In this document: piece by piece, positions 1 through 50,109 of the stretch | Position numbering within the stretch: position 1 is the stretch's first letter | Layout: the number at the start of each line of letters is the position of its first letter | Position numbers and translations under genes: made by a program | Origin: Shigella phage pSf-2 | Reading direction: 5' to 3' (one strand) | DNA: 50,109 bases | Sequence record: KP085586 | The notes under the pieces: model-generated | Databases searched by the model: none | Seen by the model: only the letters and a program-made list of their open reading frames with translations | What the model was told of the DNA's origin: nothing

Positions 1-204
1 GATGTTATCACTGAGATCGCAAAGAAGAACAAAGGGCGCGCGCCTATTCATAGTATTGTTGCAAAGTGCCGGAACGTTACGCCGTTCAACGGTCAACAGA
101 AAGTATCTGAGCGAATCGACAGCCTTCTGATTACGCTCGAAGAGATGAACTACACTTGCCGCATTGATGATATTGTTTTCATCAATCCTCGACTGATGGG
201 TTAA
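1..204 (+). CDS. 3' end of a CDS entering from the window start (5' truncated); hypothetical, possibly the C-terminus of the P-loop protein at 48745..50109 if the molecule is circular
   Basis: Frame 1 open from nt 1 to TAA at 202-204 (...INPRLMG*); no start codon inside window. Confidence 0.4.
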   Translation, partial: DVITEIAKKNKGRAPIHSIVAKCRNVTPFNGQQKVSERIDSLLITLEEMNYTCRIDDIVFINPRLMG

Positions 205-208
205 TTAT

Positions 209-616
209 ATGCTTCTTCTTTTAGATCTGTTCAGGTTCTGCGAAGGTTACGACAAATACACTCGTCAGCACATAGCGAAATTTATATACGCCCACAAGGA
301 AAGTGAGCGATTTGCTAAGGCCGCCGGGATGACTCACCGTGAATTTACAAGCGCGCTATCTAAGGAGTTTTGCGCTCGTTGCGTTACTGATGGTTACTTG
401 GATCGTAAGGATGGATTTTACTGGTGCAAGGGAAAGATCAAGCGCCCGGTAATGATGAAGCTGATGTGTATTGATGGCTACAACAATCGATATACGTGGG
501 AAATGATGCATATTGGAGAAATGAGTGATGAGGAATTGTTTGGCGAACGTAGAAACGTTGATAGATCGGAACGTCGAATTGTGCGCAAGACTCCAGCTTA
601 CGAAAGAAGAATTTGA
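209..616 (+). CDS. hypothetical protein (3' part doubtful)
   Basis: 135-codon ORF; C-terminal 30 aa low complexity and overlapped by 528..728 in another frame. Confidence 0.3.
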   Translation: MLLLLDLFRFCEGYDKYTRQHIAKFIYAHKESERFAKAAGMTHREFTSALSKEFCARCVTDGYLDRKDGFYWCKGKIKRPVMMKLMCIDGYNNRYTWEMMHIGEMSDEELFGERRNVDRSERRIVRKTPAYERRI

Positions 617-728
617 ACAAGGATTGCTCAGTCTATTGCTTACTTCTATGAGGGCAAATAACGACAGTGAGCACAATCTTTGCGATCAGGAGGGCGAATT
701 ACTCCTCCATGTAAAAAGGCACAAATAA
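528..728 (+). CDS. hypothetical small protein
   Basis: ATG 528 with ggaga 8 nt upstream; ends at TAA just before terminator hairpin; overlaps 209..616. Confidence 0.35.
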   Translation: MRNCLANVETLIDRNVELCARLQLTKEEFEQGLLSLLLTSMRANNDSEHNLCDQEGELLLHVKRHK

Positions 729-731
729 GAA

Positions 732-754
732 AGGAGGCTAAGCCTCCTTTTTTT
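732..754. terminator. Rho-independent terminator (hairpin aggaggc-taa-gcctcct plus T8), between convergent genes
   Basis: 7-bp GC stem, 3-nt loop, T-run on + strand; stop of minus-strand spanin gene lies in the stem. Confidence 0.6.
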
Positions 755-1142
755 CGCCCTTACGAATTGAAAAATAAACCAGCAACAGACCAATGAGAAC
801 GAGGGTCCAACCAACTATAGGATCATACCAGTTTCCGGGCTTAGTCACAGTGATGCTTTCAGCGTTAACCGTGTTGGCCTGAATGGTTGACACTTCAATT
901 GACTTCTTCACGGAAGAGTCAACCTTTCCTACATTGGACTTTTCAACTTTAACATCTCGCTTATCTTCGGATTTTGCGGTTACTCCTGCTAATTGCTTTG
1001 TGTTCTCCTCCCCAATCTGTGCTGTAACTTCAGGCTTAGATCCTATTAAACCGCTCAGGGCAGATGCCGTCGAGCAACCTGATAGAGAAATAACACCAAC
1101 AGACACTACAATCGCAACGCACTTTTTCTTCAGTTTCATCAT
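738..1142 (-). CDS. unimolecular spanin-like lysis protein (OM lipoprotein with C-terminal TM anchor)
   Basis: N-terminal lipobox LSGC after signal peptide, C-terminal hydrophobic helix [13 protein letters not shown]; directly downstream of endolysin; architecture as in T1 u-spanin. Confidence 0.65.
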
Positions 1143-1627
1143 AATTCCTTAACGCAATACGCGTATTCTTCAGCGCGTCTGTTCTTGAGTCCTCTAGACA
1201 CTTCGCGCTTTTTGGTTTTTGGGTTGTAGTAGTATACCCATCGCCATAACTGATTGCACGCTTCCCTGTGCTTACCCTGATTTATTAGCTTAAGCATTGT
1301 AGAAGATCCGAACGCGCCAGTACCAACGTTGAAAGTAAAGCTATACAATGACGCGCGCATCGTTACAGGAATATCAACATTCACCTTTTTGTCTACGTAT
1401 CTCTGAGCAACGCCGATGTGTTTTATCAACAAAGCATCGCATTCTCGCTTAGTGTATTTCTTACCAGGTATGACGTCCGGCCCGGTTATTCCGCTGCATA
1501 CGGTAGGGACTCCGGCGATATCGTAATAAACCTCGTATTCTACACCTTCGATTCGTTCCAGTAGGGTAGGCGTCAACGTCAAAGCTGCCCCGATCGATGC
1601 GCCTATAACGTTATTTTTTAAACTCAT
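1139..1627 (-). CDS. endolysin, GH24 phage lysozyme (possible SAR type)
   Basis: Catalytic E-x8-D-x5-T pattern ([22 protein letters not shown]); hydrophobic N-terminus; ATGA overlap with spanin gene. Confidence 0.8.
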
Positions 1628-1842
1628 TATCTCCTCCTGATCTTAAGCGCCTTATTTAGATCGCCATCGTTTAACGCTTCCTGAATTGCCTTGCTATCGC
1701 GATACTTCCAGTACGCTCCCCAAGCGCCAAAAAGCAGAAAGCAAATGAATGTAGCGCCAGCAATATAAAGTTGACCTGTCGCCGCCCCCACCAACGAAGC
1801 ACCGCCCGTGCTTGACGTAGCTGCTGTTAAAAATTCTTTCAT
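1627..1842 (-). CDS. holin (start moved to internal ATG)
   Basis: 71 aa, one strong TM segment, charged C-terminus KALKIRRR; ggtgag SD 5 nt before ATG 1842; track start 1869 is TTG. Confidence 0.55.
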
Positions 1843-1979
1843 AATCTCACCATATATTTTTTTGAACAAGTGAGTCGATTTTAACCTTCAAATTTACTTG
1901 ATACAACGCAAAAAGGCCAGCATGTAAATCATGCCAGCCTGTAAGGTGATGAATGATATTGTTAATCTATCTCAATAAA

Positions 1980-2138
1980 TTACAGGTAGTAACCATTCAG
2001 AGGTGCTTGGATTACTGAGCCTCTACCGTCGTAAATCTCAAACAATCCCCAACCGAAATCATAACCAACACTATAGATCTGATTTACGCGGAATGGAAGT
2101 GTTTTGGAGTTATTTCGGATGCACTTAACTCGTTTCAT
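1980..2138 (-). CDS. hypothetical small protein (52 aa, not in ORF track)
   Basis: aaagagg SD before ATG 2138; sits 57 nt downstream of motif copy 2196..2213 with tatagt box. Confidence 0.35.
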   Translation of the reverse strand: MKRVKCIRNNSKTLPFRVNQIYSVGYDFGWGLFEIYDGRGSVIQAPLNGYYL

Positions 2139-2195
2139 GATATGTAGCCTCTTTGTTTTTGATGTTGTTACTATACCCGAATCCCTTCGGGCGTT

Positions 2196-2213
2196 TTTAT
2201 CAATTAGTGCGAT
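2196..2213 (-). promoter_or_regulatory. degenerate copy of 18-bp dyad motif (tttatcaattagtgcgat on + strand)
   Basis: 15/18 match to tttagcaattcgtgctat; tatagt 22 nt downstream on minus strand. Confidence 0.4.
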
Positions 2214-3355
2214 CCTGTCATTTCTGGACGGTAGATGAATCGACCTATCTCACCAAATTGCTTGTCGTAAACGATTACCGCCGCCTGACGATATGAGCGC
2301 CACCCGCCGCGCGCGGCGTATGCATCCTTCGCTCCTAACTGACCGTGAACCTCATCGATACCTAACGAGTGTTCAGTGATTGTCTGATGATGCCAGTGAC
2401 CGCTATGAGTATACACATACTTGCTCTCTCCGAAGTCTGCACGGAAGTCTGCCGCCATCGCTGCAAGTCGCGTGTCTGCCTTTTTCATAGTGTGCCCGTG
2501 AGTGTATCCCAATAAGGTGTTTCCCCATCGAGTCTTATGCAGAATCATAGGGCTAACGTCAACGAATACTCGCGGCTCGTCTTCATAATATGCCGACATT
2601 GCAGCACGTAGCCAAATCATCCCGGCCTGGTCGTGGTTCCCTTCAATAATCTGAACCTCGACTTCTTTGTGTTTCATAAGCATTTTGTCGATAGCGCGAC
2701 GCACAGAACGGATCGCAACATGCACCAATTTTGCGTATCGTGAATCCTGATCCAGAACGTGACCGCTTGCCGGGGTAACAGCATCAAGACCGTCCGAGTG
2801 AAGGAAGTCACCGCCAATTAACAGAACAGCCTTCTCTGCGTTAGGGGCAATATCGATCGCGTAATTGAAGAAGTCGCCAAGCACTTTTTCAGCTACGTCG
2901 GTAGAGTAGTTCTCTCCGCATTCATGCTTGTGAGCAAGCGCACCAATATGAAGATCGAATACCGGATAGAGTGCCAGCTTACCAATCTCTGTCGTAAGCC
3001 CTTGCGAGGTTAGTAGCTCGGTTGGCTTTGCTCGCGGCAGGTCTTCACAGAATGCAATACGCGCCGCTTCCATCATTGCCGCAATCTTCTCACGGTCCTG
3101 ATCGGTTTTTACCCAGCGCACTACCTCGGTCCCATCGCCGCGAATCATCGTCGACGTGCCTTTTACCATGAATCCCTCTGGCACGTTTTTAGCAACATGC
3201 TCGTTACCGTGAAAATGACCTTCTTTTGCCAGCTTTGCATGGCGCGCTTCAACAGTGCGAATGTGCATACCGTATTTTTCCGCGATTTCGCGAAGTGTTA
3301 GGCCGCTCATGCGCTCTTCAATAAGTTGCTCGGTGGTGATTTTAGCTTGTGACAT
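2204..3355 (-). CDS. HTH domain fused to calcineurin-like metallophosphoesterase
   Basis: N-terminal HTH (LTLREIAEKYGMHIRTV); phosphoesterase motifs FDLHIG, GGDFLHSDG, EGNHD, GYTHGH, HSGHWHH. Confidence 0.75.
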   Translation of the reverse strand: MSQAKITTEQLIEERMSGLTLREIAEKYGMHIRTVEARHAKLAKEGHFHGNEHVAKNVPEGFMVKGTSTMIRGDGTEVVRWVKTDQDREKIAAMMEAARIAFCEDLPRAKPTELLTSQGLTTEIGKLALYPVFDLHIGALAHKHECGENYSTDVAEKVLGDFFNYAIDIAPNAEKAVLLIGGDFLHSDGLDAVTPASGHVLDQDSRYAKLVHVAIRSVRRAIDKMLMKHKEVEVQIIEGNHDQAGMIWLRAAMSAYYEDEPRVFVDVSPMILHKTRWGNTLLGYTHGHTMKKADTRLAAMAADFRADFGESKYVYTHSGHWHHQTITEHSLGIDEVHGQLGAKDAYAARGGWRSYRQAAVIVYDKQFGEIGRFIYRPEMTGSH

Positions 3356-3433
3356 ATTTTAATCCTTACATGATAATGAAATACATTACTGAAAATGAAA
3401 TTAGCGGTGTTAATACTACAGCAAAATAAAGTT

Positions 3434-3835
3434 TCATGCCACAGCCTTTAACCAGAATCCTAGATCCGAAGATTTAAACTCAACAAGTTTTCCGTCAACC
3501 TCAAGCATCATACTGTTTCTGCCTGGTGAGTAGTAACCTATATGCAACTCCTGCTCAATGCCGATAGTGCAAAGCACATTAACAAAGTCAGGTGGCAACC
3601 AGTCAGAGAAAGGGATTTGTTTAACCTGCCTTTTCCCGATCCATATTGTCTGGTAGTAATCTGAGTTAATATTTAAGCCTGGAAGGCTTGTTGCTCTTTG
3701 CGTTCTTTCGTTCTCGCTCAATTCTCTTTCCTTCTTCACGATAAAACTCAAGTGACGGGGTTGCTGGCACTCTATGCATTTTTCTCGGCATATCTTCCAT
3801 AAATGAAATCTTTCCGTTTGATATAATGCTAACAT
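3434..3835 (-). CDS. hypothetical protein; likely 3' part of a gene split by a frameshift
   Basis: 133-codon ORF overlapping 3666..3938 by 170 nt in +1 frame; A/T homopolymer near 3779-3783. Confidence 0.3.
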   Translation of the reverse strand: MLALYQTERFHLWKICREKCIECQQPRHLSFIVKKERELSENERTQRATSLPGLNINSDYYQTIWIGKRQVKQIPFSDWLPPDFVNVLCTIGIEQELHIGYYSPGRNSMMLEVDGKLVEFKSSDLGFWLKAVA

Positions 3836-3938
3836 CCTTTATATCGAAATATTTTGCTATTAGTGCTATATCGTCTGATATTCCGCATTCCTTTGCGTGC
3901 TCCCAAACCTCTCGTTTACCTTGTTTTTTTATCAGCAT
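3666..3938 (-). CDS. hypothetical protein; likely 5' part of the same split gene
   Basis: 90-codon ORF; C-terminal half low complexity as expected after a frameshift. Confidence 0.3.
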   Translation of the reverse strand: MLIKKQGKREVWEHAKECGISDDIALIAKYFDIKDVSIISNGKISFMEDMPRKMHRVPATPSLEFYREEGKRIERERKNAKSNKPSRLKY

Positions 3939-4125
3939 TGGTTAGTTTCTCCACGCTTTCAATAAAACACTCAACATCTTTGACTGAGCATAGGTAATAA
4001 GCCATTTTAAGGAAGTTCATAGCAATATCCCAATCAAAGTTACCGCCTTTCTTGTTGGTGATATGAACAGCCATTTTTGCTGACTGTTGAGCGATATTGA
4101 AAAAGTTTGCGTTAATGCGTGACAT
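3916..4125 (-). CDS. hypothetical protein (start moved to internal ATG)
   Basis: aggaa SD 7 nt before ATG 4125; 59 nt downstream of motif 4184..4201. Confidence 0.45.
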   Translation of the reverse strand: MSRINANFFNIAQQSAKMAVHITNKKGGNFDWDIAMNFLKMAYYLCSVKDVECFIESVEKLTNADKKTR

Positions 4126-4183
4126 CTTTTTATTCCTCATCTTGTCTCAATGAAATAACTATACCCGACTTTCGCCGGGTATT

Positions 4184-4201
4184 TTTAGCAATTAGTGCTG
4201 A
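4184..4201 (-). promoter_or_regulatory. 18-bp dyad motif copy (tttagcaattagtgctga on + strand)
   Basis: Overlaps stop of 4192..4443; on minus strand followed after 22 nt by tatagt. Confidence 0.6.
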
Positions 4202-4443
4202 ACGATCGTATCTGCTTTAAGTTCCTCTACGTCTTTCTGGATAATTGAAGGCCAATTCTCGATATGTTCATTTTTTATCTCATCGAAAGACATATCAAGA
4301 GAACTAGTGAAATCCCACAGATCACAACCAATAACATCCTGAGTCAATCCGTTTCGCTCCATAATTTCGCAGCACGTAGCTCGATAAAGTAGCCATAAAC
4401 CTTGATCAGTTAACTTAACAGGAATCATTTTCTCGTTCATCAT
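4192..4443 (-). CDS. hypothetical protein
   Basis: 83-codon ORF, ATGA overlap with upstream methyltransferase gene. Confidence 0.5.
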   Translation of the reverse strand: MMNEKMIPVKLTDQGLWLLYRATCCEIMERNGLTQDVIGCDLWDFTSSLDMSFDEIKNEHIENWPSIIQKDVEELKADTIVQH

Positions 4444-5153
4444 ACTTTCCTTACTTTTGCGCGCTTGTTTTTAACCGAAGGGCAAATGCTTGTGATTGGG
4501 ATATAGTGAGTCTGTTGAACCTCACCCTCTTTCAGTTCGCGCATAATGAAAATTACCGAACCTTTGTTATTACCATCAACGGCCTTCCCGGTTTCACCTG
4601 ATATGAACGCCAGGCGACCGGATCGGGCGTACTCGTTCCCGTCGATATCCTCCGTCAAATCCGCTTCAATCCAGATAATCTCAGCCGCGTGCTGTCGCGC
4701 CTCAGTAAACCACGCTGTAGAATTATCGGCAGGCAACAGAATATCAATCTGGTTGTTGTGCTCCATTTGCTCGATCGCCTTCTTGACGAATATATCAGGT
4801 CGACTATAAGGAGGATTTAACCACACATGCTTATTTTTACCCCACCAACGTTTTAAGCAGTTTGTTTCCTGAGAATAGAACTTCTCGCAAACTTTATTTT
4901 CTTCACTTGCCGCAGCGTCGAGATCATATTTTCCATAGCGCCCCTCAAGGTATGCAATAACCTCTCGTGGAGTTGACCATAAATCACGAACTGCGTCAGG
5001 GGTATTTGTTCCCTTGTATCGACGCCCTGAAATCTCTTTGCAGGTTGGCGTTTTTAGCGCCTGATAATAACAGCCTGATGCTATTGCTTCGCGAGTGAAT
5101 GAGCAACCAGTATCTGCAAAGTCGATGGTTTCAATATCATTGAAGTCTTTCAT
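4440..5153 (-). CDS. DNA N6-adenine methyltransferase (Dam-like)
   Basis: NPPY catalytic motif (VWLNPPYSRPDIF); size and position as phage Dam. Confidence 0.8.
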   Translation of the reverse strand: MKDFNDIETIDFADTGCSFTREAIASGCYYQALKTPTCKEISGRRYKGTNTPDAVRDLWSTPREVIAYLEGRYGKYDLDAAASEENKVCEKFYSQETNCLKRWWGKNKHVWLNPPYSRPDIFVKKAIEQMEHNNQIDILLPADNSTAWFTEARQHAAEIIWIEADLTEDIDGNEYARSGRLAFISGETGKAVDGNNKGSVIFIMRELKEGEVQQTHYIPITSICPSVKNKRAKVRKV

Positions 5154-5206
5154 TTTTAGTCCTCTCGTTTTGGTGAAATAATAATGCCAGATTCCATTCC
5201 GGCAGT

Positions 5207-5224
5207 TTTAACAAAAAGTGCTAT
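5207..5224 (-). promoter_or_regulatory. 18-bp dyad motif copy (tttaacaaaaagtgctat on + strand)
   Basis: Overlaps TAG stop of 5221..5637; minus strand: 22 nt then cattat, then leader shared with copy at 45967. Confidence 0.65.
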
Positions 5225-5637
5225 TTCATCATTTCGTAAATTGCGATCTTGAATTGCTCAAATCCGTAAGCCACCGCAGAGAATCCACCGCGTTCGCGAA
5301 CCTTACGGAGAAATTCCTTTTGCTTATCGCTGACTGGCGATGCCTTTCCTTTGCCGGACTTATTACCCCGCTTGAGTTCTATTGCTGCAAACGGGTATCG
5401 TGAGTTGACACCAATCAGGATAACGAAGTCTGACACGCCTTTAAGTAATCCGGCTTGCTCATCCCTGAGCGCCGATGTGATTGTTTTTCCACCTTCATTG
5501 ACAGTGTGCCAAAATAGAAGGTGAGGAAAATTGTATTTCAGCCAGGACACGCAATCCACCTGATGAGCATCCTCCTTTCGAGTATCGCTGGGATCTCGCT
5601 CGTAAAACTCTAAATAATCACCTTTGTCTGTAATCAT
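5221..5637 (-). CDS. VRR-NUC domain nuclease
   Basis: C-terminal pattern DFVILIG...AIELKRG...SDKQKEFL typical of VRR-NUC fold. Confidence 0.7.
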   Translation of the reverse strand: MITDKGDYLEFYERDPSDTRKEDAHQVDCVSWLKYNFPHLLFWHTVNEGGKTITSALRDEQAGLLKGVSDFVILIGVNSRYPFAAIELKRGNKSGKGKASPVSDKQKEFLRKVRERGGFSAVAYGFEQFKIAIYEMMK

Positions 5638-7652
5638 TCCGGGATATCCTCCATACCGAAGTCTTTGCGTGAAATAATATCTTCTTTCTTCTGGTTGCGT
5701 CGATGAGTTACGCGCACCGGGTGAGCAATATGATGTGAGTACTGCACGATCTTGATTGCGTTCTTCATTCCGATAAAGTAGCGACGCATTTTAGGATCTG
5801 ACACATGAGGCAATACGCCCTTCGTTTTCCATAGCGTACCGCAAATCTTAGAGTCGGACTCAGGGAAGAATTTTTCATACGCCTTGAACTCATCACCATC
5901 ATCGTTAATCAGCGTGTATTTGTATATCACGCCCTTTTGGTTTTTGGTTAGCGTTACCTCAAAATTCTTGACCTCATACCAGTCATTCTTGGTGTACGCC
6001 TTGCCGGACAATTTCAGGTTAGGATCGACAAGTGACACATCACAGCAACGACAAACTCGGGCGACAACGTCATTCTCGGCACCACATCCTTTAACAAGAA
6101 TTTTCCCGGTTCGCTCATCAACCTGGTCCTCGCAAATCTGAGAAATCCAGAAGTGATCGCATCTCTCACCGTCTATAACGTTAACGCATCGGCGAGCGTA
6201 GAAGCTATTAACGCAACCACACTTAGGACACGTTTTCGGGTCTTTGCCGTTTTCAAAACGCTTCTGGAATTGCGCCTGCTCAAGTATCGGATCGAAATAA
6301 AGCTGACCCAACTCATCCATCGTACCTGCGAAATCCCATACCAGATGGTCCTGCTTAACCATTCCCTCAGCAACCTGCCAAGATTTAAGCAGACGCATAC
6401 CCCTACCCAAAAGTTGAATTAACAGTGTGAGCGACCCTATTTTGCGGAGTATGACACTGAAATCCCAATTTGGAACGTTAACACCAGTAGTGAGCGCCAT
6501 TACCTGAAAGGTGTATTTAATTTTTCCGGCCCTTACATCGTCAAGAATCTTCTTGCGCGCTTTGTTGTCTGTGTCGCCAGTGATGATTGCATAGGTACTT
6601 CCCGGAGGAAGTGCCGCCGCCGCCTCTTTGCAGTGACGCACCCCGGCGCATGTAATCAGTACCGCGTTACGCTCTTCAGCCTTTTTGGCAACCATTTGCA
6701 TGATTCGCTGAGTAAGAGATTTATCATGAAGGATCTCATCTTCCATTGCCTTCATATCTTTCTCTGTAAAGTCCTGTACCCCATCCTCGCTTGACGCCTT
6801 GAATTTATCAAGATCGTAGTGAACTCCGTCCGTCGAACCGAATATAGTCGGCACAACAGAACCGAACTCAATAAGATAATTTGTGTCAATATCAGTCACG
6901 CGCTCACGCCAGAATCCAAGCGCTTTCGGATTCTCTACCAGAATAGGAACTACGCCCCGAAATTCAGATCCAGTCATACCAAATATTCTGAGATCGTGAC
7001 CGTGAACCTTTTTACAGCGCCGCATCATTTCCATGATTACGATCGTGTACTGGCTTCGCTTAGTTCCAAGTAAAGGTTTCCCGTCATTACCAATCAGAGG
7101 AATATCCCCGTCCATAATAACTTTCCCTTTCTCGCCCTTCATCTGCTCCATCGTTTCCTTTCCTTCGATGGCTTGCGCAAGATCTTCCCAATCCACCTGG
7201 TGACATTCGTCGATCCCAATTACATGCGGGACAAAATCAGCCAACTCATTATCGAGGCCATTTGCAACCGTACCCTCAGAGCCAACCACGATCGGAAAAT
7301 AGCAGGACTTAATGCCCAATGAGGCTGAGAATATGGAGTTAGTTACCCCGAAATTGTCAATCTCCTCACTATCCTGATCGACAATCTCACCCTGGCGAGC
7401 CAGAACGAGCATTTTTAATCCCATTTTCTGACACTGCTTTGCAACCATAGCAAAAATGATAGTCTTACCAGCAGATACTGACGCTTTAACAAAGAATGGG
7501 TGCTCGTAATTTGATAGGCGTTTCGCGATCTCGGTATAAGCAACAACCTGGTACGGATAAGGAACAACCTCACCAACAGTAAATCGCTCCTGAGTTCGCT
7601 TTATGTAGTCCTCGCCAAGTAATGCAATCTGCTTTTTAATGTTCATTGTCAC
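5634..7652 (-). CDS. SF2 DEAD/DEAH-type DNA helicase with C-terminal Cys cluster
   Basis: Walker A SAGKTI, motif II GIDECHQ, motif VI-like LLGRGMRL, CPKCGC...C zinc cluster. Confidence 0.75.
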   Translation of the reverse strand: MTMNIKKQIALLGEDYIKRTQERFTVGEVVPYPYQVVAYTEIAKRLSNYEHPFFVKASVSAGKTIIFAMVAKQCQKMGLKMLVLARQGEIVDQDSEEIDNFGVTNSIFSASLGIKSCYFPIVVGSEGTVANGLDNELADFVPHVIGIDECHQVDWEDLAQAIEGKETMEQMKGEKGKVIMDGDIPLIGNDGKPLLGTKRSQYTIVIMEMMRRCKKVHGHDLRIFGMTGSEFRGVVPILVENPKALGFWRERVTDIDTNYLIEFGSVVPTIFGSTDGVHYDLDKFKASSEDGVQDFTEKDMKAMEDEILHDKSLTQRIMQMVAKKAEERNAVLITCAGVRHCKEAAAALPPGSTYAIITGDTDNKARKKILDDVRAGKIKYTFQVMALTTGVNVPNWDFSVILRKIGSLTLLIQLLGRGMRLLKSWQVAEGMVKQDHLVWDFAGTMDELGQLYFDPILEQAQFQKRFENGKDPKTCPKCGCVNSFYARRCVNVIDGERCDHFWISQICEDQVDERTGKILVKGCGAENDVVARVCRCCDVSLVDPNLKLSGKAYTKNDWYEVKNFEVTLTKNQKGVIYKYTLINDDGDEFKAYEKFFPESDSKICGTLWKTKGVLPHVSDPKMRRYFIGMKNAIKIVQYSHHIAHPVRVTHRRNQKKEDIISRKDFGMEDIPE

Positions 7653-7715
7653 GTCTATTAATCCTTTGAATCGTTGTAACGTTTACGCTATAATACACGG
7701 CATACAGTAAACGTT

Positions 7716-7733
7716 TTTAGCAAAAAGTGCTAT
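7716..7733 (-). promoter_or_regulatory. 18-bp dyad motif copy (tttagcaaaaagtgctat on + strand)
   Basis: Minus strand: 22 nt then tattat upstream of helicase start; abuts SD of + gene 7746. Confidence 0.65.
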
Positions 7734-7745
7734 AGGAGAATCAAG

Positions 7746-8198
7746 ATGAGTATTCAACGTATCGCAGAGTCAACTGGTGAAATCGATAAACGTCACATCA
7801 ATGGTAACAACGGAACACGACGCGGTAAAGACAAAAAGCCACGACAGCGCTGCGGCTTCTATATTCATAAAGAAGAAACACGCGCCGGATTGCGAGCGCG
7901 ACTTGATGCGCTTATCGAATATTATGGTGGCCCTGCGGCCTGCGCAAAAGCTCTAAAGGTTAGCAATCAGACGGTGCAAGGCTGGAAAGAACGCAACATG
8001 ATTTCGTGGCAAGGTGCTGAAGCTGCGCATCGTGCTTACCGACGACAGGGGTGTAAAGGATTTCGTGCCGCATGGTTGCGATTCGACCTGAAGTTTGACG
8101 GTAACGGCAAGTGCCTTGAGAAGCGATGCAAGAACAAGAAATTTATGCGCGTCGTGAAGAAGGAAGATATCGGGACGACCAATAGCATTTTTAGTTAA
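7746..8198 (+). CDS. HTH DNA-binding protein (candidate transcription regulator)
   Basis: aggaga SD; Cro/CI-like HTH segment CAKALKVSNQTVQGW; basic protein. Confidence 0.55.
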   Translation: MSIQRIAESTGEIDKRHINGNNGTRRGKDKKPRQRCGFYIHKEETRAGLRARLDALIEYYGGPAACAKALKVSNQTVQGWKERNMISWQGAEAAHRAYRRQGCKGFRAAWLRFDLKFDGNGKCLEKRCKNKKFMRVVKKEDIGTTNSIFS

Positions 8199-8199
8199 A
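8182..8199 (+). promoter_or_regulatory. degenerate copy of 18-bp dyad motif (atagcatttttagttaaa)
   Basis: Overlaps TAA stop of 7746..8198; no -10 at 22 bp. Confidence 0.3.
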
Positions 8200-8204
8200 A
8201 CAAA

Positions 8205-8247
8205 CGACGCGTAGCGGGTTAACATCCTTCTACGCGTTTTTTATTTT
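8205..8247 (+). terminator. Rho-independent terminator
   Basis: Stem gcgtag/ctacgc with long loop, then ttttttatttt. Confidence 0.5.
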
Positions 8248-8259
8248 GGAGATCTGGAA

Positions 8260-9195
8260 GTGAACGAAGAATTTATGATGTTTCAGAAAGAGGACGTTTT
8301 GCCGTACATGAAGGGGTTATGGCGCGAGGCTTTCCAATCAATCTGCGGATTGCCGAATGATGTTTTTAATAAGAAACACCAACCTTGCCCTAACTGCGGG
8401 GGTAAGGACCGCTTTCGCTGGACTGATAACCTTAACACTCCGGGCGACGGCGGTGCGATCTGCAACTCATGCGGTAACGACTCTGGAGTCGGTTGGTTGA
8501 TGAAATTAACTGGTATGCCGTACAGCGAATGTATAAATATCCTGGGAAGATTTCTCGGCAAGGTTCCGCAGGAATACATTGTCAAGGCCAACAAAAAAGC
8601 GCGAAGAACTCCGGTAGCTGGCGTCAATGTTATGATGGCAGAACACGAGGCAGTGATGAAAGTTATGGAGCGCACAGAGAAGCGCATAAACACACCTCTA
8701 AGCATGTTTGAGTCGCTACCTACTGAATCATTCGACGTTGGCGTAAAACGTCGAGAGGATGGCGGCGAGAGTGTATTTCACGCCATACCATGTCAACTTG
8801 TACACGAGGACGGTCTTGATGAAGAGTTTTGCAATATTTTGATTATTGATGAGGAGGGTAGGGAGTCATTTTATGCAAAGAAATACACAAGTTGCTCGGT
8901 TGCCGTGACTGGTAAAACTGAAAAAGCGATCTACTTATGCCTTAATTGGATTGATGCTCAGCATATTGCATTTCACACAAAGCAAGAGGTATGGGCCTGC
9001 TTCACTCCTGAAAATCTAGAAATGGTTGCGTACAGATACAAGGGAGATCGGGAGGTAAGGGTGGCGTGCGAACCATCTGATAAAGAAACTTTATACATGG
9101 CAGACGACAGACAATTAAAAATAATCATCCCGAATCAGGGAGGATACCGCTCAGGAATGCAAGCTAAGTTATTCTCAGCAAGTGATCTACTATAA
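8260..9195 (+). CDS. primase-type zinc-ribbon protein (putative DNA primase)
   Basis: CPNCGGKDRFRW...CNSCGN Zn ribbon as in P4/T7-type primases; start may be ATG 8275 not GTG 8260. Confidence 0.5.
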   Translation: MNEEFMMFQKEDVLPYMKGLWREAFQSICGLPNDVFNKKHQPCPNCGGKDRFRWTDNLNTPGDGGAICNSCGNDSGVGWLMKLTGMPYSECINILGRFLGKVPQEYIVKANKKARRTPVAGVNVMMAEHEAVMKVMERTEKRINTPLSMFESLPTESFDVGVKRREDGGESVFHAIPCQLVHEDGLDEEFCNILIIDEEGRESFYAKKYTSCSVAVTGKTEKAIYLCLNWIDAQHIAFHTKQEVWACFTPENLEMVAYRYKGDREVRVACEPSDKETLYMADDRQLKIIIPNQGGYRSGMQAKLFSASDLL

Positions 9196-9217
9196 CCGCC
9201 TTCGGGCGGTTTTTTAT
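9196..9217 (+). terminator. Rho-independent terminator
   Basis: ccgcc-ttcg-ggcgg hairpin followed by ttttttatt. Confidence 0.65.
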
Positions 9218-9223
9218 TGCCCG

Positions 9224-9252
9224 TTGCAAGACTCATGGCGCGATGATAAAAT
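9224..9252 (+). promoter_or_regulatory. sigma70-like promoter for tail-fibre gene (TTGCAA-17-TAAAAT)
   Basis: Near-consensus hexamers with 17-bp spacer, 44 nt before ATG 9296. Confidence 0.5.
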
Positions 9253-9257
9253 CTGTG

Positions 9258-9275
9258 TTTAGCAATTCGTGCTAT
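9258..9275 (-). promoter_or_regulatory. 18-bp dyad motif copy (tttagcaattcgtgctat) in operator-like position
   Basis: Lies 6-23 nt downstream of the -10 above and 20 nt before ATG 9296. Confidence 0.65.
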
Positions 9276-9295
9276 TTACTTAAGGAGTTTATATT

Positions 9296-11080
9296 ATGGC
9301 TTTATATCGACGCGGTACTGCATCAATGGATGCAGACGGAACGGTTCGCGGAACCGATACAAAATGGAAGGATCAGCTTGCTCTGATTCGAGTAGGTGCA
9401 ACTATCGTATTCCTGGAACAACCGATAAAGCTGGCTGTAATCAGCGATATCGTGAGCGACACTGAGTTAAAGGCTATCTCTACTGATGGTCAGACTGCCG
9501 CTGACGGTAAGTATGTGATCCTGCTTAACGATTCACTGACTGTTAACGGATTAGCTCAAAACGTTGCTGAGACGCTTCGATACTATCAAAGCAAAGAGAC
9601 TGAGATTGCGGCATCTATAGATCTGATAAATCAGCTTGATATGAATAAACTTGAGCAAATAGTTGCTGATGTGAATCAGGCGAAATCTGATTCTCAAGCT
9701 GCGCAAAATCAGGCTGAATTAGCGCGTGACGCAGCCAACGCTGCACGCGATGAAACTAACTCAATCAAGAATCAGACGCAACAGATTGTTGACGGTGCTG
9801 TCGGTAGCATCAATGCGGCGAAGGATCAGGCTATAACCGATGTGCAGCAAAAAGAAAATTCATCCATCACTCACATTGACTCAGAAGAAGCGGCGGCGAT
9901 TCAGGCAATTAATGACGCAAAAGGCGATCTGTCAGGTTACGTTAATGACGCTCAGACGGCAGCACAAACGGCGACCTCTGCAAAAAACGACGCTCAGGCA
10001 GCGCGTGACGATGCGGTAAGCTCAAAAGATGCGGCTGCGGTAAGTGCTCAAGAAGCAAAAGACGCAGCTAACAGCATCAATGCTGAAAATCTTTTAACTA
10101 AGGATGGCAATCTAGCTGGTCTTGAGGATAAAAAAGAGTCAAGAAAAAATATTGGGTTAGGTGAAAATGATGCTGTTAACTTTCTTACTATTAACACCAC
10201 TGGCGCTATAGGTGCAGGAAGGAATTCATGGGACGGTTCTAGCTGGGGTAGTCAGTCCATATTGTCATCATTGATGATTATGTCACCTGATGGAATATCT
10301 ACGCCAGGTATTTACGTCAGAAAAGAACGTAGCGATAATGGTTATGCTGGGGCTTTATTATTTTATGAGGGGGCAAACTACTTCGAGACTAACAATAGAT
10401 TCAGGGCCAATCAGTTTTTATGCCAGAAAACAGCTATGGGTTATAACCAGATGTGGTCTGCTTCATGCTTCCAGGGTAATGCTTACACCGCTGATAGTGG
10501 TGCTGAAAACTATCAATCACTTATTGCTGGATCGTGTGACACCAGAGGTCAGGGATACGCTGGCGGCGTAGCATTTGGCATGATGACTACGGGTAATCCT
10601 GAATGGCCCAGGGCACAAATATCAGTAGGCGCTCAAGATAGGGATGGAGTAGGCAATATTGGTCTGCAAATGCATTTCAGGTTTATGGCTTCAGGGCAAA
10701 TATCTTACGCTGGACCGCAAGTGGCTGGAAGTTTCCAACAGGTTCCGGCATCTGACAGAAATATAAAGCACAGCATAAAGGATGATGAATCAAGCATTGC
10801 ATACAACAACATAAAATCAATGAGATTTAGGAACTTTATATTTAACGATGATGAGCAAGAAAGGGTAAGGAGAGGTGTTATAGCTCAGGAGATAGAAGAG
10901 ATCGACAATCTATATGTTAAGAGAAGGGTGTATGAGAGCCACGAGCTAAACGGGCCAAAAGTTGAAAGGCTTGAGCTTGATACAACTCCTTTATTGCTTG
11001 ACACTATGAGAGCTTTACAGGATACAATAAAGAAAGTTGAAGAGTTACAAGAAGAGATAAAAATGTTGAAGTCCAAATGA
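9296..11080 (+). CDS. tail fibre protein with C-terminal intramolecular chaperone (peptidase S74-like) domain
   Basis: Ala/Gln-rich coiled N-part; C-terminal SDRNIKHSIK...GVIAQEIEEI autoproteolytic chaperone signature. Confidence 0.8.
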   Translation: MALYRRGTASMDADGTVRGTDTKWKDQLALIRVGATIVFLEQPIKLAVISDIVSDTELKAISTDGQTAADGKYVILLNDSLTVNGLAQNVAETLRYYQSKETEIAASIDLINQLDMNKLEQIVADVNQAKSDSQAAQNQAELARDAANAARDETNSIKNQTQQIVDGAVGSINAAKDQAITDVQQKENSSITHIDSEEAAAIQAINDAKGDLSGYVNDAQTAAQTATSAKNDAQAARDDAVSSKDAAAVSAQEAKDAANSINAENLLTKDGNLAGLEDKKESRKNIGLGENDAVNFLTINTTGAIGAGRNSWDGSSWGSQSILSSLMIMSPDGISTPGIYVRKERSDNGYAGALLFYEGANYFETNNRFRANQFLCQKTAMGYNQMWSASCFQGNAYTADSGAENYQSLIAGSCDTRGQGYAGGVAFGMMTTGNPEWPRAQISVGAQDRDGVGNIGLQMHFRFMASGQISYAGPQVAGSFQQVPASDRNIKHSIKDDESSIAYNNIKSMRFRNFIFNDDEQERVRRGVIAQEIEEIDNLYVKRRVYESHELNGPKVERLELDTTPLLLDTMRALQDTIKKVEELQEEIKMLKSK

Positions 11081-11083
11081 TAA

Positions 11084-11110
11084 AAGCCCCGCAATGCGGG
11101 GCTTTTCTTA
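11084..11110. terminator. bidirectional Rho-independent terminator between convergent genes
   Basis: aagccccgc-aat-gcggggctt hairpin with T-runs on both strands. Confidence 0.6.
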
Positions 11111-11527
11111 TCAGAATGGGATATCATCGTCAAATGTTGACTGAGGGTTCGGTTGTGGTTGTTGTTGAGTTCGCTGTTGTTGCTGAGGCGATCGCTGTTG
11201 TTGATTGCTTTGTCCTCGTTGACTGAATATCAACTTAGGGAAATCAGCAGCCTGCAATGAATTGTAAGTCGTTCCGTTGTGCTCACGGGATGAGATCTTC
11301 AACGTTTCGCATGATACAGATATAACTCGACCAACCTGGAACGCTTCACGATACCAGTCAGCAAGGCCAGGCTTTCCACCATCACTAAAAAAGAATGTGT
11401 AGTTGGTGTATTCTCGATCGCCATCACGAGGTTTATAGCTTTCTGCCAGTTCGATGATATAAGTATTGCCGCCGTTACGTTCCAGAATCTTTGGTTCTTT
11501 GCGGATCTCGCCAGTGATAATATGCAT
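11111..11527 (-). CDS. ssb: single-stranded DNA-binding protein
   Basis: OB-fold N-part, Gln/Pro-rich linker, acidic tail ending DDDIPF. Confidence 0.8.
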   Translation of the reverse strand: MHIITGEIRKEPKILERNGGNTYIIELAESYKPRDGDREYTNYTFFFSDGGKPGLADWYREAFQVGRVISVSCETLKISSREHNGTTYNSLQAADFPKLIFSQRGQSNQQQRSPQQQQRTQQQPQPNPQSTFDDDIPF

Positions 11528-11573
11528 TATTTTCTCCCATAAAATTTATGGGCGACCGAAGCCGCCCGGGTGA

Positions 11574-12221
11574 TTATTCGAAGTTGGTGATTGATTGAGA
11601 TTGTACAGGCTTCGCGCTCGTTGCTTCAACCTGTTTTTTCTGTTCCGGTTGCGCCGGGCGAATACCACGAGCTTTACCGATCTCAAACTTAGCCTTAAGT
11701 GCGTTGTAGTGATCCTGAATGATTGACTTGCTTGCCGTGTCAGTCTGGCGGTAAGCGTTAGCCCATACCTCTTTCAGTGATTCGATATCTTCACACGCAT
11801 CAAGTTCTTTTTTCCAGTCCTTGACAGATTTTACTGCAAGCTGAGCATCGTCATCACTCTGGCTAATCCCCAGCGCCGCAGCGAGTGAGTAACGTCGTGC
11901 ATAAGTCATCGCTGAGCCTACACCTTGAGGATCGCGCTTTGCAATAGGCATCATCATGAAGAATTTGGCCCACTGCCCGGATTTGTGAATCAGCATCGTT
12001 TCAAGATGGAAGGTTGTTTCCGTGCTGGTGTCCAGCATTGATTGCAGGATCATAATATCGTTGTCGGTTAGCGCCGGGCTTACTGCCGCCATCATTGCAT
12101 CAAGAGTTGCGTATGAATTTTTCAGGTGATTGTTTTTAGCGTCCTTCTTTGCTTTCGCGAATTTGTTGCGAGCATTGAACAGTGCAGGAAGGATTTCGTT
12201 TGTTTCTGGTGATAATTGCAT
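11574..12221 (-). CDS. single-strand annealing recombination protein (Erf-like candidate)
   Basis: GSAMTYARRYSLAAALGI segment; between SSB and exonuclease; start moved to ATG 12221 with accaatcaggag SD. Confidence 0.5.
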   Translation of the reverse strand: MQLSPETNEILPALFNARNKFAKAKKDAKNNHLKNSYATLDAMMAAVSPALTDNDIMILQSMLDTSTETTFHLETMLIHKSGQWAKFFMMMPIAKRDPQGVGSAMTYARRYSLAAALGISQSDDDAQLAVKSVKDWKKELDACEDIESLKEVWANAYRQTDTASKSIIQDHYNALKAKFEIGKARGIRPAQPEQKKQVEATSAKPVQSQSITNFE

Positions 12222-12277
12222 CTTAACTTCTCCTGATTGGTGTATGAGGTGCATTATAACACCTCATTAATTATTTG

Positions 12278-12295
12278 TTTAGCTATTTGTGCCGT
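12278..12295 (-). promoter_or_regulatory. degenerate copy of 18-bp dyad motif upstream of TATAAT box for Erf-like gene
   Basis: 14/18 match; minus strand has tataat about 21 nt downstream inside an 8-bp inverted repeat. Confidence 0.3.
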
Positions 12296-13360
12296 TTACT
12301 TATTTTGGTAACGCACCCATGATGGCGTTTCAAGTTCGATCTCGCTTGCGTCGCCAGCGTACCCAGGCCAAACATCCATTTCAGAGCAAGCCTTGTAAGT
12401 GTGGACTACGCTAATGTACTGGTTACGACCGATCCTGATTTGCTCCATAGTCATACGGTAAGCCAGTGCGATATAAGGCTCTTTTTTCTCCTGCGCAAGC
12501 AATCGAACTACGATCGGAATATCTTCCGGGAAGTTTCCTTCAAAAGCGCCAGCCTGGATTGCGCGACGTAGCAGGTCATGCTGCAATGCCATCTTCAGGT
12601 AATAGCCGTGATTGTATGCCAGTCTCGGGAACTCTAACGGGTTGGCGCTCATCGTAGTTTTGAAATCTGTGATAATCAGTGCTTCCGGGAAAATTACGTC
12701 TTCAAATACCGGATCACCATTCTCATCATAACCAGTCAGTACACGACCTGGTACATTCTCTTTGTAGTCCAGATGATCTAGTCGAACCTTAACCTTGACG
12801 CCGGATATTTCACCGAAGATTGAGATTTCACGCTGCGCTGTTTCGCTGTTGATGCACGCTTCATGATCGGGGTTCTGTTCAAGTATAGCTCTCATCTTCA
12901 TGCAGGCGTCGTATTTATCAGCGTCGACGAGTTTCTTTCCTTCAGCGCGCGCCTCAGCTTCTGCGATCAGTTCAATCAGGTATTGAACGTTAAGGTCTTC
13001 GCCACAATCAACCATCATTTTGATGAGGTCCGGGTACTGCTTACCGGATGTACCTTTCAGGCCAAAAGATTTTAATTTTGCTGCCAGCGCTGCCTGAGAA
13101 GTAATGAGATCTTTAAACTCTGCCGGAGCCGGACAACGCGCATACGATGCAGTAAACAGATCTCGGCTCTCAAAGTTGGTGTGCGACTGAGTGCCAAACT
13201 CCAGCGCTTTAGTCGTCTCGTTCTTCTTGAATCGCCAGTTAGCCGGGCAAGTCTGATAAATTTCTGCAAGGCTCGAACCGCTTACATACTCTGCCGCCCA
13301 ACCTTCGTTGCTATGATACTCGTCATTAGAAAGCTGACTTGATGTGAATACTTGGAACAT
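12296..13360 (-). CDS. PD-(D/E)XK family exonuclease (recombination exonuclease)
   Basis: VRLDHLD and IITDFKTT motifs; first gene of recombination operon. Confidence 0.55.
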   Translation of the reverse strand: MFQVFTSSQLSNDEYHSNEGWAAEYVSGSSLAEIYQTCPANWRFKKNETTKALEFGTQSHTNFESRDLFTASYARCPAPAEFKDLITSQAALAAKLKSFGLKGTSGKQYPDLIKMMVDCGEDLNVQYLIELIAEAEARAEGKKLVDADKYDACMKMRAILEQNPDHEACINSETAQREISIFGEISGVKVKVRLDHLDYKENVPGRVLTGYDENGDPVFEDVIFPEALIITDFKTTMSANPLEFPRLAYNHGYYLKMALQHDLLRRAIQAGAFEGNFPEDIPIVVRLLAQEKKEPYIALAYRMTMEQIRIGRNQYISVVHTYKACSEMDVWPGYAGDASEIELETPSWVRYQNK

Positions 13361-13391
13361 TGCGTTTATCTCCTTCGTTTACGATGAATCC

Positions 13392-13419
13392 ATTATAGCC
13401 ATTAACAGCGTTTAGTCAA
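13392..13419 (-). promoter_or_regulatory. sigma70-like promoter (TTGACT-16-TATAAT) for recombination operon
   Basis: Near-consensus hexamers 31 nt upstream of ATG 13360. Confidence 0.5.
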
Positions 13420-13639
13420 TCGGATACATGTAATTGGTGTGTAATAGCGTGTCTATATCGCTCAAGTTACAACCAGCATTAACGGAATCAATGGCTTAAG
13501 TCTATTTTTATGTGATGTCTACTGTGTAATACTTGTAACCGCTTTTTCTTAGAAATACAGGGATAGCTACAAGTAGAATCCATATTGATTAAATTTTGAA
13601 CATATATGATAGAAATTTGACGAATCAATCAAATCACCA

Positions 13640-13810
13640 GTTACACGATAGACAACTGTTACACAACAATAATTATATATATAAAGCTAAAATTAAATAT
13701 TATCTATCTATATATATTATATATAGTTTTTATCATATCCCTCTGCGGTCGGGTAGGGTGGATTTTGTAACACCCGTTCCGGTTACAAAAATAGACACCT
13801 GTTACACGAA
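13640..13810. repeat. AT-rich divergent control region with direct repeats TAGACAnCTGTTACAC (x2) and inverted repeat TTTTGTAAC-N10-GTTACAAAA
   Basis: Repeats at about 13644-13660 and 13790-13806; palindrome at about 13765-13792; (TA)n tract 13700-13725. Confidence 0.45.
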
Positions 13811-13828
13811 AAAATTGTAATCGCACTA

Positions 13829-13857
13829 TTGCAATAAAAGTAAATGCGACATACAAT
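13829..13857 (+). promoter_or_regulatory. sigma70-like promoter (TTGCAA-17-TACAAT) for lipoprotein gene
   Basis: Hexamers with 17-bp spacer, 29 nt before ATG 13887. Confidence 0.45.
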
Positions 13858-13886
13858 GCAATCACACTAACGACGAGGACATACAA

Positions 13887-14117
13887 ATGAAAAAGTTAAT
13901 CACCATTATCACCGCTGCATTCATCCTGACTGGTTGTGCTCAGAATCTTAAAAATGGCGACTGCGTTACTTACGCGTACGGCTCTTGCATGATGCGATTC
14001 GTTGATGGTAAAAAGGTTCCGGCTGGCGAAATTGACATGCGATTCAAAGGTCTGTCATCCGACGACGATCAGGGTAACTTTAGCGGCAAGGTATCAATCA
14101 AAACTAAAGAGTGGTAA
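13887..14117 (+). CDS. small lipoprotein, Cor-like superinfection-exclusion candidate
   Basis: Signal peptide with lipobox LTGC; 76 aa; lies next to J gene on opposite strand as cor does in FhuA-dependent phages. Confidence 0.55.
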   Translation: MKKLITIITAAFILTGCAQNLKNGDCVTYAYGSCMMRFVDGKKVPAGEIDMRFKGLSSDDDQGNFSGKVSIKTKEW

Positions 14118-14119
14118 TT

Positions 14120-15076
14120 ATGGGGCAAGGAATATACATAAATCTAAATGACGGTCGCCCGGCAATGGAGATAACTTCAGGGCTTCGCGCCCCGTCATGG
14201 TGCGGACCTATACAGGCTGACGGGGTTGATTCATCTGGATCGGTTTTTGATTTTGGTTTGCAAATGAGTCCAGGGTCTACTGCTTTTTGCCTTCCATCTC
14301 AGGCTATCTACATAGACGATATGGATTACATCCCGGAGGTGTATTATTTGACCAGTTTTCAGAAGGTCAATGATTCAACCGGACGAATAACGGTAGGTAA
14401 TTTTAACGGGCACGGTGGAAGGAGGATGAGATTTTATGGCAACTGTTACGAAATCCTCCCCGCTCAGGCTGGAAGTCAGGGGATACTTGTTAACGATTCA
14501 ACGAACTTCGCAGCGATACCGAATAACGCCAGATTGATGAGCGCTGCATTTGTTGGGGGTATTCAGGTTAACGGTCAGGCTCAGTTGCCAGTACAGGGCG
14601 TTCCTTTCGGTATGTGGGATAATCCAAACGTAACACTTGAATCTGACGGCAATACAATATGGTGCAGGGATGCAAACTATAACGGGATTGATGACGTTGG
14701 CGCGAGCGTATACGTTCAACTCGTAATATTTAATAACACCCCACCACCTCCCGGCCCTGGAATCACTATGAGCAATCCTGCTGGTCAGATCGTTTTCTCA
14801 AGCGTTCGACGTCCTTTTGTTCTCGGCGGGACTATGGCGATAAATGACGGGTGGCAGTGGTGCGGTGGATTTTTCCCAATACTGAGAACAGGTACGATAT
14901 GCAGAGTTACAGGTGGATATAATAACATTCGATACAAGGGCGTTTGCATGAGCGGCGGTAACGTGAGAAGCACACCCGGAACAAGGGTGGGTAACTATTC
15001 AACCCAAAGCGGAGCGCAATTCCCTTTCAATATAAACATTTCAATGCCAATTCCTTTCACTCCAAACATGTATTAA
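14120..15076 (+). CDS. hypothetical protein co-transcribed with lipoprotein (Gly/Asn-rich, PPPPGPG linker)
   Basis: ATG 14120 three nt after upstream TAA; track start 14111 is GTG; followed by bidirectional terminator. Confidence 0.55.
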   Translation: MGQGIYINLNDGRPAMEITSGLRAPSWCGPIQADGVDSSGSVFDFGLQMSPGSTAFCLPSQAIYIDDMDYIPEVYYLTSFQKVNDSTGRITVGNFNGHGGRRMRFYGNCYEILPAQAGSQGILVNDSTNFAAIPNNARLMSAAFVGGIQVNGQAQLPVQGVPFGMWDNPNVTLESDGNTIWCRDANYNGIDDVGASVYVQLVIFNNTPPPPGPGITMSNPAGQIVFSSVRRPFVLGGTMAINDGWQWCGGFFPILRTGTICRVTGGYNNIRYKGVCMSGGNVRSTPGTRVGNYSTQSGAQFPFNINISMPIPFTPNMY

Positions 15077-15100
15077 AAAAGGGGCCAATCGGCCCCTTTC
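15077..15100. terminator. bidirectional Rho-independent terminator
   Basis: aggggcc-aatc-ggcccct hairpin flanked by A-run and T-run. Confidence 0.6.
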
Positions 15101-15102
15101 TG

Positions 15103-18100
15103 TTACCAGACACCAACAACCACTCGACCACCGTTAGGTAGGTTAACCGTGATCCCGTTATTGTTTATCTGAACTGTGTTATTTGTTCCGTTAAATGCAA
15201 ACTCTCCGTTATTTGCGTAAATTCTACCCCTCACTGTTGCATTCATGAATGAAGCGTCGCCATTCTTGTTTATGGCCCATCCATTATTCCCATCCCAATT
15301 GTTAGATTGAATCCAGTTTCCAATCATGGCATTAGTAATAAATCCATCCTTGATGATCGCGCTACTTAAAATAACCTGACCATTCTCAACAACAAAAGGA
15401 TATTGAGTCTGACCATTCATTCCTGTCATGATGGCAAATCGTGACGCCTCGAATAAGATTTGCGCCTTAACCACAGCGCCTGAACCAATCAGAGACATAG
15501 CCATACCAGCACTGTATTCTTGGCCGTTATACTTCAGACCGAGCTTGACTCCGTACATTGCACCAGTCGAATCCGCATTGCTCCACGAATCAAGTTTTTG
15601 AGAAAGTGCCGCCTCATTATTCCCAAGCCTCGCGCTTAATGACAAGTCAGCTTGCGTTCTCGCCTCAGTCTCGTTTGCTATAGCCTCTCTGATATCAGTC
15701 AAACTTGCCTGAATATCATCACCAATCTCTGCCCTGAGTTGGTCAATTTCACGCGATAGCGCTCCGGTTTCAGTTGCGATAACTTCACGCAATTCGCTAT
15801 TGCTTGCGCTAATCTGATCACCAAAACTTGCCCTTAACTGCTCAACTGCTGTTACTCGCGCCTCAGTCTCATCAGCAATTAGCTTCAGTGATTTGGTGTA
15901 CTCTGCTTTTCGTTTTCCGTTCTCCTTCTTCATGTAGATCGCGTCTTTGTCATTAGCTAGAGCGTTCTCAATTGCTGCCTCTGCGTTCGCTGCGTTCTGC
16001 GCCGCGTTGTCGGTTGCGTTATCAACAAGCCACTCGTAACCCGGCGAGTTTTCGATATCGACAGAAATCTCTCCAATGATATCGTCAACGTTTGTTGATG
16101 CCATGCCTCTGACAAAATCAGTCCACTGAGACGCGTTACCGATCCTGTCAACCGTCCTTACCCGATACCACACAATATTCCCTCCCGGCATCGGTGAGTG
16201 ATAATACTCATGCTGCGGATACGGAATCAAAGAAAGCAAACTTGCGTTATCCACTGTTCCATCCGGTGACTGCTGCAACTCCGTATAGGCCGTATCTCCA
16301 GAACCATCAGAGAACCCCCATTTTGTACGGATACCAAAAACAACATCATCCGTAGCTGTAAGGTTAATCGGTCGGCCCGGTTCACCCTGTTTACCCGTCA
16401 ACGTTGCCGCGACGATATTTGACCAGCCTGAAGTTGTGCCAGAACCAGCGACGGAGCGCACGCGAACCTGATAGTTGCCAGCGTAAATCCCTTCAACATA
16501 AACCTCCTTGTTTGCCGTCTGCGGGACGTTCTGCCAGTTGCCGTTATCCTTTCGCCACTGGACGTCATAGAAAACTGCGTACGGTACTTTATCCCAGCTA
16601 ACAATCATCGTTTCTACGCTCATCCCCTGGACGATTCGTGACTCTGAGGACACTTGCACGTTTTCCGGTCTAGGGATCTGATCTGGTTCAACGATGCTCG
16701 TCGGTCGGTCGTCGATATTAACTCCGTAATCAATCTCATCGTACTTGTTAGGATCGTACTCCACCGCCGTTATTTTGTAGGTAAATTCCTCATCATCATC
16801 GCCCTTGTCGATTTTTGTCACGACGTACTGCTGTAACGCAATGTCGGTGCGGTCGATAGCGAATACCGTGTTAGGCTTCACAGGAAAGCCAAAGCCAATG
16901 TTAACCTCTATAGTCTTACCATCCGCACTAACACTTGATATTGTGCGCTTCACGGGCTTGCCATCTGGCTTATTTACGATAATAAAGTCACCCGCGCGTG
17001 CATCCACCCGGAACGGCAAGAAAATCTGACTACCGGATACTTCGAGCAAGCGCCCTGATAGGTTCATCGTCAAGTTACTTGACCAGAAGTTATCAGCTAT
17101 TGCCACAACATCTCCGATTGTCGGGATCATACCCTCAAGTCCGGTAGCGAAGTTTACCGTAGTGCTGCGGAGGTTAGTTTTCAGAATCCATCTCCCGCGT
17201 CGGTTGGCCTCGCTTCGACGTGTGCAGCCGATCGCTGTAATGCTCGTTACGTTGTTCCCGAACCGTAGAGTAGCCTCACGATCGAATACTGGCTCAACGT
17301 CCTGCTGATACATGTTTTGCTCGTCGTCAAACATCACATTACACGTCGTGTACATGCTCTTTTCGCTTGCAAACGTGTAGGAGAAGTCACCATTAACCAC
17401 GTTGTCGTTAGTGAAGATGTACGCAGGCTCACGCGGCCTATCGATGATTACCGAAATGCTTTCGCCATTCCAAAAGCTCATACCTCGAAAGATTGAGCAA
17501 ATATCTCGAATAACCTTGTAAGCGTCAGTCTGAGACTGGATTATCACGTCGCAAAGGTATCGAGGTTCCGTCCCGCCCTTCCCATCAGGAACCATCTGAT
17601 CGCAATATTGCGCAGCCTCGTAGAGCGCCCATTTATCGACAGCGATACCAAGCTCTTTCTGATCCAAGCCGTAACGCTGATTAATCATCAGGTCATAAAG
17701 AACCCACGCAGGATTATTCGTCCATGCTTTTTTGAAAGTGCCATCCCAATTGCCGTTGTATGTTCGCGATTCTGGGTCGTAGTTCGACGGAACGCTTACA
17801 ATCTTCCAGCGCTTACGAATTGAGATCGTAGGTAACTGGTTTGGGAACATCTTCGAATCGAACTCTACGAAAAGAAGACCAGTCAGAGGATATCGGAATT
17901 TGGCATCAATGACCTCGGCATAGCTTCTTACCTGGATTGCATCAACGACATTCGAGTCATTGGAATCAGGCGTCTTTCGAACAACTCTGAATATTACCTG
18001 ATTGTTGAAGTTAGGCAGGTTTACGCGACGGCTTCGATCATAACCTGACATTGTTTTACCTTCGATTACGTCAGTAAGAACAGTCTCAAACGAACCGCCA

Positions 18101-18552
18101 TCAACCGCTTGCTGCACCTCGTACTCAACTCGAACGCCGTTTTTATCACCATTGCTTTCAATTCGTACACCTCGAGGCATAAACATTTTGATGCGTATTG
18201 CCGATAGTGTTTTATTGGTTACTGAGATCGTGTATGGGTTATCGGTAGTAACCTCACGATTTACAGTTACCTCACTTGAGCTATCTTCCATGCCCTTGAT
18301 GTATTCCTGCGTCTGAGTTCCCGGCCTGAACTCAGCCCTTACCCCTTCGAAGTTGAATGATCCATCCTCGTTTTGCACCGGAACTGAGTTAAACATCAAC
18401 TGCTTTAGGCTGAATGTTTCGTCAATTTCACCATCAGATACAGCTAACAGGATCTTGATTTTGTTGATTGAGATTAGATTGTCCTCCATCTCAACTGGGT
18501 TATGAGGCTTCTGTGACCCACCTTTAGATCCGCTTATCACTTTTTTAATCAT
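15103..18552 (-). CDS. host specificity / central tail fibre protein (lambda J-like)
   Basis: 1149 aa, last gene of I-K-L-M tail-tip cluster, FN3-like segment, beta-rich C-terminus. Confidence 0.85.
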   Translation of the reverse strand: MIKKVISGSKGGSQKPHNPVEMEDNLISINKIKILLAVSDGEIDETFSLKQLMFNSVPVQNEDGSFNFEGVRAEFRPGTQTQEYIKGMEDSSSEVTVNREVTTDNPYTISVTNKTLSAIRIKMFMPRGVRIESNGDKNGVRVEYEVQQAVDGGSFETVLTDVIEGKTMSGYDRSRRVNLPNFNNQVIFRVVRKTPDSNDSNVVDAIQVRSYAEVIDAKFRYPLTGLLFVEFDSKMFPNQLPTISIRKRWKIVSVPSNYDPESRTYNGNWDGTFKKAWTNNPAWVLYDLMINQRYGLDQKELGIAVDKWALYEAAQYCDQMVPDGKGGTEPRYLCDVIIQSQTDAYKVIRDICSIFRGMSFWNGESISVIIDRPREPAYIFTNDNVVNGDFSYTFASEKSMYTTCNVMFDDEQNMYQQDVEPVFDREATLRFGNNVTSITAIGCTRRSEANRRGRWILKTNLRSTTVNFATGLEGMIPTIGDVVAIADNFWSSNLTMNLSGRLLEVSGSQIFLPFRVDARAGDFIIVNKPDGKPVKRTISSVSADGKTIEVNIGFGFPVKPNTVFAIDRTDIALQQYVVTKIDKGDDDEEFTYKITAVEYDPNKYDEIDYGVNIDDRPTSIVEPDQIPRPENVQVSSESRIVQGMSVETMIVSWDKVPYAVFYDVQWRKDNGNWQNVPQTANKEVYVEGIYAGNYQVRVRSVAGSGTTSGWSNIVAATLTGKQGEPGRPINLTATDDVVFGIRTKWGFSDGSGDTAYTELQQSPDGTVDNASLLSLIPYPQHEYYHSPMPGGNIVWYRVRTVDRIGNASQWTDFVRGMASTNVDDIIGEISVDIENSPGYEWLVDNATDNAAQNAANAEAAIENALANDKDAIYMKKENGKRKAEYTKSLKLIADETEARVTAVEQLRASFGDQISASNSELREVIATETGALSREIDQLRAEIGDDIQASLTDIREAIANETEARTQADLSLSARLGNNEAALSQKLDSWSNADSTGAMYGVKLGLKYNGQEYSAGMAMSLIGSGAVVKAQILFEASRFAIMTGMNGQTQYPFVVENGQVILSSAIIKDGFITNAMIGNWIQSNNWDGNNGWAINKNGDASFMNATVRGRIYANNGEFAFNGTNNTVQINNNGITVNLPNGGRVVVGVW

Positions 18553-18598
18553 GATGTTTACCTTTTTGTGCTATTTATCTGTGGACTCATTATACAGG

Positions 18599-18626
18599 CG
18601 AAAAAAAACCCGCGCAAGGCGGGTTA
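18599..18626 (-). terminator. intra-operon terminator/attenuator between I-like and J-like genes
   Basis: acccgc-gcaag-gcgggt hairpin followed on minus strand by T8; same stem-loop as at 20788. Confidence 0.5.
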
Positions 18627-18629
18627 ATT

Positions 18630-19229
18630 TTAACTCATATCCTCGGCATAAGAACCTGCTGAGAAAGTTGCGCCACCTCCGGCGCGATATCCATACGGGA
18701 CCGGGAGAGGGTATCCCGCCGCCGTCGTATTGACAGCACCGCCGAACGCGTACGAAGGTTTATTCTTGCTTGATTGAACTTCAAAGTTTGCGCCACCCGG
18801 CTGCGGTGAAATCATCTGCATTACGCCGCCCAGCACCATAGCGCCGCCCATCATAAACAGAGACGAGGACATTGTGCCCATTAAAGCCAGAGACGCGCCG
18901 CCAGTATAGAATGCTGCAACCATTATTGCCGCGCCCAATACAACCTGGAATAGACCTCCCGTCTTAGAACCAGTGGGGATCGGTACGATTCTTATCTCTT
19001 TCGCGCACTTGAATTTTTCCTCTTCATGGTGTCCCACGTTAACGCCATCCACAAATATTGCAAACTTGCTACGTGATCCGACTTCACTCTGCATGTATTC
19101 TTTAAACCCGTCCACCTGACTGGATAGCGCACGGATAGCTTCCGGGTAAGAGTCAACAGCAAATCGGTGAAAGACGCCAAAGCGCCTTCCAAGTGAACCT
19201 GATAATTTGATTACTTTTACATCATTCAT
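18630..19229 (-). CDS. tail assembly protein (lambda I-like)
   Basis: 199 aa between K-like and J-like genes; Gly-rich hydrophobic C-terminus. Confidence 0.7.
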   Translation of the reverse strand: MNDVKVIKLSGSLGRRFGVFHRFAVDSYPEAIRALSSQVDGFKEYMQSEVGSRSKFAIFVDGVNVGHHEEEKFKCAKEIRIVPIPTGSKTGGLFQVVLGAAIMVAAFYTGGASLALMGTMSSSLFMMGGAMVLGGVMQMISPQPGGANFEVQSSKNKPSYAFGGAVNTTAAGYPLPVPYGYRAGGGATFSAGSYAEDMS

Positions 19230-19993
19230 AATTTGAGATCCTTATGGCGAACAATTAAAACAGTGTGTTCCTGATACCAGCCTGAATAAATATCACGTCG
19301 CGACAGCTTACCGAAGGCGTGATGCAAGATCTGATTATCACCCAGGTAAATCCCTGCGTGATTCCATACCGGAACATTTTGCCCTATTTGCATGATTACC
19401 ATATCACCAAATGAAGGCTGATTCTGATCTGGAATCTCAACGAATCCATCTTGCTTGTAATAATCCTGATAGAGATTTATTCCATACTCCGGTTTCCACC
19501 ATTCAAAATTCAATCGCCGATCGCGTAATTCTACGCCGTGCTCTTTGTGCCACGCCATAACAAGACCGTAACAGTCGAATGATCCTAATGACCACGGACG
19601 ACCAATCAGAGGTAATTTCTCCGGCTTCACAAATCGCATATCTCCTTCCGGCACGCTAACAATAATCCAGGTAACTTCCATCTCGTTGCACATGCACGTA
19701 TCGTGAGCGCTTGGTAGAGTTGTAGCCCCATCTCCGGTGTGGCTGTGAACAATTGCGATCGTAGTTGATTCCGAATCGTCCTCAATACATGCGTATTGCA
19801 CTGCGTCCATCATGAAGTGATTTTCAGGATCACGGTGTACATTATCAACGCGATGGTATTTTTGCACGCGGCCCTTTTGGGTGACTACCCCGCAGCATTC
19901 GCGGGGGTATTCTTCCTGAGCGTGAGTCATAATTTCAAGTTTAATTTTTGCACTAATCATTGATTTTTCCTCTGTAGTGAAGCGACAGCGCAA
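19226..19993 (-). CDS. tail assembly protein (lambda K-like; MPN/JAB plus NlpC/P60-like domains)
   Basis: HSHTG metal-binding motif and Cys/His residues; position after L-like gene. Confidence 0.8.
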   Translation of the reverse strand: MRCRFTTEEKSMISAKIKLEIMTHAQEEYPRECCGVVTQKGRVQKYHRVDNVHRDPENHFMMDAVQYACIEDDSESTTIAIVHSHTGDGATTLPSAHDTCMCNEMEVTWIIVSVPEGDMRFVKPEKLPLIGRPWSLGSFDCYGLVMAWHKEHGVELRDRRLNFEWWKPEYGINLYQDYYKQDGFVEIPDQNQPSFGDMVIMQIGQNVPVWNHAGIYLGDNQILHHAFGKLSRRDIYSGWYQEHTVLIVRHKDLKL

Positions 19994-20739
19994 CCGCCAA
20001 AATCCAATTCATTGTTTGCACCGAATCTCAGGCGGCAGGCCGTTACTGTTCCTGGGCAAAAATCCAGCGAAGGATCGTCTACCGGATTATTGTCTTTATC
20101 GAAGTAACCATTTTGCCCGTTGTATCCGCACCCTTTCCCGGTTTTATACCATCCCCTCTGCGCCCAATAGCAGACACTTTGTGTGAGTCTGGACGGGATC
20201 ATGATGCCGTCCATATCGTAAGGTGACGTTAGATCGAACCGCGCAATGCTTTTATCAACATAGTTCGGACGCTCGATATAGTATACCAGTTTGCGGTAAG
20301 CTCCGTCAGCGATTGAGCCATCAGATTGAATCAAGTCCTTTTGAGTTATCCAGATTGTCACCTTCGCCTGCATCAATCCGTTATATGCGCGAATCATTGC
20401 AGACACTCGACTGTCAATGTTTGCCACTGTCAATTGTGGCTTTGTGGCCTTGCCGGAACTGTCGAACGAGATCCCGGATATACCGAAAGGTCGCGCGCCG
20501 TATTGCTCGCCACGGAAGGTGATTTCTTTCGGCGGTAGCGTTCCGGTTTGCTGGGCCTGCATGATTTCTTCTGGAGTGTACTGGATATTCTCACCGTGGA
20601 ATCGGTACACCTGAGCGCCGAACTTACTACCATCAACTTCAATGAGAGTGATTATCTCTCCCGGATATAGTGATTGAAGGCAGTTGTGAAACAGGCTCTT
20701 TCCGCTTTCTTCATCATAAAGTTTTTTGTTTTCGCTCAT
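19957..20739 (-). CDS. minor tail protein (lambda L-like)
   Basis: 260 aa between M-like and K-like genes; C-terminal Cys cluster. Confidence 0.8.
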   Translation of the reverse strand: MSENKKLYDEESGKSLFHNCLQSLYPGEIITLIEVDGSKFGAQVYRFHGENIQYTPEEIMQAQQTGTLPPKEITFRGEQYGARPFGISGISFDSSGKATKPQLTVANIDSRVSAMIRAYNGLMQAKVTIWITQKDLIQSDGSIADGAYRKLVYYIERPNYVDKSIARFDLTSPYDMDGIMIPSRLTQSVCYWAQRGWYKTGKGCGYNGQNGYFDKDNNPVDDPSLDFCPGTVTACRLRFGANNELDFGGCAVASLQRKNQ

Positions 20740-20779
20740 TTATTTTTCCTCTTGTTTACCTGCAACCATTCTACAGCTA

Positions 20780-20810
20780 CAAAAAAACCCGCGCAAGGCG
20801 GGCTTTTGTT
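20780..20810. terminator. terminator-like hairpin between M-like and L-like genes
   Basis: cccgc-gcaag-gcggg stem-loop flanked by A7 and T-run; near-identical to hairpin at 18608. Confidence 0.5.
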
Positions 20811-20818
20811 ATATGGCG

Positions 20819-21172
20819 TTACTCCATAGATGTAAACTGCTCCATAAACGTAACGTTAATTTCCATCACGTCGCGTGATACTGGCTTAGCTCCCAGGCTG
20901 TTAGGCTTTACAACCCATATTCCGATCTTCCCGTCCGGCGGCGTCCATGCGAACGGTTTAATTCTGTGAGAATCGCAGAAGTTGTAAACAGCCATGAAAT
21001 CCTCACCAGCGTAGACAATCGAATACTCGCGTCTCGTGGTGTTGAATCCAGAAGATGCAAGCTGCATGTAGCCGTTGCCAAACTGTATGGATCTGTCATT
21101 ATTGGTAGTGGTAAGGGAGCCGCCGCCCCCTTGAACCTGCGTACACCAACCGAAAGTGTCAAGTGCAGCCAT
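20819..21172 (-). CDS. minor tail protein (lambda M-like)
   Basis: FGNGYMQ...YS...WTPP pattern matching lambda gpM; directly downstream of tape measure. Confidence 0.85.
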   Translation of the reverse strand: MAALDTFGWCTQVQGGGGSLTTTNNDRSIQFGNGYMQLASSGFNTTRREYSIVYAGEDFMAVYNFCDSHRIKPFAWTPPDGKIGIWVVKPNSLGAKPVSRDVMEINVTFMEQFTSME

Positions 21173-21239
21173 TATTAGCCTCCTGTTTTTTCCTGAATGT
21201 AATTGTAAACCTCACCGCCCTGTGAACAAGACTCTCGAA

Positions 21240-24047
21240 TCATTTTTTGAACATCATTTCTACGCCCTGAGAAATTCCTCTCGGATCTGAACCGTTGTCA
21301 ACTTTAACCTCCATACCCCTAACATCAACGACCGTCCCGCCTGCTGATTGGTTCACTGCCTTCGGTGCGGATTTAGATGCGTTAAATCCAGATGTTGCAA
21401 CACTACCCGCAGCGGCAGCAAGCGAGGTAACAGCGACGCCTGAAGATAAAGACCTAAAACCAGAGACGGCAGGCGTAGGAGTTTCCTGTGATACCGCAGA
21501 AGCACCAGGCGACACCCCTCCAGCAAAGCTCCACGTCTTACCGCCCATCATGCCTGAGATCGTATTGAAGATTACCATTTGAGCAATCATCTTGATAATC
21601 ATGCTAATGATGTTTTTCGCAAAGTCCTCAAAATTTGCCTTACCTGTAGTCAGGAATTGGGTCATCATGTCACTCATTCCGTTAAGTGAACTTGACGCGA
21701 TATCATACACGTTGCCGTACATATCCATTGCAGAATCGCCGTAATCTGCAAATGCACTTTCAGCACCTGCTAACCAGTCAGAACGCTTGGCATCTTCCGC
21801 AGCATAGTAATCATTTTGTGCCTTGATCATGTTCTGGAGTTTTTCATCTCCTTCGCTGCCACCTGCATTAATATAATCAGTAGTGATCTTAGCCAACTCA
21901 GCTTGTCTTTCCATTTCTCGGGTGCTCATCCCTCGAGACGCGTTTAGCTGTTCTGTAGCTGCCGTCAAATCATTGACAAATTTCAGTGATTTATCGGTAA
22001 GAGCGTTCAGCTGCTGCTGCTTAACAATCTGATCGCCAATCTCAGCCTTTTGTTTCGCAAGCTCTAAAACCTTCTCTTGGTTTGCAAGTAGTGCTTTTTC
22101 TTCCGCAGATAGCTGACGCTTAGAACTAGCTTCTCGAAGAACAGCAATTGTAGCCTCAGTCGTAAACAGCGCCTTTCTCTGTGCTGATATTTTTTGCCCG
22201 ATCTCCTTGTGCTCCTGCAAAACCTTAAGCTGCGCTTTGAGTGAAATTAACTCCTTATCGAATTGCTCTGTAGGTGAGCGTAAAATTTTCGACTGCTTAT
22301 TTCGTTCACGGTTTCGCTTTTCGATCTCTTTAGCTTCTTCCTTGATAGCGTCCTTAGTTTCCTGGCTATACTGCTTTTCAAGAGTACGGCGCTGCTTCAT
22401 TGCTTCAATGTATCCCATCTCACCTTTTTCAACACGGGCGTTAATGGCATCAAGCTCTGAAGCTAACTGATCGTAGTTGTCACGAGAACTTTTTACAATA
22501 TTCTCCTGTTCCTTTAGTACATCAGCACCAAAATCACTCATGCCAGGCAGGGACTGTGTAGCCTTAATTGCAGATGCGATAAAGTTTGAGATGTACTCAT
22601 CACCCTTAGCAAGAATCATTTTCACCTGAATTACTGTACCTTGAACTACGTCAATAATCAGGTTTAACGCTCCGAGCGTATGATCCCCAACCCATCCCCA
22701 CGCATCAGAAGCCCACTGCTTAATATCGTTCCACATTTTTTCAAGAGGTGTGGCATTGTCTGCGATCGACTTCATTCGTTTTTCCATTACATCGGCGAAT
22801 AATTTCGTGGCTTCAGACACTGCCTCCGTTTCACCCTTAGTACGGCTTAGAGTATCGATGTATGTCAGCTGTCCTTTTTCTAAAAAATTGTATTGCTCGT
22901 TAAGTTTAGCTAAACCCTTTACAGGATCGCTTGCGATTTTATCGAACTCAGCGATGATTTTACTTGCTGATTTTCCGGTTGCTGTCGACCACTCAGCGGT
23001 AGCTTTTGTGATGTTCTGAATCTGCTCTCGCGTATACTTCCCCGTACTGGCAAGTTCAGTAACAATATCACGAATACTTCCAACGGTTGAGTTACTTGTC
23101 TGCGCAACCTTTTTAGCAACCAAATCAAGATCATCAGCCGTAACTCCAGCATAACCTCCAGTCTCAATAAGTGCATTCTGCATATCAGTTATTGACTTGT
23201 AAGAGTCATAACCAGCTTTCGCAAGAAGACCTAAAGAACCGACAAGAACACCAACGCCAACTGTGACCGGATTAATATAACTTAGCAATACCTTAAACGT
23301 ATTCCCGATCCCGCCGAACGAGTCCTTGATTTGACCGCCTTGCTGGATGGCAACCATCCAAACTGGCATACCGGACGCAAGAGATGTAACGACGTCGGTA
23401 ATCTGTGCAGGAAGCATTCGCATTGCCTGCCTATATTGCCCTGCGCTAATACCTGCGGCATTCATGGCTCGACCCTGTTCTTTCAGTTTTGCGATCAGGG
23501 GCGCTGCTTCATTTGATAGTCCAAGCTGAGCCGCTTTCAGTTCCATTAACTCTGCGTGAGTTTTGCCAATGGCGTTAACCTGACTATTCAGGGAATCCAT
23601 GAACGCTTTGTTTTTCGCTGCCGCCTGCTCTTTTGCTTTCGCCTCCTGCAATGCTGCCTGACCTTCTTCTGTAAGCATGGCCCGGCTGCGAGCAAGTTTT
23701 GCGTTTTGCATATCCAGCATTTCACCTAACCGGAAAAATGTTTCATCTGGAACGACGCCCTTTTGCCAGAGCTTGTCAAGCTGCTGAGATGCAATCTTCA
23801 GCCTTTCCATTTTTGATACTGTAGGATCGATTGCCTTTTCTACAGCCTCGTACTCTTTTCGCTGGCGCTTAAGTTGCTCAGCGTGTTCTTTAGCCTTCTG
23901 TTTTGCAACCTCAGCCTCATTGATTAAAGACCCCATAGAGTCAGCGGCTTGGTCGTTAGCTTTTGAAAACTCTTTCAATGACTTGACGGCGCGCTCCACT
24001 GTCGACACATCAACGTCAAGCGATAGACCTGCTACCTTATCAACCAT
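21240..24047 (-). CDS. tail tape measure protein
   Basis: 935 aa, coiled-coil rich, Gly/Ser C-terminal region, between chaperones and M-like gene. Confidence 0.85.
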
Positions 24048-24062
24048 ATAACCCCCTTATAT

Positions 24063-24086
24063 ACAAAAAAACCGCCAAACGGCGGC
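24063..24086 (-). terminator. terminator/attenuator hairpin
   Basis: ccgcc-gttt-ggcgg followed by T7 on minus strand, overlapping stop of 24087 ORF. Confidence 0.45.
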
Positions 24087-24413
24087 TTAGTTATTCTGCT
24101 TAGCAATCATTTCGAGCGCTTTCGCTTCCATGATCCTAACGTCCTGCAATGCCAGTTCTTCATCCTCTATTTTATAGATTTTAAACAACATAGGCAAAAC
24201 ATTATAATCAAGACCGTAAGCGCCAGCGCCTGAACTTCTCCACTGAGTGAGCATTGATGTAAAAACATTCCAAGCCTTCAACATTTCAGCGTCGCCAATT
24301 ATCGTTTCCGGTTCCTCGTCTTCATAGTCAGAAAGACTTAAACCAACCGATCGCAATTGTTCCTCTGTTGGCGGCTTCTGATATAACAGATAGACCGCCT
24401 TTTTTAGTTTTTT
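24087..24413 (-). CDS. T-like extension of tail assembly chaperone, expressed by -1 frameshift from 24404..24721
   Basis: -1 frame is open from the slippery heptamer to stop at 24087; no ATG (track start is TTG); position before tape measure. Confidence 0.6.
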   Translation of the reverse strand, partial: KKLKKAVYLLYQKPPTEEQLRSVGLSLSDYEDEEPETIIGDAEMLKAWNVFTSMLTQWRSSGAGAYGLDYNVLPMLFKIYKIEDEELALQDVRIMEAKALEMIAKQNN

Positions 24414-24721
24414 GCGCGGTGTCCGGCAAGCGCCTTGATGTAAGTCGCTGTCAGGTTGTACGCTGCGGAAGGATAATACTGAACCAGTTTTCGTGAATTT
24501 TCTTCGTTAAATTCTTCTTCAAGGTTCCATCCTGACGCGATCTTGGTAATGAACTCGCTGTCGTTCATTTCTCCCTGGTTAGCATACATGTCCTGAACTT
24601 CTTTACTGGAAAGGTGTCGCACAGTGAAAATGATCGTTGCATCTTCACCGTTAGGCATGGTGAAGGTAACTGGAAGTTTGAAGTCTGGAAGTTGACCAAG
24701 AACGAAATTAAATTTAGCCAT
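24404..24721 (-). CDS. tail assembly chaperone (lambda G-like)
   Basis: 105 aa, acidic; ends GCA AAA AAC TAA so a slippery heptamer precedes the stop. Confidence 0.65.
   Translation of the reverse strand: MAKFNFVLGQLPDFKLPVTFTMPNGEDATIIFTVRHLSSKEVQDMYANQGEMNDSEFITKIASGWNLEEEFNEENSRKLVQYYPSAAYNLTATYIKALAGHRAKN
24407..24413 (-). other. -1 programmed frameshift slippery heptamer A AAA AAC
   Basis: X XXY YYZ heptamer in zero frame of G-like ORF immediately before its stop. Confidence 0.6.
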
Positions 24722-24742
24722 GATATTTCTCCTGATTGGTTA

Positions 24743-24760
24743 ATAGCACTTTTTGTTAAA
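24743..24760 (+). promoter_or_regulatory. 18-bp dyad motif copy (atagcactttttgttaaa), opposite orientation to flanking late genes
   Basis: 21 nt upstream of G-like start 24721 on other strand; followed by accaatcaggag leader. Confidence 0.55.
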
Positions 24761-24792
24761 AGCAAAGAGTGCAAAGTTGATACGATGATTTT

Positions 24793-24823
24793 ACAGAAAT
24801 GAAGAAGGGGGCGCAAGCCCCCT
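24793..24823 (-). terminator. terminator-like hairpin after major tail gene
   Basis: aggggg-cgcaag-ccccct hairpin, modest T-rich tract. Confidence 0.35.
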
Positions 24824-24834
24824 GTGGATATGAT

Positions 24835-25503
24835 TTAGGCACCAGGTGATGCCAGAGCGGATGAAACGAAAGTGAAATCACCCTTCAGGGATACGGCGAG
24901 TTGTACCGTTTCCATTTCGTTTACTTGCGTAGATGGAATGTCGTTAAAAGACAAGATACCAGCCCACATGCGCATCTCGTTCGCTTTTGGAACATACATC
25001 CGAACCGCAGTTACCTGACCAGAAGAATCCAGCTTACGCAGAATAGGATAGATAGGGTTATCAAATTCGTGCGCGAAGGTGTACGTTAGCGAGATTGCAG
25101 ACTTAAACGTCGGGATCTGCTGCTCTTTATCGTCAGACAAACACTGATAAGTGTAATACTGCTGCTCGCCGCCGTCCTGACCAATCTCCTGTACGCAAGG
25201 GATCTCAGTCCAGCCAGTAATTTTTGCAAAGCTCATTGTACCGCCAGCCGGGAAAACAAGAGCATCAGTAGTGTCAATCCCAGCAAGAGTAATGCTTGTT
25301 TCTTGGGCGTCAGTAACAATTAGTACTCGACTAACCATCTTAGCCCAAGTTGACTGAGTTACAATAACGTAATCACCTTTCGCCAAGTCGCCCTTAGATG
25401 CAACTGTAGCAACAGGATTTTTTGCGTTAGTGACAGCGGTCGCCTCGATCTCTTCTCCGCGAGAGGTTTCCACGAAAATTTGCGCGCCATTTGGTAAGTG
25501 CAT
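24835..25503 (-). CDS. major tail protein
   Basis: 222 aa, beta-rich, directly upstream of chaperone pair. Confidence 0.55.
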   Translation of the reverse strand: MHLPNGAQIFVETSRGEEIEATAVTNAKNPVATVASKGDLAKGDYVIVTQSTWAKMVSRVLIVTDAQETSITLAGIDTTDALVFPAGGTMSFAKITGWTEIPCVQEIGQDGGEQQYYTYQCLSDDKEQQIPTFKSAISLTYTFAHEFDNPIYPILRKLDSSGQVTAVRMYVPKANEMRMWAGILSFNDIPSTQVNEMETVQLAVSLKGDFTFVSSALASPGA

Positions 25504-25504
25504 A

Positions 25505-25903
25505 TTAAGTCTCCTTTGTGTCTACTCGTACTGTAAAGCGAACCGGAATCATCCACCCGCTTTCGTGTTTAACAATTTGATGCACGATTGCACCCTCGAA
25601 AATATAACCAACGTTAAGCATTTTACCATCTTTGAAAAAATCAGCAATCTCTTTTGCTTTCAATCTTGCCTCGTCAACCCCTGATCCTGGAGGGAAAACC
25701 ACTCCAATTTGCACGATAGCAATGTAAGACTTGCATTTTCTGTCAATGGATAGATAACGTGTATCGCCTTCTATGTAATTAAATCTAAGCCACATACCGC
25801 CATCCTTCGGTGGTGTGAAGTTGCGGTTTTCCATGTAGTGAGGAAAATCTCTGTACTTTGACAGAAATGCGGCTCTAGCCGCCGCTGATAACTCATAGTG
25901 CAT
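25505..25903 (-). CDS. tail terminator / tail completion protein candidate
   Basis: 132 aa, position between head-tail joining genes and major tail. Confidence 0.4.
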   Translation of the reverse strand: MHYELSAAARAAFLSKYRDFPHYMENRNFTPPKDGGMWLRFNYIEGDTRYLSIDRKCKSYIAIVQIGVVFPPGSGVDEARLKAKEIADFFKDGKMLNVGYIFEGAIVHQIVKHESGWMIPVRFTVRVDTKET

Positions 25904-26336
25904 TTTGTTGTCTCCTTGCTTGCTTTATTGCACCAGACATATACGATCGCAGCCTCAACGCCACCAATCCTACTACGCCGCTTGGCGCTTGCTGTGAGTG
26001 ACCGTATTCAAGGGCGTTTGCATAAATTAACATATTTGAAAAGTGAACTGAGGTTATCGCGCCTCCACGGCTGAACATGCCATAAGTTTTGGCCTGTTCC
26101 TCACCTCTGACGACACCGCCAGTTTTATCGTATCGGTTTAATGCGTGGTTAGGGATTTCGTTAAAAGTTATCTGCCAGTTACCTTTAAATCTCCCTGTGT
26201 CGACAGGAGAACGGCTAACGAGCGCATCATGAACATCCCTCACGAATATCTCAATGGCATGTTCTAACGTGCTTTCAGCGGCCTTAATCCACGCATCAAT
26301 ATCGCCTTGAAATCTACGAATCTGATAATTAGCCAC
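25893..26336 (-). CDS. head-tail joining protein candidate
   Basis: 147 aa, synteny only. Confidence 0.4.
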   Translation of the reverse strand: MANYQIRRFQGDIDAWIKAAESTLEHAIEIFVRDVHDALVSRSPVDTGRFKGNWQITFNEIPNHALNRYDKTGGVVRGEEQAKTYGMFSRGGAITSVHFSNMLIYANALEYGHSQQAPSGVVGLVALRLRSYMSGAIKQARRQQNAL

Positions 26337-26709
26337 CGACTGATACCCTCCGCAATACTGGACGATAGGCGACAGGTTCTAATGACGCCTGAACCGGGCG
26401 AGCGTCAACTACAACATGACGAACACCGTCAATCTCTATATAGTCGCCTTCGTTTATTTCATGATCATTATTGAAGATCCCCAAAAGGTCGGAGGCGCGT
26501 ATTGTTTCTCCGTCAACCTCCCGAGAATTTGGTCTGCGAGTGGCTCCAGATATTGGAATAACCTGTTCCATCGGTGGAATCTCGAATCCGTTTTCATCAT
26601 ATCCGTATTCACCTTGCTTTATCAGGTTCATAGGTCTTGACGGATCGGTGAAGAAAGCCACACCTTTGCGAGCCATCCTTTCAATCTGTGAGTAGTTCAT
26701 TAGTGGCAT
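26329..26709 (-). CDS. head-tail adaptor / head closure protein candidate
   Basis: 126 aa, synteny only. Confidence 0.4.
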   Translation of the reverse strand: MPLMNYSQIERMARKGVAFFTDPSRPMNLIKQGEYGYDENGFEIPPMEQVIPISGATRRPNSREVDGETIRASDLLGIFNNDHEINEGDYIEIDGVRHVVVDARPVQASLEPVAYRPVLRRVSVGG

Positions 26710-27110
26710 CCTCCACGGAGTCCTGTCATTAATGCGAATCGACCACGGCGTCGCGCTTTAAGCTGTTCGAACATCTTACCCCACGGCGTCGAAAGCATCA
26801 TGTTCCCTGACTGGTTCTTTGTAACCTCTCCGAAAGTCTGGCTAAATTCACCGCTCAGGGAGAATGACGTAACTCGTCGTGAGTACGATTCCAGATCCTC
26901 ATCTTCACCTTTTAGCGCCCCGTCAAGGAAAGCAAGGTGCAATGCATAAAGAGCGAGCGCTTTTACGTATGCGTCTTTAAAGGTCTTCTGGCATACAAAA
27001 AGCTCAGCCATTTCTACCCACGCATAAAGCGTTTCGTCTGGAACCTTACGAAGTGCCGGAACCAGCTTTCGCATTTGCTCAACAACTGCAATTAAAGTTT
27101 CTTGATTCAT
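26700..27110 (-). CDS. head-tail connector protein candidate
   Basis: 136 aa, helical, synteny only. Confidence 0.4.
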   Translation of the reverse strand: MNQETLIAVVEQMRKLVPALRKVPDETLYAWVEMAELFVCQKTFKDAYVKALALYALHLAFLDGALKGEDEDLESYSRRVTSFSLSGEFSQTFGEVTKNQSGNMMLSTPWGKMFEQLKARRRGRFALMTGLRGGCH

Positions 27111-27121
27111 AATTTACCACC

Positions 27122-27148
27122 ATAAAAAAAAGGCGCTACATGAGCGCC
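27122..27148 (-). terminator. terminator-like hairpin
   Basis: aggcgct-acatg-agcgcct followed by T8 on minus strand. Confidence 0.45.
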
Positions 27149-27155
27149 TTGATGA

Positions 27156-27443
27156 TTAATATTCGCCGCCGTCCTCAAGCTCTTTAACGCTTTTGCTATC
27201 CCACGGATCTGGCTTAGTGATCTTTGCCATTTCAGCGCGGATTTTGCGGTTGGTTGCACTGTCGTCTTTAACTTCGATTTCTTCGCGAGCAATTAAGCAA
27301 CGCAGGCCAGGCAAATCAAGAACGGACGCCGGAAGCGTGACCTCTTTATCTGGAAGAACTTTAGCAAAGGAACCATCTTCAAGACGGAACATCTGAAGAG
27401 CTACACCAACGTTTACGATAACAACAGTTTTTTCTTTAGCCAT
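27156..27443 (-). CDS. hypothetical structural-module protein
   Basis: 95 aa, ggaga SD. Confidence 0.4.
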   Translation of the reverse strand: MAKEKTVVIVNVGVALQMFRLEDGSFAKVLPDKEVTLPASVLDLPGLRCLIAREEIEVKDDSATNRKIRAEMAKITKPDPWDSKSVKELEDGGEY

Positions 27444-27458
27444 TTTGATTTCTCCAAT

Positions 27459-27488
27459 AAAAAAAGGGACTAACTAAGTTAGCCCCTA
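27459..27488 (-). terminator. Rho-independent terminator after major capsid gene
   Basis: About 9-bp stem gggactaac/gttagcccc, T7 on minus strand. Confidence 0.55.
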
Positions 27489-27493
27489 TAATA

Positions 27494-28453
27494 TTACACG
27501 CCAGTGATTAAGACAATAGTCATCGGGCGATAAATTGTAAGACCAGTACACTTAGAGGTGCAAGGCACTTTAAAGTGCAAGTCTTTCGGTTGTGCTGGCA
27601 GCATGTTAAATGCTTCCGGGATCTCGATGGACATGTTCATCGGATTCTTTTCGTACACCAGTACGCCTTTGGTGCCTGCGCCGTCAATATCCTCAAGCTC
27701 TGCGATAGAGTCGATTTCGATACCTGAGTTCTGAGACTTGAAATAGTCCAGATAAGACATGGTAGTCTCAGGCATACGAATCGCCAGCACCTTACGCATG
27801 GACGGCGGGATCAGAATGTTGGTAGCTCGGTGCTGGCCTCGAGTAATCGTCTCGATGGTTTCGATCGCCTGAGTCAATTCCGCTTCAGCCGTTTCCGGTT
27901 TCTGAGTTGCGCCATCCATCCACTTACCGGAGGTAATTTTGGTGATGTTCGGATGATTGAACACGGACACAATCTTGTGCGGCGCGGAACCTTTGAACAC
28001 CAGGCGGTTAACAAGCTGATCATGAGCCAACTGGCACGCACTTGCCTTACGGGTTGACAGTGGACGACCAGTTGCCTGACCTGCTTTGATTTCGTCGATT
28101 GAGATCAGATACGCGTTACCAAGACGGAACACCTTGCCAAACTCAGAAGTACCCAGGGCGTCAACCAGCGGAAGATCGTCGGTGTAGTCTGCGATAATCT
28201 GAGCCGTACCAACCTTGTCAAAGGTCATGTATTCAAACGTCTTATCAGTCGGAGAAAGATCGGTTGTAACCGGGAATACGCGTAGAGCGGAGCCGACCGG
28301 GTAGTCTTCTTCATAGGACTGGCTTTTAATGCGGTGTAGTTCCTGAGCGGTCCAGATACCCATTGTTGCGGCTGCATCCTGTTTTACGCCAGCCTGGATC
28401 AGATACATTTCAACATTGCTTTTATCTGCTTCATCAAATTTTTTAGTAGTCAT
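27494..28453 (-). CDS. major capsid protein
   Basis: 319 aa, in capsid position downstream of scaffold and decoration-like genes, followed by strong terminator. Confidence 0.75.
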   Translation of the reverse strand: MTTKKFDEADKSNVEMYLIQAGVKQDAAATMGIWTAQELHRIKSQSYEEDYPVGSALRVFPVTTDLSPTDKTFEYMTFDKVGTAQIIADYTDDLPLVDALGTSEFGKVFRLGNAYLISIDEIKAGQATGRPLSTRKASACQLAHDQLVNRLVFKGSAPHKIVSVFNHPNITKITSGKWMDGATQKPETAEAELTQAIETIETITRGQHRATNILIPPSMRKVLAIRMPETTMSYLDYFKSQNSGIEIDSIAELEDIDGAGTKGVLVYEKNPMNMSIEIPEAFNMLPAQPKDLHFKVPCTSKCTGLTIYRPMTIVLITGV

Positions 28454-28472
28454 GATTACTTCTCCGTAGTTA

Positions 28473-28499
28473 ATAAAAAAGCCGTGATTATGTTCACGA
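28473..28499 (-). terminator. short hairpin plus T-run between promoter-like element and capsid gene
   Basis: cgtga-ttatgt-tcacg then T6 on minus strand. Confidence 0.35.
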
Positions 28500-28507
28500 C
28501 TTCAATA

Positions 28508-28525
28508 ATAGCACTTTTTGTTAAA
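28508..28525 (+). promoter_or_regulatory. 18-bp dyad motif copy (atagcactttttgttaaa) inside a minus-strand TTGACG-16-TATTAT element
   Basis: Motif occupies spacer of sigma70-like hexamers 28527-28532 and 28505-28510. Confidence 0.5.
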
Positions 28526-28544
28526 GCGTCAAAGTGTTTTTATG

Positions 28545-29312
28545 TTATGCATCAACCTCTGGCTCTGGCACTGCTTCTACGCGATAAGCAATGGTTGCCG
28601 TCGTCTTGCTGGCATCGTTAGCCGTCCATGTGATATTGAAATCACCGACAGATTCTCCACCAGCAGGAGTTACAAGACCTGAGTCAGGATCGATAGTAGC
28701 GATATTGGTAGCGTCTATTGACCACTTGCCAGTCTTATCAGTTGCATTAGCTGGAATAACATTAGCTACACACTGGATCGTAACGTTGTTTGGCTGAGGG
28801 CTTTCCTTGTCAGTGGTGATTGTAGCGGACTCAACAAGAACGACAGGGGGCGGCGGCGGTGGAACGATGAAAGCATTTTGTTTCACCTGAACCTCAATAA
28901 TGTAGCCATCTTCATGCTTAACAAAGCCGCCAGCAAAGGTCCATCCTGCGGAACCAGACCAACCAGTAACAACTCCACCAGATCCAAACTGCAACTTTGA
29001 GAACAAGCCGGGAGCCTCATCAAGAGAAGTAAGCGCCCACATGCGACCGTGAGAAACGACGTTGCAAACTTCGCCGTCGAGAATTTTACCGCTCAGGTGT
29101 TCATATTGAGAACGGAAAGCGATACCGTAAGGAGTCCCGCCATCAGAAAGTACTTTGACGACTTTTACACCATCAACGATGCCGACAACCTGAACCGCCG
29201 CGCCGAACTCAATGTCACCTTGAGCCACACAAGCGCCATCAATATTGTAGGTTGAAGTATCAGAAAGATTTCCCGGACACGCCGGGCGCAACATTAAATT
29301 TTCGTAAGCCAT
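28545..29312 (-). CDS. capsid-associated protein, paralog of 29374..29850 with poly-Pro linker and Ig-like C-terminal domain
   Basis: Shared N-terminal YNIDGACV...GAAVQVV...TPYG block; PPPPPPP linker. Confidence 0.5.
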   Translation of the reverse strand: MAYENLMLRPACPGNLSDTSTYNIDGACVAQGDIEFGAAVQVVGIVDGVKVVKVLSDGGTPYGIAFRSQYEHLSGKILDGEVCNVVSHGRMWALTSLDEAPGLFSKLQFGSGGVVTGWSGSAGWTFAGGFVKHEDGYIIEVQVKQNAFIVPPPPPPVVLVESATITTDKESPQPNNVTIQCVANVIPANATDKTGKWSIDATNIATIDPDSGLVTPAGGESVGDFNITWTANDASKTTATIAYRVEAVPEPEVDA

Positions 29313-29325
29313 AATGATTTCTCCA

Positions 29326-29358
29326 TAAAAAAAGGACTATCCAAAAAAGGATAGTCCC
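29326..29358 (-). terminator. Rho-independent terminator
   Basis: ggactatcc-aaaaaa-ggatagtcc hairpin, T7 on minus strand. Confidence 0.5.
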
Positions 29359-29373
29359 CATATTAAACGCTAA

Positions 29374-29850
29374 TTACAGTTGATGCAACTGAACCTCAAC
29401 AAGCTGAATATCTTTGTATTTAGTCCAACCGCCAGCGTAGGTCCAGGTTGTTTCGATCGTGCCATCAGATTTTTCCTGACCATCAACATCAAGTTTAACG
29501 GCAGAGCCGAAAGTTGGTGCTTCGGTGGATTTGGAAAGCATCCATACTCGGCCTGAAGTCATCACGTTGATAGCGCCGCCATCTTCGTAAATCATCTGAT
29601 TTTGAGCGTTAACAGTCTGCCAGTGAGATCGGATTGCCACGCCGTAAGGAGTGGTTCCGGTAGTAAGAGCCTTAACCAACTTATGACCATCAACCGCCTG
29701 AGATTGAACAACTTGTACGGCAGCGCCAACAAGAACATCACCTTCATTAACGACACAAGCGCCGTCAATATTGTACTTTGAAGTGTCCGCAACCATACCC
29801 GGAAGCGCAATCGCCATATCTCGCTGATAAGATGCATTAATTTGTGCCAT
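29374..29850 (-). CDS. capsid-associated protein (decoration-like candidate)
   Basis: 158 aa, paralogous to N-terminal domain of 28545..29312. Confidence 0.5.
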   Translation of the reverse strand: MAQINASYQRDMAIALPGMVADTSKYNIDGACVVNEGDVLVGAAVQVVQSQAVDGHKLVKALTTGTTPYGVAIRSHWQTVNAQNQMIYEDGGAINVMTSGRVWMLSKSTEAPTFGSAVKLDVDGQEKSDGTIETTWTYAGGWTKYKDIQLVEVQLHQL

Positions 29851-29861
29851 GATATTTCCCC

Positions 29862-30974
29862 TTACATTACTTTGCTTAAACGTGAATTTGGCGTAACAGG
29901 CGCGGCGTCGTTTTTCTCTTCCGGCTTACCGCCTTCGATAGAGTCGCCTTTTACTGCTTTACGCTGAATAGCCATGATATCAGAATCTTTAGCAACATCA
30001 AACATAGCGTCGATATATGCGTCTGATTTTTCACTAACATCTTTATCAAGCATGGCTTTAACTACGGCAATCTTGACGTCTTTGATATCAAGACCATCAT
30101 GTTTGACGCCTGCGGTTTCTGCTACTGCGGTAACTTCTGCGCGTGCGGCGGCATCGGCTTTTTGCTTCTCTACCTCGGCCTTCACAAGTTCCGGCAGAGA
30201 GTCAACCTTAACCTTCAGCGCATCGCGCTCAGCTTCGAAGCCATCAGCTTTGCCCTGAATGGTAGCAATCTGCGCGGTTAATTTTTCGATATGGTTCGCA
30301 ACTTCTTCGGTTACTTCCACATCAACTGAGTCGATCTTAATTTTTTTCATTTGCTTGTCCTCGTTAGTTAATTGAACGTTATTATCATACGGGAACTCCT
30401 GTTCGGCATCAAGATTTAATTTAGCAATTCCCGCACGACCTTTGAAAACAAGTGCAATATGGTTGACCTTGATATTAGTCTGTACCGCGTCAAATTTCAC
30501 CCAGCCTTCAGGTGGCGCTTCGTCCTGTTTCATATCCTCTTCGAAGATATATTCTCCAGTCTCATTTGAACCCCATCCCGGTTTATCAATATCTACTGAC
30601 GTGTAGCCAACAGATAATTCACCAGCTTCTTTTGCTTTAGCCTTGCTGATCGCGTAGTCGCTGTAAATGCTCAAAGGGACTTCAACTCCAACACCTGAAG
30701 CAATACCAGCGCCAGCGCACGATCCTACAACAACGTCCTTAGCATTCTGCGGAGTTACCGTTACGTGACCGACAGTAATTGGCTTCCCCGCAAAACTTTG
30801 CAAGGAGTCTTGCTTGAAAACTTCGGACGCCGGACGGAACTCAACTCGATCGCCGTGCGGCGTTTTGTAAACCTGAGCGCCGATTCGCGCCACGATTGGG
30901 CGGTCAACTAAAAAACCGTTATCATCAAAGTGCGCCTTGATTTTTACTGAATCGAATCTTTGCTTTGCCTTCAT
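29862..30974 (-). CDS. capsid scaffolding protein (possible protease-scaffold fusion)
   Basis: Coiled-coil, Ala/Lys/Glu-rich C-half; aggag SD before ATG 30974. Confidence 0.5.
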   Translation of the reverse strand: MKAKQRFDSVKIKAHFDDNGFLVDRPIVARIGAQVYKTPHGDRVEFRPASEVFKQDSLQSFAGKPITVGHVTVTPQNAKDVVVGSCAGAGIASGVGVEVPLSIYSDYAISKAKAKEAGELSVGYTSVDIDKPGWGSNETGEYIFEEDMKQDEAPPEGWVKFDAVQTNIKVNHIALVFKGRAGIAKLNLDAEQEFPYDNNVQLTNEDKQMKKIKIDSVDVEVTEEVANHIEKLTAQIATIQGKADGFEAERDALKVKVDSLPELVKAEVEKQKADAAARAEVTAVAETAGVKHDGLDIKDVKIAVVKAMLDKDVSEKSDAYIDAMFDVAKDSDIMAIQRKAVKGDSIEGGKPEEKNDAAPVTPNSRLSKVM

Positions 30975-30976
30975 TT

Positions 30977-31738
30977 TTAATCTCCTGTAGAAAAGTCTGG
31001 AACAGCCCAACAGCGGCAATTGTATTCCTCACCCGGGAATACGTGATCGGAATCTACCGCTATGCGCTTACCTTCCCATCTTACATGTTTTTCACGTTCA
31101 CGTAAATCCATCACCCCACGCCAGAAATAGTAAGAGACTCCAGCGTCTTTTATGCGCTGACGCATTAGTCTACTGTTCCAAGTTCCAACAATTCCCGACG
31201 CTCTATTTTTGGCCCAATTCCGGTAAACACCAAATCGCTCATTAGCAAGTTCAACAACAAAATCCTTGCTTTTACCCTGACCGGATGCAGCACGAAGTTT
31301 ATCAGTGAAATCAGTAACCATGTTGGCAGCAAATTTCCTGATAGAAGTAGTCACCTGCGATCGCCACAGATTATATTGTCCTGAGTACCAGCTTTCGGCA
31401 GCGGCAGGACCAATCAGGGCAAGTAGCATAACAGCTTGATTCTTCTTACCTCCAGCATTGCGAGCGATACGCAGCCACTGCTTAGAGTTGAATTTATAGA
31501 TCGTGAGCGCAACGGATGATAGAGAACCAATAATCGGAGCGATGAGTGATTCGACGTAATCAAGCAATGACCTTTCTGTCTGATCTATCTCTTCGTCGGT
31601 AGCATCAAATTTCATCGGCTTTAATTCGTCACGCATTTTTTCAGTTAGTTTGGCTGCAACATCCTGTAGGGAGCGCGACATTGCGCGCTCGCTCATTTCA
31701 GGATAGCGCCACTGTGTTGCAACGCCATTAATTTTCAT
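30977..31738 (-). CDS. head morphogenesis / minor capsid protein
   Basis: 253 aa immediately downstream of portal with overlapping start. Confidence 0.5.
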   Translation of the reverse strand: MKINGVATQWRYPEMSERAMSRSLQDVAAKLTEKMRDELKPMKFDATDEEIDQTERSLLDYVESLIAPIIGSLSSVALTIYKFNSKQWLRIARNAGGKKNQAVMLLALIGPAAAESWYSGQYNLWRSQVTTSIRKFAANMVTDFTDKLRAASGQGKSKDFVVELANERFGVYRNWAKNRASGIVGTWNSRLMRQRIKDAGVSYYFWRGVMDLREREKHVRWEGKRIAVDSDHVFPGEEYNCRCWAVPDFSTGD

Positions 31739-33011
31739 CTTCTAACTTCTCCCCTAATCCCGGTTCCGGTTCGGTTGTTTCTTCCGGTTCGCGAATGTTG
31801 ATGTTATTACCATCCTTGAGTTTGAACTCAGGGGCAATGGATCGCAACGTGTCGCGAGCTTCTTCCAGATCGATGATTTGCTCAGTGATAGCCTTCGTGA
31901 CTGACTCAACGTTATTCTTCGTGATCTCTGATTCCTCTTTCTTACTCGGAACAGACAAAGGCTCAAACTCGATCGACCACTCTTCCTCATCAACAATGAA
32001 CGGCAACAAGAACTCAAGAAGCGGCCTGTAATCTTCCTCGCGCTTGCGATCGACTAGCTTATAGAATGTCTCAAGCGCTGTGTTTTGGCTCGCTGATACG
32101 CCGCCTACGTTCTTATTCTTGATGATAATCTCATGAATCCCGGATAGGGAGACGATGCGGTCCATCTTGCTTGATAAGAACTCAGGAACTCCGCTGATAT
32201 CAGAGTTGAGAACGTCATATTCCTCAGTCTCAGCATCGATACCGATCGCACGGCCTACGCCGGAGTTATCATCAACCTGAGCAAGTCGCAGGCGCGCGGC
32301 ATACTGAGCATCATCATCATCACACATTTCGGCAAGACCTTTGACCTTCCATACAGCCTGTTGCTTACGTCGCAAGATCTGAGTAGCCAGGGATTCACAG
32401 TAATCATAGTCACAGATTGCATCAATCAGTGACTTGTTCAATACCGACGCTCCCCATCCTTGATTCTGCTTTCTTGCCTGTTGCGTTACTCGTTCACCAT
32501 CAGCAATAAAGACTCTTGAGTGATGAATCAGATACGGCTGCATATTGTCGCCAGGGGATACCTTGTAAATTTCAGGCTCACCATAGCGAGGGGATCTTGC
32601 ATTGGTGACTCGCTTTTCAACAGTGATAGCAAATCGATCGTAAACTCGGACGCCTTCAAGTTTAGCTCCAGGCCTTGCCTGACTGGTTAACATCCGGTTG
32701 TCGTTGATGATTGCCACCATCGCCGCGCCGCCGTAAAGTCGCGCCCAACAAAGAAGATCCACCAGACTTGAATCAAGTTTGTAGCTATCCCATAAAGACT
32801 TGAACTCTTTTTCATCCTTAACGCCTGACATTTTAAAACCAGCCGTCACCATCTCTTCCGGGATAACATCCACAATTCTCTTCGCGGTTGCGTTGTCGTT
32901 GTAGAAAGATCCTACGTGATATGATGCATCAGACATAAAGAATGGCTTAGGAGATCCGTCTGCACCGCCGTTAAAGATATCGTTATATCCATCATGCTTA
33001 ACAATTTTCAT
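31728..33011 (-). CDS. portal protein (start moved to internal ATG)
   Basis: 427 aa downstream of TerL; ggagg SD before ATG 33011; track start 33062 lies inside terminator hairpin. Confidence 0.75.
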   Translation of the reverse strand: MKIVKHDGYNDIFNGGADGSPKPFFMSDASYHVGSFYNDNATAKRIVDVIPEEMVTAGFKMSGVKDEKEFKSLWDSYKLDSSLVDLLCWARLYGGAAMVAIINDNRMLTSQARPGAKLEGVRVYDRFAITVEKRVTNARSPRYGEPEIYKVSPGDNMQPYLIHHSRVFIADGERVTQQARKQNQGWGASVLNKSLIDAICDYDYCESLATQILRRKQQAVWKVKGLAEMCDDDDAQYAARLRLAQVDDNSGVGRAIGIDAETEEYDVLNSDISGVPEFLSSKMDRIVSLSGIHEIIIKNKNVGGVSASQNTALETFYKLVDRKREEDYRPLLEFLLPFIVDEEEWSIEFEPLSVPSKKEESEITKNNVESVTKAITEQIIDLEEARDTLRSIAPEFKLKDGNNINIREPEETTEPEPGLGEKLEDEN

Positions 33012-33019
33012 GTTTCCTC

Positions 33020-33052
33020 CAATAAAAAAGGCCGTCAATTGACAGCCTTGAT
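33020..33052 (-). terminator. palindromic hairpin plus T-run between TerL and portal
   Basis: ggctgtcaa/ttgacggcc stem followed by T6. Confidence 0.4.
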
Positions 33053-33065
33053 TATATCTCATTTA

Positions 33066-34634
33066 TTACCGCTTAACCATCCCGGCGAGCCGCTTCATTC
33101 TCTCGATAGGATCATCAATGGTCAGCAATTCGATGTTCGCCGCATCCATGAAGTTATCGACGATATCATCATGCGGATGTGTGTCATCGTAAGTGAAGGC
33201 GCTGTGTTCAGCGATAATTTCAGCAAGCATAGGGTGCTCTTCTGGCAGAACCACACGCCCGGCTTTAATAACTGGCTGAGCATCCATAGCTCGGGTAACT
33301 TTGTCTTTGTTACGCTGCAACGGAGTGATAGAGATCGGAGTCTTTTTCCTGAGGTTCTGGATAAGGCCCGTACCGCTCGCTTTATCTTCCACGTAGATTT
33401 TTCGAAGCACGCCCATTGATTTATTGTGTCTCCATGCCTGATTAACGAAAGCGGTAAATTGTTTCTCCATATCCGGCGCTTCCCACTTACCGCGAATGCC
33501 GTCAATAAAGTAAACCTTATCGTTCTTCTTACCCCACAAGCAAAAGACTGTGTAGTCGTTTAGCTCGCCTGTCTTCTGAGCGGTATCGGCAGTGATGAAA
33601 CGGTAGTCGTACTTACCCGGATCTGGTTCGTCAGCGTCAAGGCTGCTGCCGTAATAAGTCCACCATTCCGAGTTAAACACGGAGCCACCAAGCGCGATCG
33701 GCTTCTGCTGATACTGAGAGTCAAAGGTGTACTGGTCAGCTTCGCGAAGCGCTAACAGGTCATGTACACTCTCCTTACTGGGCCAGAACGAGTAATGCTT
33801 GACGCCATCAAGTTCGACATACTCAGACGATAAAACGTCGCGCTCGAAGTAAGGTTGTAACCAGTCAGGAAGCGTCTTTCCGTATTCTTCCGTAACCAGC
33901 GCCGGGATTGAGATCTGGTCAAACTCAATACCCATCCCGCCATTCATCATGAACCATGTTGAATCCTGCGCGTGCAGCCTCTGCTGAATCGCAATAATTG
34001 GCGTCTCGTTGTGCATACGACGCGATCGAATGGTGTTCTTCAGTAGCATATGAGTACGCTCACGCTTAACCTTTGAGAACATATCATCAGGCTTATCGAT
34101 ATCGTCGAGCATCACCATACCGGAGAATCCCGGCATCATGTAGCCACCACGCGAACCAGTAATACGACCGCCAGCCGCTGCGGATATTAGCTCAAACCAA
34201 ACCTTTCCATCGCTATTAAGGACTTGCATCTCTTCGTCCTTCGACGTGCCGAATTTGCAGGGCCATAATTCTTGGAACTCGTTGCTGCTGATAATCTCAC
34301 GCACGCGCTTACTGTTACGCTTAACCAGACTGTCGGCAAACGACACGTTAAGGTTTCGCACCTTCTTACACTTGAGCATCGCGTACACCGGGAGATGTAT
34401 TGAGAACACCTCGGTTTTACCGGAGCCTGGCGTAACGTTAAAGATAGTATTACCGCGTCGGCCTGCAATAATTTCCTCCACTTCGTGGCAGAGGTAAAGG
34501 TGATGCCAGTTAGGCTGGAACTGCTGAGCCTGCATAAGCTGGAACCAGATCCGAATCATTTTTTCGAAATTGGCCTCGCTCATTTTCTTGATCGCTAACT
34601 TCTGAGTTGCGTCGAGTTCTTCCCATTGAATCAT
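33066..34634 (-). CDS. terminase large subunit
   Basis: 522 aa; ATPase N-domain, acidic nuclease-type motifs in C-half; upstream of portal. Confidence 0.85.
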   Translation of the reverse strand: MIQWEELDATQKLAIKKMSEANFEKMIRIWFQLMQAQQFQPNWHHLYLCHEVEEIIAGRRGNTIFNVTPGSGKTEVFSIHLPVYAMLKCKKVRNLNVSFADSLVKRNSKRVREIISSNEFQELWPCKFGTSKDEEMQVLNSDGKVWFELISAAAGGRITGSRGGYMMPGFSGMVMLDDIDKPDDMFSKVKRERTHMLLKNTIRSRRMHNETPIIAIQQRLHAQDSTWFMMNGGMGIEFDQISIPALVTEEYGKTLPDWLQPYFERDVLSSEYVELDGVKHYSFWPSKESVHDLLALREADQYTFDSQYQQKPIALGGSVFNSEWWTYYGSSLDADEPDPGKYDYRFITADTAQKTGELNDYTVFCLWGKKNDKVYFIDGIRGKWEAPDMEKQFTAFVNQAWRHNKSMGVLRKIYVEDKASGTGLIQNLRKKTPISITPLQRNKDKVTRAMDAQPVIKAGRVVLPEEHPMLAEIIAEHSAFTYDDTHPHDDIVDNFMDAANIELLTIDDPIERMKRLAGMVKR

Positions 34635-34672
34635 ATCAATTCTCCTGTATGGGCGCTTGCGCGCCCTTAACG

Positions 34673-35197
34673 TTAAAGCATGTCAAGAATACTGTTTACA
34701 GCCTCTTTCATTGCGTCCTCAGTGGTGGCGACTACTGTCGATGCGGAAGCTGCCGAGTTTTCGATATTGATTGAGGCTGGCTTATCGATTCCGAGATCCT
34801 TACCGATAAAGGAGGCGTTAATAACACCGTTGGCGGCAAGCTGGAATTTTTGCTCATTTATTACCGACTCAACAAACTCCATAACCTCACTGTATTCTTC
34901 CTCTCGCTTCCACTTAATGATTGCGGCCTCGCTTGCACCGATAAATAGTCGGTATCCGGTCCAGGTGAAGACGCGCGGCTTATGAACTAGCGATTCATAA
35001 ACGCCACCCTGAAAGCTGGCTGATTCTGACGCCTTGATTGCGTTGTCCTCGGCCCATTCGAAATACTTCACTGAAAGATCGAATAGTTGCTCTGGCGTCA
35101 TCGCTCTGTTTTTCGCGAGTACAGTGCCGAATTTTTTCTTGTATAGCTCTTTGAAATTACCTCCCTGGACTACGGGAGCGTTCTTAGGTTCACTCAT
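34673..35197 (-). CDS. terminase small subunit candidate (start moved to internal ATG)
   Basis: Upstream of TerL; aaagagga SD before ATG 35197. Confidence 0.5.
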   Translation of the reverse strand: MSEPKNAPVVQGGNFKELYKKKFGTVLAKNRAMTPEQLFDLSVKYFEWAEDNAIKASESASFQGGVYESLVHKPRVFTWTGYRLFIGASEAAIIKWKREEEYSEVMEFVESVINEQKFQLAANGVINASFIGKDLGIDKPASINIENSAASASTVVATTEDAMKEAVNSILDML

Positions 35198-35249
35198 AAA
35201 TAAATCCTCTTTGTTTAACATTTAGTGTTATTTTACCATATTGCAGGCA

Positions 35250-35273
35250 TAAAAAAACCCGCCGAAGCGGGTT
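35250..35273 (-). terminator. Rho-independent terminator upstream of terminase genes
   Basis: acccgc-cgaa-gcgggt hairpin, T7 on minus strand; extended -10 tggtaaaat follows. Confidence 0.5.
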
Positions 35274-35281
35274 AGTATTTA

Positions 35282-35509
35282 TCACGATAATAGTCGTTTA
35301 ATGCCTTTAGGGTGGGCCTGAGCTTTAGAGTAGCAGTGAGCAAGGTCGCCAGTCATTTCCCATTGGTCCTTCTTGGGCGAGTAGGTCAGCCATACACCAG
35401 TTTTATTCTTCGCGTCCAACGCAATTGCTGCCGCCGCAAGTGCGAAGCCAGAAAATAAACCAGCACCAAAAATAACGATACCAGCGATAATCCATAAAAA
35501 AATTTCCAT
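35282..35509 (-). CDS. small membrane protein
   Basis: N-terminal TM helix IFLWIIAGIVIFGAGLFSGFALAAAAIAL. Confidence 0.45.
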   Translation of the reverse strand: MEIFLWIIAGIVIFGAGLFSGFALAAAAIALDAKNKTGVWLTYSPKKDQWEMTGDLAHCYSKAQAHPKGIKRLLS

Positions 35510-35510
35510 G

Positions 35511-35696
35511 TTAGATCTCCTTAATTAATTCAATGTTTATTTTGTGAGTGTCAAGGTTTGCGCCGGAAAGTTTTTTTGCTTTCGCGATGGCTTCTGCCTG
35601 ACTGGTTGCCGATAATTCAGTCTCGAAAGATTGTTTGCATGATTGGCAAAACATACCCATCTTTCGAATGATTAATTTAACTTTGAATCGCTTCAT
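35511..35696 (-). CDS. hypothetical small protein
   Basis: 61-codon ORF. Confidence 0.4.
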   Translation of the reverse strand: MKRFKVKLIIRKMGMFCQSCKQSFETELSATSQAEAIAKAKKLSGANLDTHKINIELIKEI

Positions 35697-35838
35697 CTTC
35701 TTGCGCCTTAATCATAACGCCATCGATGCGACCAATAACGGCCTCTCCAGGATTTAACCGCTTTTTATAACGAGTTGTTTTGCCGTTGCGAGTTACTTTA
35801 ATTTCGATTTTGACTGATTCGTTTTTGATATTTTGCAT
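35677..35838 (-). CDS. hypothetical small protein (53 aa, not in ORF track)
   Basis: aagagg SD 8 nt before ATG; overlaps next gene start by 20 nt; coordinates +/-1. Confidence 0.3.
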   Translation of the reverse strand: MQNIKNESVKIEIKVTRNGKTTRYKKRLNPGEAVIGRIDGVMIKAQEDEAIQS

Positions 35839-36002
35839 TACGCAATCCTCTTGAATTGTTGCCGCTTACGGGTCTGCGGCGTTGCTTAACCACTATGCAA
35901 CCGAGCTTGTTAGCTGGAAGTGTGAGAATCGTCTCACGCGTTGCGCTTATTTGCGCCTCGTCTGTCTACGGGATTAATACTATCACCGCTCAGAGATTCA
36001 GG

Positions 36003-36206
36003 TCAATCATTAATTTCAAATTGGCCCTTAGTAATATCCTGCGGGTAGTCAATCTCATGAATATTTCCATCGTCTCCGTATACAAATACGAGTCTCTTTG
36101 CTTTACTTACTCTTTCAACGTCATACAAGCATCCAGCTGAGAAAGCATCACCATTGCGTGATGTAACACATCGAACCTGATCGCCTTTCTTCGGTAAATT
36201 GGCCAT
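36003..36206 (-). CDS. hypothetical protein
   Basis: 67-codon ORF in tightly coupled operon. Confidence 0.5.
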   Translation of the reverse strand: MANLPKKGDQVRCVTSRNGDAFSAGCLYDVERVSKAKRLVFVYGDDGNIHEIDYPQDITKGQFEIND

Positions 36207-36436
36207 TATTCGTAATCCCCTTCTTTGTTACCTACGCGCCCGGCAATGTACCCGGCAGTCCAGACAAATTTGTAGCGGTCGATGAGTAGCTCGACCTTTT
36301 TGTGGTGAGCCGAGATTACATCAATCATGATCTTGTCATTTTTACGATCTTCTTTTTTCATGCCGCTGACGAATTTATTCAGTTCCTTCGCCGCGCGCTT
36401 TACTACGTTCCATTCTGCTTCACTTAAACCGAACAT
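36206..36436 (-). CDS. hypothetical protein
   Basis: 76-codon ORF, overlapping stop/start with neighbours. Confidence 0.5.
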   Translation of the reverse strand: MFGLSEAEWNVVKRAAKELNKFVSGMKKEDRKNDKIMIDVISAHHKKVELLIDRYKFVWTAGYIAGRVGNKEGDYE

Positions 36437-36780
36437 TATTTATCACCTTTGAATGAAAAGCATACACCTAAAACCTGATTGCAAACTGATTCCATGTATC
36501 GCAACTGGTATTGAGCAACCTTTGAAGGACTTAATTCATCGGCAAATAAATCCTCAACATTTATTTCTTTTTTATGCTTGCGCTTCCATGCCTTGATAAT
36601 ATTCGGCGTAATGCGTTCGCTTTTCCATGCTGCGAACTCAGCTTGATTCGTCGACACAGGGGTTAGCTGTCTTTCGATCTGGTTAAGCAGCTCAGCGGTA
36701 GCGCCTTTGATGTGTAATTGATCGCCAATCGTATCAAGGATCTCACGCGCTTGTTCATCTGACAGGTTAATCGTGATCAT
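36436..36780 (-). CDS. hypothetical protein
   Basis: 114-codon ORF, ATGA overlap with upstream gene. Confidence 0.5.
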   Translation of the reverse strand: MITINLSDEQAREILDTIGDQLHIKGATAELLNQIERQLTPVSTNQAEFAAWKSERITPNIIKAWKRKHKKEINVEDLFADELSPSKVAQYQLRYMESVCNQVLGVCFSFKGDK

Positions 36781-36986
36781 GCCTCATCTCCTTCTTCTTC
36801 GATCGGGGTAAAAAACTGAGTGTTCACTGCCGGGTTATAATAAACTCCGTCGTCATAGTCGCTTTCTTTCACTTCAATAAAAGCGTCACAACCGTCATGC
36901 ATGAAATCACCATTATCAGTATGAACCAGTTCGAATACTTCAGAAGTTTTAGTGCAAGTGAAAAACTTATCAGTTGATACCATCAT
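36777..36986 (-). CDS. hypothetical acidic protein
   Basis: 69-codon ORF, first gene after motif/promoter at 37045. Confidence 0.5.
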   Translation of the reverse strand: MMVSTDKFFTCTKTSEVFELVHTDNGDFMHDGCDAFIEVKESDYDDGVYYNPAVNTQFFTPIEEEGDEA

Positions 36987-37044
36987 TTCGATTTTCTCTC
37001 TTCGTTGTCGATGAGGTAACTATATCAAATCACCCCACCGACGT

Positions 37045-37062
37045 TTTAGCAATTCGTGCTAT
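37045..37062 (-). promoter_or_regulatory. 18-bp dyad motif copy (tttagcaattcgtgctat)
   Basis: Overlaps TAG stop of kinase gene; minus strand: 22 nt then tatagt (37019-37024). Confidence 0.7.
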
Positions 37063-37631
37063 TTGTTGATGAACGTGGCGGCTATGTGCTGAGCGGTAAT
37101 TTCTGGATGACCTTCGACAGAAAAGAAGTCACACTCATGATAACCGTTGACACCGATCATATCGTCAAGATAGATATAGTCGCGGCTGTCGTTGTCAAAG
37201 TTGCAACCGTTGCGATGGATTCGACACAGCTTGACCTGGATGTCACCTTCAATCATCTGCAAGATCTCGTCTTTGAATCCACCGTCAGTAAATACCGAAA
37301 GTGAATGCGACTCTTTCACCTTGCTTTCCGCTCGCATACCGAAGAAGCGATTTCCGAACTGCGGCTTGATGACCTCCTCGCTAATCCAGATCATAAACTG
37401 GCGCGGGCTTTTACCGTTCAGGATTGATGCTGGCTCTTCTTTATATCGACGGTCCTCATACAAGAACATGAAATACTCGTAGTTAGCTTCACCCAGGATT
37501 GCCCGGGCAATCTCAAACATTGGCGCTTTGAAGCTGCGTAGCGCTACATGATCGTAAGTGTCAGCCAGGATGCATCCGATAGTGTCCTTTCCTGCGCCAG
37601 GCGCGCCGTTTAAAATGATAGCTGTTTTCAT
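37059..37631 (-). CDS. P-loop kinase (dNMP kinase / polynucleotide kinase-like)
   Basis: N-terminal Walker A MKTAIILNGAPGAGKDT resembling T4 dNMP kinase / Pnk kinase domain. Confidence 0.6.
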   Translation of the reverse strand: MKTAIILNGAPGAGKDTIGCILADTYDHVALRSFKAPMFEIARAILGEANYEYFMFLYEDRRYKEEPASILNGKSPRQFMIWISEEVIKPQFGNRFFGMRAESKVKESHSLSVFTDGGFKDEILQMIEGDIQVKLCRIHRNGCNFDNDSRDYIYLDDMIGVNGYHECDFFSVEGHPEITAQHIAATFINK

Positions 37632-37632
37632 G

Positions 37633-37743
37633 TTAGCATCTCCCTAAAAATAATTTTGCCATATTGATGATAGTGTGATTGATGATTAACAGGATGATAA
37701 CCGTCAATACCGGATGTGCTGCAATAAATTCGTACAGGTTCAT
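37633..37743 (-). CDS. small hydrophobic protein (36 aa, not in ORF track)
   Basis: ATGA overlap with HAD gene stop, TAA 1 nt before kinase ATG; TM segment PVLTVIILLII. Confidence 0.3.
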   Translation of the reverse strand: MNLYEFIAAHPVLTVIILLIINHTIINMAKLFLGRC

Positions 37744-38273
37744 TCATCTACCCCGTGAGATTTTAAATGATTGTGAACGTTATCGCCATAGTCAACTACA
37801 GCGTAAGTGGTTATCCCAAGCGATCGGAATAATGGAATAATTTGCGGCGAGTCATCCCAGGCCGCCAGAATGTTCTCAATACCGATAGCGCGCACCGCCT
37901 CCTCTTTCATCACCGTATCTTTCCGGTTATCGGTGTGCGGACGCATAATCAGGTAATCATATCGCGCACCGTAGCGCTTTAACCATAACTTTGATTCGTG
38001 ACGCACCTCATCACTACGTCCGGTTAAGATAATGACGTGATAACCCGCAGCAAATAATGAGTTCATCACCTCAATAGTGCTCTGAATAGGATCGTCATGA
38101 TTTGCTGCACGGTTAAATTCAGACCAACTTTCCGTAAGGTGCAAATCATTTGTCGGTAGCAAGTGGAGGCGCTTTGAGCCATCGCTAAGCGTTCCGTCAA
38201 AGTCAAAGATTGCTACGCGGCGCGCGCCGAGAAACAGGTTGATTGTCTGGCCCCAAATTGTGATTTTATCCAT
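37740..38273 (-). CDS. HAD-superfamily phosphatase (Pnk 3'-phosphatase / 5'-nucleotidase-like)
   Basis: DxDGT motif FDFDGTL near N-terminus; HAD-like spacing of later Asp residues. Confidence 0.6.
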   Translation of the reverse strand: MDKITIWGQTINLFLGARRVAIFDFDGTLSDGSKRLHLLPTNDLHLTESWSEFNRAANHDDPIQSTIEVMNSLFAAGYHVIILTGRSDEVRHESKLWLKRYGARYDYLIMRPHTDNRKDTVMKEEAVRAIGIENILAAWDDSPQIIPLFRSLGITTYAVVDYGDNVHNHLKSHGVDE

Positions 38274-38476
38274 TATGCTTTCTCCTGTACGCGAATGATT
38301 TTGATGGTTAATTCTTCTTCAACAATTTTGTAGCCGGATGATTCAAATTTACTCTCACGAGTCTGATTGCATGAATCAATAACGACCTGGCTATTCTGAA
38401 TATCGTCAGCCATGCCGATTAGCATGCTAACGATCTGCGTTCTCGTTTCGTTGCTCATTCCGGTAATAGTTTTCAT
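38273..38476 (-). CDS. hypothetical protein (start moved to internal ATG)
   Basis: acgaggaag SD before ATG 38476; track start 38518 lies inside promoter hairpin. Confidence 0.45.
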   Translation of the reverse strand: MKTITGMSNETRTQIVSMLIGMADDIQNSQVVIDSCNQTRESKFESSGYKIVEEELTIKIIRVQEKA

Positions 38477-38532
38477 GATCGCTTCCTCGTTTGTTGGCGT
38501 AGGGGAATCATAGCGCATTCCCCTTGATAGGT

Positions 38533-38550
38533 TTTAGCAATTCGTGCTAT
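38533..38550 (-). promoter_or_regulatory. 18-bp dyad motif copy (tttagcaattcgtgctat)
   Basis: Minus strand: 22 nt then tatgat inside 8-bp inverted repeat aggggaat/attcccct. Confidence 0.7.
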
Positions 38551-38752
38551 TCGTTTTAATGGTGATGCAAAAATAATTTTTTAAGCACGTCACCACGCGC
38601 GCCGAATCGACTTGTGGGAGCCTTAAAATTTCGTGGACCAATTGCACTGCCGAAACCTCAGATTTGTAGTAGTGTGCGATTCTGGAGCTATTTGGGAGCA
38701 TTCCTTCCACTGCATCGCGTGCTGCATCTTCTGCTGTCATGATGGTAGCCAT
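38534..38752 (-). CDS. hypothetical protein; C-terminus encoded by the motif
   Basis: 72-codon ORF ending ...NSTNC* across the motif. Confidence 0.35.
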   Translation of the reverse strand: MATIMTAEDAARDAVEGMLPNSSRIAHYYKSEVSAVQLVHEILRLPQVDSARVVTCLKNYFCITIKTNSTNC

Positions 38753-38855
38753 AAAACACCCTTAAGAGATAATGTCAGGATCAGTAGGCAAAATAGCAAC
38801 TCCTGAAATGATGGCGGCTCGTTATTCCAGTTAGAAAAGTCTGGCATAGTGTTTT

Positions 38856-38893
38856 CTCCAAAAGAAAGGGGAACCGTTCAGAGCCGATTCCCC
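38856..38893 (-). terminator. Rho-independent terminator
   Basis: ggggaa/ttcccc stem with 14-nt loop followed by T-rich run on minus strand. Confidence 0.45.
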
Positions 38894-38900
38894 ATTAGCA

Positions 38901-39539
38901 TTACATGATGAACAACAGCGAAATCGAAGCGACCAAGAGAACAAGAGCGATAGCCAAACCAGACAAATCTGCCTTCTCTTCAAACTTCAGCGCTGGCTTA
39001 CGGTCAACTTCCGACGGCTTGACGTTGTGGATCTTGTTAGCTGCAACATTGCCATTGACGCTGAAAGTGCGCTTGCGCTTCTTGCCGAACGTTGCGAACT
39101 TAGTGCCGCCGCTGTTCCAGCGAAGGCCTTCGCCATTGTGAGTTACGGTTGCAATTCGGTGGCGGCCCGTGTCATCGGTCAGCGCTACAGTGTGCTTTGC
39201 GTGCTCAGTAGGCACGTCGTAGATTTTGCCAACAGTAAATTTTTTGGTGTTATCGCTGATACATTCGAATTTCATAAATTTTACCTCTTTATTATGCAGT
39301 TGGTTGATTGCTTCGATTACGTCGTTAAATTTAACACCATCCACGATCCGATGAAAGATATATTTTGAACTACCGCCATACGGAAGGAAAATTTCCTGAT
39401 ATTCGCGACGACGGACAATGTTCACGTTACTACCGTGCTCATCAGTAATGATGAAGCTGTCATCATTTACGCGAACACCTTTGTAAGTTTTTCCCCACTT
39501 AAAACCAGATCCGCTACTTGATACGCATTCAAATTTCAT
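38901..39539 (-). CDS. tail-anchored membrane protein with two tandem copies of a small Cys-containing domain
   Basis: Repeats MKFECVSSSGSGFKWGKTYKGV and MKFECISDNTKKFTVGKIYDV; C-terminal TM LAIALVLLVASISLLFI. Confidence 0.55.
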   Translation of the reverse strand: MKFECVSSSGSGFKWGKTYKGVRVNDDSFIITDEHGSNVNIVRRREYQEIFLPYGGSSKYIFHRIVDGVKFNDVIEAINQLHNKEVKFMKFECISDNTKKFTVGKIYDVPTEHAKHTVALTDDTGRHRIATVTHNGEGLRWNSGGTKFATFGKKRKRTFSVNGNVAANKIHNVKPSEVDRKPALKFEEKADLSGLAIALVLLVASISLLFIM

Positions 39540-39823
39540 GGTCTAACCTTCCTGTAAGGTTTGATTGATAACATCACGTACTGCGTGAAGTAGCATTCTT
39601 GCTCGTCATACCCGCGATTGATGTATGGCGTCACATCAGTAACATCAGATACCCTGGCGTGAACTTCCCACCCGGTAAACTCATCGCGATCGAACTCGCA
39701 TAGCTCCAGGATATCGCCAGGCTGGAAGTTTCGGTCATTGACGCGGAACTCTGCCGTTTTGGTTCCGTTCATTACTCCGATGAAATGTACCGGGGCGATT
39801 TTTAACTTATGAGTTTTGCTCAT
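39536..39823 (-). CDS. ASCH/DUF3850-like PUA-fold protein
   Basis: N-terminal KLKIAPVHF...GTKTAEFRVNDRNFQPGDIL pattern. Confidence 0.5.
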   Translation of the reverse strand: MSKTHKLKIAPVHFIGVMNGTKTAEFRVNDRNFQPGDILELCEFDRDEFTGWEVHARVSDVTDVTPYINRGYDEQECYFTQYVMLSIKPYRKVRP

Positions 39824-40013
39824 CTTTCTTTACCTCGAATGTCACGTTCCAGAATTTATTGCCGCATGAATGATAGATTACGTCCTGAGACGTGAGTTCG
39901 TGCAATGCGTGCCCGATAATCTCCATTCTGTCGTTCGGTGTCAATCCGCGAAGTGATTCGCGTATGCGTGATGCCTTGTCGTAAATCTGCCACTGAGTGA
40001 GTCGTGTAGCCAT
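39807..40013 (-). CDS. hypothetical protein (start moved to internal ATG)
   Basis: Track start 40055 lies inside promoter hairpin; ATG 40013 follows aaccaatcagag leader. Confidence 0.4.
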   Translation of the reverse strand: MATRLTQWQIYDKASRIRESLRGLTPNDRMEIIGHALHELTSQDVIYHSCGNKFWNVTFEVKKDEQNS

Positions 40014-40079
40014 AGCTGATTTCTCTGATTGGTTGCCGTGCTTCAATAAGGCCACTATATCAAATGGCCTTGCGGAAGG

Positions 40080-40097
40080 TTTAGCAATTCGTGCTAT
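40080..40097 (-). promoter_or_regulatory. 18-bp dyad motif copy (tttagcaattcgtgctat)
   Basis: Minus strand: 22 nt then tatagt inside inverted repeat aaggcca/tggcctt. Confidence 0.7.
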
Positions 40098-40243
40098 CGT
40101 TTAACGCACATCGTTTTTACTTCATATCCGAACGGCTTATTCTCTGCAATTACTTCCCGAGCCTTGTTGCATGATTGCTCACTTTCCATGTATACGTGAT
40201 CCGGCCCAGTGCCCATTAAGATAATCAAAACCCATGCAGCCAT
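40094..40243 (-). CDS. small hydrophobic-N-terminus protein (49 aa, not in ORF track)
   Basis: gaggtg SD; TAATG overlap with upstream gene; TAG stop inside motif. Confidence 0.35.
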   Translation of the reverse strand: MAAWVLIILMGTGPDHVYMESEQSCNKAREVIAENKPFGYEVKTMCVKR

Positions 40244-40749
40244 TATTTCACCTCATAGCGTACAAGTGTTCCGCGCTTAATGCTGATTTCACCTGATACA
40301 GTCTTGTTCTTAAAGCCGCCGTAATGCAACAGGAGAATCACTACGTCATCGTGTACCTCAATAGTTTTAGGCGTTGCGGTAATGTCGGCCCAGGATTCGC
40401 TATCAAGCTGGACACCCTTTAGCGTCGCGCTCAATGGCATGTTCTCGATCTGAGTGCACTGTAGCATTGGCTTGATTTCTGGCTTTGCAGCTTTGAATAT
40501 TGAGCCTTCAATCTTCCAGCTATCATACAAGCTGTAAGCATTCTGATTGCCACTCATAATGTAGTGGTAGTCCTTATTTGGTGAATTTTCTTTATTCACT
40601 TCGTTATGTCTGGCTATAAACCATTCCAGCTTAAGCTGCGACACCTCATCGGTGGCCCACGTACCCTTATCTTCATCGGTGAACGTAATTTCACCACATC
40701 CCAGACTGATAAATTTGATCGGGAATTTGACGTCTTCTAATTTCAACAT
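40243..40749 (-). CDS. hypothetical protein
   Basis: 168-codon ORF, aagagga SD, first gene after promoter at 40806. Confidence 0.55.
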   Translation of the reverse strand: MLKLEDVKFPIKFISLGCGEITFTDEDKGTWATDEVSQLKLEWFIARHNEVNKENSPNKDYHYIMSGNQNAYSLYDSWKIEGSIFKAAKPEIKPMLQCTQIENMPLSATLKGVQLDSESWADITATPKTIEVHDDVVILLLHYGGFKNKTVSGEISIKRGTLVRYEVK

Positions 40750-40805
40750 AACTCTTTCCTCTTAGTTGTTGGCGTGGGGATTATACCAGTCAGGACAAAT
40801 CCCCT

Positions 40806-40823
40806 TTTAACAATTCGTGCTTA
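40806..40823 (-). promoter_or_regulatory. 18-bp dyad motif copy, variant (tttaacaattcgtgctta)
   Basis: Minus strand: 22 nt then consensus tataat inside inverted repeat ggggatt/aatcccc. Confidence 0.7.
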
Positions 40824-41309
40824 GTAAACTAACTCGCACTCAATATCGAACGGCTCGGCGTTACAGTGGAAGAAGCAAAGTGCCTCTTTATTCATCCCGC
40901 CGACAAATCCAACGGCTCGCAACTGCTCATCGTTAACGTATGCCAGGTTGCCAGTAATTCTTTCAAAGTCCACAATAACTGGGAACGTGCGGTTCTCATA
41001 ACCTGGTCGCATCGGGTAGCCGCCATTGTTGAGAAGTCGAACCTTGCGCGGCTTAGGATTTGCTTGGACTTCCCATCCGAAGAAGAACATCGTTCCGTCA
41101 TTCTCGTTAAGGTCAGCCGGACCAAATACAGGGCTAACCGAAAGTCCATAGTCCAGATCGTACACTCCAGCTTTAACCAGATCGTCAACCTTAACGCGGT
41201 AGCCTCCAGTGCTGGAATCGCATTTAACCGCATCAACCACGATAGGGTCTGCTTCCAGGTTTCGGGTAAAGCCTTTGTAACCGCCAGTGCAAAGTAATTT
41301 GATTTTCAT
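40821..41309 (-). CDS. hypothetical protein
   Basis: 162-codon ORF downstream of promoter at 41367. Confidence 0.55.
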   Translation of the reverse strand: MKIKLLCTGGYKGFTRNLEADPIVVDAVKCDSSTGGYRVKVDDLVKAGVYDLDYGLSVSPVFGPADLNENDGTMFFFGWEVQANPKPRKVRLLNNGGYPMRPGYENRTFPVIVDFERITGNLAYVNDEQLRAVGFVGGMNKEALCFFHCNAEPFDIECELVY

Positions 41310-41366
41310 GTTTGTATCCTCGTTCGTTGTCGATGGGGTTACTATATCGCAACCCCGATATTGTGT

Positions 41367-41384
41367 TTTAACAAAAAGTGCTAT
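41367..41384 (-). promoter_or_regulatory. 18-bp dyad motif copy (tttaacaaaaagtgctat)
   Basis: Overlaps TAG stop of 41381..41572; minus strand: 22 nt then tatagt. Confidence 0.7.
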
Positions 41385-41572
41385 TCTTTAATCTCGAAGC
41401 AATCAGTATCTTCGTCGAATATCCAGGGATCGCCATTATCATCAAGCAATGAGATATTCCCGAAGCTGGTTAGTGACGCGTTATAAGGCTTGTTAACGGT
41501 AAAGCACCCTTTAACTTCCTCATCATCACTGCCTTTGAATACTGCAATCATTTGGTGCATAAAATCAGCCAT
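41381..41572 (-). CDS. hypothetical acidic small protein
   Basis: 63-codon ORF, aggat SD. Confidence 0.45.
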   Translation of the reverse strand: MADFMHQMIAVFKGSDDEEVKGCFTVNKPYNASLTSFGNISLLDDNGDPWIFDEDTDCFEIKE

Positions 41573-41581
41573 TGTTAAATC

Positions 41582-41752
41582 CTATTCGCAAGTAATTTCA
41601 TTTGATGTGATTGGTAGCAATACGTTGCCGACCATCATGAACGTAGTAACCTGGTTTCCGGTTTCATGGCATCGCTCTTTTACCTCTCCACAACCGGACA
41701 CCACAAGGATAGCCAGGGCGACCGCCGCCATCATGCAAATAAGAATACGCAT
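41582..41752 (-). CDS. small lipoprotein candidate (start moved to internal ATG)
   Basis: Signal peptide with lipobox VVSGC; track start 41773 is GTG; TGATG coupling with upstream small ORF. Confidence 0.4.
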   Translation of the reverse strand: MRILICMMAAVALAILVVSGCGEVKERCHETGNQVTTFMMVGNVLLPITSNEITCE

Positions 41753-41862
41753 CATTCGAACGCTCCAGCACACAGTAGTAACATGATTACGATCCCGTCA
41801 ATGGCATGACCCATGCAGAAGAACCAGACGGCAGACCATAAGGCAATTGTATTGAAGTTCAT
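41752..41862 (-). CDS. small hydrophobic protein (36 aa, not in ORF track)
   Basis: gaggtg SD, ATGA overlap with upstream gene; hydrophobic LWSAVWFFCMG...IVIMLLLCAGA. Confidence 0.3.
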   Translation of the reverse strand: MNFNTIALWSAVWFFCMGHAIDGIVIMLLLCAGAFE

Positions 41863-42086
41863 TTCAGCACCTCGATCTTGTTGTCACCGATTGAGTTTTC
41901 TACTACCGATTGCGGGTCATCGCCAGGAACGCGCATGTAGAAATTACTAACCGCCGTGAAGTTCCATTGACCGCGCCACTTGAAATAGACTCCGTGCTTT
42001 GCGCCCATGGCGTAGTGAGTTGATTTTGCCGGGATCATGTGCCCGTTGACTCGGGTTAGTTGAGTTAGGTTGCTGTAACGTGGCAT
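41859..42086 (-). CDS. hypothetical protein
   Basis: 75-codon ORF in coupled operon. Confidence 0.5.
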   Translation of the reverse strand: MPRYSNLTQLTRVNGHMIPAKSTHYAMGAKHGVYFKWRGQWNFTAVSNFYMRVPGDDPQSVVENSIGDNKIEVLK

Positions 42087-42091
42087 GATTA

Positions 42092-42322
42092 TTACTCCTC
42101 AATTAAAGTGCTGATATCGTCAAAGCCCTGGAGGTCTGCGTTCCAGACTAGGAAGTTTGCAAGGTTTTCGCACCACACCCATTTCCCGTTATCCTCCATG
42201 TATGTTTTGTGCCCACCCGGTACGGCACTGACAGCAAATCGCTTGTTGTCGCGAGTGATGAAAATAGCAAAGCGGTTGTGGCTGGTTGAGTCGATGGCTT
42301 GCTGGTTCTTGACGATTGACAT
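42092..42322 (-). CDS. hypothetical protein
   Basis: 76-codon ORF; accaatcagagg leader before ATG 42322. Confidence 0.5.
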   Translation of the reverse strand: MSIVKNQQAIDSTSHNRFAIFITRDNKRFAVSAVPGGHKTYMEDNGKWVWCENLANFLVWNADLQGFDDISTLIEE

Positions 42323-42386
42323 GGTGATTCCTCTGATTGGTATCTCGTTTCGATGGGGTAACTATATCAAGATACCCCGATTCGTT

Positions 42387-42404
42387 TTTAACAATTCGTG
42401 CTAT
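42387..42404 (-). promoter_or_regulatory. 18-bp dyad motif copy (tttaacaattcgtgctat)
   Basis: Overlaps TAG stop of 42401..42871; minus strand: 22 nt then tatagt flanked by ggggta/tacccc. Confidence 0.7.
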
Positions 42405-42871
42405 TTGGTGAGATATTTCACACAGCTTCCGGCAGTCTCATTCCAGCCATCCTCAAAGAATACGCCATAGCAAGTTGTCGAACGCTGGCGAACCTTCGAC
42501 ACAGTGCGCCACACTTTACGGCCCGAGTAACCAGTCAGCACACGCATCCCCGGCAACAACTCACCAGCCTTTCTCACCTCAATGGTCACATCAGAACCAA
42601 GCTCGAAAGACTCAAGGAAAACCGGGTCAATCATATCACACATGCGGCGCTCTTCATGCCCATCGTGCCACTCGCCACCATCTCTTAATTTAACATGCTC
42701 AATAAATCGACTAAGTTTTTCAGTGATCGAGTCGCAGGCGTAGGAGTTGATATCGATAACCGTGTAGCGACTGTACATATGCCAGTGCGATCCGGTTTTA
42801 TGCTCGAACGCGAATAATGACATAGCGCCGTCAACATTATCTTTAGCAAGAAATACGGTAATGGTCGCCAT
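42401..42871 (-). CDS. hypothetical protein
   Basis: 156-codon ORF, agagg SD. Confidence 0.55.
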   Translation of the reverse strand: MATITVFLAKDNVDGAMSLFAFEHKTGSHWHMYSRYTVIDINSYACDSITEKLSRFIEHVKLRDGGEWHDGHEERRMCDMIDPVFLESFELGSDVTIEVRKAGELLPGMRVLTGYSGRKVWRTVSKVRQRSTTCYGVFFEDGWNETAGSCVKYLTK

Positions 42872-42873
42872 GA

Positions 42874-43068
42874 TTAAGCCTCTGCAAAGTAAGTGTTAAA
42901 GCCTTTGAGTTTGTAGTCGCTACCTACGCGCACAACATTCCAGGTAAGGCCAGAGTGATACGCCACCATATCTTCCAGGTCGATTGTGATTTCAGTTCCT
43001 TTCTTGAACAGACCCTTTTCATGGGTTGAGTCCCGCTGAACAACCACTACGTCAATTTGCGTTTCCAT
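42874..43068 (-). CDS. hypothetical protein (start moved to internal ATG)
   Basis: agagga SD before ATG 43068; track start 43134 lies inside the motif. Confidence 0.45.
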   Translation of the reverse strand: METQIDVVVVQRDSTHEKGLFKKGTEITIDLEDMVAYHSGLTWNVVRVGSDYKLKGFNTYFAEA

Positions 43069-43126
43069 CTTTGTTTCCTCTGTATCGTTTCGATGATAAG
43101 ATAATACCCGATCCGCTAGACCGGGC

Positions 43127-43144
43127 TTTAACAAAAAGTGCTAT
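43127..43144 (-). promoter_or_regulatory. 18-bp dyad motif copy (tttaacaaaaagtgctat)
   Basis: Overlaps TAG stop of 43141..43461; minus strand: 22 nt then tattat. Confidence 0.7.
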
Positions 43145-43461
43145 TCTACGGTAAACTCGACGTCGGTGATTTTCCACCCCTCAGTCTTGGGAGTGGTGAG
43201 GTTCTCAATTTCAAGAATGTTACCCTCAACCTTGAGGAATTTTAGATCTTGCCCACTTATTTCACGCAACTTACCTACGAGCATTCCAGCGTTTAGTCTT
43301 ACGACGCTCTCATCGAATCCTTTTGTGAAGTATCCTGGGCCAACGGTATCAAGGTTTATCTTGATTGACCTCTTACCAATCAGTGCGTCAGCTATCTTCT
43401 TGATGTTTTCCTTCTGCTTACCAATTACCTTACGCCCTTCTTCTGTTAACGGTTTAAACAT
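43141..43461 (-). CDS. hypothetical protein
   Basis: 106-codon ORF. Confidence 0.5.
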   Translation of the reverse strand: MFKPLTEEGRKVIGKQKENIKKIADALIGKRSIKINLDTVGPGYFTKGFDESVVRLNAGMLVGKLREISGQDLKFLKVEGNILEIENLTTPKTEGWKITDVEFTVE

Positions 43462-43473
43462 AGTAATTTCTCC

Positions 43474-43989
43474 TCACAGTCCGCACTTTTCGATATGCGC
43501 TTTCATCTGGCGAACCAGGTCGCGCACGGTGCTTACAGCCACGTCACCTTTCTCAAGGTCATCAATATCAGGAACAAACGAGTCCAGGCAGTCGGACAGG
43601 CTAACTTTTTTCCGGCTACGGCGCTTCTTCACCGGAACCTCTTCATCAGTAACGGTAACGGTTATCATTGTGATTGCCGACTCATTCCGGCCCACCTTCA
43701 CCTTTGCCATCTTGCCGTACTTGCAGAAGTGCCGGGTAATAATCGGAGTGATGAAAGCAGACTTAAATCGCTTCTCCACCTCCTTCCCGTTCGAGGTCAA
43801 CCATGTTGATACACCTCGCTCAATCTCTTCCTCTGTAATATCCCGATCTCGGAAGTAAAATTTTACCGCCTCTCTCGCCATATCATCAGCCAAGAAAGAG
43901 AACTCGGTCATGCCTTTGTCGCGATACATTGCGTCGCAGGTTAGGCGAATCATGTCGGTGATTTTTAATTCCTGACTGGTATTGCTCAT
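43474..43989 (-). CDS. hypothetical protein, first gene of leftward early operon
   Basis: 171-codon ORF, basic patch KKRRSRKK. Confidence 0.55.
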   Translation of the reverse strand: MSNTSQELKITDMIRLTCDAMYRDKGMTEFSFLADDMAREAVKFYFRDRDITEEEIERGVSTWLTSNGKEVEKRFKSAFITPIITRHFCKYGKMAKVKVGRNESAITMITVTVTDEEVPVKKRRSRKKVSLSDCLDSFVPDIDDLEKGDVAVSTVRDLVRQMKAHIEKCGL

Positions 43990-44047
43990 AATATATCCTC
44001 TTTGTCTATTCGCGTGTAAATGGTGTCATAATGTGTCAACAATTGCC

Positions 44048-44076
44048 ATTGTGACATCTCGATGTAGAGCTGTCAA
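44048..44076 (-). promoter_or_regulatory. sigma70-like promoter candidate (TTGACA-17-CACAAT) for leftward early operon
   Basis: Consensus -35 with 17-bp spacer, 58 nt upstream of ATG 43989; TGTCA/TGACA inverted repeats nearby. Confidence 0.4.
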
Positions 44077-44129
44077 TGCCTGCGAGCCAATTTTAAGCCG
44101 TGTAACATTTGTCTAGCTGTCTATAGCCA

Positions 44130-44390
44130 CTATAGAAATATATGGCTCTCAAAAAAAGTACTGTATATATAAACACTCAGATAGAAATATGCCAACAGTA
44201 CGCTAGACAATGTAAGACAGCTATACACAACTATTACAATATAATTATCTATATATATAAATAAAAAAAACACTATATATATTATATATATACATATATC
44301 TATATGTATATTGTGAGGCGTCACAGTGTGTATTTTTGTCACAAGTGCGATTCTAGACAAATATTACAGTCGTGACAAGTTAAAGTGTAA
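44130..44390. repeat. AT-rich tract with (TA)n/ATATA runs and TAGACA / GTCACAAG repeats; candidate origin or early control region
   Basis: Long ATATATA-type tracts at 44160-44320; repeated ctagacaa, gtcacaag/gtgacaag words. Confidence 0.45.
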
Positions 44391-44393
44391 TCG

Positions 44394-44411
44394 ATAGCAC
44401 TTTTTGCTAAA
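44394..44411 (+). promoter_or_regulatory. 18-bp dyad motif copy (atagcactttttgctaaa)
   Basis: First rightward copy; no clear -10 at 22 bp. Confidence 0.5.
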
Positions 44412-44598
44412 AATGGAGATGAATGCCAGGCGAACCGGGTAACACCAATTCCTCCCTCTCACAATCATTGCATTCTCAGCAACAAATCAACCAACTGTTG
44501 CACACCATGCAATAATCACGTTTCATCATTCGTAATCAATAACAATCAAGATTATTCCACCTATTCCAGTATTGATTGAATAATGAGCAATTATTGGA

Positions 44599-44616
44599 AT
44601 AGCATTTTTTGCTAAC
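44599..44616 (+). promoter_or_regulatory. 18-bp dyad motif copy, variant (atagcattttttgctaac)
   Basis: tatgat about 23 nt downstream, then caaccaatcaggag leader to ATG 44675. Confidence 0.6.
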
Positions 44617-44674
44617 GACTTAGCAAGGCCGATTGGGTATGATTCATCACATCAACCAATCAGGAGCAATCGAC

Positions 44675-44818
44675 ATGACAACTGCAAACATCAACGCAAC
44701 AATTAATCGTTACGAACACATCTATCGCGTAGCGCTGTTCTCTGACATGGCGTTAGCTAACAAGGCGAAGTTAATAATCGACAAACTGAATCACTACAAA
44801 AAGGAGATCGAAAAATGA
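44675..44818 (+). CDS. hypothetical small protein (start moved to internal ATG)
   Basis: aggag SD 8 nt before ATG 44675; track start 44633. Confidence 0.4.
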   Translation: MTTANINATINRYEHIYRVALFSDMALANKAKLIIDKLNHYKKEIEK

Positions 44819-45519
44819 AGTTGATTTGGTCGCTATTCGACGGTTCCGGCCTGGCAGGTCATGAACTGGCAAAGCAAGGTCATAAGGTGATGTGCTTCAA
44901 CTTTGACGGGGCAGATCACGGAGATTACGCAAAGTACAATGCCCGGGTAGAGCATCCGAACATTGAGTATGTGAACGTCTTCATTGATGAGAAGTTCGAA
45001 CGTGATGCGATCGCTGGTGTGTATGGCAAACCTGATTTCATCATGGCTTTCCCACCATGCACTGACCTAGCTGTTAGTGGTGCTCGCCATTTTGCCAGCA
45101 AGCGTGAACGTGATCCGTTATTCCATGAGAAGGCTGTTGCCACCGCTCGGATTGCTGCTAATATTGGCGAAGCTATGGGCGTGACGTACATCATTGAGAA
45201 TCCGGTTAGCGTCCTGTCATCTGCCTGGAGAAAACCAGATCACTCCTTTAATCCCTGGGAGTATGGCGGCTATCTTCCTGAGAATGACTCACATCCCTGG
45301 TTCCCGATGTATATTGCGCCGCGCGATGCTTACCCTAAGAAGACGTGTCTTTGGACCTCGGACGATTTTGTCATGCCGGAGAGAAATCCAGTAAGCCTGC
45401 CTGACGGGTACTCTGCACAGCAAAACAAGCTGGGCGGCAAGTCTGCCAAAACTAAGCTGATACGATCCCTGTCGCCGCGTGGATTTTTCAAAGCGATCGC
45501 AAATAGCACTTTTTGTTAA
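44815..45519 (+). CDS. minimal C5-cytosine methyltransferase-like protein
   Basis: Motif I-like LFDGSGLAG, PC motif FPPCTDLAVSG, ENV-like IIENPVS with canonical spacing; only 234 aa; aaggag SD. Confidence 0.5.
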   Translation: MKLIWSLFDGSGLAGHELAKQGHKVMCFNFDGADHGDYAKYNARVEHPNIEYVNVFIDEKFERDAIAGVYGKPDFIMAFPPCTDLAVSGARHFASKRERDPLFHEKAVATARIAANIGEAMGVTYIIENPVSVLSSAWRKPDHSFNPWEYGGYLPENDSHPWFPMYIAPRDAYPKKTCLWTSDDFVMPERNPVSLPDGYSAQQNKLGGKSAKTKLIRSLSPRGFFKAIANSTFC

Positions 45520-45520
45520 A
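45503..45520 (+). promoter_or_regulatory. 18-bp dyad motif copy (atagcactttttgttaaa)
   Basis: Encodes C-terminal ...NSTFC* of upstream gene; 22 nt then cataat. Confidence 0.7.
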
Positions 45521-45579
45521 ACTCGATCGGTGTGATTTGGCATAATTACCTCATCGAAACGAGATTGAGGAAAAACAAA

Positions 45580-45765
45580 ATGGCACGTCGCATCACTAAA
45601 GACCTTAAAGTCCTGAACAAAGAAAACGTAGTTAAAATTCTGGTTATTTGGGGTTACAACGAAGAATCAGCAAAGCATAAGGTAGAAGCGGGTTACGACC
45701 TGGCTGTCAAGGCAATGCCTAACGACGACGCCAAAGGCATTGTAAACTATGTAGCATTCTTTTAA
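45580..45765 (+). CDS. hypothetical small protein (start moved to internal ATG)
   Basis: gagga SD before ATG 45580. Confidence 0.45.
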   Translation: MARRITKDLKVLNKENVVKILVIWGYNEESAKHKVEAGYDLAVKAMPNDDAKGIVNYVAFF

Positions 45766-45780
45766 TTAACGGGCTAACAA

Positions 45781-45966
45781 ATGAAAACGAAATTAGTGCA
45801 TAAATCAGAAATCAAGATCGGCGATACTGTGATTCACAACGGAGAGCTTAGAACAGTTGGTAAGGAGTCAATAAGCAGAGATGAATTTATGGGGTTATTG
45901 TTGTTCGGCGACTCCTATCGCCTGGGGTGCAAAATGGTTGAGCTTGTTGAGGAAGTAAAATTCTAA
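45781..45966 (+). CDS. hypothetical small protein
   Basis: 61-codon ORF, weak SD. Confidence 0.4.
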   Translation: MKTKLVHKSEIKIGDTVIHNGELRTVGKESISRDEFMGLLLFGDSYRLGCKMVELVEEVKF

Positions 45967-45984
45967 ATAGCACGAATTGCTAAA
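45967..45984 (+). promoter_or_regulatory. 18-bp dyad motif copy (atagcacgaattgctaaa)
   Basis: Starts right after TAA of upstream gene; 22 nt then cattat; leader shared with copy at 5207. Confidence 0.7.
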
Positions 45985-46048
45985 CATGCCGGAATGGAAT
46001 CTGGCATTATTACTTCATCGAAACGAAACATCAAAACAGGAATCGGAA

Positions 46049-46231
46049 ATGAAAAAGTTAACATCAAACACAAAATATGAAATTATTGACGGTGAAGCTA
46101 TTATTTATGCTCGCGCGAAAGGATCAAATAAACTAACAGCCGCATTCAAATGCCACCCAGCGACAATTGATCTCATCAAAGAGTATGGATTCAAGTCGGC
46201 TATAAGCAAGTCGTTATTATGCAAGGCTTAA
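46049..46231 (+). CDS. hypothetical small protein (start moved to internal ATG)
   Basis: aggaa SD before ATG 46049; track start 45977 lies inside motif. Confidence 0.45.
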   Translation: MKKLTSNTKYEIIDGEAIIYARAKGSNKLTAAFKCHPATIDLIKEYGFKSAISKSLLCKA

Positions 46232-46300
46232 CGCTTTGGGTAAAAATATAAACAATGACACACAATACTATAAGTGGGATCTCGTAAAATATTTATCAAA

Positions 46301-46318
46301 ATAGCACGAATTGCTAAA
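46301..46318 (+). promoter_or_regulatory. 18-bp dyad motif copy (atagcacgaattgctaaa)
   Basis: 22 nt (with hairpin ccccga/tcgggg) then tatagt; caaccaatcaggag leader to ATG 46377. Confidence 0.7.
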
Positions 46319-46376
46319 CGCCCCGAAGGGAATCGGGGTATAGTAAACAACATCAACCAATCAGGAGAATCGCCAG

Positions 46377-46607
46377 ATGGCAATCAAACATCCCGGATTA
46401 AAGAAAGCAATCCAGCGAGCCAATGACGAGGGATTTATTGTATATCGAACACATTACGGTCACATGGGTGGACTTAAAGAGCATCATACAAAGGTTGAGC
46501 TTGTGGACTTATGGGAGGATTACGATACATTCCAGTACATCGCCACGTCTGACGTAGAGGCGCAAGTGAAATACATCAATGACACTATTGATAGCTTCAG
46601 AGGGTAA
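46377..46607 (+). CDS. hypothetical protein
   Basis: 76-codon ORF with aggag SD. Confidence 0.5.
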   Translation: MAIKHPGLKKAIQRANDEGFIVYRTHYGHMGGLKEHHTKVELVDLWEDYDTFQYIATSDVEAQVKYINDTIDSFRG

Positions 46608-46611
46608 TTAT

Positions 46612-46983
46612 ATGTTTAAGCAGTTCACAGATCTGGACTTCTCAGCCAGCACGGCAATCAAGACTGACGAGAAAGAAAGCGTAGCGATCGAGAACATCGC
46701 GCGCAAGATTTACAACAAGCAAGAGAAGGCCGTTAGAGCCGCTCTGAGCGCTTATTACGGTGTAAGTGATGCAATGGAGTGTGTTAGCAGGGTAACGCGC
46801 GTAGTGGACAGTTCTGGCGCGCCTCGTTTCGTAGATGACGATACTGGCGAGACAATCATTCAACTTAACAATCCATCCATGCGCACAGAGTTAGGAAACG
46901 TCGCATTGTGGGGCGTGGCTAACTACTCAATCACCGTCAATTCCTGCATTGCGCACCGTGTTAAGGAGGCATTGTATGAGTGA
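46612..46983 (+). CDS. hypothetical protein (start moved to internal ATG)
   Basis: ATG 46612 five nt after upstream TAA; track start 46579. Confidence 0.5.
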   Translation: MFKQFTDLDFSASTAIKTDEKESVAIENIARKIYNKQEKAVRAALSAYYGVSDAMECVSRVTRVVDSSGAPRFVDDDTGETIIQLNNPSMRTELGNVALWGVANYSITVNSCIAHRVKEALYE

Positions 46984-47176
46984 TAATATTTACCGCGTAG
47001 TGGCGATCTCACGCAAGACGCAAAAGAGCGTAGTTGCCTACATGGGAAATAGCGCCATTGAGGCAACAGACGACTTCGAGCTACTGAAGAATAACGAAGG
47101 ATTTATGAACACGTTCCGCGTTCGACTTGAGCGTCTCGAACCTGTTATAATTGATGAAGCGCGAAAGCTATCCTGA
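46976..47176 (+). CDS. hypothetical small protein (start moved to internal ATG)
   Basis: aaggagg SD before ATG 46976; overlaps upstream TGA. Confidence 0.45.
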   Translation: MSDNIYRVVAISRKTQKSVVAYMGNSAIEATDDFELLKNNEGFMNTFRVRLERLEPVIIDEARKLS

Positions 47177-47192
47177 CTGGTTAGGGGGAATA

Positions 47193-47513
47193 ATGAACCA
47201 CACTTATAAAATCACAACGAAATCACCGAAGATTAACGGAAGCACGGTCGCGGCATTGAATAACGCGGCAGCAATCCACGAAAAAAACATCATGGAGCGC
47301 GTGAAGGCGGCAGTAGGCCGATTCTATGGAATCAACGCTGATATTGCCGACAGCAAGCGACTGTTCAAATACGTGCCAGGTCATCCATATAGCCGGATGA
47401 TCGATATTAAGCATGATAAAGAACTGGTTCGAATCGGATCGCTTAGCATTGACGAGTTCGACCATAGCATTAACCTTGTGACGGCGTATCAAACATGGGA
47501 CGGTAAAAAATGA
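47193..47513 (+). CDS. hypothetical protein (start moved to internal ATG)
   Basis: aggggg SD before ATG 47193. Confidence 0.5.
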   Translation: MNHTYKITTKSPKINGSTVAALNNAAAIHEKNIMERVKAAVGRFYGINADIADSKRLFKYVPGHPYSRMIDIKHDKELVRIGSLSIDEFDHSINLVTAYQTWDGKK

Positions 47514-47653
47514 TTTATATTCACACTTTCTATACTGGCAAATTTAACAGCGTAAAAAATGTTCGCGTTTACGATAGCCACCAAAAAGCAATGATGCAGA
47601 AAGTAGTTCTAGGTGGAACAATCAAAGAGTGTAAAGTAATTTCCGAGTACTGA
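47510..47653 (+). CDS. hypothetical small protein (47 aa, not in ORF track)
   Basis: ATGA overlap with upstream stop; TGA merges into next motif copy. Confidence 0.3.
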   Translation: MIYIHTFYTGKFNSVKNVRVYDSHQKAMMQKVVLGGTIKECKVISEY

Positions 47654-47670
47654 TAGCACTAATTGCTAAA
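47653..47670 (+). promoter_or_regulatory. 18-bp dyad motif copy (atagcactaattgctaaa)
   Basis: -10-like gtatat/tatatt at 22-23 nt; 60 nt upstream of ATG 47731. Confidence 0.6.
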
Positions 47671-47730
47671 GACAATAAATAGGGAGTAAGGTATATTACT
47701 CCAACACCAAACGAAATAAAGGAATTAAAA

Positions 47731-47955
47731 ATGAGTATTAAAGTTGAGAATATCATCAAGCATCTGAACGCGAAAGGACGTGTAGTTATCAAAATGGATA
47801 AGTCTTCCGGTTTTGTTTCAATGACGGTAACTAAGGCTCGGAACGGTAATAACGTTATTGGCAGCACACCAGGATCGCGCTTAGTAAATGCAACAGATGC
47901 GGATGTTCGCGCAACGCTTGAGGCTAACTCGATTTACATTAATTCATGGGGCTAA
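47731..47955 (+). CDS. hypothetical small protein
   Basis: 74-codon ORF with aaggaa SD. Confidence 0.5.
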   Translation: MSIKVENIIKHLNAKGRVVIKMDKSSGFVSMTVTKARNGNNVIGSTPGSRLVNATDADVRATLEANSIYINSWG

Positions 47956-47958
47956 TTA

Positions 47959-48171
47959 ATGGAACAGGATAATTTCTGGACTCGTTATTTTGCCGCGCTC
48001 GATGCCGGGCTTAGTGCGGAATGGTGTATCAAGGTTGCATATAAAGAAATTACGCTTGACGACGCACTAGGGAATATGGATATGGACGCAGAAAGTGAAT
48101 ATAATCCCGACTTCGAGATGCCCGGCGATGATATTGGTGATAATGACGACGACGATTATATTCCCTGGTAA
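47959..48171 (+). CDS. small highly acidic protein (DNA-mimic candidate)
   Basis: C-terminal third about 50 percent Asp/Glu (DFEMPGDDIGDNDDDDYIPW). Confidence 0.45.
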   Translation: MEQDNFWTRYFAALDAGLSAEWCIKVAYKEITLDDALGNMDMDAESEYNPDFEMPGDDIGDNDDDDYIPW

Positions 48172-48189
48172 ATAGCACGATTTGTTAAT
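48172..48189 (+). promoter_or_regulatory. 18-bp dyad motif copy, variant (atagcacgatttgttaat)
   Basis: Starts right after TAA of upstream gene; 22 nt then taaagt; aaccaatcaggag leader. Confidence 0.6.
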
Positions 48190-48251
48190 ATTGCCGTAAG
48201 GTCATTTGATAAAGTGGCCTTATTCAAGATAACCAATCAGGAGTGAACGCA

Positions 48252-48668
48252 ATGAAATCCATCAAACTTAAATGTACTTCCGCAGACAAAATCACAGGAT
48301 TTGAAGTTAACAACCTTTACAAAGGTCGAGAGCGCTACGATGGAACTCGTGAGGTTAAGTTAAAGTGCGGTAAGTATTTAAAACTTGATAAGCATGATGA
48401 ATTACAGATTCACGGATCTGATGAAATCTTCTTCGCAAAATTCACTGAACTTAAAACCAAAACACTCAAGTGTACCGGGCTTGACCATCGCAACACAATG
48501 AAAAAATCATTCAAAGTTGGCAAGCGTTACCAGGTGGAAAGCGGTCGTGCTCTCGGTGGAGTGGCTGGTTACATCTTTGATGAGGACGGTTGCCGCTGGA
48601 CATTATTCCGCGAAGAGGTTGGTTTTAGTATTGCTGACGGCACAACCTTTGAGGCCAAATACTTATAA
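48252..48668 (+). CDS. protein with tandem small Cys-containing repeats (start moved to ATG 48252)
   Basis: aggag SD; track start 48243 is GTG; repeats KLKCTSADKITGFEV / TLKCTGLDHRNTMKKSFKVGKRY resemble those in 38901..39539. Confidence 0.5.
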   Translation: MKSIKLKCTSADKITGFEVNNLYKGRERYDGTREVKLKCGKYLKLDKHDELQIHGSDEIFFAKFTELKTKTLKCTGLDHRNTMKKSFKVGKRYQVESGRALGGVAGYIFDEDGCRWTLFREEVGFSIADGTTFEAKYL

Positions 48669-48671
48669 CCA

Positions 48672-48689
48672 ATAGCACTTTTTGCAAAA
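48672..48689 (+). promoter_or_regulatory. 18-bp dyad motif copy (atagcactttttgcaaaa)
   Basis: 22 nt then tatcat (48710-48715); aaggag SD and ATG 48745 follow. Confidence 0.65.
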
Positions 48690-48744
48690 CGCGTGTACCA
48701 TTGGCGGTGTATCATTCACACCGTCAACTAAGGAGTTTATTGTG

Positions 48745-50109
48745 ATGTTTAATATTAAGCCAAAGCTGAATTACCAACAGATTATTGAGATCGCAAATAG
48801 CACTGGAGTGAATCCGGTGGCGATCGCAATTCGTGAAAACAGTTACGGGGATTCAGTTTCTTTTTGGCAAGATCCGATCGATATCAACAGCGGAAACGAT
48901 AAGTTCCCTCTGATTTCGTTAGGTGGCGATAACCTGGTATTCGAATATGCAAAAGCAAAAGCTGAATCAGTCCAGTTCCCGGTTTCATCCGCGTATGCTC
49001 ATTTTATCGGTTGCATCTCAGCCGCGATGCTCGGGAAGTTTTGGGTGCAATATCATGGAGAAGAACAGCCGACAGCGCTTTACATGGTAATCAGTCAGCC
49101 ACCATCAACAGGTAAATCAGCGATTAACTCAGCGGCGATTACACCTATGCGTGCGGAGATTCAGCGACTGAATGAAGAGCGCAAAAAGGAACGTATCCGT
49201 TTAACCAGTCAGCTACGTCAGGTCGAGAAGGAAATAAAAAACGATCCGAAGGGTAACACGACGGCGGCTCTGTACGAGGACAAAGAAAAACTGGAAGAGA
49301 AGATCAAGAAGATGGCTGATATTGTTTTCGCGGTATCAGATCCTACACCTGAAGGTCTTGCGAAAGTGGCGGCAGTGCAAGGTCACTTTTCCGTAATATC
49401 TGACGAGGCAACGGCAATCAATACATTGCTCGGGCTTACGTATGGCGGTTCAGATAAGAAATCTAACAGTGAGCTTATCCTTAAGGCGTGGGATAAAAAC
49501 CATATGGAGGTCGCGCGTTCAAATCAGGACAACAACTTATCTCTTTGCCCGGTCGGTTCGATCTGCGTCATTGCGCAGGATGAAACAATCAAGGGTATCA
49601 TGGATGCAGGCCAGCGAGGTATCGGTGTGTCCGAACGTTTCCTGTTGGTTCGCGAGGAGCCGCTTTTAGGTACTCGTATTCTTTGCGATGAAAATGGCGA
49701 TGCGCTGTATAAGGAAGTCGATCGAGGATTGGTTAGTAAATATTATCGACTCGTTCACAACATCATGAAGGAGGACAACGTTGTTCTCTCTGTGAGCCGT
49801 AATGCTATGCGTGAATTAAACCTTGCGCGCCAGGCGATGGAGCCTGATTTCGCCGCCGGGGGGAAATACTCTCACTCAATGCTTCGCGGTCATCTCGGCA
49901 AGTTCGATAAGCACGCTTTGCGTATTGCTTCAGTTCTACACACGATCAAGAATTGGGAGGGTGAATCACCGAACCGTTCCAACCGTGAGATTGACCTTGA
50001 AACAATGCAGGAAGCGATCATGATCTTCAATGAGCTTTCCAAGACTTATCTGTCGTCTGCCAGCGCTGCCGGGTATGCTGGTGATGAGGCTGAATCTCGT
50101 AAGCTGATT
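48745..50109 (+). CDS. P-loop NTPase, replication helicase/primase-associated ATPase candidate (3' truncated at window end)
   Basis: aaggag SD before ATG 48745; frame open to the last base; Walker A QPPSTGKS, Walker B-like ICVIAQDE. Confidence 0.6.
   Translation, partial: MFNIKPKLNYQQIIEIANSTGVNPVAIAIRENSYGDSVSFWQDPIDINSGNDKFPLISLGGDNLVFEYAKAKAESVQFPVSSAYAHFIGCISAAMLGKFWVQYHGEEQPTALYMVISQPPSTGKSAINSAAITPMRAEIQRLNEERKKERIRLTSQLRQVEKEIKNDPKGNTTAALYEDKEKLEEKIKKMADIVFAVSDPTPEGLAKVAAVQGHFSVISDEATAINTLLGLTYGGSDKKSNSELILKAWDKNHMEVARSNQDNNLSLCPVGSICVIAQDETIKGIMDAGQRGIGVSERFLLVREEPLLGTRILCDENGDALYKEVDRGLVSKYYRLVHNIMKEDNVVLSVSRNAMRELNLARQAMEPDFAAGGKYSHSMLRGHLGKFDKHALRIASVLHTIKNWEGESPNRSNREIDLETMQEAIMIFNELSKTYLSSASAAGYAGDEAESRKLI

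Follow-up and report, generated by a model that had tools for sequence, protein, structure and literature searches.

A predicted LptD-type host-recognition cassette beside the J-like tail gene of Shigella phage pSf-2

The closest described counterparts of the locus are two proteins solved on LptDE: the receptor-binding protein (RBP) bas18_0025 of phage Oekolampad (Bas18; PDB 9RPT/9RPW/9RQI; Dunbar et al. 2025, PMC12685063) and the lipoprotein Rtp45 of phage Rtp (PDB 9RPS chain D), in which Cys30-Cys38 is a disulfide (PMC12685063). LptD dependence of Bas01, Bas18 and Bas20 was shown genetically (PMC8594841), and vB_EcoS_OzMSK (MSK) no longer infects when a loop of LptD has been deleted by engineering (PMC13035648). 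The tested members of the RBP family (33-96% pairwise identity, five taxa) are LptD-dependent "without exception". Three RBP subgroups, differing in putative LptD-contacting loops, were distinguished, and the protein of Shigella phage SH6 was already modelled and placed among the predicted LptD binders (Black et al. 2025, PMC13035648).

Two FhuA systems follow the same logic of an RBP with a receptor-blocking lipoprotein. In the datasets examined, the tested Tunavirus members T1 and Bas13 use FhuA; the T1 module comprises ST32, ST31 and cor. Phage T5 carries the monomeric RBP pb5 (oad) on a straight central fibre and the small periplasmic, receptor-disabling lipoprotein Llp (cited as 8A8C for pb5-FhuA and 8A60 for Llp-FhuA). 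Llp acts by allostery on a TonB-dependent transporter, Rtp45 by steric loop displacement.

The 50,109-nt sequence of Shigella phage pSf-2 (record KP085586), referred to as the window, is that of a T1-like Tunavirus, and the locus is 93-97% identical to those of Shigella phages ISF002, SH6, Sfin-1 and Shfl1. Two co-oriented plus-strand genes lie between the minus-strand recE-like and J-like genes, as had been described in the first-pass annotation of this DNA, which reported a rightward two-gene unit adjoining the J-like gene and opposed to its neighbours. Together they very probably constitute the known LptD-type host-recognition module of small siphoviruses, here in a T1-like Tunavirus. The features of the locus are as follows.

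12296-13360, minus strand: exonuclease VIII/recE-like gene, flanking the cassette
13361-13886, plus strand: AT-rich intergenic region (526 nt, 33% GC), also found upstream of cor in T1
13792-13821, plus strand: promoter candidate TAGACA-N18-TGTAAT
13829-13857, plus strand: promoter candidate TTGCAA-N17-TACAAT, 9/12 consensus positions
13875-13879, plus strand: Shine-Dalgarno sequence GAGGA upstream of the lipoprotein start
13887-14117, plus strand: lipoprotein gene, 76 aa
14120-15076, plus strand: 318-aa gene, DUF6453 RBP of the LptD-targeting family of small siphoviruses
15078-15099, both strands: bidirectional intrinsic-terminator hairpin, core GGGGCC-AATC-GGCCCC at 15081-15096 with A/U-pair extension
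15103-18552, minus strand: J-like central tail fibre/tail-tip gene, 1149 aa
15106-15298, minus strand: C-terminal tip of J, about 65 residues; T1 homology stops at 15299

In the open reading frame listing, the second gene opens at GTG 14111. The ATG at 14120, 2 nt after the lipoprotein stop codon (14115-14117), yields the 318 aa noted earlier and is backed by the homologues, all of which begin at the equivalent M-x-x-G-I. Both genes are real and under purifying selection: in comparisons with pSf-1 and Shfl1, the 318-aa gene had a dN/dS of 0.02-0.03 and the lipoprotein gene one of 0.03-0.28. The same order and orientation (lipoprotein, RBP, convergent with J) is present in Oekolampad, Bas01 (AugustePiccard), Rtp and AHP42.

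The 318-aa protein had been described as lacking a recognisable domain. It matched PF20051 (DUF6453) at 2.8e-126 (421 bits, cut-off 25), with residues 4-295 aligned to profile positions 1-291, and Rtp44 and the Oekolampad RBP matched the same family models (PF20051/phrog_1265). Over its full length, the protein is homologous to the LptDE-bound Oekolampad RBP (PDB 9RPT_C, E 1.6e-65). Structure prediction, which the first-pass annotation had suggested for this protein, gave an AF2 model with pLDDT 83.9 and pTM 0.82, predicted all-beta and soluble. In a Foldseek search with this model, 9RPT_C was the sole significant PDB match (E 6.3e-20, target-normalised TM 0.91, rmsd 2.6 A). Identity was 98% to the SH6 orthologue (ORF49), 68.1% over 318 aa to the OzMSK RBP, 41% to the solved Oekolampad RBP and 39-41% to the RBPs of Bas01, Bas18 and Bas20, which places the protein in the Rogue1/OzMSK-like branch (68-69%). 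The likeness to the Oekolampad RBP extends to the position and orientation of the gene relative to J and the lipoprotein gene and to the conserved N-terminus; the two differ in overall sequence (41% identity) and in branch. OzMSK is an Rtp/Rogue1-like phage with LptD dependence shown by receptor engineering, whereas for the pSf-2 allele it is predicted.

The protein is rich in Gly (13.2%) and Asn (8.5%) compared with the long open reading frames of the window (7.3% and 5.0%), in agreement with the earlier description. The reported PPPPGPG is present at residues 208-214; rather than an idiosyncratic linker, it is part of the family-conserved motif IFNNTPPxPGxGI, also seen in Oekolampad, in which P209 and G214 are invariant and G212 is nearly invariant across 51 aligned family sequences. 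The label "membrane protein" given by RefSeq and PHROG was rejected, as neither a hydrophobic or transmembrane segment (maximum Kyte-Doolittle value of 0.99 in a 19-residue window) nor a signal peptide was found in the predicted all-beta, soluble protein. Judged by homology and modelled fold, the protein is the RBP itself. The part in receptor binding suspected earlier is thus kept, and the proposed roles of accessory or second exclusion factor are not. In LC-MS/MS of SH6 virions, ORF48 (J) and ORF54 (lateral fibre) were listed and the RBP orthologue ORF49 was not, which was counted against the reading as an LptD cassette; a low-copy protein could escape detection.

The lipoprotein starts with MKKLITIITAAFILTGC; its signal peptide and lipobox (L-T-G-C17) are encoded at 13887-13937, and Pfam LPAM_1 matched with 21.2 bits (cut-off 20). 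The residue at +2, after Cys17, is Ala, and by the +2 rule the protein would be sorted to the outer membrane. Matches were obtained to PF24052 (1.7e-24, 86 bits, cut-off 27), to phrog_4281 (6e-37, 126 bits, residues 1-76) and, in a PDB-wide phmmer search, to 9RPS_D, Rtp45 on LptDE (E 4.1e-9). Identity was 68% to the superinfection-exclusion (SE) protein bas18_0026 of Oekolampad (68-70% in the mature part) and 41% to Rtp45. In the mature part, Cys26/Cys34 align with Rtp45 Cys30-Cys38, the motif VPAGEIDMRF retains the conserved VPAGE-D-R hairpin motif, and G41, V44, A46, G47, D50 and R52 are invariant in five aligned lipoprotein sequences. As for Rtp45, the gene lies immediately upstream of the RBP gene; the pSf-2 protein differs in being closer to the Oekolampad SE protein and in its T1-Cor-type signal peptide. 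A single-sequence AF2 model of the mature lipoprotein (pLDDT 53.3) was too poor to use, and poor structure predictions for this family were also reported by the authors of the Rtp45 structure. By analogy, the protein is predicted to be an Rtp45-type superinfection-exclusion lipoprotein that would block LptD from the periplasm, which preserves the earlier view of a receptor-blocking factor.

In the PDB-wide phmmer searches, 9RPT_C and 9RPS_D were the only significant matches, and no FhuA-complex or T5 chains were retrieved with the 318-aa protein and the lipoprotein (E limits of 1 and 10). The resemblance to T5 pb5 and Llp is a functional analogy, with no sequence similarity to the pSf-2 pair.

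The lipoprotein had been assigned to the Cor/Llp type. Membership in the Cor family (phrog_1119; FhuA-blocking in T1, phi80 and N15) was rejected, since the likeness is confined to the signal peptide, which is identical to that of T1 Cor in 16 of 17 residues; the mature parts are not alignable. The Cor profile matched residues 1-33 only (25 bits; T1 Cor 105 bits over its full length), and BLASTP against T1 Cor gave 43% over 53 residues. T1 Cor scored below the PF24052 cut-off, and Rtp45 and the Oekolampad SE protein share PF24052/phrog_4281 with the pSf-2 protein, which belongs there over its whole length.

For comparison with T1, nucleotide homology was followed across the locus. The region 13361-13886 is 94% identical to the recE-cor intergenic region of T1, and homology ends at nt 13936, in the lipobox. 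It resumes within J: the pSf-2 J protein is 93% identical to T1 J except for its tip and a 33-aa repeat. The tip, ...FAFNGTNNTVQINNNGITVNLPNGGRVVVGVW, is common to Rtp, Bas01, AHP42, Oekolampad and pSf-1 (last ~55 residues) and unlike that of T1; it travels with the LptD cassette and is presumed to be the docking site of the RBP. With T1 ST32 and ST31 as tblastn queries, nothing below E 1 was found in the window. Relative to T1, the FhuA module has been replaced by a block that comprises the mature lipoprotein, RBP and terminator together with the last ~65 J residues. Common to both phages are the slot between J and recE, the upstream region and the lipoprotein signal peptide, whereas the mature proteins are unrelated and the receptor is FhuA in T1 and predicted to be LptD in pSf-2. 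In T1 the RBP genes run with J and cor runs opposite, whereas in pSf-2 both genes are opposite to J. The term "moron" used earlier fits poorly, as this is an allelic replacement of the T1 host-recognition module and not an addition. The resulting cassette is a mosaic, with an RBP of Rogue1/OzMSK type, a mature exclusion protein resembling that of Oekolampad, and the signal peptide and promoter of T1 Cor.

The first-pass annotation had given the unit its own promoter and a bidirectional terminator. The terminator was confirmed: the hairpin occupies the 26-nt gap separating the convergent RBP and J stop codons, folds with -17.7 kcal/mol on the plus strand (z -3.6) and -19.2 on the minus strand (z -4.1), and is annotated as a bidirectional terminator in the relatives SA32RD and AHP42. 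It was missed by the consensus terminator scan because the stem extension consumes the T run, and was found by direct folding. A cassette promoter must lie within 13361-13886, and its exact position is given by the listed candidates only, as promoter-like matches around the cassette were at chance level in the consensus scan (6 found, 5.3 +/- 2.1 expected). Alignment of the upstream regions was uninformative for the promoter, the Tunavirus relatives being too similar; those of pSf-1 and AHP42 agree in matching columns only in a -10-like T-A-x-A-x-T.

Because a cassette of LptD type has replaced the FhuA module of T1, the receptor of the pSf-2 allele is predicted to be LptD and not the FhuA implied earlier; the type of RBP, lipoprotein and J tip points to the same receptor. 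By analogy, the cassette would carry the terminal receptor specificity of the phage. The analysis shows family membership, the fold of the RBP, synteny, recombination boundaries and purifying selection; with the solved homologues as a guide for LptD binding, exclusion and docking on J, the following course is proposed. The two genes would be transcribed together, starting in the region that supplies the cor promoter in T1 and stopping at the hairpin common with J. The RBP would be made without a signal peptide and attach non-covalently to the C-terminal tip of J via its conserved N-terminal/base region; its distal loops would enter the LptDE lipopolysaccharide translocon at its extracellular mouth, and this insertion would make adsorption irreversible and trigger DNA ejection. 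The lipoprotein would be exported, receive its lipid at Cys17 and, given the Ala at +2, reach the outer membrane and reside in its inner leaflet. There it would bind LptD from the periplasmic face, as Rtp45 does, and a disulfide-stapled beta-hairpin of the lipoprotein would rise through the barrel and displace extracellular loop 4. LptD blocked in this way would be unusable for pSf-2 and other LptD-dependent phages, which would guard the infected cell from superinfection and the progeny from loss on cell debris. That an early-acting exclusion factor would share its transcript with a late structural protein was counted against the reading as an LptD cassette.

Other readings of the locus were weighed. 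The pSf-2 allele may have kept the family and architecture yet diverged in specificity, so that its target is another outer-membrane protein or its mode or state of LptD binding is distinctly different. Room for this is left by identities of only 41% with the solved RBP and 68% with its closest validated counterpart (the latter also counted against the LptD reading), by the family alignment, least conserved at residues 21-100 and 241-300, and by the three loop subgroups of Black et al. (also counted against the LptD reading; PMC13035648). The Sfin-1, SH6 and BASEL papers and a 2026 receptor-screen preprint likewise yielded no receptor genetics or other direct receptor data for a pSf-2-type allele; this, together with FhuA use by the tested Tunavirus members T1 and Bas13, was counted against the LptD reading too. 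So was the adsorption of Sfin-1, described in the Sfin-1 paper as periodate-sensitive and proteinase-K-insensitive, although such treatments probe the O-antigen step and say nothing about a barrel protein. A change of receptor is nevertheless quite unlikely, given that every tested family member depends on LptD over the range of identities and taxa stated above, that J ends in the tip seen in LptD phages, and that the co-encoded lipoprotein, which necessarily acts on the same receptor, is a homologue of Rtp45 and 68% identical to that of Oekolampad. A related proposal concerns the mosaic itself: its combination of parts may have shifted specificity to another outer-membrane protein or to an LptDE state other than the open state of Oekolampad, or else exclusion proteins and RBPs of LptD modules may be freely interchangeable, implying broad cross-exclusion among LptD phages. 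This, too, is unlikely.

The lipoprotein could also be a generic phage lipoprotein (e.g. lysis-related or spanin-like), with only the 318-aa gene relevant to host range. Kuravirus podophages also have homologues, which are not located near an RBP gene, and exclusion by the pSf-2 protein is a prediction by analogy. The tight linkage to the DUF6453 RBP gene in siphoviruses, here at a distance of 2 nt, the homology to a protein solved in complex with LptDE and the purifying selection on the gene make this very improbable. Least probable, to the point of being nearly dismissed, is a dispensable moron composed of a Cor/Llp-type FhuA-blocking lipoprotein and a domain-less accessory or second exclusion factor. 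It draws on the BLASTP alignment to T1 Cor and the weak phrog_1119 match, on the same Cor comparison made in the SH6 paper, and on the labels "membrane protein" and "moron" given to the partner by PHROG and RefSeq. It is opposed by the restriction of the Cor likeness to the signal peptide and of the Cor profile to residues 1-33, with T1 homology lost at nt 13936; by the failure of T1 Cor at the PF24052 cut-off; by the absence of ST31 and ST32 from the window; and by a partner that has no signal peptide or transmembrane segment and is modelled with the fold of a solved RBP. As the predicted receptor is LptD, testing the two genes against FhuA-dependent phages, as the first-pass annotation had proposed, would be expected to give a negative result for the wrong reason.

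The LptD-type cassette is an already known, ordinary module and not a new accessory system, and the practical value of the analysis lies in its correct annotation. In the records examined, the genes carry the names "hypothetical protein", "membrane protein" or "Cor superinfection exclusion protein", which invites the mistaken expectation that FhuA is the receptor of Shigella and E. coli phages of the pSf-2/SH6/Sfin-1 group. An LptD module would instead predict that the target of these Shigella phages, which are candidates for therapy, is an outer-membrane protein both essential and conserved, that resistance would arise via small in-frame lptD loop deletions and not via receptor loss, and that cross-exclusion and common resistance would be met with other LptD phages in a cocktail. 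For receptor swaps in T1-like phages, the mapped exchange unit from the lipobox to the J tip should be useful in engineering.

The two-gene cassette beside the J-like tail-tip gene is very probably an LptD host-recognition module, as judged from comparative analysis of its two products. Two rightward genes between leftward neighbours had been proposed by the first-pass annotation at 13887-15076, and these coordinates proved exact on ORF checking. The elements of the locus were as follows.

12296-13360, minus strand, exonuclease VIII/recE-like gene, neighbour of the cassette
13887-14117, plus strand, lipoprotein gene, 76 aa, with typical signal peptide and lipobox (MKKLITIITAAFILTG-C17)
14120-15076, plus strand, gene of the receptor-binding protein (RBP), 318 aa from ATG 14120, 2 nt past the lipoprotein stop
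26-nt gap between the convergent stop codons, hairpin GGGGCC-AATC-GGCCCC with A and T runs on either side
15103-18552, minus strand, J-like tail-tip gene (J), 1149 aa, neighbour of the cassette

The ORF listing places the RBP start at GTG 14111, upstream of ATG 14120; the latter was used because all homologues open with an equivalent M-x-x-G-I.

The 318-aa protein had been described as lacking any recognisable domain, which did not hold: PF20051 (DUF6453) matched over its full length (E 2.8e-126). Against all PDB sequences, the sole significant match was 9RPT chain C (E 1.6e-65, residues 1-318), from the cryo-EM structure in which the RBP of Oekolampad phage (Bas18) is bound to the Shigella flexneri LptDE lipopolysaccharide translocon (PMC12685063). 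Structure prediction, a check suggested at first pass, was performed with AlphaFold2 using an alignment of 51 homologues and yielded an all-beta model (pLDDT 83.9, pTM 0.82). In a Foldseek search of the PDB with this model, 9RPT_C was again the only significant match (E 6.3e-20; target-normalised TM 0.91, rmsd 2.6 A; next match E 0.2). Of the two roles offered for the protein, receptor-binding accessory or second exclusion factor, the link to the receptor thus stood, as the RBP itself. Its Gly/Asn-rich composition was confirmed (Gly 13.2% and Asn 8.5% vs 7.3% and 5.0% in the long ORFs of the window). The PPPPGPG stretch is present and falls within a family-conserved motif, IFNNTPPxPGxGI; residues 1-20 form the most conserved block of the family alignment. 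Neither signal peptide nor hydrophobic segment was found in the RBP sequence, and the RefSeq/PHROGs label 'membrane protein' is therefore unsupported.

The lipoprotein had been assigned to the receptor-blocking Cor type. Its prediction as a superinfection exclusion (SE) lipoprotein was supported by profile searches, which placed it in PF24052 and phrog_4281. Its resemblance to Cor, judged by sequence, is real but local, being confined to the signal peptide.

Profile matches of the lipoprotein and related exclusion proteins
Protein; phrog_1119 (Cor); PF24052; phrog_4281
Window lipoprotein; residues 1-33 only, 25 bits; 86 bits (cut-off 27); 126 bits, full length
T1 Cor; 105 bits, full length; 17.7 bits, under cut-off; no match
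Rtp45; no match; 128 bits; 112.8 bits
Oekolampad SE protein; residues 1-30 only, 21 bits; 76 bits; 115.1 bits

The sole significant PDB match of the lipoprotein was 9RPS chain D (E 4e-9), which is Rtp45, the SE lipoprotein of phage Rtp, solved on the periplasmic side of LptDE (PMC12685063). Cys26/Cys34 align with the Cys30-Cys38 disulfide of Rtp45, the hairpin motif VPAGE-D-R is kept, and in its mature part about 68-70% of residues are shared with bas18_0026, the SE protein of Oekolampad. A Cor lipoprotein acting at FhuA with an accessory partner, as the first-pass annotation implied, would agree with the signal peptide, identical to that of T1 Cor at 16/17 residues, and with the '45% identity to T1 Cor' noted in the SH6 genome paper. 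Beyond the lipobox cysteine the two proteins are unrelated, and the whole window lacks counterparts of ST32 and ST31, the other two genes of the T1 FhuA cassette; together with the Rtp45-type lipoprotein and the LptD-family RBP, this makes the Cor/FhuA reading highly improbable.

For LptD, dependence has been found in every experimentally tested member of the RBP family (Maffei et al. 2021, PMC8594841; 2026 preprint), and OzMSK, whose RBP is the nearest validated member (68.1% identity), is blocked by an engineered LptD loop-11 deletion (PMC13035648). The linked lipoprotein is an independent pointer to the same receptor. A model of the SH6 orthologue of the RBP (98% identity) has been published by Black et al. 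(PMC13035648), who list this protein as a predicted LptD binder; the RBP is not among the proteins listed in SH6 virion proteomics. A shift of specificity within the RBP family, set against these tested members, appears unlikely, if less so than the Cor/FhuA reading. Adsorption of Sfin-1 is periodate-sensitive and proteinase-K-insensitive, which most likely reflects a lateral-fibre/O-antigen step. The lateral tail fibre gene (9296-11080, plus strand, 594 aa) encodes a C-terminal Peptidase_S74 intramolecular chaperone domain, and the fibre is a second, separate host-recognition determinant that probably serves the O-antigen step.

The order lipoprotein-RBP, convergent with J, is common to Oekolampad (Dhillonvirus), AugustePiccard and Rtp (Braunvirinae) and AHP42 (Rogunavirus), and was described by Maffei et al. 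2021 (PMC8594841) as the 'bona fide RBP locus downstream of gpJ', whose alleles track the receptor (FhuA, BtuB, YncD, LptD) in small siphoviruses. This association was upheld in a 2026 screen of 255 phages (preprint). The label 'moron' was dropped for that of a known module replacing the T1 block. Homology to T1 (94% nt) extends from recE across the full intergenic region and 50 nt into the lipoprotein gene, ends at 13936, and restarts at 15299 within J (~residue 1085). The exchanged block is therefore 13937-15298, with the mature part of the SE protein, the RBP, the terminator and the C-terminal ~65 residues of J inside it. The J tip (...FAFNGTNNTVQINNNGITVNLPNGGRVVVGVW) is common to Rtp, Bas01, AHP42, Oekolampad and pSf-1 and unlike that of T1, which fits the co-variation of the GpJ C-terminal tip with the locus-encoded RBP reported in the 2026 preprint. 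Up to the tip, J is otherwise 93% identical to T1 J; one copy of a 33-residue tandem repeat (REVIATETEALSREIDQLKAQIGDDIQASLTDI) is absent at ~residue 921, in a coiled-coil-like region.

The lipoprotein gene is chimeric, with a T1-cor-like signal peptide (T1 cor 15851-15802 vs window 13887-13936) and an Oekolampad/Rtp45-like mature part, and its recombination junction is the lipobox. The cassette itself is a mosaic: identity of the RBP is 69% to that of AHP42 and 41% to that of Oekolampad, whereas the lipoprotein has the opposite pattern (37% and 68%, respectively). Such discordant ancestry implies that recombination has separated the two genes, and it suggests interchangeability of exclusion proteins among LptD modules. 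Hanrivervirus pSf-1 holds nearly the same cassette, its RBP being 97.5% identical in protein and 89% in DNA, a pattern that indicates horizontal transfer and then strong constraint. At the locus, T1-like Tunavirus phages ISF002, SA32RD, SH6, Sfin-1 and Shfl1 are 93-97% identical to the window. Both genes are under purifying selection, dN/dS relative to pSf-1 and Shfl1 being 0.02-0.03 (RBP) and 0.03-0.28 (lipoprotein).

With the families of both proteins, the RBP fold, synteny, recombination boundaries and purifying selection obtained directly, the mechanism was drawn from the solved homologues. The RBP would dock on the J tip via its highly conserved N-terminal/base region; invariant residues lie at the base (Black et al., PMC13035648), and the phage-proximal part of the Oekolampad RBP is disordered in the cryo-EM map (PMC12685063). 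Entry of the distal end into the LptDE barrel would then commit the virion to ejecting its DNA. The lipoprotein would be lipidated at Cys17, sorted to the outer membrane through Ala at +2, and bound to LptD between LptE and LptM, where its hairpin would displace extracellular loop 4 outward and RBP binding would be lost. An early-needed exclusion factor and a late-needed structural protein would share one transcript, from the region that holds the cor promoter in T1.

The predicted bidirectional terminator was borne out by the hairpin (-17.7 kcal/mol, z -3.6, plus strand; -19.2, z -4.1, minus strand), which is so annotated in records of relatives. The weakest element of the original observation is the sigma70-like promoter: a candidate, TTGCAA-17-TACAAT (13829-13857), matches 9/12 consensus positions, but in a consensus scan such matches were no more frequent than chance in the AT-rich upstream region. 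Another candidate, TAGACA-18-TGTAAT (13792-13821), was annotated by another group in a relative. Upstream of the cassette, a 17-nt motif, ATAGACAnCTGTTACAC, occurs in two exact copies 143 nt apart (13648-13664 and 13791-13807), with degenerate copies at 44100-44116 (minus strand) and 44223-44239 (plus strand) in another long, AT-rich stretch between genes (~44.1-44.3 kb); 4 matches were found vs 0.34 expected. Because it includes the -35-like TAGACA, it may be a common promoter or operator element.

The module was already known, recognised genetically in 2021 and structurally in 2025, with the allele of the window named as a predicted member; the small additions made here are the precise limits of the exchange (lipobox to J tip) and the finding that lipoprotein and RBP differ in ancestry. 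Public records are inconsistent, the RBP appearing as 'membrane protein' or 'hypothetical protein' and the lipoprotein sometimes as 'Cor superinfection exclusion protein'. In vB_SsoS_008 (MK335533, 1097-1860; 83% nt identity) the annotation shows two short hypothetical ORFs in place of the lipoprotein and RBP genes, which suggests frameshifts, sequencing errors or a degraded cassette. Near-identical E. coli-type cassettes in phage records named Pseudomonas (PsgS01F), Campylobacter (A134, A121) and Acinetobacter (NJ01) look like contaminants or cases of a wrongly assigned host.

Chromosomes of E. coli, Salmonella and Citrobacter commonly carry DUF6453 homologues (40-47% identity), as does the temperate phage mEp021 (MH706966, 51744-52852); in a prophage, the linked lipoprotein gene could provide exclusion as a true case of lysogenic conversion. 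The LptD-type exclusion lipoprotein also has homologues in the phiEco32-like podophages (Kuravirus) ES17, SU7, Bas89, Bas93, Bas94 and NJ01 (34-47% identity, mature part); in phiEco32 (EU330206, 3941-4222) the gene belongs to an early cluster of small genes, and no DUF6453 gene is close by. LptD could be relevant to these phages, or they could exclude LptD-dependent competitors.

Follow-up and report, generated by a model that had tools for sequence, protein, structure and literature searches.

The window, by which is meant the whole 50,109 nucleotide stretch analysed, is from Shigella phage pSf-2 (KP085586), a Tunavirus with ~93% identity to T1 and ADB-2, and its late genes are on the minus strand. 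From upstream of TerS, through TerL, portal, the decoration, major capsid and major tail genes and on to J, that block is punctuated by short hairpins (Table 1). A preliminary description of positions 18,599 to 35,273 had placed ten such structures on the minus strand and called them terminator-like. Each is where it was placed, and the label is borne out both by the sequence hallmarks of Rho-independent termination and by the conservation of position across the family that is described below. The term 'capsid paralogs' used there is also apt, the 158 and 255 amino acid capsid (decoration) proteins being 44% identical (E = 9e-34). An eleventh hairpin, after J and outside that range, closes the late block. 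All eleven are in minus-strand intergenic gaps, 3′ of a stop codon and in the same orientation as the gene; they are short and GC-rich, with 5–10 pairs, folding energies of -10.4 to -17.1 kcal/mol and minimum free energy z-scores, relative to shuffles, of -2.5 to -6.1. In nine of the ten (10 of 11 when the element after J is counted) 6–8 U residues directly follow the stem, and nine of the ten are canonical intrinsic terminators in pSf-2. The exception is the one that follows the major tail gene, at 24823-24806, whose U-tract is broken, the tail being UUCUUCAUUUC; most relatives have a clean U-run there.

Table 1. Terminators and predicted promoters from TerS to J. Hairpin positions are those of the stems; dG is in kcal/mol; fractions are the relatives with a promoter score of at least 8; 'T1' refers to record AY216660.
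Feature	Position	Strand	Predicted start near	Details
Intrinsic terminator, small membrane-protein gene (35282..35509) to TerS	35256..35273	-		AACCCGCUUCGGCGGGUU then U7; dG -11.3; annotated in T1
Predicted TerS promoter	35230..35238	-	35223	Extended -10 TGgTAAAAT, 22 nt past stem; 15/15 distinct relatives; a marbox-like sequence overlaps the predicted start
Intrinsic terminator after TerL	33028..33049	-		AAGGCUGUCAAUUGACGGCCUU then U-run; dG -13.2, z -6.1; absent from T1 annotation
Predicted portal promoter, type B	33051..33079	-	33044	TGGTTA-17-TATAAT; 29/42 distinct relatives, background 1%
Intrinsic terminator between two decoration-protein paralogs (dec>Ig)	29332..29359	-		dG -17.1; annotated in T1
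Predicted Ig-like decoration gene promoter, type B	29360..29388	-	29353	TTGCAT-17-TAATAT, abuts stem; 23/37
Terminator-like hairpin before major capsid gene	28478..28503	-		10 pairs (2 G-U), then U-run; dG -11.8; annotated in T1
Predicted major-capsid promoter, type B	28505..28532	-	28498	TTGACG-16-TGcTATTAT; 35/38; annotated as promoter in T1; a reverse-orientation marbox, 28511-28525 (+), fills the spacer
Intrinsic terminator after major capsid gene	27465..27487	-		dG -13.3; annotated in T1
Predicted promoter before 95-aa gene, type B	27488..27516	-	27481	TTGTCT-17-TATTAT; 20/38
Intrinsic terminator after 95-aa gene (o46>con1)	27130..27150	-		dG -11.4; annotated in T1; without overlapping promoter
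GC-rich hairpin after major tail gene	24806..24823	-		AGGGGGCUUGCGCCCCCU; dG -14.0; unannotated in T1; U-tract interrupted
Predicted G/GT promoter, type A	24788..24816	-	24781	-35 TTGCGC (hairpin loop + 3′ arm), 17-nt spacer, -10 TAAAAT; 27/43, with -35 TTGCGC in 24 of these 27
Candidate antisense promoter	24746..24786	+		Consensus marbox 24746-24760; TGaTACGAT exactly 20 nt on, -10 at 24781-24786; back-to-back with G promoter
Intrinsic terminator after GT frameshift product (T>TMP)	24069..24088	-		Directly on stop codon; dG -11.8; annotated in T1; without overlapping promoter
Intrinsic terminator after M	20785..20806	-		Stem-loop CCCGCCUUGCGCGGG, same as after I; dG -11.6; annotated in T1
Predicted L-K-I promoter, type A	20768..20796	-	20761	TTGCGC (loop + 3′ arm)-17-TAGAAT; 38/44
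Intrinsic terminator after I	18607..18625	-		AACCCGCCUUGCGCGGGUU then U8; dG -10.4; annotated in T1
Predicted J promoter, type A	18589..18617	-	18582	TTGCGC (loop + 3′ arm)-17-TATAAT; 33/39; a marbox-like sequence, 18571-18557, is in the leader
Eleventh terminator, after J	15078..15099	-		dG -15.9; closes late block; also reads as a plus-strand terminator

Would such DNA have this many terminator-like elements by chance? A strict scan, defined by a compact stem, a dG at or below -9 and a tail starting TTT, gave 11 matches on the minus strand of 15001-35600, as against 2.11 ± 1.33, with a maximum of 5, in 100 dinucleotide shuffles, and ten of the 11 are in the intergenic DNA that makes up ~3.5% of the sequence. 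A laxer scan of both strands gave 33 versus 17.6 ± 4.5, and the loosest (dG at or below -6 with a loose tail), with ~200 matches on both strands, was uninformative and gave way to the strict one. The stem-loops after I and after M had been said to be identical, and they are: CCCGCCTTGCGCGGG is present at both 18609-18623 and 20789-20803. Around this core a longer repeat, of 45 nt, reaches into the downstream -10-like box, and 35237-35281 is a third copy that has diverged further. A repetitive extragenic palindrome family was considered and rejected, as only three of the 11 hairpins share sequence and the remaining stems are unrelated.

That hairpin terminators punctuate this region was already known from T1. 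The elements here are orthologous to the annotated ones, at the same gene junctions of a ~93% identical genome: the T1 record (GenBank AY216660) marks rho-independent terminators at eight of the ten corresponding places, lacking only those that follow TerL and the major tail gene, and it also has a promoter before the capsid gene. As relayed in PMC11447400, Roberts et al. 2004 described the T1 late region in terms of 'transcriptons' with terminators on their flanks. The preliminary observation is thus sound, not new; by itself it is the rediscovery of annotated features in a classic phage, which changes little and serves as an entry point. A search of the literature for experimental 5′ or 3′ ends, Term-seq or RNA-seq for any T1-like phage found none.

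The comparison set was 62 related Drexlerviridae loci, with capsid proteins 57–100% identical. Across these the junctions are bimodal. Either the genes overlap or abut, as they do at portal>hmp>protease, con1>con2>o43>U, TMP>M and L>K>I, or there is a gap with a hairpin, and at the ten hairpin junctions a gap with a hairpin of dG at or below -8 is present in essentially every locus; none of the 59 relatives with both flanking genes lacks the terminator after TerL. The stems themselves vary between clades, with 4–20 distinct ones per junction among the loci classed as terminators (20 in 37 such loci for that between the decoration paralogs), and compensatory changes are seen, so that it is structure rather than sequence that is conserved, as is the U-run after the stem. 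For the capsid terminator 90.1% of cells are paired versus 76.6% when shuffled, and there are 18 double changes versus 6.3, a number as high being reached in 0 of 500 shuffles. The dec>Ig stems gave a poor MAFFT/RNAalifold alignment of near-zero energy because they are non-homologous between clades. For classifying junctions, A-U closing pairs were trimmed, because in the lowest-energy fold the U-run was taken up by pairing with upstream A's, and a synteny rule was used to separate the tblastn matches of dec and Ig, which are confused because the genes are paralogs.

Stable GC-rich stems at every module boundary would also suit a role after transcription, in which processing of a long read-through mRNA yields pieces whose 3′ ends the hairpins shield from exonucleases, with segment-specific half-lives as the result, and the major-tail hairpin is conserved despite its poor U-tract in this phage. 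The long U-run after nine of the ten stems, conserved in the family, is however needless for a pure stabiliser, and we consider it quite improbable that this is what the hairpins are mainly for. No processing signal was found at them, and no Rfam family matched any part of the window at gathering thresholds. The RNase III hairpins of T7, like those here, punctuate a long phage gene block and define stable mRNA 3′ ends, but their stems are longer and irregular and lack a U-run, and the RNA is cleaved at them instead of being terminated there. A T7-type RNase III site was rejected for the pSf-2 elements, whose short, perfect GC stems with U6-8 are unlike long irregular ones with an internal loop. 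Protection of 3′ ends is plausible for any terminator, and is compatible with termination instead of being an alternative to it.

What is new is the detail, coming from sequence comparison, that at eight of the ten junctions a conserved sigma-70-like promoter appears to overlap the terminator. The motifs consist of a -35 hexamer resembling TTGACA and a -10 hexamer resembling TATAAT, 16–18 bp apart. Scored with a position weight matrix built on our own approximate frequencies, and with an arbitrary cut-off of at least 8, they pass in 50–100% of distinct relatives at the eight junctions, counts that are not independent because the sequences are phylogenetically related; the background is 1.0% for 9-position and 2.9% for 25-position windows. 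The other two junctions serve as internal controls, with 0/39 relatives passing at o46>con1, on either side, and 0/34 at T>TMP. Eight of the 26 promoter-like matches in the window are within the 3.5% of DNA that is intergenic. No statement of the overlap geometry, with a -35 in the loop or a -10 abutting the stem, was found in the accessible T1 literature, a scope outside which the 2004 genome paper falls.

Two layouts recur. In type A, before G, L and J, the -35 starts 8–13 nt within the hairpin and is mostly TTGCGC, TTGTGC or TTGCGG. Much of the 17-nt spacer after it is U-tract, and the -10, TAnAAT, comes 12–14 nt past the stem. Since the TTGCGC is supplied by the hairpin loop and 3′ arm, the two 'identical' stem-loops find their explanation here. 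The TerS junction is of a looser, downstream type, with its extended -10, TGnTAAAAT, 22 nt past the stem. In type B, before the portal, Ig-like decoration, major capsid and 95-aa genes, TTGnnn-16/17-TAnnAT is at the end of the upstream gene and the -10 ends 0–4 nt ahead of the stem (3 nt at portal; before the 95-aa gene it abuts the stem, with the -35 within the final capsid-gene codons), so that the predicted start lies within the 5′ arm. Transcripts starting there would therefore be unable to form the full terminator: at the two junctions of the window for which this was computed, with a start 6–8 nt past the -10, hairpins of -10.7 or -11.8 are left with a residual -2.2 to -5.5 kcal/mol. The top promoter score of the late region is that of the major-capsid promoter. 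Reading TGTATAAT as an extended -10 was rejected, as its TG adjoins the hexamer without an intervening base, and the hexamers stand alone. The type B -35 boxes are in coding sequence and their conservation could reflect protein constraint, just as that of TTGCGC in type A loops could reflect hairpin constraint, and a promoter firing a few nucleotides ahead of a terminator might yield merely terminated transcripts. As conserved promoter-like motifs are also present within genes U and T, the map of units may be incomplete.

Could the block instead be served by a single late promoter upstream of TerS, with leaky hairpins causing a stepwise fall in transcripts that sets protein stoichiometry? Graded read-through of that kind had been proposed at the outset, and the hairpins do have the form of terminators. 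Two junctions are without an overlapping promoter, and such attenuators are known in Escherichia coli, for instance at rplL/rpoB. In rplKAJL-rpoBC and in rpsU-dnaG-rpoD an intrinsic terminator within a co-directional block lowers distal expression, and these are the likely counterpart of the two promoterless junctions; there, however, one or two sites are involved, whereas the T1-like block has ten or eleven in 20 kb, mostly coupled to promoters. Ten or eleven canonical terminators with 6–8 U in series would leave next to no expression of L, K, I and J. Nor is gene order one of falling need, the major capsid gene being behind four terminators and the major tail gene behind six or more. Pure graded read-through from one promoter is made unlikely by the overlapping promoter motifs, conserved at eight junctions and far above background, and as the main logic of the block we judge it improbable; as a local device it is reasonable at o46>con1 (27150-27130) and T>TMP (24088-24069) only. 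A phage antiterminator comparable to lambda Q or N, overriding the terminators late and leaving structural genes silenced early only, would account for the tolerance of many strong terminators in an essential gene block. However, none is annotated in T1 or TLS, the conserved junction promoters make one unnecessary, and its involvement seems to us very unlikely.

The reading that we favour, and hold to be rather probable, is that host RNA polymerase stops at the hairpins as at Rho-independent terminators, that these split the 20-kb structural-gene block into about ten short transcription units, and that most of the hairpins are fused to the promoter of the next unit. At eight of the ten junctions, ~45–80 bp of DNA would end one mRNA and start another from a sigma-70-type promoter, the hairpin loop and 3′ arm (TTGCGC) acting as the -35 where the layout is type A, and the o46>con1 and T>TMP junctions, without an overlapping promoter, would be attenuators. 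That RNA chains do end and begin at these junctions, and begin at the positions given in Table 1, is what we infer from the conserved hairpins and motifs. The stops would be expected in the U-tracts, near 35250, 33022, 29326, 28472, 27459, 27124, 24063, 20780, 18601 and 15072. Protein dosage would then be mainly a matter of the promoter strength of each unit, partial read-through and the protection of 3′ ends by hairpins being secondary.

To our knowledge T1 uses host polymerase only, and we know of no mechanism for its timing. A bolder proposal, put forward tentatively since we doubt that all of it is right, joins three elements: dual-use junction cassettes, a relay of re-initiation on the spot, and gating of the late promoters by a repeat. 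In such a cassette the terminator loop would double as a -35, or the start would fall within the terminator stem, and host polymerase released at the U-tract could re-initiate there, giving a relay of short, hairpin-capped late mRNAs. After RNA release at an intrinsic terminator, E. coli RNA polymerase can stay on the DNA and restart nearby (PMC6978380, PMC10372574, PMC11364550), and an overlapping promoter is at the shortest possible distance for restart. This recycling has been demonstrated in single-molecule systems; for T1-like junctions it is purely a possible mechanism.

The repeat in question is the family's unexplained 'DR', which is an exact match to the MarA/SoxS/Rob marbox, consensus AYnGCACnnWnnRYYAAAY / GCAnnWWnTGnnAAA (PMC3709825, PMC12052159), in class II geometry. 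There are 20 exact matches, versus 0.94 ± 1.0 expected. The best -10 hexamer is exactly 20 nt past the marbox in 14 of the 20 window copies, and in TLS it is at +19 or +20 in 15 of 19; at the junction before G the +20 spacing is seen in 15 of the 24 distinct relatives that carry the box. A spacing of +20 puts the marbox centre near -40, and that of micF is near -41. A class II marbox is one in forward orientation, centred between -36 and -55, that replaces the -35, and the copies with this spacing conform to that. Some fifteen early promoters have the box in this activating position. By contrast, a marbox covers the core or the leader of the promoters of TerS, capsid, G and J, and among these arrangements is the candidate antisense promoter that lies back-to-back with that of G at the head-tail boundary. 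With a host stress regulator that could drive early genes and restrain late ones until titrated or decayed, the late promoters may in this way be gated by DR. A phmmer search of the phage ORFs with approximate MarA and SoxS query sequences found no homolog, and another candidate for the DR binder is the phage's own Cro-like HTH protein, of 150 aa and encoded at 7746..8198. DR as an extended -10 (TGnTAAAAn) was rejected because its -7 position is not T, and DR as an UP element or a MotA-box-like site was rejected in favour of the exact marbox match.

An overlap of terminator and promoter, if real, would give a compact insulator part of natural origin. The comparative data turn a known set of terminators into a concrete map of about ten units, with coordinates predicted for where each starts and stops. 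Should the marbox reading be true, a triple mutant in marA, soxS and rob would offer a test of the timing of T1-like phages.

The window is the genome of a Tunavirus (Drexlerviridae) whose packaging, head and tail genes are encoded by the minus strand; a sequence search with region 18000-36000 gives 430 matching phage records, among which Escherichia phage ADB-2 (93.7%) and T1 (92.9%) match best over the full length. Gene order is as in the T1 annotation, from a small membrane protein through TerS, TerL, portal, head morphogenesis and protease to a decoration protein, an Ig-like decoration protein, major capsid, a 95-aa protein and four connector/tail-completion genes, and then major tail, G/GT, tape measure, M, L, K, I and J. 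The two decoration proteins are related as paralogs, sharing 44% identity over 147 aa (E = 9e-34), and the second of them has a further C-terminal part. An A-run of 6, versus 7 in most close relatives, cuts the tape-measure ORF short by 22 codons, so that 67 nt separate it from M; the run is a homopolymer sequencing error, or else the truncation is real. At the G/GT -1 frameshift site the slippery heptamer A AAA AAC is followed by a 7-nt spacer and then a 30-nt hairpin (dG about -13.5), which itself scores as a + strand 'terminator' in scans.

The preliminary description placed ten hairpins with T-runs along the minus strand of the late block, and all ten are where it put them. Folded alone they reach -10.4 to -17.1 kcal/mol (z-scores -2.5 to -6.1), and nine have 6-8 U directly after the stem; the tenth, 3' of the major tail gene, has a strong stem and an interrupted tail, UUCUUCAUUUC, at a site where most relatives have a clean U-run. 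An eleventh canonical element lies 3' of J. Could so many be accidental? The coding strand of 15001-35600 has 11 matches to a strict terminator definition (compact stem, dG <= -9, tail starting TTT) versus 2.11 ± 1.33 (maximum 5) in 100 dinucleotide shuffles of that region, and 10 of them are intergenic, in gaps that form about 3.5% of it, the other, within the major tail gene, being probably a chance match. The stem-loops after M and I are indeed identical, as had been noticed, and both are the core of a 45-nt repeat. The terminator observation is confirmed and statistically solid. It is correct but already known, since orthologous terminators are annotated in T1: the T1 GenBank record has "terminator, rho-independent" at 8 of the 10 homologous junctions, all except those that follow TerL and the major tail gene. 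Papers on other T1-like genomes give 18-21 terminators, and for the T1-like relative TLS its paper gives 21 intergenic ones, with transcriptons that its authors were unable to confirm (PMC11447400).

Across the family, with 22-23 late genes mapped onto 62 loci around capsid-gene homologs (57-100% protein identity), each spanning most of the late block, junctions are bimodal. Genes overlap or abut from portal through head morphogenesis to protease, from the first connector gene through the second and o43 to U, from tape measure to M, and from L through K to I (54-61 of 55-62 loci), and exactly the ten flagged junctions have gaps (median 38-91 nt) with a hairpin of dG ≤ -8 at essentially every locus. 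Where a case was classed as "weak U", the cause is almost always pairing of the U-run with A's that flank the stem. Stems change in sequence from clade to clade: among loci classed as terminators a junction has 4-20 distinct ones, and each of them still folds perfectly. For the capsid-gene terminator (17 distinct sequences) 90.1% of cells are paired versus 76.6% when shuffled, double-change cells number 18 versus 6.3, and none of 500 shuffles reaches the covariation score; sliding the alignment register lowers paired cells to 36-73%. By these sequence comparisons the hairpins are conserved RNA structures under selection, with the form of terminators.

When junctions are compared in register, conserved -10-like and -35-like boxes appear at them. 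Scoring was by a simple sigma-70 weight matrix with our own approximate frequencies; as background, taken from randomly chosen positions of these loci, 1.0% of 9-position windows and 2.9% of 25-position windows score ≥ 8. The junction counts in the table are of distinct sequences that are nonetheless mutually related, with some boxes within coding or structured sequence. In what we term type A, the -35 starts 8-13 nt inside the hairpin, whose loop and 3' arm supply TTGCGC, TTGTGC or TTGCGG, the 16-18 nt spacer is largely the U-tract, and TAnAAT starts 10-15 nt past the stem, a geometry that would account for the identity of the M and I stem-loops and for the conservation of the loop CUUGCG. 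In type B, TTGnnn (or TGGTTA)-16/17-TAnnAT has a -10 ending 0-4 nt 5' of the stem, and its -35 TTG is retained even when clades differ in the C-terminal coding sequence of the gene upstream. A start 6-8 nt past the -10 would give a transcript without the bottom of the stem. For portal and the capsid gene, the two type B junctions computed in the window, such shortening weakens the hairpin from -10.7 or -11.8 kcal/mol to a value between -2.2 and -5.5. Transcripts of this kind should escape a terminator that stops upstream ones. Two control junctions have similar AT-rich post-stop contexts, and no locus reaches threshold there. In the window 8 of 26 promoter-like matches fall in the intergenic 3.5%. 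Two further conserved motifs occur within genes U and T, so the unit map is perhaps incomplete. A stricter published search called none of these promoters in TLS; the T1 record annotates a single promoter, upstream of the capsid gene.

How, then, might the late genes be expressed? The sequence patterns make it probable that the block is a chain of short units, each closed by an intrinsic terminator, and that most of them begin at a promoter joined to the terminator of the unit before. Promoter strength would be the chief determinant of expression, the best match being the one for capsid (TTGACG-16-TGcTATTAT), and the two plain terminators would lower expression of genes beyond them. The terminator form assumed in the preliminary description stands; its graded read-through, as sole mechanism, is unlikely, as a series of ten terminators that look strong would leave the distal tail genes short of transcript, the gene order is at odds with decreasing need, and the predicted junction promoters are conserved. 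That the hairpins are purely post-transcriptional stabilisers is quite improbable, for it leaves the conserved U-runs unexplained, though 3' end protection probably accompanies termination. Nothing points to antitermination, which we consider very improbable indeed.

Features of the window, with predicted promoters at late junctions and their occurrence in relatives
Feature	Position (strand)	Occurrence or remark
Decoration paralogs	29374-29850(-), 28545-29312(-)	
Tape-measure A-run	21240-21250(-)	
G/GT slippery heptamer; hairpin	24413-24407(-); 24399-24370(-)	
Hairpin 3' of major tail gene	24823-24806	
Element 3' of J	15099-15078	
45-nt repeat	18588-18632, 20767-20811	third, weaker copy 35237-35281
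Type A, major tail>G		27/43 score ≥ 8
Type A, M>L		38/44 score ≥ 8
Type A, I>J		33/39 score ≥ 8
Downstream type, before TerS, TGnTAAAAT 22 nt past stem		15/15 score ≥ 8
Type B, TerL>portal		29/42 score ≥ 8
Type B, decoration>Ig-like		23/37 score ≥ 8
Type B, Ig-like>major capsid		35/38 score ≥ 8
Type B, major capsid>95-aa gene		20/38 score ≥ 8
Control, promoter on neither side, 95-aa gene>first connector		0/39 score ≥ 8
Control, promoter on neither side, T>tape measure		0/34 score ≥ 8
TTGCTG-16-TGnTAAAAT, about 122 nt before major tail gene	25620-25647(-)	39/46 relatives; coding constraint possible
TTGCCT-17-TAAAAT, about 127 nt before tape-measure gene	24169-24197(-)	30/38 relatives; coding constraint possible
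Exact marboxes, minus strand, examples	37045-37059, 38533-38547, 40080-40094, 41367-41381, 42387-42401, 43127-43141	
Exact marboxes, plus strand, examples	45506-45520, 45970-45984, 46304-46318, 47656-47670	
Early-promoter inverted repeats, examples	42351-42384, 41330-41360, 40045-40075, 38495-38525, 46320-46345	
Marbox reversed in capsid promoter spacer	28511-28525(+)	35/38 relatives
Marbox over predicted TerS start	35214-35228(-)	15/15 relatives
Marbox forward in J leader	18557-18571(-)	29/39 relatives
Marbox reversed in G leader	24746-24760(+)	25/43 relatives
Candidate antisense promoter; its -10	24746-24793(+); 24781-24786	
Sense G -10	24793-24788	
Cro-like protein gene; adjoining repeat copy	7746..8198(+); 7716-7734	

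The family has a 21-nt direct repeat, aaATAGCACnnnTTGnTAAAA, left without explanation in the TLS paper (PMC11447400), and it occurs about 20 times in the window. The repeat (ATAGCACnnnTTGnTAAAA) fits the consensus of the MarA/SoxS/Rob marbox exactly, AYnGCACnnWnnRYYAAAY or GCAnnWWnTGnnAAA (PMC3709825, PMC12052159), exact matches numbering 20 versus 0.94 ± 1.0 expected. For 14 of the 20 the best -10 hexamer within 45 nt is exactly 20 nt past the box, several reading TGaTATAGT; TLS has 19 copies, 15 with a -10 at +19 or +20. This spacing puts the box centre near -40, forward, at the usual place of the -35, the same arrangement as a class II marbox. The marbox reading is a lead, short of a result. 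A search of the phage ORFs gave none that is MarA- or SoxS-like, and the literature searched gave no marbox link to T1-like phages. A 150-aa protein, ortholog of the TLS 'transcriptional regulator', has a weak, sub-threshold Cro/YdaS-like helix-turn-helix match; its gene is divergent from an adjoining copy of the repeat, and it is a possible alternative binder. At early promoters the -10 lies between the arms of an inverted repeat, e.g. GGGGTA tcttgaTATAGT TACCCC; the arms vary between copies yet remain complementary, and the repeat could work as a DNA element, form RNA structure in read-through transcripts or serve as an antisense terminator.

In the late block marboxes occupy non-activating positions, conserved in 25-37 of about 40 distinct relatives (all 15 for TerS). 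The G-leader box is accompanied by a TGnTAnnnT of its own, at a distance of 20 nt on the strand opposite to G (TGaTACGAT in the window), a spacing kept in 15 of 24 distinct relatives with the box; together they form a candidate antisense promoter at the head-tail boundary that points into the major tail gene and stands back-to-back with the promoter of G, the two -10s adjoining. The late-block marbox positions suggest that a single factor could switch early promoters on and impede the late ones. The overlap geometry of promoter and terminator, and the marbox reading, are new hypotheses.

Follow-up and report, generated by a model that had tools for sequence, protein, structure and literature searches.

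A probable programmed -1 ribosomal frameshift in the tail assembly chaperone genes of the T1-like Shigella phage pSf-2

The T1-like siphophage pSf-2 (Tunavirus) very probably expresses its tail assembly chaperone pair by means of a programmed -1 ribosomal frameshift, as judged from an analysis of its DNA sequence. The window, which is the whole stretch of 50,109 nucleotides analysed here (sequence record KP085586), carries the pair at positions 24,087 to 24,721 on the minus strand. An earlier note on this DNA had proposed the G/GT frameshift strategy of tailed phages at this place, immediately upstream of the tape measure gene, and all the defining sequence-level features of that strategy are indeed present; a fusion protein is predicted. 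The call of a T1-type G/GT frameshift is correct and ordinary; it is already recognised and is not new.

The features that define a G/GT-type system were taken from Xu, Hendrix & Duda (2004). One of them, the presence of two overlapping ORFs between the major tail and tape measure genes, is found in pSf-2, where the chaperone pair sits on the minus strand between the genes of the tail tube and of the tape measure protein. The window is 99% identical to phage IME18. Directly 5' of the pair, a 222-aa ORF (24835..25503, minus strand) encodes the major tail (tube) protein, which matches PF08813 Phage_tail_3 (8.6e-70) and phrog_584 'major tail protein' (5e-97). The tape measure protein gene (21240..24047, minus strand; 935 aa) lies 3' of the pair, and its product matches PF06791 TMP_2 at 1.7e-74 and PF09718 Tape_meas_lam_C at 5e-25. 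A consensus scan placed two terminator-like hairpins on the same strand: one in the gap between the tube gene and G (24806..24823), with a 7-pair stem including 6 GC pairs and a T-rich tail, and one immediately 3' of the T stop, before the tape measure gene (24069..24088). The T1 record has a rho-independent terminator annotated at the position equivalent to the former and a terminator at the position equivalent to the latter.

The upstream ORF (24404..24721, minus strand) runs from an ATG start to a TAA stop and encodes a G-like tail assembly chaperone of 105 aa, the product of normal translation. A Shine-Dalgarno sequence, AGGAG (24729..24733, minus strand), is read directly in the sequence 7 nt 5' of its start codon. 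G belongs to Pfam family PF08748 Phage_TAC_4 (125.8 bits against a cut-off of 21.1, E 1.5e-36), which its residues 1-105 cover from end to end (profile positions 1-124 of 124), and it also matches phrog_569 and phrog_17368. The single-sequence AlphaFold2 model of G was too poor for fold comparison (pLDDT 47, pTM 0.28). The 3' end of the gene reads ...CAC CGC GCA AAA AAC TAA and, as had been pointed out beforehand, the ORF closes on a slippery heptamer: A_AAA_AAC, in the X_XXY_YYZ register, occupies its last two sense codons (24407..24413, minus strand) and is abutted by the G-frame stop TAA (24404..24406, minus strand).

The T extension (24087..24407, minus strand) follows in the -1 frame, from CTA at 24407..24405 to TAA at 24089..24087, and would add 106 aa after a slip. 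The predicted products are G, of 105 aa, and GT, of 105 + 106 = 211 aa, with C24407 read twice. Translation of the -1 frame from 24413 to 24087 gives 108 sense codons and then the stop, that is, 106 codons past the G stop; the earlier note was right that this frame is open from the heptamer to the stop at 24087, and its count of 107 codons has to be amended. Its statement that the frame contains no ATG holds for the first 42 codons and fails beyond them, where in-frame ATGs occur at 24284 and 24254. The -1 frame is open for 33 codons 5' of the G stop as well. T is a member of PF08809 DUF1799 (46.8 bits against a cut-off of 26, E 3.6e-12), residues 26-103 of the -1-frame translation being aligned to profile positions 4-80 of 80. 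Both parts are met in phrog_17368, a profile of 213 positions, with G at 1-107 and the T frame at 107-212 (3.4e-44).

An exhaustive search of representative proteins with the T frame gave 372 homologues. Among the best 150 of them there was no natural in-frame G-T fusion, which counts against the frameshift, and all but one measured 50-142 aa; the lone long match, P0131 with 427 aa, was set aside as a translated repeat array and hence spurious. When the predicted 211-aa fusion was the query of a word-indexed protein search, the one match had 123 aa, covered T only and tells nothing about fusions in nature. The PDB sequence search retrieved nothing relevant (best E 0.13, a proteasome subunit), NCBIfam and PADLOC gave no match, and the searchable literature yielded no protein-level proof of a GT fusion from any T1-like phage.

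We compared the slip site in 80 related IMG/VR loci, 78 of them intact, from several subfamilies of Drexlerviridae, and in fetched GenBank loci. In 54 of the 80 IMG/VR loci A_AAA_AAC runs straight into a stop (TAA in 52, TGA in 2), and it does so too in GenBank loci of Tunavirus, Tlsvirus, Changchunvirus, Hanrivervirus, Wilsonroadvirus, Vilniusvirus, Loudonvirus and Dhillonvirus and in the Braunvirinae phage IMM-001. The arrangement xxA AAA AAC plus stop is retained where the G proteins share just 37-59% identity. The Lys codon is in every case preceded by A, at a 4-fold-degenerate position, while the Arg codon ahead of it may be CGC, CGA, CGG or CGT, and AAC is never replaced by AAT in the 54 heptamer loci, where the full X_XXY_YYZ is invariant. 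The remaining intact loci read GCA AAA GTY/GCC TAA (19 loci) or GCA AAG GTC TAA (5 loci), and in both types the position is still occupied by a Lys slip site, A_AAA or A_AAG. In the Dhillonvirus phage EE09, a -1-frame TGA stands immediately 5' of the heptamer, which is thus the sole possible shift site there. The overlap of the two ORFs, as in other G/GT-type systems, holds a slippery sequence conserved among relatives.

The heptamer by itself is no rarer than chance: the window contains 19 copies of AAAAAAC, where 14.5 ± 3.8 would be expected. Among the 59 ORFs that are 100 aa or longer, the -1 frame continues for 80 codons or more beyond the stop in 10, and 3 carry an in-frame heptamer within their last 10 codons. 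Only the G ORF combines the open -1 frame with a late heptamer, where about 0.5 would be expected by chance, and such a coincidence in a single window is not itself improbable. The evidence that the frameshift is real lies in the gene context, the family assignment and the conservation in relatives.

The same arrangement could also arise from two independent genes, with T starting at TTG 24356 or at a later ATG and using its own ribosome-binding site, and with the heptamer incidental. The earlier note had remarked that the ORF track begins the -1 frame at a TTG, and this codon (24354..24356, minus strand) does open a separate 89-aa ORF in the ORF list; ORF finders and the GenBank records of IME18, LHE71 and T1 likewise give a separate downstream CDS. 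GAGG precedes TTG 24356 with a 5-nt spacer in pSf-2, where some independent initiation may take place, and a few distant relatives (NBD2, P0004, P0010) have an ATG near T-frame codon 9-10. However, neither a start nor a Shine-Dalgarno sequence is conserved. T1 has TTA at the codon aligned to TTG, other genera (PHB17, vojen, Sd1, IMM-001, DTL) have CTT or CTG there, no start codon is conserved before T codon 43 among the aligned relatives, and in Smiley, EE09 and Ymer the first in-frame start comes at codons 52 to 69, within or past the conserved TQWR core and not ahead of it. The annotated starts also disagree, the T gene being 55 aa long in T1, 89 aa in IME18 and 84 aa in Sd1 and not called at all in vojen, while the starts given by gene callers to stand-alone T homologues are scattered over query positions 1 to 54.

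Coding selection bears on the same question. In the -1 frame, purifying selection sets in at the heptamer and is clear across the 15 codons from the G stop to TTG, ahead of which there is no start. For T-frame codons 4-18, 5' of TTG, entropy summed by codon position is 6.8 / 6.2 / 18.6, and codon pairs differing by one base, counted over codons 4-17 after the heptamer, are synonymous or nonsynonymous in a ratio of 3470:650 in the -1 frame, compared to 70:4176 in the 0 frame and 663:3668 in the +1 frame. This selection across the junction argues that ribosomes read the shifted frame from the slip site onwards. Termination-reinitiation was also considered and rejected, as no start codon is present near the stop and T-frame codons 2-18 are conserved as protein. 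As in G/GT-type systems, the second ORF lies in another frame, here -1, and shows no conserved start or ribosome-binding site. We therefore regard an independent T gene as very improbable, and TTG 24356 is most likely just a Leu codon.

Within the preferred explanation, a -1 ribosomal frameshift at the end of G, the slip could be made on A_AAA by a single Lys-tRNA while the A site is still empty, and not by two tRNAs in tandem. The junction would then read ...AKK-LKK..., and AAC and the stop would matter merely as a slow or empty A-site context. The 78 intact IMG/VR relatives, 24 of which lack the heptamer, all share just one element, an A followed by a Lys codon, and the tetramers A_AAG and A_AAA are known to serve as shift sites in IS elements of E. 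coli (PMC4066793). Tetramers are nevertheless generally outdone by heptamers, and the absence of AAT from the 54 heptamer loci suggests that the signal includes the A-site codon. A single slip, which is a sub-variant of the main explanation and does not contradict it, thus has a very slim chance of being correct. It is just as hard to credit transcriptional slippage, in which RNA polymerase would add an A in the A6 run and produce a minority mRNA with G and T in frame (...AKK-LKK...): the site is homopolymeric and the A5 version found in one relative, L041, points to a run prone to length errors, but the same architecture exists in Webervirus with GCA AAA GTT TAA (A4) and in Rogunavirinae with GCA AAG GTC TAA (A3), runs too short for polymerase slippage, and it is the codon register X_XXY_YYZ that is conserved and not the length of the run. 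Efficient slippage of the E. coli RNA polymerase reportedly requires runs of about 9 or more (Baranov et al. 2005).

In the ribosomal frameshift that we favour, most ribosomes would end at the G TAA and release the 105-aa chaperone. We infer that a small fraction would move back by one base on A_AAA_AAC, the Lys-tRNA (AAA) and the Asn-tRNA (AAC) re-pairing on AAA AAA; the slipped ribosomes would then take CTA as Leu and run through 106 codons of the -1 frame, yielding a 211-aa GT with the junction ...HRAKN-LKKAVYL.... The efficiency of the slip can be anticipated in the same way: the GT:G ratio is expected to be low, since A_AAA_AAC is a low-efficiency site in E. coli. On the model of lambda G/GT, the G portion would bind the tape measure protein, the T portion would recruit the tail tube protein, and the virion is expected to contain neither G nor GT.

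The adjacent stop codon and a hairpin located 7 nt 3' of the heptamer may aid the slip. This hairpin, GGCGGU...GCCGCC (24370..24399, minus strand; -14.0 kcal/mol), is a candidate stimulator. Equally stable folding was obtained in 1.4% of 500 synonymous recodings of the pSf-2 sequence. Performed on seven lineages, the recoding test was significant in two, the window (fraction as stable, 0.014) and LL5 (0.01), and not in T1 (0.14), Smiley (0.29), EE09 (0.45), Sd1 (0.81) and DTL (0.87). The alignment fold of the relatives showed almost no compensatory change in the hairpin, and covariation was negligible. Neither GGAG, AGGA nor GAGG occurs as a Shine-Dalgarno-like element 6-17 nt 5' of the heptamer, where only GGA is found (24424..24422), 8 nt upstream. 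The Rfam scan of 24000..24800 gave nothing near gathering scores.

A second heptamer, A_AAA_AAG, is located in the T frame (CTA AAA AAG; 24399..24405, minus strand), 2 nt 3' of the first. It is specific to the window/IME18 type, T1 having AAA AGG instead, and a further -1 slip there would enter a frame open for about 25 codons; its effect is probably minor. The G frame would remain open for about 21 more codons if the adjacent stop were lost, and yet the stop is present in 54 out of 54 heptamer-bearing IMG/VR relatives. This constancy suggests that the stop could be an integral 'shifty stop', with the stronger A_AAA_AAG of the IME18 type diverting some of the GT ribosomes to a third product of about 130 aa, a scenario that we hold to be unlikely. 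If it were true, frameshifting would compete with termination and the GT:G ratio would track release-factor activity or the growth state of the host.

The G/GT chaperones can be compared with those of phage lambda (Levin, Hendrix & Casjens 1993; Xu, Hendrix & Duda 2004, 2013, 2014; summarised in PMC5009743). Lambda and pSf-2 have in common overlapping ORFs between the major tail and tape measure genes, the second of them in the -1 frame without a start, and a heptamer near the end of the first ORF, with the short product in excess and little fusion (both being predictions in pSf-2). They differ in the heptamer, which is G_GGA_AAG in lambda and lies several codons before the stop, whereas A_AAA_AAC abuts the stop in pSf-2, and in the length of G, 140 aa in lambda against 105 aa. 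Lambda GT has about 279 aa, compared to 211 aa for the GT predicted in pSf-2. Comparison by hhalign with shallow 9-sequence profiles gave no homology to lambda G or T (probability 0.1% and 1.2%, respectively), and the sole resemblance was a 13-column GLxYxVLxxxF motif (E 0.046). The relation to lambda G/GT is one of function and architecture, sequence homology not having been detected.

The heptamer A_AAA_AAC shifts poorly in E. coli, which counts against the frameshift in pSf-2. IS elements make use of this low-efficiency heptamer, and in IS1 it is the proven site of the insA-insB' -1 frameshift (Sekine & Ohtsubo 1989; Escoubas et al. 1991; both discussed in PMC4066793). IS1 and pSf-2 share the identical heptamer, the E. 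coli translation apparatus and the use of a low-efficiency site for little fusion protein, and no strong stimulator is established in either. IS1 encodes a transposase, unrelated in protein and biology, and the stop directly after the heptamer is a feature of pSf-2. The E. coli dnaX gene (gamma/tau, A_AAA_AAG) resembles pSf-2 in its lysine-run heptamer with a hairpin, a candidate stimulator in pSf-2, a few nt 3', but it has an upstream Shine-Dalgarno-like element, of which none was found in pSf-2, and its frameshift product is the shorter protein, whereas that of pSf-2 is the longer one. As the last base of the pSf-2 heptamer is C and not G, a much lower efficiency than in dnaX is expected.

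Joined -1 frameshift CDSs are already present in GenBank for Escherichia phage LL5 (MH491968, Tlsvirus; 632 nt) and Klebsiella phage Smiley (PQ337355; 641 nt), lengths which, like the 635 nt spanned in the window, are consistent with a -1 shift. The frameshift of the tape measure chaperones has been described for Citrobacter phage Stevie (PMC4319613) and likewise for Klebsiella phage Skenny (PMC6763657). In these T1-like phages the proteins are homologous to those of pSf-2, with the same Pfam families and gene order. The G of LL5 is 53% identical and ends in GTA AAA AAC TAA; the Smiley-type Klebsiella phages, unlike pSf-2, have GCA AAA GTT TAA and lack the heptamer. The records closest to the window, those of IME18, LHE71 and T1 (RefSeq), contain no join and now show two separate small genes that look unrelated and whose starts are arbitrary (55 or 89 aa); to annotate G together with a joined GT would be better.

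The practical value of the finding lies in this annotation, which bears on proteomics searches and on research into defence systems that sense such chaperones. For phage engineering, recoding or refactoring of the region would destroy the slip site. As regards the biology of these phages, the analysis adds nothing new beyond two documented points on slip-site conservation: across Drexlerviridae and Dhillonvirus, the Lys slip site is strictly kept, as is the stop next to it, and A_AAA_AAC, A_AAA_G and A_AAG replace one another at one position.

The upstream chaperone ORF of the pair (G, 105 aa; 24721..24404, minus strand) opens with an ATG located 7 nt past an AGGAG and ends, as the earlier note had claimed, in GCA AAA AAC TAA, which we read more fully as ...CAC CGC GCA AAA AAC TAA. 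The heptamer A AAA AAC (24413..24407, minus strand) lies in the X_XXY_YYZ register and is directly abutted by the G stop (24406..24404, minus strand). The -1 frame (T) is indeed open from the heptamer to its stop at 24089..24087 (minus strand), but over 108 sense codons from 24413 instead of the 107 first counted; it stays open for 106 codons past the G stop and for 33 codons ahead of it. Its reported lack of ATG applies to the first 42 codons only, with ATGs present beyond at 24284 and 24254, and the mechanical ORF list does open this frame at a TTG, at position 24356. The window contains 19 copies of AAAAAAC against 14.5 ± 3.8 expected, so that the heptamer by itself is not significantly enriched. 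Among the 59 ORFs of 100 aa or longer, ten were followed by a long open -1 frame past the stop and three carried an in-frame heptamer within their last 10 codons; G alone combined both features, where about 0.5 such ORFs would be expected by chance. The observation is correct, but its weight rests on context and comparison. Two other minus-strand ORFs end near a slippery motif: one of 134 aa (1142..738), with an in-frame A_AAA_AAG 3 codons ahead of its stop and a -1 frame open for 31 codons past it, and one of 177 aa (38273..37740), with an in-frame T_TTA_AAA 7 codons ahead of its stop and a -1 frame open for 36 codons.

A 901-base query around the pair showed 99% identity to Enterobacteria phage vB_EcoS_IME18 and 90-97% identity to dozens of Escherichia and Shigella Tunavirus phages; judged by sequence, the window belongs to Tunavirus (T1-like phages, Drexlerviridae). 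Every gene treated around the pair is on the minus strand. The gene before G encodes the tail tube protein (PF08813) and the gene after T a lambda-H-like tape measure protein (PF06791 and PF09718), while G matches PF08748 (Phage_TAC_4) over its full length (E = 1.5e-36) and the -1 frame matches PF08809 (DUF1799, E = 3.6e-12). On the 213-position profile of PHROG 17368, G covers positions 1-107 and the -1 frame positions 107-212, so that the members of this family are G-T fusions joined exactly at the heptamer. In RefSeq, G, T and the true tape measure gene are all named 'tail length tape measure protein'. Terminator-like hairpins are found after the tube gene, before G (24823..24806, minus strand), and after T, before the tape measure gene (24088..24069, minus strand), and T1 is annotated with terminators at the equivalent positions. 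This bracketing suggests that transcription is attenuated in steps as it proceeds through the tail operon.

G matched 1007 phage records by tblastn, most at less than 60% identity and most from Escherichia, Klebsiella, Salmonella, Citrobacter and other hosts. Slip sites were compared in 80 IMG/VR loci and in GenBank representatives of Drexlerviridae (Tunavirus, Tlsvirus, Changchunvirus, Hanrivervirus, Wilsonroadvirus, Vilniusvirus, Loudonvirus and the Braunvirinae phage IMM-001), together with Klebsiella phage Smiley, Dhillonvirus and Pectobacterium phage Ymer. The ending xxA AAA AAC followed by a stop was present in 54 of the 80 loci (TAA in 52, TGA in 2) and in the GenBank loci of all sampled Drexlerviridae genera and Dhillonvirus; G of the Tlsvirus phage LL5, which ends in GTA AAA AAC TAA, has the heptamer and stop of the window. 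Smiley and Ymer are without it. The Smiley-type ending GCA AAA GTY/GCC TAA was found in 19 of the 80 loci (e.g. L004, L069-L093) and GCA AAG GTC TAA (A_AAG-type) in five (L051, L053-L056), both types having A followed by a Lys codon (A_AAA or A_AAG) that lies one codon ahead of the stop; Ymer ends in CAA AAG TAA. Three endings, A_AAA_AAC-stop, A_AAA_GTY-stop and A_AAG_GTC-stop, are exchanged at one codon position. Two of the 80 loci are damaged sequences, one with an A5 run and one with many indels. The former, L041 (IMGVR_UViG_2974632794_000001, ~1805..1815), reads GTA AAA ACT AAA..., with A5 instead of A6, which extends G to 122 aa and places T in the +1 frame; the probable cause is an error in sequencing the homopolymer of the slip site. 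The base ahead of the Lys codon, the third of an Ala or Val codon and thus 4-fold degenerate, is invariably A, whereas the Arg codon just upstream varies between CGC, CGA, CGG and CGT. As read from these sequences, an invariant A next to a free Arg third base reflects selection at the nucleotide level, for which a slip site is the only explanation. G of Dhillonvirus EE09 is 38% identical; there, a -1-frame TGA stands immediately ahead of the heptamer, which leaves the heptamer as the sole point at which a shift could bring the frames together.

The T-frame translation is kept from the heptamer on (KKLKRAVYLxYQKPPT...). Over the 15 codons that separate the G stop from the TTG position, the summed entropy of codon positions 1, 2 and 3 in 39 distinct sequences was 6.8, 6.2 and 18.6. 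Single-base differences between codon pairs, which are not mutually independent, were 3470 synonymous versus 650 nonsynonymous in the -1 frame, compared to 70 versus 4176 in the 0 frame and 663 versus 3668 in the +1 frame. In this alignment the pattern of -1-frame coding ahead of the TTG is unambiguous. In this phage T may be initiated independently at the TTG, which has a GAGG 5 nt upstream, but as a selected mechanism this conflicts both with this upstream coding selection and with the loss of the codon in T1 (TTA) and in other genera (CTT or CTG in PHB17, vojen, Sd1, IMM-001 and DTL). The earliest widely common Met of the T frame is codon 43, and in Smiley, EE09 and Ymer the first in-frame start occurs at codons 52 to 69, within or past the invariant TQWR core. 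GenBank gives the downstream gene a length of 55 aa for T1, 84 aa for Sd1 and 89 aa for IME18 and LHE71, and has none for vojen; among the matches listed when 1.84 billion representatives were searched exhaustively, stand-alone T homologues start at query positions 1 to 54. In the T1 (L013, NC_005833, 19339..19506) and IME18 (L002, 2045..2314) records, the start of the downstream ORF is placed arbitrarily at an internal codon.

Gene context, protein families, slip-site conservation and coding selection in the -1 frame thus bear out the G/GT chaperone reading of the earlier note and support a programmed -1 ribosomal frameshift as the best explanation of the pair; very probably, a -1 shift at this A-run yields the GT fusion. 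Lys-tRNA (on AAA) and Asn-tRNA (on AAC) would re-pair on AAA AAA, CTA would be the next codon and reading would go on to 24087. The predicted products are G, of 105 aa, and a 211-aa GT whose junction reads ...HRAKN-LKKAVYL.... The 635 nt of 24721..24087 give (635+1)/3 = 212 codons, and the LL5 and Smiley GenBank records, which annotate the frameshift as a joined CDS, fit the same -1 arithmetic (632 and 641 nt). A single Lys-tRNA may slip in place of the tandem, which would alter one junction residue alone, K for N. Transcriptional slippage on the A run is unlikely, as the architecture is unchanged at homologous sites whose runs are only A4 or A3 long.

A candidate stimulatory hairpin (GGCGGU...GCCGCC; 24399..24370, minus strand; -14.0 kcal/mol) starts 7 nt past the heptamer. 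The 87-nt stretch containing it has a z-score of -2.1, and only 1.4% of 500 synonymous recodings matched its stability. Tempevirinae and EE09 likewise have hairpins spaced 6-7 nt from the site, as do Smiley-type Klebsiella phages, where the hairpin sequence differs; A_AAG-type and Braunvirinae loci have weak hairpins or none. The recoding test was significant only in the window and LL5 (fraction as stable, 0.01), and not in T1 (0.14), Smiley (0.29), EE09 (0.45), Sd1 (0.81) or DTL (0.87). Folding of the alignment revealed almost no compensatory change and an unfavourable covariation term. With significance in two lineages and covariation near nil, the hairpin is a candidate only. That hairpins are weakest in A_AAG lineages would fit a lesser need of A_AAG for stimulation. 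No SD-like element was found upstream of the heptamer. The abutting stop may assist the slip through a slower A site, an effect inseparable from plain two-frame coding constraint. A second heptamer, A_AAA_AAG (24405..24399, minus strand; T frame CTA AAA AAG), starts 2 nt past the first. No other heptamer shifts as readily in E. coli. It results from an AGG to AAG change (Arg to Lys) common to IME18 and some other relatives, T1 having AGG; a -1 slip there as well would enter a frame open for ~25 codons and give a product of ~130 aa.

A_AAA_AAC is a low-efficiency site in E. coli, far weaker than A_AAA_AAG, and belongs to the motifs shifting above 0.1% without stimulators (PMC5009743; PMC4066793); it is also the proven shift site of IS1 (PMC4066793). 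A low yield from this site would fit the lambda paradigm of ~30 G per GT (PMC5009743). By analogy with lambda, the G part would bind the tape measure protein and the T part recruit the tube protein. Architecture and presumed function are alike in the two systems, but hhalign detected no sequence similarity to lambda G or T, and the relation is best described in these terms rather than as demonstrated homology. One weak 13-column hhalign match (E = 0.046, probability 1.2%) pairs YGLDYNVLPMLFK of T (T-frame residues 64-76, window ~24218..24180) with SGLTYTVLSLFFS of lambda T (residues 55-67) and overlaps the DUF1799 motif that is best conserved; shared descent with lambda T could have left this match as a remnant, or it could be due to chance.

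The G/GT strategy goes back to Xu, Hendrix and Duda (2004), as cited in PMC5009743 and PMC7660901. Among T1-like phages, the frameshift is stated for Citrobacter phage Stevie (PMC4319613) and Klebsiella phage Skenny (PMC6763657) and suspected for Rogue1 (PMC3496638); we found no experimental proof of the fusion product in the literature for any T1-like phage. The G/GT frameshift is already known for this phage family, and the main value of the present analysis is to mend the two-gene annotation in T1, IME18 and related records.

Follow-up and report, generated by a model that had tools for sequence, protein, structure and literature searches.

Genes and features at the two sites

The window, i.e. 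the whole 50,109-nucleotide stretch of Shigella phage pSf-2 (KP085586) that was analysed, represents a T1-like coliphage of the genus Tunavirus with about 95% identity to ADB-2. Two identical 18-mers (ATAGCACTTTTTGTTAAA, 18/18 exact) lie at 24743-24760, before a tail assembly chaperone gene, and at 28508-28525, before the major capsid protein gene. As the original prediction had stated, both read forward on the plus strand among minus-strand late genes. The identity between the two copies reaches 20 nt (TAATAGCACTTTTTGTTAAA).

Both 18-mers are copies of a 21-nt repeat of the Drexlerviridae (aaATAGCACnnnTTGnTAAAA), which was described in 2024 as intergenic direct repeats of phage TLS, with its function left open, and was said to occur also in T1, Rtp and Rogue1 (PMC11447400). 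In TLS the repeats are oriented along transcription, about 76 nt 5' of start codons, and Table S1 of that study lists DR7 as 'neg' strand, 5' of the plus-strand major head gene (PMC11447400); DR7 is the homologue of the 28508 copy. The window pair belongs to the same sequence family as the TLS repeats (PMC11447400) but differs in being inverted and in lying 21 nt (24743 copy) and 54 nt (28508 copy) from the ATG, with one copy built into a core promoter and its partner facing antisense.

Distribution and position of the repeat

The motif is highly non-random in the window: 14 matches with up to three mismatches were found against 0.03 expected from 100 shuffles, and a weight-matrix scan returned 22 sites at 20 bits or more. 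The repeat is AT-rich, with a T run and an A run, and its core is a quasi-palindrome, TAGCA-N5-TG(C/T)TA; subtypes T, G and A of the 21-nt repeat are present in the window too.

At canonical copies a -10 hexamer lies at offset 21 (56 of the 72 canonical sites), which puts the site centre near -42, and the element TTGCTA is 22 bp from the -10, beyond the range of a -35. Around late promoters the repeat takes either orientation: at terS, capsid, G, J and stf it is found between about -30 and +40, overlapping or following the core promoter, whereas canonical copies are upstream of their -10. The inverted copies hold the same position in T1 and SRT8. Neither the fixed 21-nt distance nor this contrast between late and early positions is described in PMC11447400. 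The original prediction had called the context of both copies non-canonical, which holds for their orientation; on the plus strand the 24743 copy retains the canonical order of motif, 21 nt and -10, so that only the 28508 copy is truly non-canonical.

A third inverted copy, additional to the two of the original prediction, was observed elsewhere in the window.

9254..9278, minus strand: copy inverted relative to the flanking genes, at about +1 of the TTGCAA-17-TGaTAAAAT promoter that serves the tail-fibre gene; conserved in T1 and SRT8
9296-11080, plus strand: tail-fibre gene downstream of this copy

The capsid-gene module

The following features were identified around the 28508 copy.

27494-28453, minus strand: major capsid protein gene (PF09950, E 4.8e-63)
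28451..28465, minus strand: ribosome-binding site (RBS) GGAG (28465-28462) and start codon (28453-28451) of the major capsid gene
28478..28503, minus strand: hairpin of 10 pairs, beginning 1-2 nt past the -10 and followed by a T run at 28480-28475 (scan and covariation)
28505..28529, plus strand: inverted repeat copy with the 18-mer 28508-28525 (25.2 bits; on the gene strand CTTTAACAAAAAGTGCTAT)
28505..28532, minus strand: predicted sigma-70-type promoter of the major capsid gene (scan, 10/12 matches plus TG), consisting of -35 TTGACG (28532-28527), 16-bp spacer (28526-28511), TG (28513-28512) and -10 TATTAT (28510-28505)
28533..28544, minus strand: A-tract CATAAAAACACT, adjoining the -35 on its upstream side; 'AACAYAAAAAC' is kept across genera

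The minus-strand TTGACG-16-TATTAT element and the hairpin with T run claimed to precede the capsid RBS were all recovered by the scan. The 28508 copy had been placed within the 16-bp spacer; it does supply 15 of the 16 spacer bases, among them the TGn, and it runs on into the -10 hexamer for three bases. The A-tract directly follows the decoration-protein stop codon (28545-28547) and resembles a proximal UP-element subsite, as which it may serve.

Of 54 distinct relatives, 52 retain the composite TTGNNN-16/17-TATNNT before the capsid gene, down to a capsid identity of 57%, and 51 of the 54 have an equivalent repeat copy at 21 bits or more. These loci span Tunavirus, Sertoctavirus, Warwickvirus, Tlsvirus, Nouzillyvirus, Hafnia and Klebsiella phages and Webervirus, and the layout of A-tract, TTGNNN, 16-bp reversed repeat and TGc-TATNNT is conserved at 52 of the 54. 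All 16 spacer positions are conserved across genera, with changes only between two canonical subtypes; in Webervirus (the 57% case) the repeat switches to the other one (GAATT). Such full conservation of the spacer exceeds the requirement of sigma-70 itself.

The hairpin is likewise maintained, with 90.5% of cells paired and compensatory changes in 7 of the 10 pairs; none of 500 shuffles matched the observed score, and the controls were far lower. Termination cannot be its sole role, because the L068 lineage keeps it without the U run. An invariant G-T (28497-28496) lies inside its 5' arm, and spacing rules predict a transcription start at this G, 7-8 nt past the -10. A recognisable -35 is seen at only about six intergenic promoters of the window, this one included, and the GenBank records of T1 and SA32RD already carry the capsid promoter as computational annotation. 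The proposal of internal late promoters is thus strongly supported by sequence and deep conservation for the putative capsid promoter, though not for the chaperone gene as far as the motif is concerned, since there it does not form the sense promoter.

The tail-chaperone module

The region of the 24743 copy contains the following features.

24404-24721, minus strand: tail assembly chaperone gene (Pfam Phage_TAC_4, E 1.5e-36)
24719..24732, minus strand: RBS GGAG (24732-24729) and ATG (24721-24719) of this gene
24740..24764, plus strand: inverted repeat copy with the 18-mer 24743-24760 (27.4 bits)
24778..24786, plus strand: extended -10-like TGaTACGAT, exactly 21 nt downstream of the repeat; predicted antisense start at about 24793
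24788..24816, minus strand: candidate sense promoter within a terminator, made up of a -35-like TTGCGC that falls in the hairpin loop (24816-24811), 17 bp and TAAAAT (24793-24788), preceded by TG; predicted start at about 24781
24806..24823, minus strand: intrinsic-terminator-like hairpin past the major tail protein gene (stop 24835-24837); annotated as a terminator in SA32RD

The 24743 copy and TGaTACGAT make up a complete canonical module (repeat, 21 nt, -10) aimed antisense. Five genera retain this copy (Tunavirus, Sertoctavirus, Badaguanvirus, Warwickvirus and Hanrivervirus), which is absent at the equivalent locus in TLS and Webervirus. The antisense hexamer is kept as TAnnnT in seven of seven relatives, with positions 3-5 and the 17-nt spacer varying; this is not independent evidence, because the hexamer shares bases with the stretch that the sense promoter would transcribe first. 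Sense TGTAnAAT is conserved in all relatives, even in TLS, which is without the repeat, and seven phages of the five genera (the window, T1, SRT8, IME347, Poky, pSf-1 and grams) share a spacing of exactly 26 nt between the sense -10 and the repeat. The antisense module is back-to-back with the sense promoter, the two -10 elements being 2 bp apart on opposite strands, and this layout recurs at the helicase/regulator pair. The copy itself would occupy about +19 to +38 of the predicted sense 5' UTR, adjoining the chaperone RBS.

Candidate sense promoters embedded in terminators also occur upstream of the J-like, K-like and terS genes, and at G, J, K and terS the -35 falls within the loop of the terminator hairpin. 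A sense promoter before the chaperone gene appears to exist as a sequence element: the internal promoter proposed there has a candidate in TTGCGC-17-TAAAAT, 26 nt upstream of the motif, whose own module points the opposite way.

A candidate binder of the repeat

The window encodes a candidate for the protein that would bind the repeat.

7746..8198, plus strand: gene of a 150-aa Cro-like HTH protein (phrog_2856, E 1e-76; weak P22_Cro/YdaS HTH match)

It has its own consensus promoter, TTGAAT-17-TATAAT (7666-7694), and a repeat copy at 7717-7733 in its 5' UTR. The AF2 model (pLDDT 81.7) has a core resembling the Xfaso1 and N15 Cro proteins, with extra N- and C-terminal regions that are highly conserved. 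The recognition helix is not strongly conserved, although the repeat is, and T1 encodes at least two further HTH proteins. We infer that the quasi-palindrome is bound by a dimeric phage protein, for which this Cro-like product is the best candidate.

Proposed mechanism and alternatives

Sequence, rigid spacing and conservation are plain in both modules. Under a model with one Cro-like regulator, both copies would be functional parts of two conserved late-region control modules and not stray repeats, a reading to which we assign a probability of about 0.5. The sigma-70 promoter would restart transcription directly 5' of the major capsid gene, and the hairpin with its U run would stop or cap transcripts arriving from upstream; RNAs born at the promoter would start inside the 5' arm and therefore carry an incomplete stem. 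The repeat spans about -29 to -10, so that a binder there would occlude the core promoter, and the occupied repeat would act as a repression point. Before the chaperone gene, the bound factor and RNA polymerase recruited to the antisense -10 would compete with the sense promoter and block read-through from the major tail gene, so that less chaperone and tape-measure product would be made. A single Cro-like protein could activate about 20 promoters without a -35, where the site is centred near -42, and repress where the site overlaps or follows the core promoter. Judged by geometry, the copies may reasonably be read as repression points, as originally suggested, given their position in the core promoter or in the 5' UTR beside the RBS. 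No release mechanism, which would be needed if one factor repressed all late promoters, was found, nor did the literature search find a T1 transcriptome. On the whole, the original interpretation is partly supported.

It is possible, but rather unlikely, that both copies are antisense promoters whose plus-strand RNAs act against the major tail and decoration-protein genes through antisense RNA or transcriptional collision. The 24743 module, conserved in seven relatives, has the full plus-strand arrangement that this requires, but it is without the GC hairpin and the CATCGAAACGA leader typical of canonical modules; the plus-strand hexamer at offset 21 from the 28508 copy is TATGCA, which scores -0.4 bits and is not conserved (TATACA in T1, TAGCAC in TLS), and no plus-strand ORF, Rfam family or good plus-strand terminator was found after either site.

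More doubtful is a repeat read by RNA polymerase itself, as a UP-like or AT-rich spacer element, so that the 28508 copy would merely provide a good spacer and extended -10 and the capsid promoter would be constitutive. The reversed ATAGCAC half does yield TGc-TAT, the beginning of an extended -10, the AT-rich runs would suit such an element, and a UP-element role was raised by the TLS authors (PMC11447400). In canonical modules, however, the T and A runs lie about one helical turn downstream of the UP subsite position and TTGCTA is too distant for a -35; polymerase contact would leave the 16/16 spacer conservation and the switching between two subtypes unexplained, and the repeat also occurs downstream of start sites and in both orientations.

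There is little likelihood that the copies act in RNA, as 5' UTR sites for a translational repressor or RNase or as a small stem-loop UAGCA-N5-UG(C/U)UA near the RBS. At G, J, stf and the regulator gene, predicted 5' UTRs do contain a copy at 0-21 nt from the RBS or ATG, and in sense orientation the common C/T variation of the right half keeps G-C or G-U pairing; against this, both orientations adjoin an RBS, which would give RNAs of two different sequences, the reverse one with an A-C mismatch, the predicted start lies downstream of the 28508 copy, canonical copies are upstream of their -10, and the local RNA stem around 24743 in the window is not conserved in T1. Least probable is Q-like antitermination, in which the repeat in the capsid spacer would be a QBE-like loading site for a factor that lets polymerase pass the adjoining and other late terminators: a terminator does follow the promoter immediately, at least eight terminator-like hairpins separate the late genes, several with no subsequent promoter, and the initially transcribed hairpin loop contains a -10-like CATAAT, but the T1 annotation has no Q-like protein, the sole candidate tested has a Cro-like fold, the Webervirus terminator is upstream and not downstream of the promoter, and about 20 other copies lie outside promoter spacers.

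Comparison with known systems

The proposed control by a single Cro-like regulator has a parallel in cI, which acts at OR2 for PRM: a site near -42 gives class II activation and sites over the -35 or -10 give repression. The repeat fits the same logic of OR and PRM-PR, activation when centred near -42 and repression when overlapping the -35 or -10. Like lambdoid cI/C2 and Cro operators, it is a quasi-palindrome with half-sites one helical turn apart, and as with lambdoid Cro the regulator gene has a site in its own control region and the candidate binder a Cro-like fold. Unlike lambdoid operators, the sites are dispersed (about 25) and not clustered in a tripartite array, the phage is virulent, and the binder is a candidate from sequence and modelling; this candidate also differs from lambdoid Cro in its added conserved terminal regions.

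An analogy to the stoperators of mycobacteriophage L5 was proposed by the TLS authors (PMC11447400). Many dispersed copies, a short asymmetric site and an orientation bias relative to transcription are common to both; L5 stoperators lie within transcribed regions as polar blocks, whereas most copies of the repeat precede a -10 by a fixed distance, and those at late promoters take both orientations. The capsid module recalls lambda PR'-QBE-tR', in which a strong late promoter likewise has a DNA element between its -35 and -10 and is followed by a terminator, but here the terminator already begins at the start site, the analysis found no Q homologue, and, unlike QBE, the repeat is used at about 20 further places outside promoter spacers. 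As summarised in PMC11447400, T1 late 'transcriptons' (Roberts et al. 2004) are genes flanked by rho-independent terminators with RpoD-type promoters between; the late genes of the window have the same organization, except that promoter and terminator physically overlap.

The presence of inverted copies in conserved late control modules bears on the function of the repeat: they are probably docking sites through which a phage regulator may throttle late promoters.

Sequence, copy number and geometry of the repeat

The 5.4 kb around the two copies shared 95.5% identity with Escherichia phage ADB-2 and 93.4% with T1, so that the window amounts to an essentially whole genome of a Tunavirus (Drexlerviridae). 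Both copies are flanked by minus-strand genes, as follows:

24404-24721, minus strand, tail assembly chaperone gene G (Phage_TAC_4, E 1.5e-36)
24835-25503, minus strand, major tail protein gene
27494-28453, minus strand, major capsid protein gene (PF09950, E 4.8e-63)
28545-29312, minus strand, Ig-domain cement/decoration protein gene

A 56-nt direct repeat (29227-29282 and 29753-29808, 79% identical) lies inside two neighbouring decoration/cement protein genes (28545-29312 and 29374-29850) and suggests a duplicated domain common to both.

The original prediction placed forward-reading motif copies at 24743-24760 and 28508-28525, and both 18-mers proved to be exact (18/18) occurrences of ATAGCACTTTTTGTTAAA on the plus strand, with 20 nt identical. 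This 18-mer is the commonest variant of the Drexlerviridae 21-nt repeat aaATAGCACnnnTTGnTAAAA. With a weight matrix derived from 20 sense copies, the 24743 copy scored 27.4 bits and the 28508 copy 25.2 bits, canonical copies scoring 21-35 bits; the window contained 22 sites of at least 20 bits, and 14 matches at no more than three mismatches against 0.03 expected. Both copies are intergenic, between annotated genes, and inverted with respect to the flanking genes, 21 nt (24743) and 54 nt (28508) from the downstream ATG. The sequence aaATAGCACnnnTTGnTAAAA was reported in 2024 for phage TLS as a "21 nt direct repeat" with 18 intergenic copies, the repeat was noted also in T1, Rtp and Rogue1, and the function was left as an open question, with stoperators, enhancer sites and UP elements named as possibilities (PMC11447400). 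The TLS repeats run along transcription about 76 nt before the start codon, a pattern that the 24743 and 28508 copies do not fit. Literature searches on the motif string and on transcript maps of T1 or the Drexlerviridae returned nothing beyond the TLS paper (PMC11447400).

At its core the repeat has the quasi-palindrome TAGCA-N5-TG(C/T)TA, whose half-sites are spaced by one helical turn. Spacing was surveyed in all strong copies of the window and of phages T1, SRT8 and TLS, and the best -10-like hexamer was found exactly 21 nt past the 17-mer in 56 of the 72 gene-oriented copies; a further 6 had it at 22 nt. Roughly half of these canonical sites carry a TGn extension, and their -35 position reads AAAACN. 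Because the -10 offset is 21 nt, the palindrome centre falls at about -42 relative to the inferred start. Spacing this rigid speaks more for a stereospecific contact with RNA polymerase than for a simple block. The canonical modules and the plus-strand module at 24743 have in common a site near -41.5, no usable -35 and a good or extended -10; as read from the DNA, such an arrangement corresponds to class II activation, for which a candidate activator is proposed.

GC-rich hairpins occur between the repeat and the -10, or around the -10, and their sequences differ between copies while pairing is kept (for example at 37008-37062, 40043-40097, 41330-41384, 42350-42404 and 46301-46345, with arms such as GGGGTA/TACCCC, GGGGTT/AACCCC and GGCCA/TGGCC). 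These hairpins lie upstream of the inferred starts and would therefore be present only in read-through RNA or in DNA. Many canonical -10 elements are followed by a conserved leader, CATCGAAACGA or CATCAACC, and a recurrent ribosome-binding context, ACCAATCAG(G)AG, is common to at least seven unrelated genes (for example at 24729-24740, 12228-12240, 40020-40035, 42320-42335, 44655-44666, 46356-46367 and 48225-48240). AT-rich (TATATA)n-like blocks at 44230-44300 and 13690-13740 form an inverted pair (I11/D12) 30 kb apart; one of them lies within the gene-free divergent early control region 43990-44815, which also has a repeat copy (44391-44415) without a -10 at the canonical offset.

The predicted capsid promoter and its hairpin

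The predicted minus-strand TTGACG-16-TATTAT element upstream of the capsid gene was found, with a TG at -15/-14, as were the hairpin and T run after it. The copy had been placed in the 16-bp spacer; it does cover 15 of the 16 spacer bases, but it also takes in the first three bases of the -10. The features of this region are as follows:

28532-28505, minus strand, predicted sigma-70 promoter, TTGACG-16-TGcTATTAT (10/12 matches)
28503-28478, minus strand, hairpin and T run
28503-28472, minus strand, intrinsic terminator by its GC-rich stem-loop, covariation and U run

On the gene strand the order is TAA-CATAAAAACAC-TTTGACG-CTTTAACAAAAAGTGC-TATTAT-TGAA, then the stem-loop GTCGTGA ACATAA TCACGGC, TTTTTT, GGAG and the ATG. 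For comparison, 61 capsid-upstream regions were collected from IMG/VR (54 distinct), together with annotated phages of other genera. In 52 of the 54 distinct relatives the promoter takes the form TTGNNN (as TTGCAC, TTGACG, TTGAAC or TTGACC), 16 bp (17 bp in three), TATNNT, and in 51 of the 54 the spacer is a reversed repeat of at least 21 bits. This layout is kept as far as Klebsiella Webervirus (57% capsid identity), where the repeat has switched subtype, to the other canonical one (TTAGCAATTCGTGCTAT). Sigma-70 imposes no such constraint on the bases of a spacer. That the spacer is conserved, and switches between the allowed subtypes alone, suggests that something else reads this DNA as well. 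The plus-strand hexamer at the canonical offset from the 28508 copy varies (TATGCA in the window, TATACA, TAGCAC), and a canonical antisense promoter at this copy was therefore rejected.

The GenBank records of T1 and SA32RD already carry a predicted promoter and terminator at the capsid site. In the TLS paper the homologous repeat appears as DR7 "neg", uncommented and with no promoter given there (PMC11447400). The capsid promoter is among only about six intergenic promoters of the window with a recognisable -35, the others serving early genes and the regulator gene.

A 10-bp stem starting 0-3 nt past the -10 was recovered by RNAalifold from 22 diverse sequences, with 90.5% of cells paired and compensatory changes in 7 of 10 pairs; its covariation score was reached by none of 500 shuffles, and slid controls gave at most 62% pairing. 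Within the stem only a G-T, the 7th-8th nt after the -10, is invariant. Sigma-70 transcription normally starts at this position. By these spacing rules the capsid-promoter RNAs would start within the 5' arm and so could not form the terminator, which transcripts from the decoration-protein gene could form. The U run is 6 nt in the window and ranges from 7 to 0 among lineages, and the hairpin must therefore do something else as well, for instance protect the 3' end of the upstream mRNA. In the Webervirus loci (L073-L082) the reversed repeat is kept about 80-130 nt before the capsid start, in the GAATT subtype, with a strong terminator hairpin upstream of the capsid promoter and none after the -10.

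The chaperone site

On the gene strand 5' of the chaperone gene there is a stop codon, a hairpin (AGGGGGC-TTGC-GCCCCCT), a T-rich tail and TG-TAAAAT, followed by 26 nt, CTTTTAACAAAAAGTGCTAT, TAACCAATCAGGAG and the ATG. Two overlapping readings, both conserved, are found here. On the sense strand, TTGCGC in the hairpin loop lies 17 bp from TAAAAT, and the repeat falls at about +19 to +38 of the predicted 5' UTR. On the plus strand, TGaTACGAT lies exactly 21 nt past the repeat. The hexamer at this offset is TAAGAT in T1, TACGAT in SRT8, TACAGT in IME347, TAGATT in Poky, TAGCTT in pSf-1 and TAGCAT in grams, so that the T, the A and the final T are fixed and the middle positions vary; the 17-nt spacer of the module is unrelated between genera, and the SRT8 copy is of the GAATT subtype. 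By its sequence, the 24743 copy is a complete canonical core module in the antisense direction, whose putative -10 is separated by 2 bp from the sense -10 of the opposite strand, and the two polymerase binding sites would therefore be mutually exclusive.

The chaperone copy is missing from TLS and from Webervirus, where the two genes abut; in TLS the arrangement of terminator, about 5 nt and TG-TAnAAT is present at this site even though the repeat is missing. Behind 24743 on the plus strand there was no ORF with a plausible start and no convincing terminator, and a small ORF behind the antisense module was rejected on the former ground. Pairing of the 24743 copy with bases upstream (GCACTCTTTG/CAAAAAGTGC) would form an RNA stem specific to this lineage; T1 lacks it, and it is therefore not a conserved feature. 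Rfam gave no family at 24743 or 28508, only sub-threshold SraG/asX2 matches on terminators elsewhere.

Position of the repeat at predicted late promoters

Copies inverted with respect to both neighbours occur at the capsid, chaperone and tail-fibre genes in the window, T1 and SRT8, and in TLS upstream of the capsid gene only. The other late features are as follows:

9226-9254, plus strand, tail-fibre gene promoter, TTGCAA-17-TGaTAAAAT, for gene 9296-11080
9254-9278, minus strand, third inverted repeat copy, both flanking genes on the plus strand
18553-18577, minus strand, sense repeat copy abutting the J-like tail gene start codon
35210-35234, minus strand, sense repeat copy abutting the terS ribosome-binding site
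18590-18625, 20770-20805, 24788-24823 and 35240-35275, minus strand, candidate terminator-embedded late promoters

The third inverted copy lies at about +1 of the predicted tail-fibre promoter and is conserved in T1 and SRT8, and TLS has the promoter without the repeat. The J-like copy (conserved in TLS as DR8) and the terS copy lie directly downstream of TG-TATAAT / TG-CAATAT elements that come after terminators. The arrangement of terminator, about 5 nt and TG-TAnAAT recurs before the J-like, K-like and terS genes. This terminator-embedded class has TTGCGC in the loop of the hairpin (at terS, TTCGGC) and, exactly 17 bp further on, a TG-preceded TAnAAT; terminator and promoter therefore lie on the same DNA. 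In the primase module a hairpin encloses the -10 and a T run follows (8179-8260, plus strand; 35178-35243 of the TLS locus L009; 358-436 of the SRT8 locus L086), which places the promoter inside a terminator loop as another promoter/terminator overlap. The site is thus rigidly at -42 in early and middle genes, whereas at five late promoters and the regulator's own it lies at about -30 to +40 in either orientation.

A candidate binding protein

The candidate binder and its control region are as follows:

7746-8198, plus strand, candidate regulator gene (150 aa; phrog_2856, "transcriptional regulator", E 1e-76)
7653-7745, divergent helicase/regulator control region

Residues 55-83 of the protein gave a weak P22_Cro/YdaS HTH match. 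A sequence search against PDB yielded just a marginal P22 Cro match, and a fold search was needed for the Cro-like placement: the helical core of the AlphaFold model (pLDDT 81.7) superposes in Foldseek on two all-alpha Cro proteins, those of Xfaso1 and N15, with a target-normalised TM of about 0.72 and probability 1.0 but an E value of only 0.016. HHpred similarity to P22 C2 is mentioned in the T1 record, and T1 has two HTH proteins besides this one, CPTT1_070 and CPTT1_073. Residues 5-33 (RIAxSTGEIDKRxxNGNNGTRRGKDKKPR) are modelled as disordered yet are the most conserved part of the family, above the HTH, with G11, D14, R16, N19-G23, R26, G27, D29 and R33 invariant.

TLS and SRT8 keep the gene beside those for the primase and the helicase, and its promoter is among only three sigma-70 promoters accepted by the TLS authors (PMC11447400). 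Within 7653-7745 the helicase module (repeat, 21 nt, TATTAT) overlaps the regulator promoter (TTGAAT-17-TATAAT), -10 on -10, which by sequence is the same back-to-back design as the putative pair at 24743. The regulator's 5' UTR and ribosome-binding site pass through a repeat copy, which suggests autoregulation.

Proposed mechanism and alternatives

For both modules the sequence anatomy, rigid spacings and conservation have been demonstrated, and we propose that a dimeric phage HTH protein binds the repeat and, once bound, activates the -35-less promoters from -42. At the capsid promoter, probably otherwise constitutive and very strong, it would occlude the spacer and the -10. At the chaperone gene it would sit in the 5' UTR adjoining the ribosome-binding site and support a competing antisense promoter, and this competition may keep chaperone and tape-measure output low downstream of the abundant major tail protein. 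Extended to the genome, a single Cro-like protein would time the whole T1-type programme via a dispersed quasi-palindrome with an interleaved promoter-terminator layout, a reading to which we give roughly one chance in four. About 20 early and middle -35-less promoters would be activated from the rigid -42, and the protein's own gene and five late promoters (terS, capsid, G, J, stf) would be repressed where the site overlaps or comes after the core promoter. With the -35 in a hairpin loop, the -10 in a loop or the start site within the 5' arm, upstream transcripts would be stopped and locally started ones would escape the terminator. One weak point is that a mechanism for releasing the late promoters is missing; another is that at 24743 the two strands constrain each other.

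Among the alternatives, a stoperator system of the L5 gp71 type would place the sites within transcription units, along transcription, as polar blocks for a repressor; here most copies stand at a fixed distance before a -10 and late copies occur in both orientations, which does not fit that pattern. As to antitermination of the lambda Q type, the T1 annotation has no Q-family protein, and the candidate regulator, in a scan that covered part of the ORFs, is Cro-like. The T run and A run of the repeat are displaced by about 10 bp from the subsites of a UP element. Its TTGCTA/TTGTTA was rejected as a -35, because the distance to the conserved -10 is 22 bp and the hexamers at 16-18 bp lack conservation. 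By our own inspection the consensus positions of host IHF or Fis sites do not fit, and a sigma-54 promoter (TGGCAC-N5-TTGC, GG and GC 12 bp apart) was rejected, as the motif has AG for the invariant GG and its GC at 10 bp.

Novelty and implications

The repeat family and a predicted capsid promoter are already on record. To this the analysis adds that the predicted capsid promoter has its spacer and -10 made up by an inverted repeat copy with family-wide conservation, that the chaperone copy is a putative antisense canonical module back-to-back with a terminator-embedded promoter, and that canonical copies follow a rigid -42 rule, early and late positions being in contrast. The kinds of element involved are known ones: an operator inside a promoter, divergent promoters that overlap, and a promoter overlapping a terminator.

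T1 belongs to the classic set of seven T phages. Members of the Drexlerviridae are often met in collections for phage therapy and as contaminants in the laboratory. A stated open question on T1-like phages now becomes directly testable through the geometry (centre at -42, 21 nt to the -10), the early/late position contrast and a named candidate binder with its own consensus promoter, and the three positionally conserved inverted copies are natural targets for mutagenesis. Together with the site inside it and the hairpin that overlaps it, the capsid promoter would form a compact, strong and possibly switchable promoter-insulator unit, which could have practical use.

Follow-up and report, generated by a model that had tools for sequence, protein, structure and literature searches.

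Tandem genes assigned to capsid cement proteins in the T1-like Shigella phage pSf-2, one of them with an Ig-like extension

The head of the siphophage T1 is the closest described counterpart of the gene pair considered here. Its structure was published by Chen et al. in Viruses in 2025 with five deposited PDB entries, 9KZJ among them, and revealed a T=7 head with 415 subunits of gp47, the major capsid protein, in which gp49 forms 80 homotrimers and a further 60 trimers are heterotrimers, each made of one gp48 and two gp49 subunits (PMC11945409). Counted from these published trimers, a head carries 360 copies of gp49 (80 x 3 + 60 x 2) and 60 copies of gp48. A beta-tulip fold resembling that of TW1 gp56 and lambda gpD is seen in gp49 and in the N-terminal portion of gp48. 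The two proteins differ in their attachment: gp49 has an extended N-terminus that lies embedded in the capsid's inner surface, unlike decoration proteins anchored on the outer surface only, and gp48 is located on the outside only (PMC11945409). Residues 2-153 of gp48 were built into the map, and residues 154-255, a flexible C-terminus represented by weak protruding density only, were modelled with AlphaFold3; the authors hypothesised that this protrusion may aid adsorption, in comparison with T5 and crAss001 (PMC11945409).

Several other phage systems share part of this organisation. The Pfam family PF22758 (Phage_cement), described as “Structural cement protein (E217 gp24/Pam3 gp6)”, takes its name from E217 gp24, of a Pseudomonas phage, and Pam3 gp6, each of which is a single named protein. 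In T5 pb10 and T4 Hoc, a capsid-binding module is combined with one or more exposed Ig-like domains for which weak adherence has been proposed. The capsid-binding domains of pb10 and Hoc have no relationship to the cement domain, and these proteins sit as monomers at the hexon centres and not as subunits of a threefold trimer. Phage lambda has one decoration protein only, gpD, whose gene has the scaffold/protease genes on one side and the major capsid gene on the other, as do the genes described below.

The window analysed here is the whole stretch of 50,109 nucleotides of Shigella phage pSf-2 (KP085586). Because its head region (27400-31100) shares 98.1% nucleotide identity with Escherichia phage ADB-2 and 96.6% with phage T1 (megablast), the window is assigned to Tunavirus (Drexlerviridae) as the genome, of about 50 kb, of a T1-like phage. 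Positions 1..25000 have their best match at just 93.5%, to the Shigella phages phiL, ISF002 and Shfl1, as against 98% between the head module and ADB-2. The genome is mosaic, with recombination of the kind typical among Tunavirinae, and pSf-2 could be a separate strain or species.

Pfam and PHROG searches delineated a head module on the minus strand, composed in order of the genes for the large terminase, the portal, a Mu F-like head morphogenesis protein, a DUF2213 protease/scaffold, the 158-aa protein (paralog 1), the 255-aa protein (paralog 2), the major capsid protein (PF09950), a DUF7444 protein and a DUF4054 protein, the last being annotated in the T1 record as a head-to-tail connector complex protein (Table 1). 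The two genes of interest are flanked by the head protease/scaffold and major capsid genes, and the same succession of protease, cement gene(s) and major capsid gene is also found in T1, Webervirus, Tlsvirus and Warwickvirus. The 319-aa major capsid protein corresponds to T1 gp47. For the protease/scaffold gene, the mechanically delimited ORF (29862..31019, minus strand) starts with TTG, encodes 385 aa and runs into the 3' part of the Mu F-like gene's end region; an internal ATG at 30974 (“MKAKQRF”, 370 aa) coincides with the protease/scaffold start annotated in T1, giving the same length of 1113 nt, and the TTG is probably not the real start. Among all ORFs of the window, BLASTP with the Ig and cement domains as queries returned neither a third paralog nor a further related Ig domain, and tRNA, Rfam and tandem-repeat scans over the whole window gave nothing relevant.

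Table 1. Features of the pSf-2 head module around the two cement genes (positions refer to the window)
Feature	Position	Strand	Basis
Cement/decoration paralog 1, 158 aa, ortholog of T1 gp49 / CPTT1_029	29374..29850	-	PF22758, 106.3 bits
Paralog 2, 255 aa, ortholog of T1 gp48 / CPTT1_030	28545..29312	-	PF22758 and Big_2
Paralog 2, N-terminal cement (predicted beta-tulip) domain, residues 1-150	28863..29312	-	PF22758, 61.7 bits, residues 8-143
Paralog 2, six-proline linker, residues 151-156	28845..28862	-	Regex search of the translation
Paralog 2, C-terminal Big_2 Ig-like domain, residues 157-255	28548..28844	-	Pfam Big_2
Terminator-like hairpin and T-run separating the two paralogs	29325..29359	-	Scan; 11-bp stem
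Promoter-like site (TTGACG, 16 nt spacer, TG-TATTAT)	28532..28505	-	Consensus scan
Second terminator-like hairpin, directly abutting the promoter-like site, upstream of the major capsid gene	28503..28478	-	Scan
Third terminator-like hairpin, after the major capsid gene	27487..27465	-	Scan/folding
Major capsid protein, 319 aa, HK97 fold, cement-binding surface	27494..28453	-	PF09950, 213 bits; PHROG 264, major head protein
Head maturation protease/scaffold (DUF2213), upstream synteny marker	29862..30974	-	Pfam DUF2213; PHROG 530; T1 annotation

Both cement ORFs start with ATG and are preceded by a GGAG/GGGG Shine-Dalgarno-like ribosome-binding site. Residues 15-157 of paralog 1 align with residues 11-145 of paralog 2 at 44% identity over 147 positions (BLASTP, E 9e-34), a similarity far beyond chance by which the two proteins are recognised as paralogs. 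The four blocks that the original prediction had reported as common to them are present in each, at residues 26 of the 158-aa protein and 22 of the 255-aa protein for YNIDGACV, 42 and 37 for GAAVQVV, 67 and 60 for TPYGVAIRS/TPYGIAFRS, and 136 and 124 for WTYAGG/WTFAGG. The linker of the longer copy, read there as seven prolines (PPPPPPP), is a run of six. The extra domain, announced as roughly 100 aa and Ig-like, comprises 99 residues and matches Big_2 (PF02368) at residues 176-240 with 35.4 bits, for a cutoff of 22.8.

The N-terminal domains of both proteins score above the gathering cutoff of PF22758, set at 27 bits (Table 1), and also match a related family, PF23982, which corresponds to the XM1 gp53 minor capsid protein; both proteins fall in phrog_1989. 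Comparison with PDB sequences (phmmer) gave much closer relatives. Between the 158-aa protein and a chain of 9KMG, 9KMH and 9KZJ labelled “Decoration protein / cement protein II”, 1 residue in 158 is different (about 99% identity, E 8e-103). The 255-aa protein departs from chain H of 9KZJ, a “BIG2 domain-containing protein”, at about 13-14 of the 254 residues aligned (about 95% identity, E 3e-161), and from the “Decoration protein gp29” of 9KMH at a somewhat larger number. At these values the two proteins are orthologs of the T1 pair, which the T1 record AY216660 lists as CPTT1_029, “capsid decoration protein”, and CPTT1_030, “IgG-domain-containing decoration protein”. The entries 9KMG and 9KMH, with “gp29”, derive from a second T1-like phage, and a literature search by PDB codes identified no publication behind them. 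The proposal that a decoration or auxiliary capsid protein has been duplicated is supported by the membership of both copies in Phage_cement and by their near-identity to chains in cryo-EM structures; concerning their presence in virions, on which this proposal had been made to depend, orthologs of both (about 99% and 95% identity) are found in the solved T1 virion. A literature search for virion proteomics of T1-like phages mentioning an Ig-like decoration protein retrieved nothing specific.

The likeness to T1 extends to the lengths of the proteins (158 and 255 aa), the gene order, the intergenic terminators, the hexaproline linker and the Big_2 domain. The differences amount to a few substitutions, and residues 157-255 of paralog 2 (99 aa) are identical to those of ADB-2 and not to those of T1. 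Towards the namesakes of PF22758, the resemblance is that of members of the same family, with a weak direct match to chain G of 8HDT (“Cement”, phmmer, E 1.3e-4); the tandem arrangement with an Ig extension is seen here in some Drexlerviridae genera, whereas E217 gp24 and Pam3 gp6 are single named proteins. Lambda gpD and TW1 gp56 resemble the T1 cement proteins in being trimeric beta-tulip proteins that occupy threefold and quasi-threefold positions on a T=7 HK97-fold shell (PMC11945409). Neither was matched in the Pfam and PDB searches, and the link with gpD is a fold-level resemblance only (PMC11945409). A single-sequence AlphaFold2 model of the 255-aa protein was unusable for its fold (mean pLDDT 34.7, pTM 0.17), and the fold assignment was for this reason drawn from homology to the solved structures.

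Taken together, the products of the two genes are almost certainly the capsid cement (decoration) proteins in a T1-like siphophage, for which virion location, stoichiometry and fold would be carried over from T1 at 95-99% identity. No observation made here speaks against this structural identification. In the corresponding assembly scheme, the HK97-fold major capsid shell would expand first, and beta-tulip cement trimers would then occupy all the threefold and quasi-threefold junctions of the T=7 lattice, clamping neighbouring capsomers. The 158-aa protein would be the bulk subunit, forming 80 homotrimers with its N-terminus threaded to the inner capsid surface, and the 255-aa paralog would take one subunit place in 60 heterotrimers (one gp48 to two gp49), leading to about 360 gp49-type and 60 gp48-type subunits per head. 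The shorter N-terminus of the 255-aa paralog would stay outside the shell, and its hexaproline could act as a rigid spacer holding the Big_2 Ig-like domain away from it. In Tunavirus, Tlsvirus and Warwickvirus, the N-terminus of paralog 2 is 3-5 residues shorter than that of paralog 1, which fits the difference published for the N-termini of gp48 and gp49.

The position of the heterotrimers can be narrowed further. A T=7 lattice offers 140 trimer sites, divided into 20 icosahedral threefold sites (one per hexon), 60 quasi-threefold sites surrounded by hexons only (three per hexon) and 60 penton-hexon-hexon sites (two per hexon). The legend of Figure 2A in the T1 study mentions four homotrimers and two heterotrimers, drawn with one hexon and one penton (PMC11945409). 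Because this legend and the total of 60 fit only the penton-adjacent class, we infer, from counts and legend and beyond what the paper itself states, that the heterotrimers lie where one penton and two hexons join, gp48 being their odd subunit. With such a placement, the 1:2 composition would mirror the one penton and two hexons that meet there.

Homologs of paralog 1 were retrieved by tblastn at 1096 places in 839 records of the phage collection, so roughly 250 records hold two detectable copies, and the Ig domain was retrieved in 176 records. In a comparison of one genome per genus, Tunavirus, Warwickvirus and Tlsvirus have two cement genes and Webervirus, represented by Klebsiella phage KP1801, a single one encoding 173 aa. 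Salmonella phage Sephi301i (Tlsvirus) encodes two paralogs of 159 and 146 aa with no Ig domain in either, and PeterMerian (Warwickvirus) encodes a 169-aa protein and a 260-aa protein with Big_2 and no polyproline linker. Paralog 1 retains 50-59% identity between genera; paralog 2 is fast-evolving, with about 30%, and the paralogs 2 of Tunavirus and Warwickvirus are collinear through the Ig domain at about 28% overall identity.

The intergenic elements of the module are also partly conserved. The hairpin after paralog 1 (29359..29332) has a centroid fold of -17.4 kcal/mol (z -3.85), and the promoter-like site and second hairpin together span 28472..28532 (minus strand). The T1 record AY216660 carries annotated terminators, including a rho-independent one between the cement genes, and a promoter at the same positions. 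A hairpin after paralog 1 is positionally conserved in Warwickvirus (PeterMerian, locus 3015..3036) and Tlsvirus (Sephi301i, locus 2985..3006), its stem sequences being unrelated between the three genera, and the layout of a promoter abutting a hairpin recurs in PeterMerian (locus 3862..3915). A transcript initiated at the promoter-like site would start inside the second hairpin and would therefore escape that terminator. The hairpin after the first gene would lower the expression of the second, and the promoter before the capsid gene would restore transcription; as judged purely from consensus scans and folding energies, this layout could set the 360:60:415 dosage of the subunits.

Other readings of the pair deserve consideration. 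The Ig part of paralog 2 gave PHROG matches to Ig-domain structural and tail-tube families, some of them named “major tail protein”, and it aligns with residues 375-460 of the 468-aa “Tail tube protein” chain 8HQZ (phmmer, E 1.6e-4). Together with the label “hypothetical protein” borne by both genes in most database records, this could be taken to indicate that the two ORFs encode tail, other non-capsid virion or non-structural proteins with an incidental similarity to cement proteins. The tail-protein matches, however, cover only the Ig domain (residues about 155-250), the scores of the N-terminal domains against Phage_cement lie well over its cutoff, and the chains modelled in the T1 capsid density are nearly the same as the two proteins; the solved T1 head structure 9KZJ refutes this reading and leaves it practically no probability. 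The cement assignment being retained, the age of the pair is another matter. At 46% identity, the paralog 2 of Tunavirus stands nearer to the paralog 1 beside it than to the paralogs 2 of Tlsvirus and Warwickvirus (only about 30%), as would be expected if the pair had arisen by a recent lineage-specific duplication, or had been partly homogenised by gene conversion, instead of being the unaltered product of one ancient duplication common to it and other Drexlerviridae. We consider such a history unlikely: the cement and Big_2 parts are collinear in the paralogs 2 of Tunavirus and Warwickvirus, which have the motifs DKTGxW and WTAND in common, the N-terminal truncation is likewise shared by the second paralogs, and a fast rate of change in paralog 2 could be enough to explain these identities, obtained from one genome per genus.

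By analogy with other capsid Ig domains, that of paralog 2 could plausibly bind glycans of the cell surface or the environment in a weak and reversible manner, helping adsorption; no experiment on glycan binding by this domain in T1-like phages was found in the literature. The tentative idea of the original prediction, adhesion to host surfaces through the Ig module, agrees with what the T1 authors hypothesised. The main role of paralog 2 is nonetheless probably structural rather than display, as argued by the existence in Tlsvirus of a second paralog without the Ig domain. A more radical version of this view would make the second paralog a mainly geometric element, a cement subunit adapted to the penton-facing quasi-threefold position, with the Ig domain as a dispensable and non-adhesive passenger. 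It is in agreement with the 146-aa second cement paralog of Tlsvirus, with 1:2 heterotrimers whose count of 60 equals the number of penton-hexon-hexon sites, and with the shortened N-terminus of paralog 2 in the three of three genera examined. Yet Big_2 has been kept collinear in Tunavirus and Warwickvirus at only about 28% overall identity, suggesting selection to keep the domain, and the Ig-like capsid domains of T4 Hoc and T5 pb10 are generally known to be surface-exposed and implicated in weak adherence; we regard the passenger hypothesis as a serious possibility, while leaning against it. Returning to an adhesive Ig domain, the joint proposal of a penton-facing paralog 2, an abundance of one in seven set by the terminator and promoter, and Ig domains acting, at five per vertex, as a secondary adhesin is, as a whole, unlikely. 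If it were true, the Ig adhesin would affect adsorption or host range in T1-like phages.

The cement pair itself is already known, being annotated in GenBank for T1, with a structure deposited and published in 2025. The discovery value is accordingly little, since proteins, fold, copy numbers and capsid positions have been available for T1 from that year, and the present analysis adds the distribution of the duplication over genera and the positionally conserved terminator-like hairpins. The flexible, Ig-bearing gp48, at 60 copies per head, is a plausible handle for phage display or engineering. The practical value lies mainly in annotation, both cement genes being labelled “hypothetical protein” in most of the other related records. 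In the Sephi301i record (PP503414.1), the two cement paralogs (locus 2501..2980 and 3024..3464) bear the labels “N-acetylmuramoyl-L-alanine amidase” and “peptidase”, which are probably misannotations since Pfam places both in Phage_cement / XM1_gp53. Finally, about 20 records of about 47 kb each named “Campylobacter phage” (e.g. MG065663.1, A134) contain cement paralogs of the T1 type, with about 49% identity; such a host label is unexpected for a head module of the Drexlerviridae type and may reflect misassigned hosts or contamination.
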